The notes: generated from the letters alone by a model not told the origin. A DNA stretch of 63,062 nucleotides, filler included, from Octopus bimaculoides (GCF_001194135.2; 6 parts of 6 records of this genome joined end to end with filler, not necessarily neighbours in it); one strand, 5' to 3'; shown: positions 1 through 63,062, counted from the whole stretch's first letter. Numbers and translations: made by a program.

Positions 1-53
1 TCGGACACTGGTAGAATGTGTCATATAAAACATCTTTTACTCTTAGTGTTGTT

Positions 54-695
54 GAGAAAAGTTTATATTTTTAAAGTTATTTCGTGTTAAAATTGTCGTA
101 TTTCGGTAATTTCAACCAATCACTAACGTCTATTGAGATGAAAAAATTACTGCTGTGGAATGTAAACAACATGTTCTAGCGGTGTAATGGGATCTTTTCC
201 CTTGAATAAAATTAGTGCCGTTGTTTGTCAACAACTATCGGCGGTACTGTTATTTATAACATCATTCGTGCGTTTGTACTGGTTTTAGCTTTAGGGTTTT
301 AGGGTCAGGGTTCGGGTTTTAGAGTTAGGGTTAGGGTTAGGGCTATGAGTATTTTTGCCAAATTTGGTGAAAAATTTGTGGCGGTGTATTGAACAGATTT
401 CACCAAATTTGGCAAAAATACTCATAACCCTAGCCCTGACCCTAAAACCCTAAAGCTAAAACCAGTGCAAACGCACTAACGTTGTCATAAATAACAGTAC
501 TGCCGATAGTTGCTGTTGACAAACAACGGCACTAATTTTATTCAAGGGAAAAGATCCCATTACACCGCCACAACATGTTGTTGACAATCCACAGCAGTAA
601 CTGTACTCAGCTGAATAGACGTCAGTAATTGGTTGAAATTACTGAAATACGACAACTTTTAACATGAAATAACTTCAAATATAAAAATTTTTCTC
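54..695. mobile_element. Foldback/MITE-like element with ~310-bp inverted arms containing TTAGGG-like repeats
   Basis: Arm ~54-373 is the reverse complement of ~398-695 (e.g. gggatcttttcccttgaataaaattagtgccgttgtttgtcaac vs gttgacaaacaacggcactaattttattcaagggaaaagatccc). Degenerate TTAGGG at 290-342 and CCCTAA-like at 428-455. Confidence 0.85.
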
Positions 696-877
696 TGTTC
701 CATAAGACAAAATATACAAGTATACGAAGTTTTAAAGTGTTTCAGTACAAAACACACTAAATAAAAAATGATGTCTGCCAAATCAGAAAGATCCAAAAAT
801 TGCTTACATGTCAAACCTTGCTGCAGCGCTTAGCACACCTTTTCCTTTATCCCCACCATCTATTCTTTCCTCTGTAG

Positions 878-1050
878 CGCCAGTCTCCACGGTGACTGCC
901 GTCCCCAATGGGCATTTTCCCGGCGCTGAAAGTCCTCAATCACAAGTGGCTGTACGTCCTGTCTACCCCAGAACACAGTACAACACACAATATTCTACTC
1001 CACCCAGAGTTCATGCAGGAGATGTGTCTCAGACCACTTCCAGTGCGTAA
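878..1050 (+). CDS. Probable terminal coding exon of an unidentified gene (phase 1; ..PVSTVTAVPNGHFPGAESPQSQVAVRPVYPRTQYNTQYSTPPRVHAGDVSQTTSSA*)
   Basis: Strong polypyrimidine acceptor (tctattctttcctctgtag, AG at 876-877), open frame to TAA at 1050, locally raised GC, followed by AT-rich UTR-like sequence. No family recognised. Confidence 0.55.
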
Positions 1051-1736
1051 CTATCTTCTTAAATTCTAACAAGAAAAAAAAAATAACGATAATAATAATA
1101 ATAATAATAATAATATTTTCCCTTCTATACACAAGTCAAAAAAAAAAAAAAGCACAAATTTGTTTCTTTTGATTTTATATTTGAATCCAAATTTCATTTG
1201 ATTTAAGAATGATGAAGTTGCCTACTTTTTGTCGATTCAGCATGTGCCATGTGTGNNNNNNNNNNGGGGGGGGGTAGTGGGAGTGGTCTTGATGTAATTA
1301 TTGTATATTTCCTAATTAATTTAACCTTCTAGCTTATCTAGCAATACATGTGAGTACATGTGTGTGTGGTGTATGTGTGAACATATTAAGTGTATCTCAG
1401 ATATTATAAAAATTTGAATAATCTACTATAAGTACACAAGATTTAAACCCTTTGAGTAGATAGGTGTGTGTGTGTATGCATATAATGTGTGTGTAAATGA
1501 GTTAGCATATTTTCATTATTACAATTAGATAATCTGTTACATATGTGTGTCTGTATATATATACTTTACATTACATTGAATCCCATTATTAGTATGAATG
1601 TAAGTGAGGAGTGACTGAAACTAATATAATTTCACATTTTCTTTCCTTGTAAATATTAACACGCTTGGTTTGTTTGACTTTTCTTTTATTTCAAATTGCA
1701 ATATTTGGTAAAACAAACAGGAATTCTTCAGAATTA

Positions 1737-1770
<34 letters not shown>

Positions 1771-1939
1771 TAAGACTGGCACTTTTTCTTATTTTCTATT
1801 TGATATATATATATATATATAATTGAAAGGATAAGTAAAATTCAGTTGGTTATATCACACACACCTGATCTAAAACAATAGGATCAAATGCATAAATAGG
1901 GCTGGTGTTATCTGTAGCATGAGAGTCTGATGACCAGCT

Positions 1940-2530
1940 CGTGGCACTCTCCTTGCAATGGTGAGGTAAGAACCACACAAGACTCTCCTTACTATGGTAC
2001 TGTAACATCTTCATCACCAATACCTTTGCCCGTCCCATTACTAAGGTGATATAAATATCCTCACCAGAACAGGAAATCTCCTTTGTGGTTGCTCAACATG
2101 CTAGGAATGGCAGTCAGATGTCCTTCAGATTACACCCTATCTTCTTAAAAAAGTAGGAAAGACATTTAATGATGAAGTTGAAATATAGTCATTAGTTGCC
2201 CCTAAAAGGATAAGATGGTCACCGTTGGAATGCCTCTGATTATAAGTCTGCTCAGTCGTTGCCAACCTAGGGCTAAACAATCGCTAAACAAACTCCCTTT
2301 GCTGTGATGATGGATTGTTCATTCCAGACTCTCCTAGCCATGTATGCACATTACGTTTCCACGGCAACACAATCTACAAAGACTCTTTGTTGTGTGGTAA
2401 GTAATATCCATGCCACACTCTTCTTGCCGTGGTGTAGCACGAATTCCTGTGACCTCTCCTTACATTGGTGTAGTGTTGCTGCTGTTTCCAGACTATTCTT
2501 GTAACGGGAGCCCAAACCAGACACTATTCA
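1940..2530 (+). repeat. Degenerate ~36-38-nt tandem repeat (core ACTCTCCTTGC) in two clusters split by an interspersed repeat
   Basis: Core variants near 1945, 1980, 2290, 2328, 2379, 2415, 2452, 2490. Confidence 0.55.
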
Positions 2531-5304
2531 TCAATATAATACTTTTACATTATTCTCTTCAATCTGGTGCTGTCATACCCATTTCTAAATTATAAACCAT
2601 TTTGTTTTAGGCAATTAAATTCAACTATGGCTTTTGACCTTTTGCCAAAATGAAGTCTAACAAAATAATTAATAGTGTCTCTAATTTTTAGTCACCAACA
2701 AAAATAGTTTCATTTGTACTAATTGCCAAATAATATGTATACTTGAAAATTCCTATTTGTTTAAATATTTGAAAATCATATATATGATGTGTGTGTTTAA
2801 AATCGGATATGCTTGGGCATGTTTGTGTGTACATGTGTGTGTGTGTGTGAGTGTATGTGTGTTCATATATATATATATACACATACATACACTTGCACGT
2901 ACATGTGTGTGTATTCATGTATGTATTATTGAAACAATTTTTTTTTTTTGCTTTGAATCCTGCTCCCCCTCTCCATAAAAACTAACAATTCATCTTTAAA
3001 ACAAAAGTTGAGTTCTCACATACATACACACAAATATATACTTAAACATATTTTTGGTTCTGAATGCCACAATCAGAACTAAAATTCTTCAACACTAAGT
3101 TCTGTTTGTTTTGAAACCAATTAAAATGGTTAACAGACTACTTTAATTATAACATTAAAAATCTTATTTGTTATATATATATATATATATATATATAGAT
3201 AGATATATAGATAGATAGATAGATATAGTCCAGTTTGTTATTTGTTATTCATATGATGTAGGTTAATCAGCTTTGATCTAAGAATTAATTATTCATAATT
3301 ATATTCATTGAATAATGTCCATTACTGGATTTATAACATTCAGCTAGATTTAATAATGTTTAGTATTAGTTAATATAGCTCTGATGTGATAGTATGTTAC
3401 ATAATGTACTATATTAAATCTAAGAATGATATAAAATAAATTGCTATATTATTAGTATTATATTTTATTATTCTGCATTATAATACTATATACACTACTA
3501 GATTAAGTAGCTTTATATCAATGCAGTGCATCAGAAAGAAAATTATATTAGATCATATGTGTGTATTAATTCATATATGTTATTGATTAACTAACTAATA
3601 TTTAGTTTTTCATTGAAGAATTTATGACATCATAACTAATGTATATTAATTGATATATAAAAACATTCAGAAAAATAAGACCTGCATTATTTCTCAGTAA
3701 TGTAGTGGCTTGCTAATATTAACTATTAGACTTTTGTGTAAGCATTTTTGTTAAAAATATGTTAACAGATACAGGAGAAATTATGATTACTTAATTAAAA
3801 GTCTTTTACTTGTACCATTCTTCATTTCTATTACATAAGTATTATCTTTAAATGTGAGATAGTACCACAGAAAATATAAACTTTGATACTAAATATCTCC
3901 CAGCATTGTTTCCAGCTGAATTTAATCCTAATTGCTTTAGATTATTAAATAAAACAATAAAAAAGGGTTACAAAGCTCTGTGGCCCTTTGCTTTGTTTAC
4001 ATTTTATTATAGAGTTTAATATCTAATAAAACTGAAACAAAGGTCAGAACCAACCTTTCTGCTTGATTAAGTCTGTTGTTATTGACTAAAATGTAGTCAC
4101 TGTATCCTAACTTGCTTCAAAAACTCACTGATTCTCACACATACTGTTTCTCTCTCCTTCTCTCTCTTCAATCATACCTTGTTCATTGCTAACCTTTCAC
4201 ATCTTACAGCTGTTTCATAGCACATTTTTTTTTTACTACATTAATACCAACATTAACCCATGTTCATTCATCATTGTTTCTCATTCATACTTTAAAGTTG
4301 TCTGTTATATTTAGTTTCTCATGTCCATTCATATTGTCTTCAAAAATTAACCATGTCTCACTATGTTTTTTTTTGTTTTTTTTTTTCTAATTTCTTCATA
4401 ACCATTCATGAAAATCTTCTTTCCAAACTATTTACTTTCTTTAAATGCCATTGTCATTTTTATTCATGAATTTATTTAATTTTATTTTTCTCCCTTACAT
4501 TGATTTTCCTGTTTATGCTTATATTTCATACCAGATAATTTGCATAAGAAACTTTACATTCTTCTCTACTCTTATAATTTATTTTTTATCTAGAGCTTAA
4601 AAAAAATTATTAAACAATGTGTAGTAGTCTATAGTTTTAGAGTTAATTCTTGTTTCAGCTTTTTTTTTCTTTTCTTTTCTTTATTCCACTTTCTTTTTCT
4701 CTCTGTACAAAATAGACCAGCTCCACATATTCTCATTTTAATTCTGTTTCATTCATAATAAAATGAAGATTGAAAAATTCAACATTTTGAACAGTTCNNN
4801 NNNNNNNNNNNNNNNNNNNNNNNNNNNNNNNNNNNNNNATATATATATATATATATATATATACCAATTAATAGCAGGAATATTAAGGCATTAAGAACAT
4901 AATGATAAGACTGCTACCAGTTTTTTTTTTCAGATTTTATCTTAGTTTTCAAAGTTTTTTTGTTCCTTTATCTAAGAATACCTCTCTTCTCATTGACTGT
5001 CTTTGGGAGTGCTATATCTAACATTAAAGAATTTAAAAACAAAAGAATGAACCCTTTTTGGGATATAATCTTTTATTGTTTAATAGAAGCTATACTGTTG
5101 GGGGCAAGCATACACCTACCCAAGGTAGCTCAGAAAGATGGATGTTTACATCATGATGATGACGATGATGATATTGACTACTTTATTGTGTACATTCAAC
5201 AAGCATTCATGCATATGTTATAGATAGGTAGATGTAGATAAACTCACTCTTACAATTGAAGAAATCTGCATTTAAAGTTGAAATCAATACTAAAACATGA
5301 ATAG

Positions 5305-5432
5305 GTATATTATTTACATTCGACAGGTATTTGTCCTCATCTTGTTTGTTGTTAACACGTTTCGGCTGATATACCCTCCAGCCTTCTTCTGGTGTCTTGG
5401 GGAAATTTCGAACCTGGGTTCTCATTCCTAAG

Positions 5433-5482
<50 letters not shown>

Positions 5483-5762
5483 TATTATTATTGTTCAGGT
5501 CACTGCTTGGAATCGAACTCGGAATCTTGGGGTTAAGAGCGCGGGCTACTAACCCCAAGATTCCAAGCAGTGACTTGAACACTAATAATAACATCGAAAA
5601 ATACTTTAGGAATGAGAACCTAGGTTCGAAATTTCCCCAAGACACCTGATGAAGGCTGGAGGGTATATCAGCCGAAACATTGTGTTAATAACAAACAAGA
5701 TGAGGACAAATATGCGTCGAATGTAAATAATGTACAGAATTCCTCATCTCTTAAATATAGAA
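5305..5762. mobile_element. Head-to-head inverted dimer of a tRNA-headed SINE-like element with a hammerhead-like tail
   Basis: 5305-5535 is the reverse complement of 5550-5735. B-box-like GAGTTCGATTCC on the minus strand at 5509-5520. (TAA)n tract. Hammerhead-like motif in each arm. Confidence 0.8.
5641..5686 (+). ncRNA. Minimal type I hammerhead ribozyme-like motif (helix III mutated)
   Basis: GACAC-CTGATGA-A-GGCTG(loop)CAGCC-GAAAC-AT-T-GTGTT. Stem I GACAC/GTGTT, stem II GGCTG/CAGCC. Confidence 0.65.
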
Positions 5763-6699
5763 TGAGTAGGTATATTTTAATGCTTTCTTTATAACTTGGC
5801 CAGTGTGTTTCAACTTTTGTCTCTTCCGAGAATTTTGCTAAAGGGACAGTAGTAAATACATTTAGGCAATTTGTAAGGAAATGATGAATCTTATATTGAT
5901 GTAGATATTTAGTGCTTTTTTTTTTTTTTTTTTTTTTGTAAGATAATTGTTAGTTCTCTCTCTCACACACACTGTTGTATTGACATTCTAGTAGGAATAG
6001 TTTTGTTTTTTATTTTGTTTAAAAGGCTCAAAAGAGAATTAACAGAGGGTATTTCTAGGAATATAGCACAGGTTAGTCCAAAGACTCTGGTGCTAAGGTT
6101 GCTTTGATTAACCTATTCTCTTCAAAAATTTGTGGCCTTGTGCCTTATGTGAGAAATTAAAATTATTATGATTATTATGATATTATGAATTGTCAGGTCT
6201 TTGGTATATATAATATTGTTTCTTATGTTAACACTTCCACAGGCCTGCAAGTAAGAGCTGTTCCTCAACAAAACACTCGAGGTGAGAGACTTGTAATGTA
6301 AATTAAATTTTAAAGAGAAAAAAATATTTAAACCCGTCTGATTCTATAATCTTGCTTAGAAATTGCTTTAATGTTTAGTGTTTACTAAATTAGTTTCCAA
6401 CATTTTAGGTTACTAACACCAAATAAGACCATATACATTTGCCACCCTATTTATATGTTCAGAGCATTAAGCTTATAAAACTTTCCACATCATGGAAGCA
6501 ATTTCAATTCTTTAAAATTTCTTCGTTATATTAAATATGTTAGTGCTCATCCTTACCAAACATTTTCTTATCATTTCTGACATACATGTATTGCCTTCTC
6601 TACAGCAAAAGGATCTGTTCCTACCCTTACTTTTATACTTTAACCCCTCAACACAACTTAAAACTACCTCCTTCTTGACTGAAGTTCCACTCAACAGAA

Positions 6700-6880
6700 G
6701 GCTGTCTTAACCTTGCAAGTTACATGGCAACCTCACTAGTGTTGGTGCCACTAATAAAACACTCAGTTCATTCTGTAAAGTGGTTTTAGAAACGGGATGC
6801 ACTCCTCCAATTCACCGAATCCTGTCAAGAGTCTAACCCATGCTAGTATGGAAGACAAATGTTAAATGATGCTGATGACT
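6700..6880 (+). mobile_element. RTE-3'-end-type short retroposon, degenerate
   Basis: Ends aacccatgctagtatggaagacaaatgttaaatgatg, same tail as the 7225-7470 copy. Confidence 0.5.
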
Positions 6881-7189
6881 CATTAGTTCTGGTTTTAATC
6901 AACATTTATTTTTTGAATAGAGTATCAATTTTTGTTCTAACAAAAAGTTTTCTTGGGGTTGGGATGGCGTTTGAAACCTCTGGTGATGTATTGAATAATT
7001 GAAATCTGCAGTATTACAAGTAACAATTGCAAATAATTTAAAATCAATTTATCAGTAGGCATACCACAAAACTCCAGATTTAATTTCCCTATGAGTACTC
7101 TGCACAAGTGTCTTCTACTGTAGCTTTGTGTTGGCCAGTTCTTTAAGTACAATAATTTGGTAGATGGAAACTGCAGAAGTCCATTGGAA

Positions 7190-7224
<35 letters not shown>

Positions 7225-7228
<4 letters not shown>

Positions 7229-7470
7229 CACGTAAAAAACACCATTTTGAATGAGGCCGTTGCCAGTACTGCCTGACTGGCCCTCGTGCCGGTGGCACGT
7301 AAAAGCACCCACTACACTCTCAGAGTGGTTGGCGTTAGGAAGGGCATCCAACTGTAGAAACTTTGCCTGATCAGATTGGAGCCTGGTGCAGCCATCTAGT
7401 TCACCAGTCCTCAGTCAAATCGTCCAACCCATGCTAGCATAGAAAGCGGATGTTAAACGATGATGATATA
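7225..7470 (+). mobile_element. RTE-3'-end-type short retroposon (partial copies also ~7765-7920 + and ~12850-13210 -)
   Basis: gttggcgttaggaagggcatcc...ccaacccatgctagcat...gttaaacgatgatgat tail recurs in the window. Confidence 0.65.
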
Positions 7471-7695
7471 TATATATATATAATTAGAAGTCAAAATAGC
7501 CTCATTAAGGAATAGTAATATCCAGTGAATTACTGGTTCATTGCCTAGTATATTTTATGAATAATAATATTCATGAAATAATAGGTCTAAATATAGATCT
7601 TGGTTTATAAATATTCAAAAGAAAATTTATTAATAGAATTTATTGTCTGCAAAAATCCAACATATACTCTTACAGCTATTAGAGAATATATATAA

Positions 7696-7753
<58 letters not shown>

Positions 7754-10052
7754 TTTGAAAATGTGTTGGTATTGGCGTTAGGAAGGATCTCTAGCTGTAG
7801 AAATCATGCCAAAGTAGGCATTGGAGCATAATGCAGTCCTTAAACATGTTGGATCCTGTCAAACCATCCAACCCATGCCAGCATGGTACGTGGACATTAA
7901 ATGAGGAGGATGATGATGATATATAACCTAGCAGTTCAACAGACAGATAAATAAAATAAGCACTAGACTGAAATACTGCTGTCAACATGACTACAATAAG
8001 TAATAGGTTTGTTTTTTGTTTTTTTTTTATTATTATTATTATTTTTTTGCACATGCACTTATTTACAGTTAGTTATTTTGTGGTTGGCAGGTTCGGTATA
8101 GCTTGTTTCCACCATGTTGTTTAACACCACCATCATCTAGGATTTAATGGGTCGCAACAATGTTTTTCCTACAGATGTTTAAGGTGGTCAGGTGGACATA
8201 GGTTACATCTATTTTGTGAATTTAGAAATGTTTTAACTTGGTCATGGGCACTGTCCAACTCCCACTCTAATTATTCTATATATGCTAGAAATAGCAGTTA
8301 ACTCTCCATTTAGTCACACCTTGATATCTTTAAAGAAAGATAAACGAACACAACAGATAATGTAGTTTTGCAAATGCTAAAAAAATGAAATGATCAGAAA
8401 GAAAATGGAGGGATAGTCATGGTAGGAATACCTTTAGTCCTAGTTCCTTTTGATCAGAGTTGACTTGAGTTTGTCCTTTTAGCAGAATTGGTGGAATCGT
8501 TTGAGCATCAGACAGGGTGTCTTATGATATGAGTTCCTACTCTTTACTTCTGAGTTTTAGGGAGGTACACTTAATCTGTTGCCCTGTTTAACACATCTAC
8601 CCTGGTCCTTGATGTTCCCTTTGCGGAGTTCACTCTGCTGTAAAGAATTCAGAGTAGCTCTCTAGTTTGAGGGTAACTTCCTTTCCCACCAGTTTCAGAA
8701 ACTCTGAAAAAGTAAAGGGTTTTAGACACTAGCCCTTTCCTCCTAAACTTAGTTTGGGGAAACAAAAAAAAAAAACCTATTAAGTAATCGTCGTGTGATA
8801 TTTCTAGAGTAATTCACATGACAGAGCATATATCTCTCTCCAAACTTAGAATCAGGGGAACTCTAGTGTTGCCTGGCTATCTACGCCACTCTACAGTAGA
8901 GAAAAGGTATAAAAGGTGCTTGGAACTGAGAGGAAGGGCCACTTTGGAGTGAGATGCAGGAGACACAAGAATTGCATTGAAGCTTCCAATATACAGCCTT
9001 ACCATTTAAGCCAACTGAAAATTATAGCATGTTTGTAATTACAATCCAATGATAAAACACTCTTACATTCTTTAGTTAGACTTTTTGTATCGAGGTACAC
9101 TTTTCCCATATGAAGTAAAGCTGCTTGTTTTATACCCATAATGCAGTGTTAATAGACTGGATTACCAATAATCCAGTTCTTGTAATTCTAACAGTCTTCA
9201 GGTTATCTCCCCACATATTATGTTACTATTTGCTGCATCTTGAAAGTATCTAATAATAATAATAATAATAGCAATACTTTCTTATTGGTAAGGGCTAGTC
9301 GGGTATTGTGTACATATACTAAATCAGCCTTGCATTTTGTTTGTCTTTGGCTTTCTCATAAATGCAGAGCTTATATAGCAGATAATAATAACCAATAAGC
9401 GTTTGCTAACAATGGTTGTCTTCAACTAAATACTAACAGCAAGCTATATTATTATTAACACCTTTTACCAACTCTAATTTGCTTCTTTTTAATCTAACCT
9501 TTTTTTTTTAATCCAATCTCAATAATCATTTTAGAAGAATTATATTTCTTTCCAACCCTTTGCAAAATATCCTCCAAGATAGGTTACCGTTGTTGTTTTA
9601 AAAAAAATAGATAATCTTCAGATCAGGCTACACGGCGGGTAGAGGTTAACCAATTAATGGCTTTTGTCATCGGACTTTTCTCCCAGACTTGATAATAGGG
9701 ATTAACTATTCTTAGTTGATATTTTTTAACCCTTCATTTCACTACACCCACCTACTTATGTTAATTAACATTGCCAGAATAAAGGAAAAAAATTATATAC
9801 ATTTTGTGTTCAAGTCCCCAGTACTGCACAATGTTATATGTTAGCCAACAGGACATTTTACCTGTTTGCTTCAATTTTTTTTTTTCTTTTTAATTTTATT
9901 TTATGGAGATATACACCTGTTTTCTGTAAACTTATCATTTGGAATACTGGTTTGGAGAATGATAAGTTCAAATCCGCTGCAGGTATTTTATTGTATTTCT
10001 AGAGGGAACTCTTTTTCTACATTGTCTCAGTTCACACAGCTGTTGTCAACAG

Positions 10053-10275
10053 GTATCAGAGCATCTGGAAATGTTACCTGAACTATCAGGCCATCTGGAT
10101 GTGTTAGCTTAACTCTTAGAAAGGCTGTGTCAAGTATCAAATCATCTGGATGTGTTTGCTTAACTCTTGGATCATCTGGAAATGTTAAGTGAAGTATCAG
10201 ATGATCTGGATGTATTAGTTTAACTATCAGATCATCTGGAAATATTGTCGAGTATGAGATTATCTACATGTGTTA
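10053..10275. repeat. Degenerate 30-nt minisatellite (CATCTGGA-anchored, alternating two unit types)
   Basis: catctggaaatgttacctgaactatcaggc / catctggatgtgtttgcttaactcttggat / catctggaaatgttaagtgaagtatcagat etc. Confidence 0.75.
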
Positions 10276-11813
10276 CCTATAACAGAATCTCTGAATATTG
10301 CCTACCCTGTATTGGCATTCTATCCCGGGAGAAGTTATATTTCTCTTTGATTTCACACTATAAAGCTACAATTAAGCATAAATCCTTTATGACTTGTACT
10401 CACATTTGTTTTCTTTTAATATCTACGTTGTATTCCTAAATTCTGGGTGCTTCATTTCAATTTGAACTTTTCAATAAAGAAAAGCACAACCTATTACAAG
10501 TATCCTACGCTATCCTTTTACGTACTAAGTTAATTCTTAGTACAGACATATTTGTTTTACACGAGTCAACTAAGCATCAAGTTTCACTTTCACTTTCACT
10601 TTTATGATGCCTACTATTTTAGAATTACAAAGCATCTAGTCCAGTCTAACATGAAAAAAAAATCAGATTGAAGTATATTTATTTGAATGCGTAAATGACT
10701 GAAAAGCATGGGGCTTTATGTTTGGTTACAAGTTGTTAAATAAAAGTTAATTATATTCTTGTTTAAACTTAGGGATTCATTCTTAAAGAAATGTATCACC
10801 AATGTATGCTAAAAGAAGTGGGGGGGGGGGCAAGATTTTCAAAGTAAAATGAAATATTGAAGTTAAAGAAGTAAAATCTAGCAATAGCTTTTATTGGAGT
10901 TGGTAAATAGATAAAGTGTGGGTATTTTTGAGTAGACTTCAAATGAAGTAGGTTAACATATATAAGCATCGCAATTTGATGAATTTTTTTTTTTTTTTCT
11001 GTCATTTTGATAAAATTTAAGTTTTCATCAACTGAAATTTAACTCTGAATGAAATTTGATTGGGAAAAGAAAAAAATCTTTTAACTGACACTGAAATNNN
11101 NNNNNNNNNNNNNNNNNNNNNNNNNNNNNNNNNNNNNNNNNNNNNNNNNNNNNNNNNNNNNNNNNNNNNNNNNNNNNNNNNNNNNNNNNNNNNNNNNNNN
11201 NNNNNNNNNNNNNNNNNNNNNNNNNNNNNNNNNNNNNNNNNNNNNNNNNNNNNNNNNNNNNNNNNNNNNNNNNNNNNNNNNNNNNNNNNNNNNNNNNNNN
11301 NNNNNNNNNNNNNNNNNNNNNNNNNNNNNNNNNNNNNNNNNNNNNNNNNNNNNNNNNNNNNNNNNNNNNNNNNNNNNNNNNNNNNNNNNNNNNNNNNNNN
11401 NNNNNNNNNNNNNNNNNNNNNNNNNNNNNNNNNNNNNNNNNNNNNNNNNNNNNNNNNNNNNNNNNNNNNNNNNNNNNNNNNNNNNNNNNNNNNNNNNNNN
11501 NNNNNNNNNNNNNNNNNNNNNNNNNNNNNNNNNNNNNNNNNNNNNNNNNNNNNNNNNNNNNNNNNNNNNNNNNNNNNNNNNNNNNNNNNNNNNNNNNNNN
11601 NNNNNNNNNNNNNNNNNNNNNNNNNNNNNNNNNNNNNNNNNNNNNNNNNNNNNNNNNNNNNNNNNNNNNNNNNNNNNNNNNNNNNNNNNNNNNNNNNNNN
11701 NNNNNNNNNNNNNNNNNNNNNNNNNNNNNNNNNNNNNNNNNNGTATGTGTATGTATGTATGTGTATGTATGTATGTATATATATGTATGTATGTATATAT
11801 ATGTATGTATATG

Positions 11814-11845
<32 letters not shown>

Positions 11846-11892
11846 TATATATATGTATGTGTATATATATATATATATATATATACATATAT

Positions 11893-12057
11893 ATGATGGG
11901 CTTCTTTCAGTTTCCGTCTACCAAATCCATTCACAAGGCTTTGGTCGGCCTGAGGCTATAGTAGAAGACACTTGCCCAAGGTGCCATGCAGTGGGACTGA
12001 ACCCGGAACCATGTGGTTGGTAAGCAAGCTACTTACCACACAGCCACTCCTGCGCCT
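11893..12057 (-). mobile_element. tRNA-derived SINE family A
   Basis: Reverse complement of ggcgcaggagtggctgtgtggtaag...ggttccgggttcagtcccac...gaaagaagccc; multi-copy in the window. Confidence 0.85.
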
Positions 12058-13251
12058 GTGTTGTGAATGCTTGCAGCAGAATGGGTTCTGTTAAAAGCAG
12101 CAAGGACCAAGTGACCAGGTAAATGGCAATGGATTGCATCTACCTGTCAGGAACAAGTGTCCTTGAATGGCCTTCCACTCTCAAGGTTTCTGTCATCTCA
12201 AGGAAATGGTAGAAGACATCTGCCCAAGGTGTTGTGCAGTAGGATAGATCTCAAGATCACATAGTTATGAAGCAGACCACATGGCCATACCTTCTCATAG
12301 TTGATATGACTATGACTCCATTATTTAAGATACTCTACGAGCTGAACAGCACTTATATGGAGTCTTTTGATCTGCTAGAAATAGCAGTCAAATTCACTCT
12401 CAAATGAGTCCCTACCGTTTTAAAAGGATGTTAAATGATAATGATACTTGGTTGAGACCCCGCTTCTCACTTGTAATGTCTTTTTGTTATTTAGATTGTT
12501 GCTTTTTTTAGCACTTTGTAGGCACATCATGTCACTATGAGTTTTCTCCCCTCTTAATGCCATACAATGTACCTGCAGCTACAGGGGAGAAAACTTGTAT
12601 AGGGAAATGATGCACCTAATCATGCTAAAGGTTAATTAAATAAGAAAAGACACAAGAACTTCCGTTTTTACTGGACAAAGGGTAATCACATTTGATTAGG
12701 TCTACAGGTCAAATTAAGACATTATTACCAGGAATGATACAAACGTATCCAAAGACCAGTTCCTTTGTAGCAGACAGTGATAATAATGGTGACAAACTAC
12801 AAGGAATAAAAAATTTTCCAACAAGTGTGAAACATGTCTCATGGTTTTAGCTTTTACATCTAGTTTTTCCATGCTGGCATGAGTTGGTTTAGAGTTCTTG
12901 AGCAGGGGACAGTACTCTATAGCTGGATGCCTTTCCTCTCACTAACCCTTACCTGATTTGCAAGTGAGGTACTTTATTCCACATGTTCCCACATATCAAG
13001 CCACATGTCATATGCGTTTTGTGTGTGTGTGTGATTATATATATTTTACCTTGCTTCAATCACTGGACTGGCACCATGCTAGGGCACAACCTAGAAAGAT
13101 TTAGTGAAAATCAGCCCTTAAGTTTGGTACTTATTCTGTCATTCTCTCTAGCTGAACCACTAAGTTACATGGACAAAAACAAACCAACACCAGTTGTCAA
13201 GTGGCCATGGTGGACAAACAAAAAGAGACACACCAGATATATATATATATA

Positions 13252-13368
13252 ATAGGATGAGAAAATAGAGGTAATTAATAAATTATTATTTATTGATTAG
13301 AGATGTTTGTCAATCTTTAAATTGATAAATAATAACTCATTAATTACCTCTCTATTTTCTTATCTTAT
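13252..13368. repeat. Small hairpin/MITE-like inverted repeat
   Basis: ataggatgagaaaatagaggtaattaat vs attaattacctctctattttcttatcttat. Confidence 0.6.
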
Positions 13369-13524
13369 AATAAATAAATATATATAAACCACTGTTTATA
13401 TAGTTACCTTGCAGTTGAGTATTAGATATAATGTTCAACACTCTTTGTATAGGTAACTAACCAGTACTTTCATAGGATTTAACTATCCCTGAATGAGGTT
13501 TGTAACCTTTATTTGTGCTTCTGT

Positions 13525-13555
<31 letters not shown>

Positions 13556-13689
13556 TCGCGTGTGTGTATGTGTGAGAGAGATAAAGATGGGTGGATGGAT
13601 ATAGATATATGGCAGGCTTCCACACAAGATGGTATTAGTTATCATAGGGCTATAATAGAAAACTATGCCGAAGGCACATCGATCAGTGA

Positions 13690-13990
13690 TTAGAGCAGCC
13701 AGCTCACAATCATCAGGTCATGAGTTCGATTCCCGGACCAGGCTGTGTGTTGTGTTCTTGAGCAAGACACTTTATTTCACGTTGCTCCAGTTCACTCATC
13801 TGTAGAAATGAGTTGCGACGTCACAGGTGCCAAGCTGTATCAGCTCCTTTGCCTTATCCCTTGGATAACACTGGTGGCTTGGAGAGGGGAGGCCGGTATG
13901 CATGGGCGACTACTGGTCTTCCATAAACAACCTTACCCGAACTTGTGCCTTGGAGGGTAACTTTCTAGGTGCAATCCCATGGTCATTCAT
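13690..13990 (+). mobile_element. tRNA-derived SINE family C (fragments also ~34415-34480 and ~38040-38150)
   Basis: B-box gagttcgattccc followed by ttgagcaagacactttatttcacgttgctcc body. Confidence 0.75.
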
Positions 13991-14160
13991 GACCGAAGAG
14001 TGATGGGGGTGGTTATAGCAGAAGTCACTTGCCCAAGGTACCATGCAGTGAGACTGAACCTGAAACCATGTGGTTACAAAGCAAGCTTCTTAACCATACA
14101 GCCATACCTGTGCCTACATACAAGTGAGTGCTGAAAAGTTCCTGGTGTGAAGGGTCTTTT

Positions 14161-14283
14161 GACACCTGATGAAGGCTGGAGGGTATATCAGCCAAAACGT
14201 TGTGTTAACAACAAACAAGATGAGGACAAATATCCGTCAAATGTAAATATTGTACGTAATTCCTCATCTCTTAAATATAGAAC
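14161..14283 (+). ncRNA. Third copy of the hammerhead-like tail of the 5305-5762 element (G12 mutated to A)
   Basis: gacacctgatgaaggctggagggtatatcagccaaaacgttgtgtt; near-identical to 5641-5762; helix III ACGT intact. Confidence 0.65.
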
Positions 14284-14463
14284 TGAGGATATTATTGGTA
14301 AAATATAATCACTCTTGACTTTTAGAATCATTTTCTTTCTTTTTTTTTCTTTTTTCTTTTTTGTAAGTTTAAAAATGAGAATTTTTTTTTTCTCCAAAAT
14401 TCTTCATTATTAATTGGTTGCACTATTTTGAGTGAGTTTTGCAATGAGCATACTCTCCAAGAC

Positions 14464-14696
14464 ATTTAATTCTTTAGCATTATTTAAACCAGCTGTATCC
14501 AGCCAAAATATTCTGCTCTTTTAATGCTCAAACAGGCCAAATCCGGTCGCTTATACCTACCCTACAATGGCATACTAAGAATAAACAATCCCGTCATTGA
14601 AATCTCAAAACTACAAGATAATTCATGATTAATTCAAGAGAATATTAATATATAAATATTACATTTAGCAGAATAATTTGAACGCTAAAGGGTTAA
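14464..14696. mobile_element. piggyBac-like MITE (TTAA/CCCTTTAGC termini)
   Basis: Right end aacgctaaagggttaa; degenerate left end ttaattctttagcatt. Confidence 0.45.
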
Positions 14697-15114
14697 GAGA
14701 TTTTAGAACCAAAATATCATCTGATACCAGCAATGGTTTAACATCATATATTAAAACTCCCCATGTCTTCAAAACTCCTCTTTATAAAATACATTTAATA
14801 CTGGAAACTAACACCTAAACCAAGGTCAGGTCAGGTTGATAGATTGATTGAAAGAAACATTTAAATTCAATCCCCTTTAGAATTTACCAATGGCACTCCA
14901 TCAAACTGGCTTCCTTCCTTGTTTGACTTTCCTTACCTTTTTACTCTTTTCCTTTAATTATTTCTTCTCCCACTTTGGTCACTGCACTCACTCTTGCATA
15001 TAATTCTGTACTTTTATTGCCGTAATGGCTAAAGTCAAGCTGAAGCATCACCTTTATATTAGATCAGACAGCTTATTCTCACAAACATGGAGCTGGTTTA
15101 TTGNNNNNNNNNNA

Positions 15115-15364
15115 TATTGGGTTGATGCATAATTATTGTGGCTTCTTTTTCAACAAATTTTATTCAACAATAACAACATGTAACAAAAACATCTTTAAAT
15201 GATTATTCCGGAGCATATTCACCATCTACTTCAATTACTGGTTCCTATTTGCTTGGCAGACAGTCAGACCATCATTTAAAGATGTTTTTCTTAAATATTG
15301 TTATTGTTTTTCATGAATAAAATTTGTTGAAAAAAAGCCACAACAATTATGCATCAACCCAATA
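15115..15364. mobile_element. mariner/Tc1-type MITE
   Basis: TA-ttgggttgatgcataattattg ... caacaattatgcatcaacccaa-TA, long TIRs. Confidence 0.8.
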
Positions 15365-15614
15365 TACATACATATATATATATGTATATATATATATACA
15401 CACACAGCTTTCATTTTTTTTTTTTCCATTTTATTTCATTTAGTTAGCTAAATGTTTCCTTCATCCTTTTTTTCTCTGTCTTTTTCATTTCTTATTAAAA
15501 AACAAAACCTACAAAAACATGCAGTTTTCATCTTCATAAATGCAGAACCATTCATTAAATATCATCTGAGAGCAAAAACACATGTATGTGCGAATGAATA
15601 TATATATATAATAC

Positions 15615-15679
<65 letters not shown>

Positions 15680-16684
15680 CANNNNNNNNNNNNNNNNNNN
15701 NNNNNNNNNNNNNNNNNNNNNNNNNTTAATTAATTAANNNNNNNNNNNNNNNNNNNNNNNNNNNNNNNNNNNNNNNNNNNNAGCGTCGGAGGATAAGTTT
15801 ACGAAAACTACTTACAATTTTTGTGAGACGCTGCGTTCAATCATGTAAAAACAAAAGTAAATGAGTATATGCATATATACGTACAGGTGTGTGCATACCG
15901 ACATCCACCTGTATGTATAGGTGCATATCTGGGTACAGGACATTGCAAACAAACGTAGACGAGAACACACGAGCCACATAGAGAACATTCTACTTCATCA
16001 GCTACCCACGTTTTATATATATATATATATATATATATTTCTGCCTCATTCACTACTAGTGCTTTATTCTCCCCATCTACAGTTAGCTAAGTTATTTCTT
16101 CTTAATAATGCCGAACAGGTTGTTGATCGAACCCCCGGTGACTTCAACTAAGTATTTCTATTCTTCTTGTTAACGTGTATGTTATTATCTTTATTACTTC
16201 TCAAATAAATATCCTGTACCCTGCTTTACCATTAACAAACCTTAATATCCGTACAATGATATAATATAATGTAATATATCACTAGGCTACGATGTTTCAT
16301 TTATTTTTATTCACTTTCTTCACTACATATAAATATGTTATTAGTTTCCCTTATATGATGTACTACCTTAGTTCCCTCCCTTCCTCCATTTTTGACTCAG
16401 CAATTAGCTCACGCTCTTTCAAATTTAACAGTACTACAACATACTTGTCTTTCTCCCCCTATTTCAATAACTCACTGAGTTTAACCTTTAGCATCACGTT
16501 TACAACCCCCTCCCTTTATATCTCTATGTAAACAAGCATTCTTATTCCTAAAGCCCATGGAATAATATCATTCATCCCTTTATATCTCTATGTAAACAAA
16601 CGTTCNNNNNNNNNNNNNNNNNNNNNNNNNNNNNNNNNNNNNNNNNNNNNNTATTTATATGCGTTTTGCTCCATTTATGATTAT

Positions 16685-16715
<31 letters not shown>

Positions 16716-16716
16716 A

Positions 16717-16916
16717 TCTAGCAATCCTCTTTAAATCGTGTAAGCATGCCCTGGCAAAACCCCTCCAGATCCTCTACCAGAGCCTTCTCACAAACGGCAG
16801 ACTGCCAAGCAAGCTGAAGGAGAGAATAATATGCCCAATCCATAAAGGGGGAAGCAGAGCAGATGCCAAAAACTATAGGCCTATCTCTCTGACTTCACAC
16901 ATCAGTAAAGTCATGG
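16717..16916 (+). mobile_element. CR1-like LINE reverse transcriptase fragment
   Basis: Translates AILFKSCKHALAKPLQILYQSLLTNGRLPSKLKERIICPIHKGGSRADAKNYRPISLTSHISKVM. Confidence 0.8.
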
Positions 16917-17475
16917 TTGTTGATGTAAACCCTCTCTTTCAGGTATCCCCACAAGAAAAAATCAAAGATAGTCAAGTCTGGGGAATGTGAAGAACAATTG
17001 ACATTGCTGTAGCAGGATATTATTTTCTCTCCAAAGCACTGCCATAGCAACTGCATTGTTTCTCTTGCAGTATGAGCAGTTGCCCCATCTTGCTGGAACC
17101 ATGTGTGAGGTCTACCTTGAATGGCCTTCACGTTCCCCAGACTTGACAAGCCCAGATTTTTTCTTGTGGGGATACCTGAAAGAGAGGGTTTACATCAGCA
17201 AACCGGAGACCCTGATGCAACTAAAGGAGAACATCCATAGAGATATCAGAGAAGTGGGGTCTGAAACTCTTGAGGGTTTTATGGTGCAAGTTTTGGAAAG
17301 AGCACAGGCGTGCGAAACTGAAAATGGCTGCCATTTAAGCAACGTCATTTTTCATATGTGATGTAGTAGTATTGCAATATTTGACTTGTGCATATTAATT
17401 TCCATTATGTCCTTTATATTGTATCAAAATTTCATTTGTAAAGTTAAGGAAGTTATTTAAAATGGAAACCCATCA
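16917..17475. mobile_element. rosa-like (DD41D) Tc1/mariner transposase remnant with internal inversion
   Basis: Minus: WFQQDGATAHTA...SPDLTIFDFFLWGYLKERVY, 41 residues between the two D. Plus: WPSRSPDLTSPDFFLWGYLKERVY...ENGCHLSNVIF. Confidence 0.8.
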
Positions 17476-17858
17476 GTGACTTTCCTACAAAAAGAAAGCC
17501 ATGTTTACACACACACACACACACAGTAATAGCAGTATTAGTAGATGTGTTGGTGGCAGTAACAGCTGTTGTAGTTTAGCCCCAGGTCAATTTGGATCAA
17601 ACAGACATATAATCAACAGTATGCCAGCCATGACCATCTTAGCATTTTTCAATCTACAGGAAACATAGAACCACAGATTTGAGGGAGATTTCATTACTAT
17701 TTCTAGCAGGACAAGTGATGACTTGAAGGGTTCTTTATTAACTCAGCAGACATAATGATAACAATAGTGGTGAAAAGGATTAGTAGAGACCAATATGACA
17801 TCTATGAAACTCCTGCAAACATCAGGGTAGAAGGAGGGTATGATAAAGTGGTACCTAC

Positions 17859-18006
17859 CTGGGTCACAGTGTGTATGTGGCACAACAAACACCTGAAGAT
17901 TATCTCGGTTATCCCAGTGGTTGGGTGCGTAGGTTATATTCCAACCTTGCTTCCACACACCACCATCAATGTTGTCGAATGGGATGACATCATAGGCATT
18001 GCGAAT
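17859..18006 (-). CDS. MAN2A: Golgi alpha-mannosidase II (GH38) internal exon: [50 protein letters not shown]
   Basis: DGGVWKQGW and VFVVPHxHxDPG signatures of class II mannosidases. Acceptor tattttcag, donor G|GTAGGT. 148 nt, phase 0/1; as I recall, this matches the equivalent vertebrate MAN2A1 exon boundaries. Confidence 0.93.
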
Positions 18007-18151
18007 CTGAAAATAGACATATTTCATTTGATTAATCATTCCTTCCATTAGTTCACTTTCTTAATTAGGTTTGTATAGTAGATTTTAACCCCGGTCTTCA
18101 GGTGTTATGAAAGAACTAGCAAGTCGTGTGGATCAAGGCCAATGCAATAGC

Positions 18152-18221
<70 letters not shown>

Positions 18222-18222
<1 letters not shown>

Positions 18223-18380
18223 CACCACTTGACAACCAATGCTGGTGTGTTTACTGACAAAAACAGACTGATAGAATAAGTACTAGGCTTACAAAGAATA
18301 AGTCCCGGGGTCGATTTGCTCGACTAAAGGCAGTGCTCCAGCATGGCCACAGTCAAATGACTGAAACAAATAAAAGCAAA
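18222..18380 (+). mobile_element. 3' module of the composite SINE family A
   Basis: cttgacaacc...gaataagtactaggcttacaaagaataagtcccggggtcg...gactgaaacaa; matches 48360-48573. Confidence 0.75.
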
Positions 18381-19109
18381 ATATACATATATATACATAC
18401 TGACACTCCATTGGTAATGATGATGAAGGTTCCAGTTGATCTGATCAACAGAACAGCCTGCTCATGAAATTAATGTGCAAATAGCTGAGTACATCACTGA
18501 CACACATACCTTTAACATAGTCCTCAGGGAGATTCAACATAACTAAGAATGAGACCAAGNNNNNNNNNNNNNNNNNNNNNNNNNNNNNNNNNNNNNNNNN
18601 NNNNNNNNNNNNNNNNNNNNNNNNNNNNNNNNNNNNNNNNNNNNNNNNNNNNNNNNNNNNNNNNNNNNNNNNNNNNNNNNNNNNNNNNNNNNNNNNNNNN
18701 NNNNNNNNNNNNNNNNNNNNNNNNNNNNNNNNNNNNNNNNNNNNNNNNNNNNNNNNNNNNNNNNNNNNNNNNNNNNNNNNNNNNNNNNNNNNNNNNNNNN
18801 NNNNNNNNNNNNNNNNNNNNNNNNNNNNNNNNNNNNNNNNNNNNNNNACTTTTAATTTTATATCATTTTATATTTTTTATATGTGTGTGTATAAAGGTCA
18901 CCTTTCCTTATTAGGGCAGATTGGGCTTTTTAGTTTTGTGATAACAGCCAATCTAGGAGATGATAAGGGCCAATCTAGGAGATGAAACTAGAGCAGAGAG
19001 GACAGCACTTATAGCACAGGTGCTAAATTACAACAATTTGAACTGTGTTTCTCTCTTTGAAATTTGATCAGCTGCAGTAGATCAGCACTATTAACAAGGA
19101 TATGTGAAG

Positions 19110-19805
19110 CATGGGCTGTGACTGCCAAGGACGGGCATAGGCTTGTAAGAAATGAAGGCAGTATGCTTTGTTAGACGTGTAATGTCAGTGTGCATGCATG
19201 ACAGAGTGTAAGTGTCTTGAGAGAAAAGTTGGGCATAAGAGGCATCAGATGCGGTGTACAAGAGAGACAACTGCACTGGTATGGTCATGTGATGTGTAAG
19301 GATGAGTACAGCTGTGTGAAGAAGTGCCACACTCTAATAGTGAAAGGGGCCTGTGGAAGAGATGAACCCAGGAAGACATGGGATAAAATGGTGAAGCATG
19401 ATCTTGAAATGCTGGGCCTCATAGAGGCAACAACAAGTGACTAAGACCTTTGGCGATATGCTGTACTGAAAAAGATCTGTCAAACCAAGTAAGATTGTAG
19501 TCATGACTGATGTTGCTTAATTGGCATGTAAACAGCACCTTTTGAAAGTTGGGCAATATGCTGTGCTTGAGAAGACCCATCAAGCCAAGTGAAATCATTG
19601 TCATGGCCAATGCCAGCGCTGTGTGGCTGGTACATAAAAAACACAATTCAAATGTTGAACCTCATGGAAGCAGTGACAGGTGACCAAGACTTTTGGCGAT
19701 ATACCATGCTTGAAAAGACCTATCAAGCCAAGCGAGATCATAGTCATGGCTGATGCTGGTGTCATGTAACTGAAAGCGGGTGTTAAATGATGACAATGAT
19801 GATGA
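19110..19805 (+). mobile_element. RTE LINE 3' fragment plus 3' UTR
   Basis: REKLGIRGIRCGVQERQLHWYGHVM...PRKTWD is an RTE C-terminus; (GAT)n-like tail. Confidence 0.8.
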
Positions 19806-19809
19806 ATCA

Positions 19810-20870
19810 CTCGAAAAAGAATCCTGGCCAGAACTTTACCAATGACTGATAAGAGGGAGATGCCACGAAAATTACCACAATCATTTTTCAATACTGATTT
19901 AAAAAGGGAAATTAGTATTGTGTCCATCCAGCAATTATAAAATTATGCATAAGTTCTACCATTTTTTCACTGCCAGACTTCAAAATCTCATTTCTAATAC
20001 CATCCACACAAACAGCTTTATTGTTGTTTAATTTTCTTATTGATCTAGAAGCATCTTCTAAAATCGATTCATTGGCCATTTCATGGATAACTTAGATTTT
20101 CTGTTTTGAATAATATTCATATCTACATTGGAAGCCCTATTCAAAAGATTTGAATAATGCTCAACCTGATGTTTCTGTATGGAGGGGATGTCAGTTAAGA
20201 GACATCTTCCATCAACACAGCAAACTGGGGCTATTGCAGTTGATGTGGGACCAGAGACTTCTTTGATTAAGGAGAAAAATTGCTTTGTGTCCTTCCTATT
20301 AAAAGCAGCTTGTGTTTTCAAGGCCTTCTTTCAGACTCATTTGGGTTACCTGACTGATTGAGAATATATTTACATTTGATTAAGGGAGTGATTTCATTGT
20401 TGTAGCCTGTGAGCCAATCTATCTTCTAATTTCATTGATTTAAACCCTATTGTAGAAGAATCTAAATTGTAGACCTGAGATTTAAAAGATTCACATAGAT
20501 TGTCTTGGTCAAGTGAGATATTGCTAATAGTATTTTGAAATTGTTGAAGGATGGCTAAAAATTTCAAGTAAGTAATGTTAAGTTTTTTTTGGCAGTTTAG
20601 ATTCTTTGGTTTAATGAAAAAATTGAGTTTTGTCCTAACTAATCGATCTTTCCAACAATCAATCTCTCTCATAACACAAACACTCTGTACATCCTTAAGA
20701 TCACACTGGCGAGTTAATAAATAGTCAATAAGGTTCCAGGCTTTTGGCCTAGGGTGCATCCAAGTTGTTTTGTATTTTCCTTTTTATTTACAAAATGTAT
20801 TAGTGATTACAAACTGATTCTCTGTGCAAAAGGTTAATAAGGCAGTTGCGTTATTGTTACAGTTTGCAAT
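19810..20870 (-). mobile_element. Degraded RTE (BovB-like) LINE, endonuclease end to RT start
   Basis: MHPRPKAWNLIDYLLTRQ..., KDTKQFFSLIKEVSGP...EHYSNLLNR, NFRGISLLSVIGKVLARIL. Confidence 0.8.
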
Positions 20871-21496
20871 GCCATGCTTGCCTAGCACAGGCCAAGTTTC
20901 ATGATCCCTTCCAACCCTTGCATTAAAGTCACCCAAGTTTGTCTTCTATGAACTGACACATTAAGTTCATTGTACAAATTTTCAATATTTTCATAGGAAT
21001 TGACCACTGTAGGGATATAAACGCTTATGATTGTTGCACATCATCCATTTTTTAGCTCCATATAACATGACATAATGCACTCAGAAGTTTCATTTGGTNN
21101 NNNNNNNNNNNNNNNNNNNNNNNNNNNNNNNNNNNNNNNNNNNNNNNNNNNNNNNNNNNNNNNNNNNNNNNNNNNNNNNNNNNNNNNNNNNNNNNNNNTT
21201 TTAGCTCCATATAACATGACATAATGCACTCAGAAGTTTCATTTGGTAGTTCCTTCAAAGAATACAGTAAGGATGGTTTTATGGCAAAGTTTACCCCAGT
21301 TTCCCTTCGTCTACTCCCTGGTAAGCCTTTCGAAAAGACAGTATACCCTTGTTAATATAGTTGAACTACTTTGGCCAATCATGTCTCAGAGAGATCAACA
21401 AGGTCCAAATTGTAGTGATTTAGCACCTGTACTATAAATGGTGTCGGTCTGAACAGCCTTTGAATGTTGCTTTACTGCTGAACAGTCAAGGAAGAA

Positions 21497-22205
21497 ATGA
21501 GTACATTCTATGCATACTCAAAAGTGAGAGCAACAACATCTTCAGAGTTCCAACTACTGCACCGCTACTCTGAGAATACAACTGTCTCATGCAACCCAAA
21601 GGGGGCTGGACTGGCCTACCTGAACAGAAGCTTGGAGGAGAACCAAACATCTTACCAACAAAAAGCAATGCATGGGTACATATCCCATAAGCTAGAGGGT
21701 AACAACAGCATTAACAGGAAGATTAACCTCTTCTGGACCTGTGATAGAAACATTACATTCTACCTAGAAGGATATGTCTTCACTAACCAGTTACCAAATA
21801 TCTGATAAACAGTTACCAAATATCTGATAAACAAGAGGGACAAAGATACCACCAAACCTCCACATTGTGATAAAAAATGTTGGCTCTGCTATACCAATGT
21901 GAAAGATATCACCCACATCAGCAGCAGCTGTCTATGAGATACTACTTTCCCCTGAGGCATGATATAGTTGCTGACTATTTACAATGCTATCCACAGGAAG
22001 GATTGCCCTGGCATATAGATCAAAGGCATGTCAGAATCAGCATGCATTCACACCTTTAAAAACAAGGAATACTGGTGGAATACTCCAATAAAAACAGCAA
22101 TTTAGTGCAGACGTAACAGACCTGATATTGGTATGCACTGTTGTAGAGGTCAGCTGCCCAGCGGATATCAATGTACAATCAAAAGTCCAAGGAAAAGAAA
22201 CTGAT
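21497..22205 (+). mobile_element. Degraded RLE-type (R4/Dong/NeSL-like) non-LTR retrotransposon 3' part
   Basis: YQQKAMHGY...LEGYVF; CCHC knuckle KCWLCYTNVKDITHISSSC; RHDIV; WWNTPI; RNRPDI; VEVSCP, all across frameshifts. Confidence 0.65.
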
Positions 22206-22797
22206 GCAGATTCTCCAAATCTAATCTATTAGTGGCAGAATGAAGATTTGTAAGACATTCCAAAACTTCTCCACGTGAGACTCTTATGTGAATAGATGTA
22301 CACATTTGGGTATATGCATCGACAGTTCAACCAGCACACTGACTCAGCCACATATTCACAAACACCAGGAACTCTCTTAACTTAAAAATCTTGTCACTTG
22401 AACTCTCTCAAGAACTCAAATTAAATTCAAAGAAAAATCATACATATATACATATATATGTACATACATACACACACACATACACACATTCACACACACT
22501 CACACACTCATAAGTTAACATATTAACATAAGGCTAAGGATCAGTGAAAAAGAAAATACCTATGTTGAACTATAATCTATAATTATTCTATTCAGATTAC
22601 AAGTCCAGCTTTATACCTGTAATTATGGGGGTACTGAGATATGTAACACATTGCCTAAATGCCAATCTTGAGAAATTTGTTTTCTTAAAACCAGAAAGGA
22701 GAAAGCTGATTCGAAGACTACAGGTCCAATCCACCACTGGAACTGTAAAAATCTGTAAATCCAGAAGTTTATCATTTAAGTATATATGAGTATGGAG

Positions 22798-24302
22798 AAT
22801 TTTTTCTCTTTCGAATGATATAGGTGTTATATATCTTTCTACAATTTTAATGTGCAATTAATTCAAATGATTAGAAATTGTTGGCAAAATAAGTTTAAGA
22901 CTGTACCAAGATTATGCAAATTAATAAACCAAATGGCTGGTCATATGGCTGGTCATACTGCACTGTTTTGTTTAAAAATCAAGCATTGTTACACATTAAT
23001 TCACTATGTGAAATTGTTCTAGTATCATCCCAGTTACTAGATCAAAGATCATGTTGTTTCATCAGTAAAATGTGTCCATCATGAACATTAGCAAGCAATT
23101 AGGATGCAACTAGGATGCATTTAGGCTTGTGTTCAAGCATGGAATCTTTAACAAGCCACTGGCCAATACAAAGATCAGCAAAGAACAAGAGCTCTGAGAA
23201 AAACAACAGTATAGATGGATCAACGAATTCATAGGCTCTTTTAATGTAACTGAATGCTAGCAGCAGTCGACATTTGCAAGCAATTATCTGATGAAACTGA
23301 CATCAGCTTTATGCCATAAACTGTCAGAAACTGCCTAAAAGAATTTGGACTGTTTGGCTGGATCATTTGGAAGAAGCAGATAATTTCTGAGATGAACCGG
23401 TGGAAGTGGATCAAGTTTGCTAAAAGCCATATTGAATGGACGGCTGGAGACTGGTCAAAAGTTCTTTGAAGCGAAGAATCCCACTTCTGCATTTTTGGAT
23501 CAGATGGAAAGACTTATGTTAGATGCCATCCAACTGAAGAATTCCATCCTAAGTGTGTCAAGAAAATAGCGCAAGCGGGAGGTAGGGGAGTAATGGTGTG
23601 GGCTGTGTTCAGCTACTTATGTGTTGGTCCAATTGTTAAGGTTGATGGCAAACAGAACAGTGTAGGCTATCTGCAATTAGTAAATGAAAATGAGCTGCCA
23701 TATTTAAATAATCAGATGCCACTGCGATCTGTTTTCCAGCAGGATAATTGCACCGTTCATAAGGCTAGGAAAGTTTTGCAATATTTTGATCGCAATAATA
23801 TGGTGGTTATTGAATGGCCTCCACAGAGCCTGGATTTGAATCCAATAGAACATTTATGGAATTATGTTTTTAAAAGAGTTAATGCTAAAAAACCAACAAA
23901 TTTGTTCCAATTATATAATTTGATTGAAGAACATTCCAAGTAATTTTTGTGCTCATTTGTCGAACTCCATGTCCCATCATTGTAAGGCCATAATTGAAAA
24001 TAATGGCTATAGAACTAGATGCTAATAATAAATCATTTGTGCTGTAAATTTTCAGTTTAAACAAAATAATATTGGTATGGTCTTAAACTTATCTTGCCAA
24101 CAATTTTTAATCATTTCAATTAACTGCGCATTAAAATTATTCAAACTATAGAAAAATATATAACACCTATATCATTCGAAAGAGAAAAAAAATCTACATA
24201 AATTGTAAAAAGTAAAATAATTTTTATACAGTTTTGTTAAAAATAAATTAATGAAGGAATAGAACTGTCATAATTGTTCTTAAACTTATTTTGGCCTGTG
24301 TA
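22798..24302 (+). mobile_element. Tc1 (IR/DR type) transposon with degraded DD34E transposase
   Basis: FQQDN...WPPQSLDLNPIEHLW. Long inverted repeats 22798-22910 and 24073-24192, repeated aaaataagtttaag DR motif, right end ggcctgtg-TA; left tip missing. Confidence 0.85.
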
Positions 24303-24593
24303 CATACATCCAAACAATCATACGTACATATATACATACATACAAACATACAAACATACACACATACATACATACATACACACATACATACATGTCCACA
24401 GTTGTAGACATGCCCCCTCCAGACAATCAATATTTCCTTCATGACTTCATTGCTAAAATTTAATATATCACCAGAGACGTCTCTGTGCTTTTATAACATT
24501 TTTCATCATGGGGAGAGATCTCTTTGAAGCAGTAGATTCATCCTGTCGTAGCCATTCAGAAACACACAAACGCTGCTAACTTCACTTCAACCT

Positions 24594-25000
24594 AGGTGTA
24601 GGTGTGGCTGTGTGGCAAGAAATTTGCTTCCCAACCACATGGTTTCAGGTTCAGTTTCATTTTGTGGGCATATGTCCTCCACTATAACTCTGGGTTAACC
24701 AAAGACTCACAAGGGAATTTGATTGAAGGAAACTGAAAGAAGCCCGTCATATATATATATGTGTGTGTGTGCTGTGTGTTTTTATGTCTGTGTTTATTCC
24801 CCCCACCACCACTACCGCGTGACAACCAGTGTTGGTATGTTTAAGTCCACGTAACTTAGCATTCAGCAAAAGACCAATAGATTAAGTACTGAACTTTAAA
24901 AAATAAATACTGGGGTCAATTTGTACAAGTACAACTAAAATTCTTCAAGGCAGTGCCCCAGCATGGCCACAGTGCAATGACTGAAACAAGTAAAAGATAA
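24594..25000 (+). mobile_element. Composite SINE family A
   Basis: Head plus (TA/TG)n plus 3' module, as at 48175-48573. Confidence 0.75.
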
Positions 25001-26099
25001 CTTCACTTAAACATTTATTACTTGCAACTTTCACTGCTCCAGTCTCATCACAGACAATGTTATGAGTGACCAGGTTTGGTGCAAGGAAAGTTTTGGCACC
25101 ATTTTACAAATAACAAAATTTTAATTTTAATTTTCTTTATGTCTTTAGTCAGTAAGTGTTATTTTCTATTTGCTTCTATCAAGAAATCAAAGGAAATAAC
25201 TATTATTCCCTTCAAACTTTGCTTTTGAGACCTGGACATCAATGTTTTCAAACTGACCTATTTTCCATTACATTTCAGACAAATTCAGTGCTGAGTTGTT
25301 GAAGCAGAAATATCATTATAGCATATATTCTGCTCAACACCACAGATTTGCTTGTTGGTTGCTTGACCTTAACCACTTTAGCATGTCCCTTAGTGGCTGA
25401 CAATATGTGCATCTCTGATCATGAGCAGGAGTAGTGGGCAGTGGCAGCTCATAGATAAAATTAGTGAGGTTGCTGCTTCAGAAAATTTTTAGTCGTTGTT
25501 TTAATATTGTGCAAAAGGAAACAAACATATAAAAAGAATATTTATACATGAACTTAATCGGTTCGCATTTTAGCCACAGCCAGGTAGTGTGTTTAATTTG
25601 TTCACTGAATGCTGCTGCAAATTCCCCCTTGTTTTTCAAAAGTCCCCTCTAAATCACAAAATAAGGGTGGAAAATCTGCCCTATTTTTCAAATCTTGGCA
25701 GCAACACTGAAGCTGGAAGCAGGATAATAATCGAATTCTACACTTGTCACATTCAAGAATATAAACAGGTTTTAAGCATAACACACGTGGAGTCAAAAAG
25801 AAACACTACCTTTCACCAGTACTGCATGAATGACAATGCTCTCTCTCCTTAGCATGAAGCTTCCTATCTCAGACATGTGAGCATGTGCACAACAGTCAAA
25901 CACTGTGTCACTGGAACTGTGAAGCGCACAGTTCTATACAAGGATTTTTGTATTTTTTCATAAACAGGAAATGGCTAAAAAATTATATAATGTACAAGTA
26001 TAAAGAAAGAATTAAAGCTAAAAGGATTCATTATATTGAATGTTATCGATAGTATTGAGTGGAAATGGAGGGTGTGCAGTTTCGCAGTACCTATGCACA

Positions 26100-27800
26100 A
26101 GCTGCCACTGGTAGTGGGGGAGCATGATAGCCATGTATTGAGAGGGCTTCTTAGAGGTTTGAATAAATGTAACAAAAGCCAAGTTTGACGGAAATATTAA
26201 CCATTTTTCATACTTTCTAGGGGTAAGCAAACAGGAAATAACAGTTGTTACCCAAATGCAAAAATCGTGTTACACAGGAATTGTGTATATCTACAAAAAT
26301 GTTACCCTTTTCCTTGGCTGTAATTAGAAGCGTAGTTGCAGATGTAACTCGAAGAATCTGTGAACTGTCATTAGATAGAGAGATATTCTTTGTGGCTGCC
26401 TTCCATTGCAATGAGGCATTAGCGAGGACTGGATTCCCTGAGAAGTTAGCATATATGGAGGATACCACACCCTGCTCACAAACCCAAAGAAAGTCAGAAA
26501 GAGAAAGATAACTTGGTTCAGTCCTTTGTTTAACCTAGAAGTTTCAACCAGCATTGCTATAAGTATTGTAAACTTTTCAACACCCACATCAAGATCAGTT
26601 ACTTCTGCTTAGACAACACCGCTTCTGACATGCATGCTACAATTGACACAAGCACACACTTTCACAGCCCTCAATCCACACGTCAACAAATAACTACTGA
26701 AATTCTGCCAAGTGCCCACTAGGAGGATCCTGCTTCTCAATGTTTGATGTCAACAGAGCCCTCCACGCACTCCGATGGCATTCCAAGAATCTAGACAAGT
26801 GGTACTCAACTGGAGTGTACATGGCCCTTGGAGGTCCTTATACGATTTTGTAGTTAAAATGTATCTGCAATAAATCGGTTATACTTTTAAAATATACAAA
26901 ATATTTTAACAATTTTTCGATACAATTTCTGATACATATTTAATTATAAAAATATAATAGGAATTTTTAAAATATTGATTGTGATCCAAGTAAAATTGGA
27001 ATTAGAAGGGGTCTATAAGTAAATAAATGATTGAGAACCACTGCTCTAAATGGTCATGACAGCCACTAACTTCAAAGCAAGATATACACAGCATTTGCAC
27101 TCCTTCAGGTATGTAGATAGAGAAATCTTCCCCTCCCTGTCCCGATTTATTTGGAGACTCCATATCCACTGGAATGACTTCCCCAACATTGAATGGTGTA
27201 TCATTGACAGGCCCCACCGTTACCACCTGGAACTTGCAATTGCCAACTCTGCCTCCACCTGAGATAACACATCCACCACCAACCTACAGTATCCAGTAAC
27301 AGGAAAAATAAACTATCGTATTGTTGCCACCAGGTTAAATGTTCTGTTAATGAACTTCAAGCCACCGGCAGCCAACAATCCAAATATACCACCATATACA
27401 AGGGTACGGTATTTAACCTCTGCACCCGTGTAGATTACAGCTCCATCCATCCTAACTATCCTGCCTTAATTTTTGTTGATCTGGCACCACTGAAATGCTT
27501 TAACCTTGCATGACTAAATCCGATTACTCTCCCCAAAAGACTGTTGTCACTAAAGTGTTAGTTACTCGCTGACCTATGACGACATATGTGGCATCAAATG
27601 CAATGAACTAGTTTAGTTGCTAACTAAACTACACCGCAGCTTCCAGGCATAGTGGCGACAACTGTCTACCAACATCCTGCCCACACATGTGGGCCTAAGT
27701 ATAAAGACAACAAGCAATGTTGCTTCCAGACCAATAACACCACATGGGCTGACTTATCCAATCGAGGCTTAACATCTAGAAACCGTCTTGAATTTGTCTC
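26100..27800 (+). mobile_element. Degraded Penelope-like element (RT C-terminus, GIY-YIG)
   Basis: RRICELSLDREIF...ALARTGF; MTATNFKARYTQHLHSFR...LSRFIW; homologous to 31250-31950. Confidence 0.75.
26797..27043. mobile_element. hAT/Charlie-like MITE inserted in the Penelope GIY-YIG region
   Basis: agtggtactcaac ... ttgagaaccactg termini; flanks atctagac/ctctaaat resemble an NTCTARAN TSD. Confidence 0.6.
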
Positions 27801-28736
27801 ATATCCCTTTACACTCTCTATGAAACTTTAAGTTGCAGACAGCTAAGTCAAACATTATATAATATATATAAATATATATATATATATATATGTATGTATA
27901 NNNNNNNNNNNNNNNNNNNNNNNNNNNNNNNNNNNNNNNNNNNNNNNNNNNNNNNNNNNNNNNNNNNNNNNNNNNNNNNNNNNNNNNNNNNNNNNNNNNN
28001 NNNNNNNNNNNNNNNNNNNNNNNNNNNNNNNNNNNNNNNNNNNNNNNNNNNNNNNNNNNNNNNNNNNNNNNNNNNNNNNNNNNNNNNNNNNNNNNNNNNN
28101 NNNNNNNNNNNNNNNNNNNNNNNNNNNNNNNNNNNNNNNNNNNNNNNNNNNNNNNNNNNNNNNNNNNNNNNNNNNNNNNNNNNNNNNNNNNNNNNNNNNN
28201 NNNNNNNNNNNNNNNNNNNNNNNNNNNNNNNNNNNNNNNNNNNNNNNNNNNNNNNNNNNNNNNNNNNNNNNNNNNNNNNNNNNNNNNNNNNNNNNNNNNN
28301 NNNNNNNNNNNNNNNNNNNNNNNNNNNNNNNNNNNNNNNNNNNNNNNNNNNNNNNNNNNNNNNNNNNNNNNNNNNNNNNNNNNNNNNNNNNNNNNNNNNN
28401 NNNNNNNNNNNNNNNNNNNNNNNNNNNNNNNNNNNNNNNNNNNNNNNNNNNNNNNNNNNNNNNNNNNNNNNNNNNNNNNNNNNNNNNNNNNNNNNNNNNN
28501 NNNNNNNNNNNNNNNNNNNNNNNNNNNNNNNNNNNNNNNNNNNNNNNNNNNNNNNNNNNNNNNNNNNNNNNNNNNNNNNNNNNNNNNNNNNNNNNNNNNN
28601 NNNNNNNNNNNNNNNNNNNNNNNNNNNNNNNNNNNNNNNNNNNNNNNNNNNNNNNNNNNNNNNNNNNNNNNNNNNNNNNNNNNNNNNNNNNNNNNNNNNN
28701 NNNNNNNNNNNNNNNNNNNNNNNNNNNNNNNNNNNN

Positions 28737-28770
<34 letters not shown>

Positions 28771-28773
<3 letters not shown>

Positions 28774-29950
28774 ATGAAAACATTTTAATTCAAATTCGTT
28801 GGTACACTTGAGTTTCAAGCATGATGCTAGTCCTCAGTCATGAAGAGTTTGAATGACAGAAGTTGATTGTTATCACTATAAAGTGGACTGTGATTGGTCA
28901 AGGAAGGTCATGTGGTGTCGTGGTTTGATGCTGGTTTATGGGTAACAGTCAGCTGGAAAATACCACATGGTGAACAGGAAATTGACCACGTCGAGGACAG
29001 AAAATAGACTATGTGACAATTAGGAAATGGGCCAGGTTGTTGGAGAGGGAGAAGTAGGAAGGGGCAGCATGTACAAATATATAGTTCTATAAGTAGTTTT
29101 GCGTGCATGTGTATATTGATGCAAACATATGTATATTGATGCAAGCATGTGCATCTGTACATGGGTGCACATTCACACGTATGCACACACACACAGGCTT
29201 GGATGAACACATGTGCACACACACATACACACACACATGCATGCACATACATGCACACACACATGCATATTCATTCATATGTACATATGTATATTCACAT
29301 GCACATATGCATGCATACCAGTGTCTTCACATACATGTATGTGCACATGTGCATTTGCACACATACTTGCATGAGTATACACCTGCAAAACAAGCGTTGG
29401 GGATTATTAAGCGATAGGAATTGGTAAGCGTTGGGGATTGGTATGCGTTGGGGGTTGGTAAAGTTGGGGATTGGTAGGTGGTGGTCCTGCTTATAGGGTT
29501 GGTTGGTAGCAGTGACCTTCGCGCAGGCAGTGCAGAGTAGCAACTGGTGCTAAGATGGTATATCCATGTTATCGGCAGTCAGAGTCCTGAAATTTGCCAG
29601 AAGGGCATACCTCTGGTGACAGCAGTATGATAAATCGTATTTCTTGTTGATGGATCCTGCAGGTTGTTGGAGGATATGCAATTTTTCACAGTTGGGGGCT
29701 CCAGGTGAATATGGTGAATAGTCCACTTTATGCTGGGTATTTCATCTCGGAGATCACGGAGTCTCCAGAGAAAACGAGACAGGGAAGTAGAGTTCTCTCT
29801 GTCCCTGGATCTGAACAAGTGCATATGCTGGGAATATCTTCGCTTGAAGTCATTAGCTGTCATACCCGTACAGTGCCTAGTAATGCCATTGGATGGTGTA
29901 AGGGTGTGGTTCTGTATACTGCAATCTTTGAGAGGCACAGGGTGGGGTTT
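28771..29950 (-). mobile_element. Inverted duplicate (pseudo-LTR-like) of the 3' part of the adjacent Penelope
   Basis: Reverse complement of ~31520-32680, including GIY-YIG coding sequence, the CA-rich tract and the terminal hammerhead-like motif. Confidence 0.85.
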
Positions 29951-29989
29951 TAGAAGTTGCAGGTTGGGGTTGGGGTTGGGGTTGGTGAA

Positions 29990-32680
29990 TTTTTATATCT
30001 GTTTATGCATTTGCAATGAAGAGACAACCGCTACTGTACTTGTTGAGGAATATCCAAATACCTCCAAGGAAGATCAACTTGACGCGATTTACAGAGAAGA
30101 CAGAAAGTGTCATCAAATGCATGCACTTGGAGGCTTTCTTCTGTGAGAATTCATCCACCACTACATCTACAGATAAATTCGGCTTCAAATCCCGAAAGTG
30201 CACCCCATGTATGAAAGGCCTTGAGAACTTTGAGACCGACCTAAGGAGCATTGTAAAGAAGGTAAGGTTTTGGCATTATTCTAATCCCTTCCATAAATGA
30301 CGATGACCAGCATTAAGCAATCGTCCAACATATACACCATTGCAGACAAAACAAAGAACATTTATGAAATGAACACTTCCACACACTCAAGACTACTTAT
30401 AAGTGCCATCACCAAAACATACAAGAAAACCCTTTTTTTCACATACAATGATGTAAACACAGAAGCAAAGGAGCTAGCCACCCACCTTAATATCAGGGAT
30501 CACGTGGACTGCCTTAGTACGTGACCCCTCCCCCCATTTCCTATTACGCTTAAGGACTATAAGCCTAACTTCCACTCTAATCCCAAATGCAGGTTGATCA
30601 ACCCCTCTAAAAGTGAGATAGGTATTATTAGCAAACGCATTCTTGATACTATCAACTCTGATATCAGAAGAGCTACAGGGTTTTGCAGTATCAAGAATAA
30701 ATCAGCTTGTAGATTCACCCAGTTGGACTTTGTCTACTTCTACCCTTCCATATTTAATCCCTTCCTTCTGAAGGCCCTAACTTTTGCTGAGCAATATACC
30801 AACATTAGTGACCTTGATATCAGAATTATCATGAATGCTAGGAAGTCAATTCTGGCCCACAACGATTCATTCTGGCTAAAAAAGAAGGCAATCCATTGTT
30901 CAATGTTTCTATGGGGAGCTTTGACAAGGTTGAAATCATAGACCTCATCGGGTTATACATCTTGGATACTCTCAAGAGACATACCCACCAACACAGATTG
31001 GCCTTCTATTAGGACGACATCCTGGCTATCTCAAGCCATATGAACATCCACACCATGGAGAGGTTCAGGAAGGACTTGGTAAAAATATTTAAGGAGTTTG
31101 GCTTGTCCATAAGGATTACCACCAACCTGATTATGGTCGATTTCTTGGACGTAACCTTAGACCTCAGTACAGGCAAGTATTACCCATACAGGAAGCCTAA
31201 TGAAGATGCAGTATACAGCCACAAAAGCTCAAAACCATCCCCCACCCCACTGTAATTAGAAACCTGGCTTGGAGCAAGTTTACTGAGAAGCTGATGTATG
31301 TAGACAACCCCCAAACACCCTCTCTTCACTCCAAAAGGATTAGGAGGAGGAAAATTATATGGTATAACCCCCTTTCAACCTAGAAGTTTCCACCAACATA
31401 GCTAATTAAGAAACACTTCCCCAGAGGCCATAAGTATTACAAGCTCTTTAACCACCATAATGTCAAGGTGAGATACTCCTGCTTAGACAACATTGCATCT
31501 AACATCGCATGCATCAACAGATGTAAAAATGCACCCACACCATCCCCAACCACAACCTGCAACTGCTGAAACTCCACTAGTATACAGAGCCACACCCTCA
31601 CACCATCCGATGGCATTACTAAGCACTATATGGATATGACAGCCAATGACTTCAAGGGAAGATACTCCCAGTATATACACTCGTTCAGATCCAGGGACAG
31701 AGAGAACTCTACTTCCCTGTCTCGGTTTCTTTGGAGATTCCATGATCTCCCATATGAAATATCCAGCATCAAGTGGACTATTGTTGATAGAGCGCCACCA
31801 TATTCACCTGGCGCCCGCAACTGCCAGCTCTTCCTCCACAAAAAACTGCATATCCTCCAACAACCTGCAGGATCCCTCAACAAGAAATGCGACTTATCAT
31901 ACTGCTGTCACCAGAGGTATGCCCTTCTGGCAAATTTCAGGCCTCTGACTGCCAACAACCCGGATATACCACCTTAGCACTAGCTGCTACTCTGCACCGC
32001 CTGCACCAAGGTTGTCACTACCAACCAACCCCATGAGCAGGACTGCCATTTACCAATCCCCAACATTTACCAACCCCCAATACATACCAGCCCCCAATGC
32101 TTACCAGTTCCTAATGCTTATCACGAATGTGCATGTGTGTGTGTGCATGCACACTGGTATGCATGCACATATACATATGTACATAAGAAAGAATGTACAT
32201 GTGCATGTGTATTTATGTATGTGTGTGCGCGTTTGTCCAAGCATGTGTGTGTGTGTGCAAACGTGCACATATGTGCCCATGTACATATGTGCACATTTGC
32301 ATCAATATACACATGCACGCAAAACTATATGAGCGTAATTACACACCAACATATATAACTATATACTTGCACATGCCACCCCTTCCTACTTCCCCCACCA
32401 ACAACCTGACCCCTGACCCATTTCCTAATTGTCACGTAGTCTATTTCCTGTCCTGCACGTGTTGAATTTCCTGTTCACCAAGCAGTATTTTCCAACTAAC
32501 TATTACAATTATACCAACATCAAACCATGACACCGCATGACCTTCCTCAACCAATTGCAGCCCGTCTTACGGTGATAACAATCAACTTCTGTCATTCAAA
32601 TTCAACATGGCTGACAACTAGCATCATACTTGAAACTCAAGAGTACCAACGAATTTGAATTAAACTGTTTTCATGCATAC
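29990..32680 (+). pseudogene. Penelope-like retroelement, frameshifted RT plus GIY-YIG ORF and 3' region
   Basis: FGFKSRKC; ADKTKNIYEM; LINPSKSEIGIISKRILD; FYPSI; FLDVTLDLSTGKYYPYRKPN; LVYRA...MTANDFKGRY. Confidence 0.9.
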
Positions 32681-32733
32681 ATGTAACTTCCGCTAAATTG
32701 GTTGAGTGCCCTTCTTTCATTTGTCCACTCACT

Positions 32734-32767
<34 letters not shown>

Positions 32768-32770
<3 letters not shown>

Positions 32771-33288
32771 CAGAATGAGATAAAAAATCCAAGGCTGTGA
32801 AAGATTTCAGAACATTTTTAAAGAGAAGGTCTTACAGCTGTTTCCAGGATATTTTATATATCCCTTCATCGGAGACGGTGCAAGAAAAAGGTTAGACAAT
32901 AGTTATTCTAGAGAAGATATGAAATGGAGAGTGAAGTGGAGGAATGAAAACAGACGTGAGATATGCAGGGATATTATATCTGCAGTTCCATTATTGAAGC
33001 AGAATGGTGTATATATAAGTACATAAGGTACAGGAAACTGATATGTATACCATTCTGCTTCAATAATGGAACTGCAAATATAATATCCCTGCATATCTCA
33101 CATCTGTTTTCATTCCTCCACTTCACTCTCTATTTCATATCTTCTCTAGAATAACTATTGCCTAACCTTTTTCTTGCACCGTCTCCGATGAAGGGATATA
33201 TAAAATATCCTGGAAACAGCTGTAAGACCTTTTCTTTATAAATGTTCTGAAATCTTTCACAGCCTTGGATTTTTATCTCATTCTGTTA
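32768..33288. mobile_element. Near-perfect ~520-bp palindrome with a hammerhead-like motif in each arm
   Basis: 32768-33016 is the reverse complement of 33041-33288 with few mismatches. Motifs at 32829-32876 (-) and 33181-33228 (+) are identical. Confidence 0.9.
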
Positions 33289-33441
33289 ATTTTATATATA
33301 TATGCACACTAATATATGACCTATGTTGAACTCTCCATTCACATAATCACCAAACCTGGAGCTTAACTATAATCTGTCCATGGCACTTACTTAGCATTAC
33401 CTGACACCTTTGCGTTTTCTTGACACCATTACCTTTCATAA

Positions 33442-33487
<46 letters not shown>

Positions 33488-33491
33488 TATG

Positions 33492-33836
33492 TATACTGTA
33501 TTTTGAAATAATAGCATGAAATTTAATATCAAAAAAATTTCTCACGAAGATATATGTGTCTAAAATAGTATTATATTAAATATATATGTAAATATATGAA
33601 ACATGACAGTTTAAAAATTTGTTAATTGATGCATCTTACGATTGTTTCACAAAAGTATAATCGTTTGTGTATCAATAATGGATTCCATTATAATGATAAT
33701 ACTTTCGTGAAATGATCGTAAGATGCATTAATTAGCAAATTCTTAAACTGTCATGTTTCATATATTTCCATATTTTTTTAAATTACTATTTTAGACACAT
33801 ATATCTATTCATGCTATTATTTCAAAATACAGTATA
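33492..33836. mobile_element. AT-rich foldback MITE
   Basis: tatactgtattttgaaataatagcatgaa / ttcatgctattatttcaaaatacagtata; inner arms 33593-33658 and 33699-33766. Confidence 0.75.
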
Positions 33837-34695
33837 TATAGTCACTCGTATTAATGTCTAAATACTTTATAGTATTAATATTTTTGACTCTTACACAAAG
33901 AGCACTCATTATAAAATCAGTGTATAATATTCTAACAGAATATATTTAATTAATTATACATACATATATACTTATCCATACATACATACATATCTACANN
34001 NNNNNNNNTGTGGGAGTTGCAACGTAAACAGACAGGGACTCCAAAAGGGGGAAAAATGTAAATCCCTAGTATTGATATGACATAGTTTTTAAACTTGTAT
34101 CTGAAAAAGAAGAAAAAATGTGACTAGATTCTTCTTTAAAGCTGTTTCAAAAATAACTGCATAATTGGTACAGTTCTCTGCATGTTGCCGCTATCCTGCA
34201 TTCTGGCAGCAACAAATTATTAAACGTAAATATTGAATCTTTATTTTTTTTCCACTTACTACATTTGTCCAATAATTATAGCTGTCTGCAATCAAGAAAT
34301 GCATATCTCTGAAATATATTCCTTGCCTGCTTTATTTATATTATTGATTATAAACTACCAAGTTCATTAATTTAATATTTATCACATGCCTACACATAGA
34401 GGGCTAAAGATGCCCTTTGGTCATGAATGACCATGGGATTGCACCTGAGGCACAAGTCCAGGTAAGGTTGCTTTGTGAAAGATCAGATATGTATGTATGT
34501 GTGCATGTGTGTATGTATGTGTGCATGTGTGTGCGTGTATGTGTGGTACATGAAAGACAGTAGATATGAGAATTTTTATTAATCCCGACGATTGTCTCGA
34601 CACATCTAGAATCAATTACTCACAGGTAGGATGCTTAACACTAGTTCAGAAGCATCCGATGGTGCAGATATGTCCCTCTTCAGATGCTAAATAAA

Positions 34696-34855
34696 GCACA
34701 GGCATGGTTGTAAGGTAAGAAACTTGCTTCCCAACCACATGCTTCCATGTTCAGTCCCATTGCATACCTTGGTCGAGTGCTTTTAACTACAGCCTTGGTC
34801 CAACCAAAGCCTTGTGCGTGAATTTGGTAGACAAAAACTGAAAAAACCCATCATG
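34696..34855 (+). mobile_element. SINE family A, diverged
   Basis: Similarity to the other family A copies. Confidence 0.65.
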
Positions 34856-34871
34856 TACTTATATATATATA

Positions 34872-34902
<31 letters not shown>

Positions 34903-35127
34903 NNNNNNNNNNNNNNNNNNNNNNNNNNNNNNNNNNNNNNNNNNNNTTAATTAATTAANNNNNNNNNNNNNNNNNNNNNNNNNNNNNNNNNNNNNNNNNN
35001 NNGACTGTATTTCTCCGTCTGTCTGTATCACTTTCTTATGTATGTATGTATGTATGTATGTATGTATGTATGTATGTATGTATGTATGCATATGTATGCA
35101 TATGTATGTATATGCAAGTGTGTATGA

Positions 35128-35190
<63 letters not shown>

Positions 35191-35253
35191 CATCTATCTA
35201 TCTATCTATCTAAAATACTCACACACACACAAACACACACATATATATGCATA

Positions 35254-35467
35254 TACAGGGTATCCACAAAGTCTTGGTACATGGAGATTAACACATACTT
35301 TAAGAAATTATCATTTCTTATATTTAATTGTTTGTGTTATGATTTTATTTACTTCATGTACCCACATGGGGATTAACATATACTTTAAGAAATTATAATT
35401 TCATATATTTAATTGTTTATGCTCTGATTTTATTTACTCCATGTACCCAGACCTTGTGGACACCCTG
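35254..35467. mobile_element. Tc1/mariner-type MITE with an internal ~85-bp tandem duplication
   Basis: TA-cagggtatccacaaagtct ... agaccttgtggacaccctg; two internal units gtacatggagattaac...catgtacc. Confidence 0.75.
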
Positions 35468-36049
35468 CATATAAGTTCTTGTATTTGTTTATGTGTGCAT
35501 GCGTGTACCTGTACATCTATGTGTGTGATCGAATACTTTGTGCCACACACAAACACACACACGCATGCCAATTACTTATCTTTTGTGAGGTGTAACATTG
35601 ACTGAGTTATGTAATGGTAGAATCGATAGAAAATTTGAAAAAACTGAATTCGGTGAATCAATTCCATTATGTTAGTTCACGTGTTCAAATCCCGTCTAAG
35701 TAAATTTCCTATTTAGTTTTATAATCTACTTAAAAATAACTACTTAGGTCATCATACTCGGCTAATTTTTTACTATGACTCTCTACTAGATATGTTTATG
35801 ATAATAGTAATAATAATAATAATTATTATTGTTGTTGTTGTTATTGTTTCTTTACCTTCGTGAAGAGTAACTTCAATCTTGAAATATTATTATTAAAATT
35901 TATTATTATCATTATTGAGTGAGAGAGCAGTGCATGCCATCAAAGTGACACTGGGGTAAAATATACGAAGCCCAGTGTACCCATCATGACTACCCGTCTG
36001 ATAAGGGTACACCAGGCACATGCATCACATGCATCACGAAGAACAATAT

Positions 36050-36400
36050 GCTTAGCGATAGTTCGTTCGTCTTTTTCTTTCTAAGTCCAAATTCCGCCGA
36101 GGTCGACTTAGCCTTTCATCTTTTCCTGGGTCGATAAAATAACTACCAGTTGAACACTGGGGTCGATGTAATCGACTTATCCTCTCCCTCGAAATTGCTG
36201 GCCTTGTGTCAAAATTTGAAATCATCATTATCATTATTATTTTTATTGAGTTCAAATTTTCGTCGAGGTCGACTTTACCTTTCATCCTTCTGGGATCGAT
36301 AAAATAAGTTCTATCGACCTTGCATATCATCCTTCCGGGGTCGATAAAATCGACTTAATCCCTCCTCTGAAATTTCTGGTTTTGTGCCAAAATTTGGAAC
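36050..36400 (+). mobile_element. SINE family D, tandem partial copies
   Basis: aattccgccgaggtcgact...cctttcatc...gggtcgataaaat...ggccttgtg. Confidence 0.75.
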
Positions 36401-36429
36401 CACACTTAGAATATCCCCACGTGCTCACA

Positions 36430-37405
36430 GCCATTTACCAGTCGGGTAATAGGATCGGTAGATGTTCCGATTTAGAAATTTATAGAGGATTAGTGGCGGC
36501 GAAGTGTGATGACGTTCTCGGGGAGACTCTGGTTGCCGACGAGAACGAACTGGCTAGTCTGTTCCGGAGGGCTTTCTGGTCGGGAACTATCATGGATAGT
36601 TTCCAGGTGTTCTTGGTCTGGCAGTGTTACCGGGGTGTGGGGCGCTACCGGTTCGGGATAAACTCTACAGACGGACTTGTCCGAGGTGTGCGCAGAGTGA
36701 CGAAACCGTTCTGCATGCCCTCTTTCAGTGTCCGGGCATTGCTGACTTGTGGGGTTATGTCGAAAGCTGCTGTCACGTGTAGGACGGATCCGTCTGTCAG
36801 CCGAGTCTGTAGTAATGATCACACTACCGCCCTCCATCAATCGAACAGGCAAAGCAGTTTGCCTTTGCCTGGTGTGTGCGGCGAAAGAGGTTGTTTGGTG
36901 GACAAGGCTTAAAGGGATGAGGACAGATACATTCCTCTTTGGTAGAGTTCTCATTGACTTCTTCAAGGTTCACTTGAAAAGGAAAGTGAGTGTGGAGTGG
37001 GAGGTGATGTCCTCGAGTGAGTTTATTGAAAGGTGGGTGAAAGTTTCGAAAATGGCAAGAGTGGATGGCACCTCTCTAAGTGTAGACGTGTGAGTCGGAG
37101 AGAAGGAATTGGAGAGGGCACTTGCTCTTTGGGTTTCAGGGAAACCCCGGACAGTGGGGTTCTTCGATTATCCCTAGAGGCCTTCCTGTATCAGAAGGGC
37201 CATATCATCCTCCCCGCCACATTTTTTTAAACCTCTGTATGCTATGAATATGTCCCTTCTTTTTCAGTGTATACTGTGTGTACTTAATTTCTTTCTTTCC
37301 TTTTTTTCTATCATTTCATTATATGTAAACCCCGACACTTTATGTCTGCCTTCGTATTGTCTCCCTCATCATTCGCCCTTGTGGCAAATAAATGAAATCA
37401 TCACC

Positions 37406-37455
<50 letters not shown>

Positions 37456-37460
37456 TATTA
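36430..37460 (+). mobile_element. 5'-truncated L1/Tx1-like LINE 3' end with (AAT)n tail
   Basis: EIYRGLV...VWQCYRG; LLSRVGRIRLSAES...AKEVVWWTRLKG...FFKVHLKRK...FIERW; pyrimidine-rich UTR then (AAT)n. Confidence 0.65.
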
Positions 37461-37491
37461 TTATTAACAACCATTTAAAATTATATGTATA

Positions 37492-37527
<36 letters not shown>

Positions 37528-37620
37528 NNNNNNNNNNNNNNNNNNNNNNNNNNNNNNNNNNNNNNNNNNNNNNNNNNNNNNNNNNNNNNNNNNNNNNNNN
37601 NNNNNNNNNNNNNNNNNNNN

Positions 37621-37661
<41 letters not shown>

Positions 37662-37675
37662 TATATATATATATA

Positions 37676-37709
<34 letters not shown>

Positions 37710-37772
37710 TTTATTATTTAATTGAACGCGAAGCATCCATTTCCACGTATACATATTTATATATATATATAC

Positions 37773-37937
37773 ACGACGGGCTTCTTTCAGTTTCCGTCTA
37801 CCAAATTCACTCACAAGGGTTTGGTCGGCTCGAGGCTATAACAGAGGATACTTAACCAAGGTGCCACGCAGTGGGACTGAACCCGAGACTATGTGGTTGG
37901 GAAGCAAGCTTCTCACCACACAGCCTTACCTACACCT
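37773..37937 (-). mobile_element. SINE family A
   Basis: Matches 11893-12057. Confidence 0.85.
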
Positions 37938-38297
37938 TATTTATATTCAATGTTTGTGCTACACATTAACTGTTTCCTTCCATCAAATGTTGAAATGATG
38001 GTAGAGCAACATATAGATAAATAGATAGACAGATAGATAGAGCAACGTGAAATGAAGTGTTTTGCACAAGAACACAGTATTTTGCCCAGTCTGGGAATCG
38101 AAACCACGATCTTCTGATCGTGGGTGCAACACCCCCAACGATTAGTCCGTGGGCCGTCATTAGAGTTACATTATAACAACAACAACAACTCATACCAGTA
38201 CAGAATTTGAGAAAACTTTTTAAATATATTTAATGTCTCCGATTTTAAATCTGAAGTAAAACCCGAATAGGTTTTTGATGGATTTATTTTATTATTT

Positions 38298-38600
38298 ATG
38301 CGCCCTTTCAAAGCCTAGCCAGGCGCATGGGTCCGGTGTCCCGGTTTCTATGGCGTATGTGCTCCTCCCAGATAGAAGGGACGCAAGTCCATCGGAGCGT
38401 TACTCAAGAAACAGGAAGAAAGAGTGAGAGAAAGTTGGGGCGAAAGAGTACAACAGGGGTCGCCACCACCCCCTGCCGGAGCCTCGTGGAGCTTAGGTGT
38501 TTTCGCTCAATAAACACTCAAAACGCCCGGTCATGGAATCGAAACCGCAATCCTCCGTCCGCGAGTCCGCTGCCCTAACCACTCGGCCATTGCGCCTCCA
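38298..38600 (-). mobile_element. tRNA-derived SINE family B
   Basis: Reverse complement of ggaggcgcaatggccgagtggttagggc... head; homologous to 56629-56930. Confidence 0.85.
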
Positions 38601-38668
38601 CGGTTTCTGATGGCGGATCACCTATATCTTAGATAAGACTTAACACTTTTAATGTACCAACTACGCTT

Positions 38669-38712
<44 letters not shown>

Positions 38713-39541
38713 ATATCTATCTATCTGTCTGCTTGTCTGTCTGTCTATCTATCTAGCTATCTATACAGCTGTCTGTATTTCTGTCTGTTTGTCGTCTGTC
38801 TGTCTGTGGCCAGATTGAAATGCAGGCAGGGATGCAAGTGTAACAAATAAAGTCAATTGCATGACATTTCTAATATGAAACACTCATAGCATTTCTTTAG
38901 AATATGTCTTTGAAAAAGTTATACCTTCAATTTCTAGCATAAATATGAAAAATAATAAAAGTTTTACGCATTCTACTTGTTTGGGAAATGACTTTATCTG
39001 AATCTATCGGTCGAAACTGACGCAATCATTTAAGGGAAGACTCATTATGACATTTATAGAAACGAAAAATATTATTTCAGCTTCGTTTTAATTAGGAGTG
39101 TTATTATATTTAATGATGTGCCAAAAAAATTCTTGTACATCTACAGTGTGGTTTCTGACACAAATCCAGGATATGATTATGAAAGATATAATTATTATGA
39201 CAAAATAAAAGCAAAGTGAAAATAACGGCCATTTTTTTCAATGTTGCAATATAATCGAAATAATCGAAACAGAACAAGAAATATATTTGTATTTAGAGAT
39301 GGTGAGATAACACACACACGCACACACGCGCGTGCATACACACACATACACACACTACGCACTCGCTCAAACACAGACACATATACATATACACACACAC
39401 ATATATTTGCAAACACAAACACACACACATGCGCATACATATATAAAGCTAAGTAGGTTATGCCAAGATTAAATACATTATATATATATATATATTTTAA
39501 TGTCTATGAATCTCCATCTGTCTATCTATTTACACACACAC

Positions 39542-39589
<48 letters not shown>

Positions 39590-39631
39590 TATACATCTAT
39601 GACATATAATATAAAAATATTTCTATATGCA

Positions 39632-39690
<59 letters not shown>

Positions 39691-39939
39691 GCACACACAT
39701 ATATATACATATATATATATATATATACAGTAGTGTTTTATATATATACATATATATATATATAAAGCACGATTTATTCCTGATCAGAGGCGTTCGTAAA
39801 CCGTGGTTCTACTGTATATATATATATGTATATACATACATATATATAATTTGTTAGCGTATATATGTGTATATGTATAGAAGGCATACATTATAAAATC
39901 TACTGATTAGCTAACCAATGTTTTATTCTGCACCAGTAT

Positions 39940-40290
39940 GATAAACAGAGCCAAAGCGGAATTTAAAAAAAATTATTACATAGTTACTCGACATATTAAA
40001 TATAGCAGTCAAATCTGTCAAAAATCCAAACGGATTTTTTTCTATAAAAAAATAAGAAGAAGCGAAGATACACTTTATAATGAGTGGAAAACCTTTGTTC
40101 TGTTCAACGAGGAATGACTTGGAGCTAAAAGACAACATCAAAAGTGCCACTTTCTGGACTTTCCCAATTAGTGAGGTTCTGAAATAAGAAAATTTAATTT
40201 TTATTTCAGATTGATACAAAAGTTTACTTTTCGAGGCAAAGGGGCCTGAGAGGCTAATTCTAACTTCTGAACGCATTTTGTGTCACATGC
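39940..40290 (+). mobile_element. Possible hAT (Charlie-like) transposase remnant
   Basis: LDILNIAVKSV and KTFVLFNEE*LGAK loosely resemble VLN..VK.VN and LL.HTEVRWLS motifs; heavily decayed. Confidence 0.3.
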
Positions 40291-40477
40291 TTTGAAATAA
40301 AGAACTTCAATTATTTTTATAAGTAGTATATATCTGTAGAATCTTGCACTAAAAAAAAAGAATTAAATCCATCAAACTGTGAAATATAGGCTGGGGGTTA
40401 AGAAGTTCTTTTCGCAACCAAGTGGTTTTAGGTTTAACCCCACTGCGCGGCACCTTCGGCAAGTGTCTTCTACAATA

Positions 40478-41125
40478 AGGTGGCGAGCTGGTAGAAACGT
40501 TAGCACGCCAGGCGAAATGCTTTACGTTCTGAGTTCAAATTCAGCCGAGGCCGACTTTGCCTTTCATCCTTTCGGGGTCGATAAATTCCTCGGCGGAATT
40601 TGAACTCAGAACGTAATTGCAGACGAAATACCGCTAAGCATTTCGCCCGGCATGCTAACGTTCCTTATTTCTCTATTGCACACAAGGGGCTAAAAACAGA
40701 GGGGACAAAGGAGGACAGACAAAGGGATTAAGTCGATTACATCTAACCCAGTCCATAACTGGTACTTAATTTATCGACCCCGAAAGGATGAAAAGCAAAG
40801 TCGACCTCGACGGAATTTGAACTCAGAAGGTAACGGCAGACGAAATACCGTTAAGCATTTCATCCGGCGTGCTAACGATTCTGCCAGCTCACCGCCCTAA
40901 TGATATTGTTTTTTACTCTAGGCACAAGGCCCGAAATTTTTGGGGAGGGGGCCAGTCGATTAGATCGACCTCAATACGCAACTGGTACTTAATTTATCAA
41001 CCCCGAAAGGATGAAAGGCTAAGTCGACCTCGGCGGAATTTGAACTCAGAACGTAACGGCAGAGGAAATACCGTTTAGCATTTCGCCCGGCGTGCCAACG
41101 ATTCCACCAGCCCACCGTCCTAATG
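40478..41125. mobile_element. Cluster of SINE family D: foldback pair plus two tandem minus-strand copies
   Basis: 40478-40586 (+) joined to 40587-40655 (-); copies at 40660-40900 and 40905-41125. Confidence 0.85.
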
Positions 41126-42379
41126 ATATTAACGAAACAGCAAGTACACGAGGAGGTATGCCTGTAATAATTAAAGTAAAGGTGACATCTACATCTTTTT
41201 AAATAATAAGAGTAGAAATTAATATTATTAAATAACATTATTAAATGATATCAATTTCAACCAGTTGTCAGCATACTTAAAAAAACTTCTGAAGACCGTG
41301 TCTATTTTTAGTATACAAGGGTTCCACATAGTGGTCTCTCCTATTGTTTAAATCTTTTTAGTCTGCGTCCAATTTAAATGTGAAGGCGTGACGCTATTCA
41401 AATTACTGATGTGACTCTTGAGATCCTTCTGAAGTAAGCCTGTGAGCATTCTCAAGCAGAGATGAACTTTGATGATGGAGTTGCCATAGTCTACTGAGAG
41501 AAGCCAATAATATAGTTTGGGACACTTATTTCAAATGCTAATAACTCATATTTATATTCATATAGGCGACATATCGAGAACGAAAGTTCAAACTCCAGTT
41601 TAAGCTTGTGGTACCTCTGTTGTTTACTGTCGATCACCAGGGCTACGGTCAGTGAGTTACCCCCTTCATCAGAAACTTGGAGTCTCTCTCTTACCTGTCA
41701 TTTGTGTAGAATTTCAAATAGAACTTGGTGATAACCAAGAGAAATCCTCGATTTTCATCAGTTCCCGTTGATTTGGCCAGTCCCGAGATTAACCATGTTG
41801 TTGAAAAACACTCAAATAGATGATGCGGATTATTAAGAGGTTTGATATATTGAGAAGTGCGTTTCAACAACGTTGTCTGCGTCAAGTTGCAAGCATTTTG
41901 GATGCCATTTTGAGTACAGGAAATCCATCTGACAACTCTAGGCAATAAAGTCTGTGAGGATGAATCGTCCACATTTTAGAATCCAGGAAATAAGAAAGGT
42001 GCTTGACAATAATGACAACTCTTTAAAAGTGTCAATCAAAAAAAAAAAAAATGCTGCTTTGACGCAAACAGAAATCTCAACGAATGACTTCACTTAGGGA
42101 AGTGCAGCGCTACAAGCTTCATAGAGACTTGTAGGAGCAAACAATTCTTTTGGAAATAAATGACCCCAGAGTAATTTTTCTAACCCACTACTACTATTTT
42201 CTGATCGATTCTTCACTCCTGCACCATGTCACATTTCTTAGCATACTTTATGGAAATGTTGTATGGACGCTCCCAAGCGATAAGTAGGCTAGTCCAATAC
42301 GCATAAATAGCTAGACGAAAAGCGTCGGGCAGAGAGCGAGCCGGAGCCGTCGGTAGACTAGACGTCGAGTCGTCAGAAG

Positions 42380-42890
42380 TAAGAGTTGAGTAGAGGTCAT
42401 CTGCACGTGCGATATAACAGGAAATAAGTCCAACTAAAGACTTGACTGGAGAAGGGTGTTAGTGTCAATTTGTTATCAGTTTTGAAGAGCTACTTCTCAG
42501 CTTGTCTGAAACAACTGTGTAGGAAAAGAGATTTGACGAATATTTCATGAAAGTTTTCTTGCCTGAGTATACAACGTATTTGAAGATGTCAGCAAAAGTA
42601 GATACTGATTGGGATCAATATCACACATTGGCAATCAAAAGTGGTGCAAAGAAGACATGAGTAATTGGTGCACATCAGCGTTCGTTTGGTAGTGCTAAGA
42701 TTCCAGGAAACTGGCATTGCAAATGCAGATAAGTAGAAGTTATTTTCGCTCGTTTAAACAGTATTTAGAGAAATATAGATCCAAGAAAGTAAGTTTGTCT
42801 AAATAACATTCTGTACGAGAAGTGGAAAGTAGTTGGAGGATGTGATCTGATCCAAAACTAGTGCAGATTCTCACCTATATGTGGATGGGT
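42380..42890 (+). mobile_element. Possible Academ-like DNA transposon remnant (XPG/PIN-like domain)
   Basis: FDEYFMKVFLP...KVDTDWDQY..IKS...AKIPGNW, then NADK*KLFSL and ADSHL in order, matching from memory the F.EY...VFLP/RVD.VWD.Y/KIP.NW/N..NK.ELF/EADTR motif series. Confidence 0.4.
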
Positions 42891-44614
42891 TGTCCTTTAT
42901 TTAGTTTGTAGTTATATTTAATCTATTTGCGACTCAGTGCCTGAAAACATTGGAATTCTATATATCGCTGGCAGTGAGATTTGGGTGATATGCAGCTAGC
43001 GGCTAGCTGACACTGAAGAGACGCAGTACGTAAAAATCACGTGATCTGGTTGTCCCGGTGCTCGTAGCAGGCTATTCTCGTCTACTAACAATATATATAT
43101 GTATGCTTTTATGGCCCATGCGTCCGTATGAAATGTGATCCTCGCAAGGTAAATACCGCAGTATTCGGCATTCTAACAAAACATCCACGATAAGTTAGAT
43201 ATGAAGATTGCCTTTTGGTATTAATACTGCTTCTGTCGCTAATAATCACACACACACACACATGCACACACAAGTATATGTATCTGTGCACGTGTGTATG
43301 AATCTATGCGTCTATATTAGATTATTCAAAATGTAAGTTAGTCCTTGAGCGCACAGTGCTCCTGAAAGTCAGCAATGGTCTTCCTCGGTCACGAGTGGAC
43401 GGCCATTATATTAGATTACAAGAGGCAAATGTAAAAAAAAAAACAACCTATTAAGCAATATGGACAAATTCTGCAGAGATACCATAAGGCATATGAGTTT
43501 AGAGAAATGTTAAAAAGTTACTCTAAAAATGATGGCTATATTTACTAACTGAATTCAGAATTAAAACAGAAGAATCTGTACATCCATTTAGGCGAAGATG
43601 GAAATAAGTTGCAATATATAAACAAAAGCATTGCAACAGATCGATACTGCCGAAGTACTGAAAATTGAATTCAATGTCATAAATAAGATGTTTGACATGT
43701 ACTTTAATATATATCTCCTTGTGTGTGAAATAAGAGTGAAATTAATTTCAGTAAAAAGTAGTTATGATTATGAATACAGAGAACGTGAACAAAGATAGAA
43801 AAGCCGCCGCTGTGCTCACAAATTTACATACAGCTGAAAAAAAGAAAAAAAAAATAGAGAAAGGCAACAACTCTGTTAGATGTACTGAACACATACAACA
43901 CAAGATGTTTTCAGTTCACTAAGACAAACCGCACTATACATTCTATGCAATTACGTACACTCCTGTAATAAGTTGTAATGCCATGTCACAACAAAAAAAA
44001 AAAAAACAGCACTAAAAGAAACACAAACTCAGTAAATTAAAAGGAACAGCAACCATCTTCTCAACAGAACTGAAAAGACCAAAACAACACAACTCAGAAA
44101 CAGAGATGTTCACCGGATAGTGTAGTTAAAATTCGCACGAAACTACAGGAAACCATCACCACCACTACCACCACTACCACCACTACCACCACCACCACTA
44201 CCATCACCACCACCACCGCCGCCACAAACAACAACAATTGTTTCTTTTATTTATTTTGTCACTTTTGTTATGTTTTTTTTTTGATAGACAGCTATTTCTG
44301 TGAAGATATTGTCAGAATACCTATAAGGATAAATACAGGCATGTTTTAGAAAATAGCGATACGAGAGTATGTAAATATTGTTAGAACATTTTCGCGCAGA
44401 ATTTCTTAACCTTGTAAATTTTTTTTCGACATGTATTCAAAGATTGTATTTGATTCTTTTTAATGGAAGACAGGAAAGTCTTGAAGTGCTTTCCAAACCA
44501 TGAATAATAAAAATAACAAAATCAACAAGAACGATGACAATGACAACTGCAACAACGGCGTCGTCATCATCATCGTCATCATGAACAACAACAACCATAA
44601 TAATAATTCTTTCT

Positions 44615-44920
44615 ACTATAAGCACAAGGCCTGAAATTTTTGCGGAGAGGGAGCTGGTCGATTATATCAGCCCCAATGCTCGGCGGAGTTTAAAATTAGA
44701 ATGTAAAGCCGAATGAAATGCCAGTAAGCATTTTATCCGACGTGCTAATGATTCTGACAGTTCACTGCCTTAATGGTTTCAAATTCTGGCACGAGGCCAG
44801 CAATCTTAAGGGGAAGAGAAGACGGATACATCGATCCCAATACTTGACTGGTACTTTACTTTATCGACCCCGAAAGGATGAGAAACAAACTAGACTTCGA
44901 TAGTATTTGAACTCAGAACG
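44615..44920 (-). mobile_element. SINE family D, rearranged
   Basis: gcacaaggcctgaaattt...atcgaccccgaaaggatg...atttgaactcagaac. Confidence 0.7.
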
Positions 44921-44949
44921 GTGCACTAACATTTCAGTTATAATATTCT

Positions 44950-45382
44950 TCTCTTTTACTCTTTTACTTGTTTTAGTCATCTTGACTGTGGCCATGCTGG
45001 AGAACCACCTTTAGTCGAGCAAATCGACCCCAGGACTTATTCTTTGGAAGCCTAGTACTTATTCTATCGGTCCCTTTTGCCGAACTGCTAAGTGACGGGG
45101 ACGTAAACACACCAGCATCGGTTGTCAAGCGATGTTGGTGTGGNNNNNNNNNNNNNNNNNNGGGGGGGGGGGGACAAACACAGACACGCAAACATATACA
45201 CACACATACATACATATATACATATATACGACGGGCTTCTTTCAGTTTCCGTCTACCAAATCCACTCACAAGGCTTTGGTCGACCCGAGACTATAGTAGA
45301 AGACACTTGCCCAAGGTGCCACGCAGTGGTACTGAACCCGGAACCATGTGGTTGGTAAGCAAGCTACTTACCACACAGCCAC
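44950..45382 (-). mobile_element. Composite SINE family A
   Basis: Full head plus 3' module in reverse orientation. Confidence 0.85.
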
Positions 45383-45980
45383 AATGCTTCTATTTATTTA
45401 TTTATTTAGACACTGAAGGTGATTACATTCACTTTCATTCGTACATGAAATTACATGAACATTAGGAGGGATTAAAAAAGCGTGTGGCAGACGAACAAAA
45501 CAACATTATACAAAGAAAAGAAAACGAGAGCACTGAGTCAGGGACGTTAACAAAGAAGGCAGGTTAAAATGACATGATAAATACATAACTAAAGCAAACA
45601 CAATAAATACAGCAAGCTATTATATTAAATAGACCAACCCACACACATGTGAAAACCTACCACTTAGGACAGGTGATAGCACCCCACCTCTTTGCCCACC
45701 GGCCACTCTTTACACTAGATTGGGTGCATCTAAAAGTTTCACTTAACATTCTCTGTTTGGAACGAAACAAAAACACCTCATGCTTTCTGGATATTCGTGC
45801 TTTAACTCATGATAATATCCTGGTACTATTTCTAAAATTCTCTCACTGTAGTATTTCGACCTTATTTGATTTTCTTTAACTTGTACATCGAGACTGTATC
45901 ATTTGCACCACGTATGTATTAATTTGTTCACAAGGTTCTAGTTTGTTTTTAAAAATGATTTAAATTTCTTATCATCATCT

Positions 45981-46352
45981 TTATTACTTCCGCCGTCATT
46001 TAGGGGGAGGTGTTGTTTTCAGTCGTGTTTGTTTGCTTTTTTGTCCGTGGACAAGATGTCTCAAGAACCACTGGATGGATTCGGATGACACTTTCAGGGA
46101 TCTTTGGCCTCGTAATTGGCACGAACTGATTAGGTTTTGGGATCGATCTGGCACTGGCCAAGAATTCTGGATTATTTTTCCTGTTTTTTACTTAACTTTT
46201 GAGAGTGGTCGGATTCATTTTTAATATTCTCGTTTGTGAGAGCATTCGAGTTTATTTCAGATATTCTCATTTTAAAAATCATCTCTGGCTGATCATTGAA
46301 AGGACGTTGGTGTTGCCTTGGCAGAGGTTTGCGCTCTCTGAATGCTCTTGTT
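45981..46352 (+). mobile_element. Non-autonomous Helentron-like (HINE-type) element
   Basis: 5' ttatt-acttccgcc and 3' ggcagaggt subterminal inverted repeat, GTTT microsatellite near the 5' end, 3' gcgctctctgaatgc hairpin-like motif ending in TT. Confidence 0.5.
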
Positions 46353-46958
46353 ATCATTATATTCTGGCATTTTACACATCTTTAGATCGGATTCGGCCTT
46401 CCTTTTCTACTGGATTCTCTTCTTTCTTTATTTCCCAGAGATTTTCACCGGCTTCCATTATGTCTTCATTGCTACTGAATGAAGGTTGGTGGAGGAATGG
46501 GGTCAGAATTTCGCTCGTCGGTTCCTGGGAGTGAGGACGAGGGGGACAGTCCAATTTCTCTTGGATCTGGAATCTGTGAAAACCTACCACTTGCTGTTGT
46601 CGCTTCTATTCACCTCTACTCCACTCGATCTTGAACTCACTATCACCGCTTATTGTTATGGGCCCAAGAGGAATTAGACAAGAAGAAAGAGAAATATCCA
46701 AAACTGGCTGATTTGGCTAAAGGAGAGATTGACTTCTCAAAATAATTGATTTCTTGGAGGGTTTTTTTTTACTTATATTTTGGTCTATCCAGGAAGAAAA
46801 AAGAAAAGAAAACAACTGTCTGAATAAATTGATATTTAGAAGAACTAATTTTGGGGACATCGAGTGAGACCAATCAGTTGGAAGTTGGCGGGGTTTACCA
46901 TTTGTTTCCAAACCAAATTTGGTAAATATCTATGGTTTATTGTATATTGACACTTCTT

Positions 46959-47023
<65 letters not shown>

Positions 47024-47098
47024 CAACAACAACAACAACGACAACGACAACGACAGCAAAACACCACCACCACCACCACCAACAATAATAATAATAAT
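46959..47098. repeat. Compound (CAG)n(CAA)n(GAC)n(CAC)n(AAT)n trinucleotide microsatellite
   Basis: Directly visible. Confidence 0.95.
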
Positions 47099-48174
47099 GG
47101 ATATGATAATTACAATAATACCATTTGTTTCTTTCTAGCATTGCCAATTCATACATAGAAAGGATTACAAAAATATTACAAACACGATTAGTGATTATAG
47201 ATAAATATACATATGAAACAAGTGTAACGGAAAATACATAATTTGCATTGAATGACATAGTCTAAGAAAAATATGGCCTCCTACACATACTGGGGTGGGA
47301 AGTCCTTGTTTGGGTCGGGTCAGAACTCACCTCAACTTTGATCACCTCTCACTGTCGTCTATCATTTTCTTTTGTGAACTGGCGGCTATGAAGTCAGTCG
47401 TCCCCAAAATCCCCTTTCTGCCCTGAAACACTAGTATCCTGGCTTTTCTTTCTGCAGCCCGGACGGGAGACAACACTGGAACAGGTCGATGCTCTTTGGG
47501 TCTTCGTGGGGTCATTAAGGCTTACATATCTCTAATAACCCACATCCTTTTATTCGTCACTGCTAACCAGAGCTGGTACAACATACTTGTACCGTACTTC
47601 TTAAGTAACAATCATTCAATATTGAACGTCGTGGCCAGCAATTTATATTCAAGCCATCGTGCTACACCGCTCAAAGTATTACGGCTTAAGCTTCTGAGAA
47701 GGTGCATACCACACCAGCTGGTCTACTTTTCTTCTTCAGTTTTGAATATCATGCATACAGTACCGTAATTTCTTCCTCGTTCAATAGAAGAGATATTGTT
47801 CTACATATCGGGCAGAGATGCATATAGTTGCTCCTTCCGACATAATAAGAGAGTCTGTATCTTTCAAAAATGTAAAGATATATTTTTTCCTTTTTCACTG
47901 ATCACTAAAGAACTGAGGCTCCACTACAAAGACATGTCCTTCGCAAAGTAATCCACGTCTTGTGTCTGTTTATTGGATGCTGCCTTCATCGTTCAATTAA
48001 AACTTTCCACTCACAACCTTCCTTTGGTGAAAAGAGCTTGTGTGTGTGCATGCGTATGTGTCTGTGTGTGGCTGTGTGCGTGTTTGTGTGTGTGTGTTTG
48101 CGCGCGCGTGTATGTATGTGTATGCGTGTATCATTGTCACTGTTGTTATTATTAATCGTGTCGTTTAAATTGTC

Positions 48175-48573
48175 GAGTGGCTGTGTGGTAAGTAGCTAGC
48201 TTACCAACCACATAGTTCTGGGTTCAGCTCCACTGCGTGGAATCTTGGGCAAGTGTCTTCTACTATAGCCTCGGGCCGACCAAAGCCATGTGAGTGGATT
48301 TGGTAGACGGAAACTGAAGGAAGCTCGTCGTATATATGTATATATATGTGTGTGTGTGTGTTTGTGTGTCTGTGTTTGTCCCCCTAGCATTGCTTGACAA
48401 CCGATGCTGGTGTGCTTATGATCCCGTCACTTAGCAGTTCGGCAAAAAAGACCGATAGAATAAGTACTAGGCTTACAAAGAATAAGTCCCGGGGTCGATT
48501 TGCTCGACTAAAGGCGGTGCTCCAGCATGACCGCAGTCAAAATGACTGAAACAAGTAAAAGAGAGTAAAAGAG
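48175..48573 (+). mobile_element. Composite SINE family A
   Basis: Head, (TA)(TG)n spacer, 3' module ending gaaacaagtaaaagag repeats. Confidence 0.85.
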
Positions 48574-49600
48574 ATAAGAGGAACACTATTTTGTTTGTGA
48601 AATATTTGTATTTCGCTAAATTTGTATTTTTTCCTTGATTATTATCTGTAAACTTTAGATGTGTTTCTGCACGGCCTACCTAGGCAGTTAGTTTACGAGT
48701 GGAAGGCTATCTTTTACCAGAAATTACAGCCTTCTTTTTTCCCCAAATAGGATTAGGTAACATAAGCAATTAAATTCCTGACTTATGCTGAAAGAAGGTC
48801 CACATTACTAAGCAAGTTACTTGAACATGGTAACAATATGGGGAAAACGAGGCGAAACGCGTCAAATTGTCTCAGCATAGTAATGAGGATGATGGTAATA
48901 ATGATGATAATGATGATGAAGATGATGGTTTATTTTTTATTGGCTGCAAAGTCGAAGATGTGAGGAAGTGTACAAAGGAAGAAGATTAAAGAAAACAAGG
49001 AAAAAAAAAGTAACATTGGGAGTTTTATCTCCAGTGAGATCAATGAGCAACAATAAAAATACATTAAATAGATAACAAGGGATAATAAGTCGATAATAAT
49101 GGAGTTAAAGTGAAAGAGATTCTTATCTTGTTAGTGTTAGAGAGATTAAAGGGCTAAAGAACAATCGATGTACAAGACTGGAATTTTAAATCGAAAGTTA
49201 AAAATCAAGAAAGCGGGAATTTTTTTGTTAATTGTAAATGTAACAATTGGTATTTAATTACCAGTATACGAATATAGCATTTTTTTACACATTGATGATT
49301 CCTTGTTCTGAGAAAATAATATTTGATGAAATATCTTCAACGTTGTAATATTTCCTTCAATTATCTTTTAGGTCATCTACACNNNNNNNNNNNNNNNNNN
49401 NNNNNNNNNNNNNNNNNNNNNNNNNNTTAATTAATTAANNNNNNNNNNNNNNNNNNNNNNNNNNNNNNNNNNNNNNNNNNNNTTATGATATAAATATAAA
49501 CTGTGAGAACGACCCTTAAGGAATCTAATTAATGATCTCCTAAGGTAAGTTCTTATGCTATATTGGTAACGGTTGCTACATCCTCTGGGAAAATTATTAT

Positions 49601-49642
<42 letters not shown>

Positions 49643-49716
49643 TGCTGCAACATTAAAAACAGTCATTGCACACATTCGTTGAGATGAGCAAACTCTACAA
49701 CCCTGGTGTCAGTAAG

Positions 49717-49765
49717 ACCCGCTGAGGATGAACTAAGGGTATTTCGAAATCACGGTGATGCGGGT
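49717..49765 (+). ncRNA. Hammerhead-like motif (ATCACGGTGAT helix III; G at the cleavage position)
   Basis: ACCCG-CTGAGGA-tgaactaagggtatttc-GAAA-TCACGGTGAT-G-CGGGT. Confidence 0.45.
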
Positions 49766-50006
49766 ATGTCTGACTTTTTCAATTTTCGATTACTTTCGTC
49801 ATTCGTACGGGGTCTTAGGGTTTTTGTTCATTTACCCGCTTTCACTTTTGTGTTTAAGTGAAAACTTGTGGTTTAGTCATTTTGACTGCTATGTTATCAT
49901 GCAGGGTACTGCCTGTTAATACCCTTAATTATTAATTGATAATTTTTACATTTATTGGTATTTTTACGCATGCCAAGTCACTGATATTATAAACAATAAT
50001 ATCCTT

Positions 50007-50230
50007 TTGCACTGTTGATAAAGCTGGAACGTCATCCCCTAATGTAGCAACCATGTCAGCATGAATGTCCTTGGGGGTTAAACCATTTTTCTGCAGTACT
50101 TGATAACAGCAAGATGCCAAATTTTGTCCAATTTCTAGAGAAGTGGCTACAATTTACTTTTGAAGTTTTCTTTGAATGGTCAAATGTCAGTTTACCTGAA
50201 AAGAAACAATGCAGTTAATAAGAAAAAGAA
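50007..50230 (-). mobile_element. mariner transposase N-terminal (HTH) fragment
   Basis: KNGLTPKDIHADMVATLGDDVPALSTVQK. Confidence 0.75.
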
Positions 50231-50350
50231 CTGAAATTAACGCATACAAGATTTCGCAGCTCTTGCATCACTCCTATATTGTCAGTCTTTGAACTTTTCC
50301 GCTCACCCTCGTTTATATACTCTCCAGTAGTTTTACTGTTACCGTACTGG

Positions 50351-50406
<56 letters not shown>

Positions 50407-51559
50407 CTAAAATTGATTCCTTATGAAAGCAAAAAAATGTTTAAAGGTAATTTTCTAATGGTTTAATCAGTGGTGGAAGAATACAACCCTTGACTTGGTG
50501 GGGGGAGCCTCTACTACAAATGGACTCCGTTAAAGGCACTCAATGACCAGGTGATTGTGTTAAGCAGGGCAAATAACAATGTATTTAGTCTACCATTTAA
50601 TAAAGGCACTCTGACGGGCTTCCACACAGTTTCCGACAAGCAATTTTCACTCACAAGGCTTCGGTTGACCTGATGCTACGGTTTATAACATTTTCTTCAA
50701 GTGCTTGAAGTAGGGTCGAACCAAAAATCTCGTGGTTACAAAGCGAATTTGTTGATCATACCGCCAATATGAACCTAACACAAAATTATTGACTCACCAC
50801 CAACGTCATCGTCTCATATATAGCAGTGGAGTTATTGTTAAATTATTTTACAATTTAAAGTATTTGAAGCAAATGAAAAATCTAATTTGAAACACTTTTA
50901 CCGTGAGGAAAAGATAACATGCTCAGTTACTAATATAATAGTAATCAATTCAGCAAATACGGGAGACAACTCGAGACATTGTCCGATCTCCTTAAACCTC
51001 CTCGTTTTATATACCGTGTGCGTGTGTGTGTAGCGAGAGAGAGAGAGAGAGAGAAAGAAAATGAGCTTCATGGTGTTCATCCTTTTCCAGGTTAATACTA
51101 ACGACGACGACGACGCCAAGGCAACGCATTCGTGACTTGTAAGTAAAACGAAATAAGTTGAACGGCGCTGACACGGTTGATCGTTTAGTAGTAACTAAAA
51201 CTACTGAGGAAACAGAAGACAACTAAACCTGTGCATAATCAATACGAAAGCGACTTTTAAATCGATGAAGCAAGTGTCTATTTTCAGCAAAAGACTGCAC
51301 CAGTTCAGTAGGAATATGCCACCGTATGCAAAATAAGCATTTGACATGCGTGAGAAATAAAATTAATGCACCAAACTCCATGGCTTTTTACGCAAACATA
51401 TATTTCTTATCTCACTCTTTCTCTCCCCCTCTTCTCGATACATATCTTTGTGTTTTTTAATCTGGTCATCATAAATATTCCACTCGCTGATCACATTCTG
51501 CTAAAATACTGCGGAAGGCTGAAAGAATATAAAAAAGAGAAAACGTGGAGAGATAATTA

Positions 51560-51754
51560 GAGGTGATTGTGGTGGTAGTGTTCATGGCGGCGGCGGCGGT
51601 GGTGGTGGTGTTGCATGTGTTGTTGACACGACAACAGCGGTAGCAACAAGAACGATAACGAACGGGAAAGCTGGATGAAAAAACGATGAAAATGATGATG
51701 AGGAGAAGGGGGAGGGGAGGAGATGGAGAGAGTAGTAAAAGGTGGAGGGGGGAG

Positions 51755-51786
<32 letters not shown>

Positions 51787-51915
51787 GGTGCAGACGACGA
51801 AGGTACTGACTAAGGCGATGACGATGACGACAGCGATGATGATGATGATGAGGATGGTGATGATGATGATGGTGATGATGATGGCGATGATGATGATGGT
51901 GATGATGATGAACAA
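51560..51915. repeat. Compound GGT/GGC/GAT trinucleotide low-complexity tract
   Basis: Directly visible; gives spurious poly-M/V/I ORFs. Confidence 0.9.
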
Positions 51916-52123
51916 GACGAAAGATAGTTGCTGTCGTCGATATTGGCGAAGAAAAATTGTCAGATCTTCGTCAATTATTTCAGAAGATACCTGTTTCAAA
52001 TCGTTTTTCTTTAAGTTTTACTTTCACTTTCATTATTCCGATATAATTTGTTTGATGTGAAGACGAAAGATTCCTTAATGTGTACTTTCGATTTGTTTGT
52101 GTGTGCGTATGTGTGTGCATATG

Positions 52124-52215
<92 letters not shown>

Positions 52216-52615
52216 GTAGATACGTGTTTACGTACGTGTGCACGCACATGTGTTCCTACATATGTACGTATTGTTGATGCTTAGCTCTAGGTTAGTTCTT
52301 ATCGAACTGAAAGAACTATGATCTCAAATATTCCAGCCATGACGTACCCGTCTTTTTCCTATGTGCAGGCAAGTCGGGGCCACATTAACCAATGGGATCA
52401 ATTTCATTTTTTTTAAGATGCCAGAGGGTTCATGGAGAAATATTTGATTCCTATTTCTAGCAAGCCGAACGACCACGTAGACGCTTCCTAGCTGCTTGTG
52501 TATGTATATGTGTCTGCATGCGTATGGTATGTTGCGCGCGCGCGTGTGTATGTTTGTGTGTGTATAAATAATGTGTTTAATAGATACCACAGAATTTCTT
52601 GTGTAATCAACTAAC

Positions 52616-52646
<31 letters not shown>

Positions 52647-52781
52647 TTAAGGGTAAGGCACAGTCGATAAAGTAAGTACTAGTCAAGTACTAGAATCGAT
52701 AGAATCAATTGTTTTCCCCAGCCCAGCCGCAAATTTCTGGCCTTGTGCTTATGTAAGAAAGCATTACTGAGAGAGAGAGCA

Positions 52782-52836
<55 letters not shown>

Positions 52837-53480
52837 NNNNNNNNNNNNNNNNNNNNNNNNNNNNNNNNNNNNNNNNNNNNNNNNNNNNNNNNNNNNNNNN
52901 NNNNNNNNNNNNNNNNNNNNNNNNNNNNNNNNNNNNNNNNNNNNNNNNNNNNNNNNNNNNNNNNNNNNNNNNNNNNNNNNNNNNNNNNNNNNNNNNNNNN
53001 NNNNNNNNNNNNNNNNNNNNNNNNNNNNNNNNNNNNNNNNNNNNNNNNNNNNNNNNNNNNNNNNNNNNNNNNNNNNNNNNNNNNNNNNNNNNNNNNNNNN
53101 NNNNNNNNNNNNNNNNNNNNNNNNNNNNNNNNNNNNNNNNNNNNNNNNNNNNNNNNNNNNNNNNNNNNNNNNNNNNNNNNNNNNNNNNNNNNNNNNNNNN
53201 NNNNNNNNNNNNNNNNNNNNNNNNNNNNNNNNNNNNNNNNNNNNNNNNNNNNNNNNNNNNNNNNNNNNNNNNNNNNNNNNNNNNNNNNNNNNNNNNNNNN
53301 NNNNNNNNNNNNNNNNNNNNNNNNNNNNNNNNNNNNNNNNNNNNNNNNNNNNNNNNNNNNNNNNNNNNNNNNNNNNNNNNNNNNNNNNNNNNNNNNNNNN
53401 NNNNNNNNNNNNNNNNNNNNNNNNNNNNNNNNNNNNNNNNNNNNNNNNNNNNNNNNNNNNNNNNNNNNNNNNNNNNNNNN

Positions 53481-53519
<39 letters not shown>

Positions 53520-53823
53520 CCCCTCCGTTTTCCAGTAGTCGGTTTTCTCAATTACTACCTCCTCCCTCTGTTGAATCTTCAATCACAATACTTCGCGAAA
53601 AATCCATTGAGCTGTCTGGGAGAATCTTTCTTCTCCAGACCTTCTCTCAGAGTTTGGTGTACATTGTTTAGAACTAACCAAGAGTTCAATGACCTGAAAT
53701 CAGTGAAAATGCATAAATCAAATAAATAAATGAGTTGAACAGAAAACGAATCATGCTATATTGGTCTGTCATTTCCTACCTATCAACTAGTATCTATTTT
53801 TTTAGAAAAAAAATATTTTGTAG

Positions 53824-54627
53824 GGTCGCAGCATCGGAGCCTCAACTTCTCGGGCGACAGTATCTTTTCTCCGGCTCTGCTATACGGCCACGACTTCTTG
53901 TACAGCACCTTTACTACTGTGCACCTTAGCTACTAACTGGTATTTCACATCTTGGTGTCTGGACTTACTTTTAACGTCCTTATTACAGACTCTTTTCTAT
54001 CCTCTATATCTCTTGCATTCACATACATATATTTGTATACACACTCTTTGTTTACACGACGGCCTGTCTCATTGCCATTCCATCGATGTATTTAGTTACG
54101 TCACTTTACGTTTCTTGTGTGTAGTTCTCTAACCAGTGAGACATGGAAGAATACCGTAAAAATCGAGCTAGATGTGTTCCACCAAAGGGAGAGCTATATC
54201 CACAACCCTTTCTAGCGTTTTCGATACTAGTAGGTGGGAACGATGGAGGTATCTTCAGAGAATTGTCCCATATATTTGCAACAGATTGGTCTTTGCTAGG
54301 GGCGTCCNNNNNNNNNNNNNNNNNNNNNNNNNNNNNNNNNNNNNNNNNNNNNNNNNNNNNNNNNNNNNNNNNNNNNNNNNNNNNNNNNNNNNNNNNNNNN
54401 NNNNNNNNNNNNNNNNNNNNNNNNNNNNNNNNNNNNNNNNNNNNNNNNNNNNNNNNNNNNNNNNNNNNNNNNNNNNNNNNNNNNNNNNNNNNNNNNNNNN
54501 NNNNNNNNNNNNNNNNNNNNNNNNNNNNNNNNNNNNNNNNNNNNNNNNNNNNNNNNNNNNNNNNNNNNNNNNNNNNNNNNNNNNNNNNNNNNNNNNNNNN
54601 NNNNNNNNNNNNNNNNNNNNNNNNNNN

Positions 54628-54660
<33 letters not shown>

Positions 54661-55185
54661 GGTTGGTCCGAAGCTAGAGTTGAAAAACACTCGCCTTAAG
54701 TACGTCTCTACGTACACACCACCAACAGCAGCTGCACAAGTTTCTCTCAACACTGTTTGTGTGAATTGCTACACCATGAATAACAGAATTCAACCTGCGA
54801 GACCTCCTGTACCAAGTAACCGGTCGCAGCATCGGAGCCTCAACTTCTCGGGCGACAGTATCTTTTCTCCGGCTCTGCTATATGGCCACGACTTCTTGTA
54901 CAGCACCTTTACTACTGTGTACCTTAGCTACTAACTGGTATTTCACATCTTGGTGTCTGGACTTACTTTTAACGTCCTTATTACAGACTCTTTTCTATCC
55001 TCTATATCTCTTGCATTCACATACATATATTTGTATACACACTCTTTGTTTACACGACGGCCTGTCTCATTGCCATTCCATCGATGTATTTAGTTACGTC
55101 ACTTTACGTTTCTTGTGTGTAGTTCTCTAACCAGTGAGACATGGAAGAATACCGTAAAAATCGAGCTAGATGTGTTCCACCAAAG
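53824..55185 (+). repeat. 364-bp near-identical direct duplication (53824-54187 and 54822-55185) either side of an N gap
   Basis: Constant offset of 998 nt; only ~2 differences seen. Confidence 0.9.
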
Positions 55186-55320
55186 ATGCTTGAGAAAAAT
55201 TCCAAGAACGTACCGGCAAGATCACATAACCAATGAAGACATTCCAAAAGGAACCAACACAACAACGCTTTGCAAATTCATCACAGAAAGAATATTAAAA
55301 TTAGCAGGTCGCACATGGCT
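55090..55320 (+). mobile_element. RTE LINE RT C-terminal fragment
   Basis: SETWK...LDVFHQRCLRKI...DHITNED. Confidence 0.75.
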
Positions 55321-55374
55321 ACCAGAACATACTCTCAGGAATGACTCATCGCAAGCAAGCACAGGTGGAGTCCC

Positions 55375-55530
55375 TGCTCAACCTCACCAATGCCCTATTC
55401 ATGGAGCAAGCTGTTCTCAGACCAACCAGAGCGAATAACCTTCTGGATCTCTACTTCACGAACAATATGGACAATCGTTCATGATGTGAAAGTGACGCCG
55501 ACATTAGTCTCGGATCACAACATAATCGAG
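55375..55530 (+). mobile_element. CR1/L2-like APE endonuclease fragment
   Basis: LLNLTNALFMEQAVLRPTRANNLLDLYFTNN...VSDHNII. Confidence 0.75.
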
Positions 55531-56261
55531 CATTTTAAATATGCATTTTATTAAATATATTAAGACAAAATTTAAAATATCTGGTTTAGCGTAACACTGT
55601 TTGGAGATCAAAACCAGTACCTCTGGGACAAATTTTGCAAAGTGGAACAATGATGCTTTCAGGCTCTAAATTCAAGGGTCTGTGAGATTTATATTTTTTA
55701 TGACGGTACCCGTTAAATATTTATGACCTCCCCCTTGGCTCTCTGCTTCAAGGACCAGCTGAATCTTTTTCGGAAGCCTTTGAATTTCAAATGTTTTTTT
55801 CATCTCTTGTCAACATATAGAGAAAATATTATTAGCATTATTTTACTTGTTTGTCATTGAAGCACGTCTTTGCTGTAGTACTGCCTACAAAGATTTTAGA
55901 GAAATATATCGACCACGGTACTTAATCTAGTACTCATTTTATGGGTCCCTATTTAATAAGTAGCTAAGTTCATCTACATTACGTTCCTTTAGAGGGTTAA
56001 CTCTCTTCGGCTAATTTTAAGTATCACTGGTATTGCCACCAATTGGCATCTGTATTCATATGCATACACTCACATACATAGAGATATATGTATATACATA
56101 TATTTGTGTATGTATATGTGTGTGTATGTATGCGTGCAATATATATATATATATATATATANNNNNNNNNNNNNNNNNNNNNNNNNNNNNNNNNNNNNNN
56201 NNNNNTTAATTAATTAANNNNNNNNNNNNNNNNNNNNNNNNNNNNNNNNNNNNNNNNNNNN

Positions 56262-56302
<41 letters not shown>

Positions 56303-56628
56303 TATGTGTGTGTGTATGTATATATATAAGATGGTGCCCCAACATGGCAACAGACAAATGACTGAAATAAGTAAAAGATAAAAGATACACGCACACACAC
56401 ACACACATACATACATACATACATACATACATACATACATACATACATACATACATACATGCATACATACATACATACATACATATATACATACATACAT
56501 GTGTGTGTGTTGTAATTGTTGTTGTTGTTCAGCCCCAAGTCAGCGCTTATTAAACTGACCTTTAATCAAAGATATTCTACTATGACCATAACATCCTTTT
56601 AGAAATATTTTAGATTATTTTATACAAT

Positions 56629-56930
56629 GTGGAGGCGCAATGGCCCAGTGGTTAGGGCAGTGGACTCGCGGTCAAGGATCGCAGTTTCGATTCCAAAACC
56701 AGGCATTGTGTGTGTTTATTGAGTGAAAACACCTAAAAGCTCTACGAGGCTCCAGCAGGGGGTGGTGGCGACCTCTGTTGTACTCTTTCACCCCAACTTT
56801 CTCTCACTCTTTCTTCCTGTTTCTTGAGTAACGCTGCGATGGACTGGCGCCCCGTCCAGCTGGGGGGAATGCATACACCATAGAAACTGGGAAACCAGGC
56901 CCATGAACCTGGCTAGGCTTTAAAAGGGTG
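56629..56930 (+). mobile_element. tRNA-derived SINE family B
   Basis: tRNA-like head ggaggcgcaatggcccagtggttagggc...gtttcgattcc; contains gcgatggactggcgccccgtccag, reminiscent of V-SINE motifs. Confidence 0.85.
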
Positions 56931-57368
56931 TAAGAAGAGAAATTTTATACAATATTTTTCCTTCCCCTGTTTTGAAAAATTTAGCATGTGACATCAGCAA
57001 GATTTGGCTACTGAGCCTAGTAGGCTCTTCATTAAATTGTTAAGTAATACCAAAACAAACCCAGAAATGTCAAAGTGTCGAATCAAGATTAGACTATCTT
57101 TCTCTACATTCTACCATATATTTCTTTATTAATCTTTATTAATTAAGACTGAGGTGTATCAACACATTTCAAAAATACTTTTCTTTCCTTTTCTGATTCT
57201 GGATTGTTACCCTTAATTTTGATTGGTTGAGTTAGTCATTGTTCAATAATGCTTACCTCTCCTGAACACGATTATGGTCTCAGTTAATTAAAGTTATTGC
57301 TACTACCACATTAAGTACATTATCACTTACTTCCCTAATATGTACTGTACATTATAGATATGAATTTT

Positions 57369-57406
<38 letters not shown>

Positions 57407-57881
57407 ACAACATACATATAGATAGACAGACAGACAGATAGATAGATAGATAGGTAGATAGATAGATAAATAAATAGACAGATAGATAGATATACACACA
57501 CATACATGTATATGTATACATACATACATGCATATATATATATATATATATATATGAAAATCTGTTAATTATGTATTGATATGTATACTTTAGTATGTTT
57601 TTTAATATGGTTAATGTAGTAACAACATGAACATAAAAATACTTTTTGTTGCACTACTTATTATAATCATCATCATCACCATCAGCAACAAAATACCTCA
57701 CCTCAACTTCCCCCCAGTTACCCCCTCACAGCCACACATCTTATTGCCATCAGTGACAATATGACTTAACGATTAATTATTAATGAACATGAGACTAAAC
57801 CAGTAAATTGGAATGAATGTAGCTGATCTGGGTTGTTGATCAATAATATTGAGGATAATATAGCAGCAGCAACAACAACAA

Positions 57882-57965
<84 letters not shown>

Positions 57966-58974
57966 CAGCTGTTGTTGTTGTTATTGATGCTGTTTTGCTT
58001 CAAGTTAGCTCAGTCAAACAGACCTAAGATCAAAAGCAATTCACCAATGACCATCCCCTCTCTTTTTCTTATGTTAAAGGTACCCAGAACCGCATTATAC
58101 AAAATGTCCTTTCCTAAGATGAAAAAAGTGATTTAATGGGATTTGACTGTTATTTTTAGCAAAACATTTTTTTCTCCAGTGCTCTACTGATTCTGTCCAC
58201 CACTGTTATTCTAATACTTATTTGAGACTTATTTGGGTACAGAACCACATACTTTAATGGAGTTTGTAATCAATTTTATCAACTCCAGTACCTGATTGCT
58301 ACTGTATTTTATTCACCCCAGAAAGACAAAAAGAGGAAAAGCCAACATTGACAGGATCTGGGCTTAGATCATAGTGGGGCATAAATGAATACAATAAAAA
58401 CCTTGAATTGTTGCTCAACCATTTCTACCAATCCTTTTCTCTTCTACTCATTCTTATTCAAAGTATATTACAACAAAAGAGCTTTTGAGTGCCAGTCTCT
58501 AACCACATCCTGTTTTGGTCTGAGAAATACTATATGCAGGATTTGGCATCATATTATAGAATACCATAGCTCTCAAGTGACCACTCTCATTGAGAGTATC
58601 TACTTACTATGACTCAACCTAACAAACTATTTATTACTATATTTCTGTTGAAATTATACACTGTCTAGTTTGAATAAAATTTAAAACATTATACAGAGAC
58701 TATCAAGTAATCATTTATCTTTTATCTTTTATCTTTTACTTGTTTTAGTCATTAGACTGAGGCAATGCTTAGGCATCATATTGAAGGATTTTTTTTAGTC
58801 AAACAAATCTTCCCCAGTACCTATTTTTGCAAGCCTGGCACTTACTCTATTGGTCTCTTGCCAAACCACTTGATTACAGGGATATGAACACACCAATGTT
58901 GGCTGTCAAGTGGTGGGGGTGGACAAACATAGACACAAAACACATACACATGGATGTGTGTGTGTGTACTCTCA

Positions 58975-59183
58975 TACTCTTTACTCTTTTACTTGTTTCA
59001 GTCATTTGACTGTGGCCATGCTGGAGCACCACCTTTAGTTGAGCAAATCAACCCTGGGACTTATTCTTTGTAAGCCTAGTACTAATTCTATCGGTCTCTT
59101 TTGCCGAACCGCTAGGTGACAGGGACATAAACACACCAGCATGGTTGTCAAGCAATGCTAGGGGGCCAAACACAGATACACAA

Positions 59184-59214
<31 letters not shown>

Positions 59215-59386
59215 CATATATACGACGGGCTTCTTTCAGTTTCCATCTACCAAATCCACTCACAAGGCTTTGGTCGGCCCAAAGCTATAGTAGAAGACAC
59301 TTGCCCAAGATGCCACTCAGTGGGACTGAACCCAGAACCATGTGGTTGGTAAGCAAGCTACTTACCACACAGTCGCTCCTGCGCCT
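58975..59386 (-). mobile_element. Composite SINE family A
   Basis: As 44950-45382. Confidence 0.85.
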
Positions 59387-59553
59387 ATGTACATCACTCA
59401 CACAAACACAAACATGCATACAGGCACTACCACACACACACACACACACACACNNNNNNNNNNNNNNNNNNNNNNNNNNNNNNNNNNNNNNNNNNNNTTA
59501 ATTAATTAANNNNNNNNNNNNNNNNNNNNNNNNNNNNNNNNNNNNNNNNNNNN

Positions 59554-59585
<32 letters not shown>

Positions 59586-59923
59586 TCACACGCACGTTAT
59601 ACGTATATATAAATATAGCCTTAGGGTGTATCGGTCTTTTCGGTATTAACACGTGTGTGTGTATGTATACGGTTCGGTCATACTGGAAGGAGGGTGCGCC
59701 TGATAGAAATTTAAGTTTCAAAAGACAGATAGACATGACAGTCTCACTAACATACACACAGACAGACTGACAATCTGTCCGTCAGACAGGTGAAGAGTTG
59801 AAGAGACCAAGAGGGAATGGGAGGAGCCGGAGGATTATAAAGTTGCTGATGTTAATAGCAAGTACAAACGTTTGTGAAAATTTTTATATATATACATACA
59901 GTATACATATCTATCTATCTATC

Positions 59924-60012
<89 letters not shown>

Positions 60013-60461
60013 CAGCGTGCGTGTGTGCATACATGTATGTATGTATGTATGTGTGTGTGTATATATATATATAATATAAATAACATATAATTATATGCAT
60101 ATATATATACATATATAATATTCGATTAAATAGAGTTATAGAAAGATTTAATAGTAATGTTCTCCGTAAGAAAAAATTAAGGTGGTTATCGAAAGGGGCG
60201 AAAGAAAATGGTGGTGGTGGTGGTGGCGGCGGTGGCGGTGGTGGCAGTAGTAGTAGTAGTAGTATCTGTTGAGGTTGTGGTTTTACTGCTGCTGCTGATG
60301 AGGTTTGAGAGATGTAATAGTGGCGATGATAAAAAAGTTTGATGTGTTTGGTACTATTTTTCCGATGTGATATTTAGGAGGGTGAGAAAGAAATCGGTGA
60401 TGATTGTAATGTGTGTTGATAGCCCATACTATAGGATGAAATACTGTTGTAATGATCATGT

Positions 60462-60493
<32 letters not shown>

Positions 60494-60495
<2 letters not shown>

Positions 60496-60619
60496 GGCTT
60501 CTTTCCGTTTCCATCTACCAAAACCACTCACAAGACTCGAGGCTAGAGTGGAAGAGGCTTGCCCAATTTGGCACGCAGTGGGACAGAACCTGGAACCATG
60601 TTGTTGGGAAGCTAGCTTC
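60494..60619 (-). mobile_element. SINE family A, diverged and gap-truncated
   Basis: gggcttctttccgtttccatctaccaaa...gtgggacagaacc. Confidence 0.7.
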
Positions 60620-61369
60620 NNNNNNNNNNNNNNNNNNNNNNNNNNNNNNNNNNNNNNNNNNNNNNNNNNNNNNNNNNNNNNNNNNNNNNNNNNNNNNNNN
60701 NNNNNNNNNNNNNNNNNNNNNNNNNNNNNNNNNNNNNNNNNNNNNNNNNNNNNNNNNNNNNNNNNNNNNNNNNNNNNNNNNNNNNNNNNNNNNNNNNNNN
60801 NNNNNNNNNNNNNNNNNNNNNNNNNNNNNNNNNNNNNNNNNNNNNNNNNNNNNNNNNNNNNNNNNNNNNNNNNNNNNNNNNNNNNNNNNNNNNNNNNNNN
60901 NNNNNNNNNNNNNNNNNNNNNNGGGTGTGTAAACAACGAATTGATGTATTTATTAGTTTAACGCTCGGGAAGTGAGAAAGTCATATATATATATATGCGA
61001 AAAAGCTCTGCCGACTACGATACTCAATAAAATGGTAATAAAAGTTTTGAATTTATTCTTCCTGTACAGTCTATTACTGGTCCGCGGTCCTCTGTTTAAG
61101 AATCCCTGTTTTAGAAGATGTAACGGTTGTAGTAAAGGTCATATACGGCTTGTTGCTTTTTACAGAGTTCGAATCTCACCAACCTTAACTTTGTCTTTCG
61201 TCCCTTCAGACAGGGAACCCCAAACCAAACCATTGCACTTGGTCCTGTGTTATTTAGGTCCCTATATCTGTGAGAAACCCACGGGAAACCGACCAGTATG
61301 CTTACACCTGAAGACTACACTGCCTTCAGGGTACTAATAAAGTACTAAATTAAGCAAGATGGATTTCAG

Positions 61370-61580
61370 GTTTTGGCACAAGTCCAACAATTTCGGGACA
61401 CGGGGTTAAGTCGATTACATCGACCCTAGTGTTCAACTAGTACCTATTTTATCGACCCTGGAAAGATGAAAGATAAAGTCGACATCAGCGGAATTTGAAC
61501 TCAGACGTACAGACGGACGAAATGCCGCTAAGCATTCTGCACGGCGTGCTAACGGCTCAGACAGCTCGCTGCCCTTAAAT
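61370..61580 (-). mobile_element. SINE family D
   Basis: ggcacaag...gtcgattacatcgacc...ggaatttgaactcag...ggcgtgctaacg. Confidence 0.8.
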
Positions 61581-62013
61581 TAGAGAATATTGAGGAGAGG
61601 GCTTAATTCGGAGTGTCTCTTCCCCTCAAATTTATCGGCCTTATGTCTAAGTTAATACTAATTATAGTTTAGCCACACTCTGTAACCATAATGGTCTAGA
61701 AAAACCATTCAACACCTGACCGCTTCGATTTCGTTTTTATTCTATATTATCCAAATTGTCAGGGTTTCTTTTTTTTTTTTTACGACGATAGGGTGTAACA
61801 TTTGAGGGAGAGATTTGGTTCCATTCCTAGTAATGTGAAGTGATCACGTAGATGCACCTGCGTTAGCTCGTAGGAGAGGTCCATTTATTTAGTTGAAAGT
61901 GGGTGGGTCGAGGAGAGTAACTAACTATGATGGTTATAAAGTAGATGGAATTGTAGTGTGACGGTGGTTGGTGTAGTGTCACGGTGATGATGATGAGGAT
62001 GGTGTTGATGACG

Positions 62014-62062
<49 letters not shown>

Positions 62063-63025
62063 CGGCGGTGGCGGCGATAGCGGAGTGTCATGTTGGAGGG
62101 TGGTGATAAACAACATAGCAAAGTCAGTAATGTCCGATAATGAGGGGTGGGNNNNNNNNNNNNNNNNNNNNNNNNNNNNNNNNNNNNNNNNNNNNNNNNN
62201 NNNNNNNNNNNNNNNNNNNNNNNNNNNNNNNNNNNNNNNNNNNNNNNNNNNNNNNNNNNNNNNNNNNNNNNNNNNNNNNNNNNNNNNNNNNNNNNNNNNN
62301 NNNNNNNNNNNNNNNNNNNNNNNNNNNNNNNNNNNNNNNNNNNNNNNNNNNNNNNNNNNNNNNNNNNNNNNNNNNNNNNNNNNNNNNNNNNNNNNNNNNN
62401 NNNNNNNNNNNNNNNNNNNNNNNNNNNNNNNNNNNNNNNNNNNNNNNNNNNNNNNNNNNNNNNNNNNNNNNNNNNNNNNNNGTTGAAGTAGGAATAGTAG
62501 TAGTATCAAACAGTGGTGAAGCAGTTGTATTTATGTTTGCGATGATGGTGGTGGTGGTGGTGGTGGTGTCGGTGATAGCAATGGTAACAATGGTGGTAGT
62601 GGTGGTGGTGGTGATCGTCGTCATGCTGGTGTTAGATAATGGTTGACATAATAGCATGGGCAATAGTAGCAGTAGTGGTGCTGGTGATAGTAGTTGTACT
62701 TTAGTAGTTTAAATTGGTTGTGATGATGGCAGTTATATTAGAAGGGAGGTAGTACTGATAGTAAGCAGTAGTCATAGTAGTAGTAGTAATAGTAGTAGTA
62801 GTAGTGGTAGTAGTGTAGTAGTGGTAGTAGTGGTAGTAGTGGGGTGCGGTTTTGGTGGTGACGGTGGTTGTGGTGGTTGTGGCGGTGGGAGACAACATGA
62901 ATATATAGGAGGTGTGGACTCTGACGGATGATAGTAAGAGTGAAAGACAAACGAATAGAAAAAAACAATATAGACTTAAAAGATATATACATATATATGT
63001 ATATATGTATATATGTATATAAGTA

Positions 63026-63062
<37 letters not shown>

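Follow-up and report, generated by a model that had tools for sequence, protein, structure and literature searches.

Type I hammerhead motifs of putative Penelope-like and retrozyme-like families in Octopus bimaculoides, one coding family carrying a tRNA-like segment

Results

Hammerhead motifs and the insertions that carry them

The DNA analysed here, called the window, is a stretch of 63,062 nucleotides, filler included, made of six joined stretches of the Octopus bimaculoides genome (GCF_001194135.2). Nine of the ten hammerhead-like motifs that a sequence-only reading had recognised in it, with correct coordinates and sequences, are real type I hammerheads, and they belong to five repeat families (A to E) and six insertions (Table 1). 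The window joins six stretches, and its motifs are spread over at least four contigs (C9, C28, C7 and C6), so that ten hammerheads in 63 kb is not a property of a locus. The insertions number six rather than ten, because a single inverted, fold-back insertion supplies both members of each of three pairs of motifs (5354/5641, 28800/32608 and 32829/33181), one on each arm. Such head-to-head arms lie on opposite strands and are therefore unable to act as each other's dimer partners. The motifs at 43006 and 49717, previously placed in one family, fall by their genome copies and majorities into two unrelated families, D and E. The motif at 27757-27792 had been taken for a decayed hammerhead; none of 20 copies of its family, F, fits the descriptor there and the family majority has no core, the true hammerhead of F lying about 60 nt downstream, with its 5' half lost in the window copy. 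First-look candidates in the genome number 2112 (A), 2957, 970, 196 and 383 per family, which are lower bounds and not copy numbers. A repeat search of the window was dominated by microsatellites and N runs.

Table 1. Features of the window; element classes are putative, as read from protein and end motifs.
Feature	Position	Strand	Description
Family A inverted arm, solo terminal repeat of Poseidon-type PLE	5302..5535	-	3' half of tRNA-like segment, B box 5509-5520, (AAT)n, broken hammerhead
Family A hammerhead, broken	5354..5396	-	U4 to A; 3-nt deletion at cut site
Family A sense arm	5531..5763	+	tRNA-like remnant 5531-5576 (B box deleted), (AAT)n, hammerhead, tail to longer fixed 3' end
Family A minimal hammerhead	5641..5686	+	core intact; G16.2 to A breaks 4-nt helix III palindrome
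Family A, 5'-truncated copy	14161..14286	+	hammerhead 14161-14206, G12 to A
Family F, decayed 3' part of Hydra-type PLE	26400..27856 (approximate)	+	endonuclease end, 3' UTR
Tenth motif of the sequence-only reading	27757..27792	+	ordinary family F 3' UTR, not a hammerhead
3' half of true family F hammerhead	27822..27837	+	keeps GAAA box, 9-nt near-palindrome and cut site; lacks 5' core and helix II by deletion
Family C inverted 5'-truncated arm	28763..29920	-	hammerhead 28800-28840, core letters intact, mismatches in helices I and III
Family C main arm	30000..32736	+	remains of frameshifted RT and of C-terminal endonuclease (about 30000-31980), 3' UTR, ~50-nt tail, (TA)n target
Family C main-arm hammerhead	32608..32648	+	G8 to A
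Family B inverted arm, 3' end of another Hydra-type element	32753..33020	-	hammerhead 32829-32876 matches family variant
Family B sense arm	33037..33445	+	hammerhead 33181-33228; ~155-nt tail within (TA)n
Family D, one unit of ~345-nt tandem ORF-less repeat	42923..43246	+	retrozyme-like
Family D hammerhead	43007..43052	+	G12 to A, C11.1 to A
Family E, most of ~406-nt circularly permuted ORF-less unit	49638..50005	+	retrozyme-like
Family E hammerhead	49717..49765	+	9-nt deletion in helix II, A17 to G

Descriptor, fold and conservation

Families A to E are each dispersed in the genome, and the per-column majorities of their copies fit a type I hammerhead and bear out the minimal layout with palindromic helix III: the core sits between helices I and II (helix II is weak in C), and helix III is self-complementary. 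Core boxes and UH cut site are canonical in the majorities of A, C, D and E, with the core intact in 24/30, 11/25, 7/20 and 11/23 copies, respectively; the core of B is canonical except for U4C and otherwise intact in 20/24. A descriptor allowing U4C in the core and a near-loopless helix III matches 43 of the 122 copies of A to E (A 21/30, B 17/24, C 1/25, D 2/20, E 2/23), and nothing on the antisense strand or in shuffled family copies; the 20 copies of F include none that passes it in full. In the window it finds three sites against a shuffle mean of 0.1, while a stricter first version gave no perfect and two one-mismatch matches (shuffle mean 0.25). Rfam returned no hammerhead family among the 150 window matches listed of 190, those listed being of low-complexity miRNA type. 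A near-majority D copy scores 22.1 bits (E 0.0013) against RF00163, below the 34-bit cut-off, and one family A copy has no match to that model.

Decay of most copies, as had been proposed, is evident: seven of the nine window hammerheads carry lesions relative to their own family. The 33181 pair is no decayed copy, its odd core being fixed in family B (U4C in 22/24 copies, extra G in 23/24). The weak points of the majorities are U4C in B, a helix II of 3 bp that closes on a U-U mismatch in C, and a cut site after U in A; U4C is reported to reduce hammerhead activity considerably in vitro (PMC3088659). Helix III is predicted to form no stable hairpin alone and self-duplexes of -1.7 to -12.9 kcal/mol. 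The active hammerhead fold is absent from minimum-energy folds of single copies and appears in part only in homodimer folds. In D (p 0.001) and E (p 0.003), which are the older families, cores are conserved above their flanks. Those of A, B and C are not, and these families, too young or neutrally decayed, display no stem covariation. Family D has double changes in helix II, with three such pairs, and its covariation is modest, the score of 0.175 lying just over the 0.145 +- 0.014 of shuffles, with 10/500 shuffles reaching it under a control that is blind to relatedness.

Coding elements: families A, B, C and F

In family A a single ORF encodes a PLE-type RT (DKG, YVDD) plus, at its C-terminus, a GIY-YIG endonuclease with CCHH and no zinc-finger linker, the endonuclease motifs being read by eye. 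The RT upstream of the repeat matches PF00078 (E 4.8e-10); Pfam gave no match for four of five tested proteins, and called neither the endonuclease nor the decayed Hydra-type fragments. Terminal repeat, inverted 5' copy and tail are all present, and the tail continues into the ORF N-terminus. The hammerhead sits within the ORF start, and the tRNA-derived segment lies ~150 nt upstream of it; among loci picked by the ORF end, the match extends at least 30 nt into this segment in 28/30. ORF-end and tail copies are about equal in number (1844 vs 2112, first-look counts), and of ten ORF-bearing copies that reach the 5' repeat, eight begin 28-74 nt downstream of the predicted cut. By protein and end motifs, A would be a Penelope/Poseidon-type PLE. 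Its short copies are no separate non-coding family, their head, hammerhead and tail belonging to the coding element, and the discovery of ORF-bearing copies led to rejection of the idea of A as an independent SINE. At the window's inverted pair, the minus-strand arm reaches the shorter one of the family's two fixed 3' ends, the sense arm has a predicted start codon at 5612, and the G16.2 to A change is common to 8/30 family copies.

Families B, C and F are probably Hydra-clade PLEs, judged by DKT, CxCx5C, a C-terminal endonuclease and (TA)n where these are preserved. A Hydra-type endonuclease with a CxCx5C linker lies upstream in 5/30 B loci, picked by the upstream UTR; the ORF remains of C hold a DKT motif and, compared by eye, closely resemble Hydra-1_Obim; and F matches the family C protein in 8/20 loci. 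TA flanks or (TA)n targets surround the Hydra-type copies. The 3' UTR of B is well above 1 kb, and its hammerhead at 33181-33228 combines the fixed U4C with two additional bases (an A after A9 and a G before G12) and an 8-nt palindromic helix III.

Retrozyme-like families D and E

Families D and E have the retrozyme layout of a short ORF-less unit, a type I hammerhead and tandem or more-than-unit copies. The tandem period of D is 341-346 nt. The 406-nt unit of E, slightly over the 170-400 nt range published for retrozymes (PMC7229834), is read across its own junction in many of 23 copies, none of which has a PLE ORF in register.

A tRNA-like segment in family A

A tRNA-like segment containing an A box and a B box lies ahead of the family A hammerhead and had been overlooked in the sequence-only reading. 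Its head aligns to real tRNAs of its own genome with a score of 46, the best of 1000 shuffles reaching 34; the match to the tRNA model is weak (10.8 bits, E 9.2). Neither ARAGORN, on 30 family A loci, nor Rfam, on five whole loci, detected a tRNA, because the head is too degraded, and the parent tRNA was not found among sampled Ala, Arg, Thr and Lys genes. The strict A box is kept in 17/30 and the strict B box in 14/30 ORF-end loci.

Among loci picked by their 3' part, 17 of the 21 that reach the segment stop there and four read through it; 30 head-picked loci were excluded from this count, the head-only query being biased to fold-back copies because it includes five bases of the fold-back junction. 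The stop site, at which precisely many copies fold back, holds a native palindrome of 5 bp and a 2-nt loop, and because of it the pile-up could come from snap-back alone. Five loci (L004, L007, L013, L018 and L027) show no fold-back and have their start a few bases at most from the tRNA 5' end. Of two ORF-bearing copies with a 5' repeat that pass the hammerhead, neither reaches the head. In two unstranded RNA runs of one study, read depth drops 2.1- and 3.0-fold at the segment border, where 344 and 288 reads fold back at one base; no read ends pile up at the hammerhead, and unstranded, fragmented reads of this kind cannot show cut ends.

Taken as one family consensus, the sense strand of family A is free of shared T runs of length four or above over 2,726 nt; from a synonymous shuffle 2.7 would be expected (P 0.034), and a free-codon null gives P 0.003. 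A Neptune-like PLE of the same genome, of similar T content, has 16 shared T4+ runs in 3,087 nt, and Hydra-type ORFs have 2.0-5.5 T4 runs per kb.

Discussion

Overall, we believe with considerable confidence that the nine motifs are type I hammerheads of five families, borne by six insertions likely made by PLE enzymes, and that they mark three coding PLE ends and two retrozyme-like units. The link to Penelope-like elements and retrozymes drawn from sequence alone is upheld. The copies show ORF linkage in A, B and C and tandem or permuted non-coding units in D and E, together with inverted arms, two fixed 3' ends and AT-repeat targets. For an anole PLE, biochemistry has described nicking of AT-rich DNA and reverse transcription that starts inside the RNA (PMC11167929). 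By extension, an octopus PLE enzyme would nick AT-rich DNA and begin reverse transcription within the RNA, at two sites downstream of the hammerhead, and an early stop followed by fold-back would yield head-to-head pairs. The family-majority ribozymes are predicted to cut weakly, either as dimers through the palindromic helix III or aided by protein, and seven of the window copies are predicted not to cut. In family A, RNAs would begin just upstream of the tRNA-derived segment, and those copied from the first RT start would become SINE-like solo repeats.

Pol II is the polymerase generally assigned to coding retrotransposons, with read-through by Pol I in the case of R2, and Pol III is, to our knowledge, left to non-coding SINEs; we found no Pol III transcription of a coding retrotransposon in print. 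The start pile-up and the absent T4 runs suggest that family A is likely read by Pol III, and the tRNA-like segment is probably an internal Pol III promoter. Whether the same promoter also makes the coding RNA is a closer call, falling just short of an even chance, and it is suggested because the whole element is free of Pol III terminators. A shade more tentative is the complete reading, in which family A would be a coding retrotransposon read end to end by Pol III from a captured, tRNA-derived terminal-repeat promoter, with terminators purged from a 2.7-kb unit, SINE-like copies made of its own end, an uncapped RNA that is translated, and a cut that switches message to template. The start codon, in this end-to-end reading, lies just upstream of the hammerhead cut.

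The most serious alternative, which we consider unlikely, is that the segment is a captured SINE fragment, dead as a promoter, that lies in the 3' UTR of an element transcribed by Pol II, and that copies stop at it when the cDNA snaps back at the native palindrome. The palindrome lies at the right place, the segment ends in an (AAT)n tract as other SINE tails do, its tRNA fold is degraded, and the four read-through copies fit as well. However, the five copies starting near the tRNA 5' end without fold-back speak against it, a tRNA-like structure that stalls the RT should do so on its 3' side, and the absence of T4 across the whole element is left unexplained.

Less probable again is that the hammerheads do not cut in vivo, and are vestigial or kept for a non-catalytic role such as protein binding, RT start geometry or translation start. 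In its favour, anole hammerhead mutants leave in vitro insertion unaffected and anole RNA-seq has no reads ending at the cut site (PMC11167929), eight of nine Xenopus retrozyme dimers are uncut (bioRxiv 10.64898/2026.07.22.740005), and B and C have weakened cores or helices. Yet the catalytic boxes are retained in six unrelated families (A to F), as is a self-complementary helix III that differs in sequence among them, and the ORF-bearing A copies that mostly begin shortly past the predicted cut do so as cleaved templates would.

The proposal of several independent non-autonomous ribozyme families fits D and E, which have no linked ORF, and the short, ORF-less state of most sampled copies; as an account of all families it is very improbable, given that A, B, C and F run upstream into PLE ORFs, and contiguous ORF-bearing copies refute it for A, B and C. 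Chance matches in AT-rich repeats might explain the lack of a perfect strict-descriptor motif in the window and of an Rfam hammerhead among the matches listed there, and do explain the motif at 27757, but this has practically no standing for the other nine, where family majorities restore the motif on a single strand, shuffles give none, and chance is refuted.

The hammerheads alone are known biology, adding octopus members to well-described classes, and families A to F may already be entered in Repbase or Dfam. Family A matters more than the hammerheads themselves. If true, a Pol III-driven coding element would be unusual, with autonomous element and SINE as one sequence, and would raise the question of cap-independent translation. 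It would also make the role of PLE hammerheads testable, since cutting in this family would part promoter and start codon from the remaining ORF. Family B, for its part, is a natural U4C and extra-G core fixed in a successful family.

Comparison with known systems

The minimal hammerheads of metazoan PLEs (Cervera and de la Pena 2014, PMC4209133) have the same type I layout as those described here, with short helix I, long helix II, an extra base after A9 and palindromic 15.2-16.2, and they likewise occur as many families per genome, in close opposite-strand pairs and mostly as truncated solo copies. The fixed U4C and extra G before G12 of family B are not among the variants in the available part of that paper, which also describes no tRNA-like segment for PLE hammerheads. 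The anole Poseidon element PAc (PMC11167929) is like family A in having a hammerhead that overlaps the ORF start, two fixed 3' ends that form the tail, AT-rich targets, and an RT with C-terminal GIY-YIG and no zinc-finger linker; the available text on PAc reports no tRNA-like segment or Pol III promoter, whereas family A has the segment and is without T4 runs.

Hydra-clade PLEs, including Hydra-1_Obim (PMC8557442), share with B, C and F the DKT and CxCx5C-type motifs, (TA)n targets, inverted 5' copies and hammerheads with near-palindromic helix III. The octopus hammerhead motif given there has a 1-nt loop and cuts after U, and because the hammerhead sequences differ from it, B, C and F are families other than Hydra-1_Obim. 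Metazoan non-LTR retrozymes (PMC7229834; bioRxiv 10.64898/2026.07.22.740005) resemble D and E: they lack ORFs, have a single type I hammerhead, and occur in tandem or more-than-unit copies with PLE-style inversions. Unlike them, D and E have a 10-11-nt palindrome as helix III and short, old arrays (72-87% identity to the window copy); the word octopus is absent from the main text of PMC7229834. Finally, the schistosome Sm-alpha SINE-like elements, as reviewed in PMC6765202, resemble family A in uniting a Pol III promoter and a type I hammerhead in one unit, but they are non-coding tandem repeats, whereas the promoter-like segment of family A belongs to a protein-coding element.

Results

Families and their hammerheads

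Every hammerhead-like motif site in the window, which packs together six stretches and carries its motifs on contigs C9, C28, C7 and C6, belongs to a dispersed family in its own genome, as recovered by searches of this 2.34-Gb animal genome (20-30 of 40 scored loci retrieved per family search, with three duplicate loci removed prior to alignment). The sequence-only reading had named about ten hammerhead-like motifs. Nine of its positions proved right on the window sequence and are restored by family majorities, and a type I hammerhead is recovered in the majority sequences of families A, B, C, D and E, where a descriptor search matches 43 of 122 copies and nothing on the opposite strand or in shuffles. 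The tenth, however, fails: none of the 20 copies of family F fits a hammerhead at 27757, and the true family F hammerhead lies about 60 nt downstream, of which the window retains the 3' half alone.

Self-comparison of the window shows three single inverted insertions with two arms each (5354/5641, 28800/32608 and 32829/33181). Most window copies are mutated, as had been held, with lesions in seven of nine; the two copies of family B agree with their family sequence. The family B core carries a fixed U4C (22/24 copies) and an extra G before G12 (23/24), and U4C is a known natural hammerhead variant of low in vitro activity (PMC3088659, excerpt). Conservation of the core rises above that of the flanks in families D and E and does not do so in A, B and C. 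Helix covariation among family D copies is modest, and a family D copy matches Rfam RF00163 under the cut-off; the one family A copy compared with that model gave no match.

Features of the window and ends of family A copies
Feature	Position or locus	Remarks
Family A hammerheads	5641, 5354, 14161
Family B hammerheads	33181, 32829
Family C hammerheads	32608, 28800
Family D hammerhead	43006
Family E hammerhead	49717
Family F hammerhead, 3' half	27822-27837
Family C ORF	about 30000-31980	frameshifted
Open frame	17743-18060 (-)	presumably a Golgi alpha-mannosidase exon, from its reading
Transposon remnant	22791-24200	inverted ends 22791-22915 and 24066-24200, transposase fragments; taken to be Tc1/mariner-like
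SINE-like copies	11895-12047, 37773-37925, 45230-45382, 48175-48330, 59223-59378	very abundant family, 85-95% alike
Direct duplicate, 364 nt	53824-54187 and 54822-55185	99% identical, either side of a gap in the assembly; probable assembly artefact
Family A 5' ends past the predicted cut	L263, L265, L267, L268, L280, L282, L283, L285	ORF-bearing copies

Carriers

The motifs had also been read as several independent non-autonomous families. This holds for D and E, where no Penelope-like element (PLE) ORF lies in register with the units, but not for A, B and C, which are joined to PLE ORFs. Family D repeats in tandem every 341-346 nt, family E has a 406-nt unit whose junction is read across by many of its 23 copies, and both fit the non-LTR retrozyme pattern (PMC7229834; bioRxiv 10.64898/2026.07.22.740005, excerpts). 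The family E copies (loci L081-L103) have two preferred end points about 90 nt apart in the unit, which resemble the two reverse transcriptase (RT) starts of PLEs.

Families B, C and F have carriers of the Hydra type. The family C hammerhead lies at the 3' end of an ORF likened, by eye, to the octopus element Hydra-1_Obim, which suggests that the DNA comes from an octopus; family F matches the family C protein in 8 of 20 loci; and upstream of family B, in 5 of 30 loci, a long UTR leads to an endonuclease of the Hydra type whose linker is CxCx5C. Families F, C and B each end in (TA)n, which Hydra elements target (PMC8557442, excerpt), and this accounts for their standing side by side in one stretch.

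Family A

One of the first 30 family A loci extends upstream into an ORF with RT and GIY-YIG-type domains, and PF00078 is found in another copy (E 4.8e-10). Among loci chosen by the ORF end, 28 of 30 (query copy counted) continue at least 30 nt into a tRNA-like segment, and most of them go on to (AAT)n, the hammerhead and a tail; among those chosen by the ORF 5' part, 10 of 30 extend back into the same tail. This tail continues unbroken into the ORF N-terminus, and the hammerhead therefore sits within the ORF start. Hammerhead base N7, at the third position of an Asp/Glu codon of the overlapping ORF (window 5651-5653), varies, being U in 21 and A in 8 of 30 copies. Copies have two fixed end sites. 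Ten ORF-bearing copies extend into the 5' repeat, and in 8 of them the start lies 28-74 nt downstream of the predicted cut. Such ends possibly reflect cleaved or circular templates, copied for one-and-a-bit rounds on the circle; joining at short AT repeats could also produce them.

In the tRNA-like segment, motifs resembling A and B boxes occur together with a loop of the anticodon type. The segment scores weakly against a tRNA model (10.8 bits, E 9.2) and aligns to 21 tRNA predictions of this genome with a score of 46, against at most 34 in 1000 shuffles. When loci are chosen by the 3' part (n=30), 21 extend to the segment, of which 17 stop a few bases from its 5' end, where there is a native palindrome, and 4 read through. 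Two unstranded RNA runs from a single study, each sampled to about 6% and possibly from a related species, show a 2.1- and 3.0-fold drop in depth across the segment border, with 344 and 288 reads folding back at that border base. First-look copy counts give no large excess of short family A copies. Four copies bearing the segment (L152, L156, L158 and L173) end in or just past (AAT)n without a hammerhead, and resemble plain tRNA SINEs.

The possibility that Pol III transcribes the entire element was tested through its terminators. Runs of four or more T, the Pol III terminator, are depleted in family A: 26 are observed and 93 expected in 80 copy segments (83 kb, the segments not being independent), with no single site common to more than 3 of the 80. 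Runs with a minimum of three T occur as expected. In the majority sequence, 2,726 nt long, there is no run of four or more T (P 0.034 with synonymous shuffling and 0.003 with a free-codon null, for one consensus). A control PLE of similar T content in the same genome has 16 in 3,087 nt, and Hydra-type ORFs have 2.0-5.5 per kb. The control family is an abundant, Neptune-like PLE with a zinc-finger linker (L093:2245-2868 (-) and L292-L321).

Discussion

Overall, our data establish the anatomy, linkage, ends and decay of the hammerhead families. We infer that PLE enzymes insert the copies, with internal RT starts, fold-back and truncation at the 5' end. The two motifs of a pair point apart on opposite strands and cannot form a dimer with each other in one transcript; weak cleavage is predicted, from self-duplex energies (see also PMC4209133, excerpt), either in dimers joined by the palindromic helix III or with protein help.

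For family A, a Pol III start just ahead of the tRNA-like segment is likely, and RNA copied from the first RT start would give the solo repeats found in the window. Ribozyme cleavage can promote cap-independent translation of viral RNAs (PMC13725137, excerpt), and a cleavage-aided route of this kind may serve an uncapped family A message. The first in-frame ATG of the ORF, however, lies upstream of the predicted cut. Several points count against these readings: covariation is weak, family A copies stop at a native palindrome, the T-run statistic comes from one consensus, and short copies show no large excess in first-look counts.

Hammerheads in PLEs and their pairs on opposite strands are already published, as are animal retrozymes and the hammerhead of an octopus Hydra element. 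Five of the families are ordinary, and family A departs from the known pattern by its tRNA-like segment. We found no tRNA-derived segment in a coding PLE terminal repeat in the available portions of the literature searched, which took in few subscription journals and did not extend to Repbase or Dfam; the excerpt of PMC13282606 mentions none, and the Pol III hammerhead repeats described in the excerpt of PMC6765202 are non-coding only. A further counterpoint concerns the ribozyme itself: 8 of 9 Xenopus retrozyme dimers are without hammerhead activity (bioRxiv 10.64898/2026.07.22.740005, excerpt), and such activity is not needed in vitro by the anole element PAc, which, like family A, has its hammerhead within the ORF start and two fixed copy ends (PMC11167929, excerpt).
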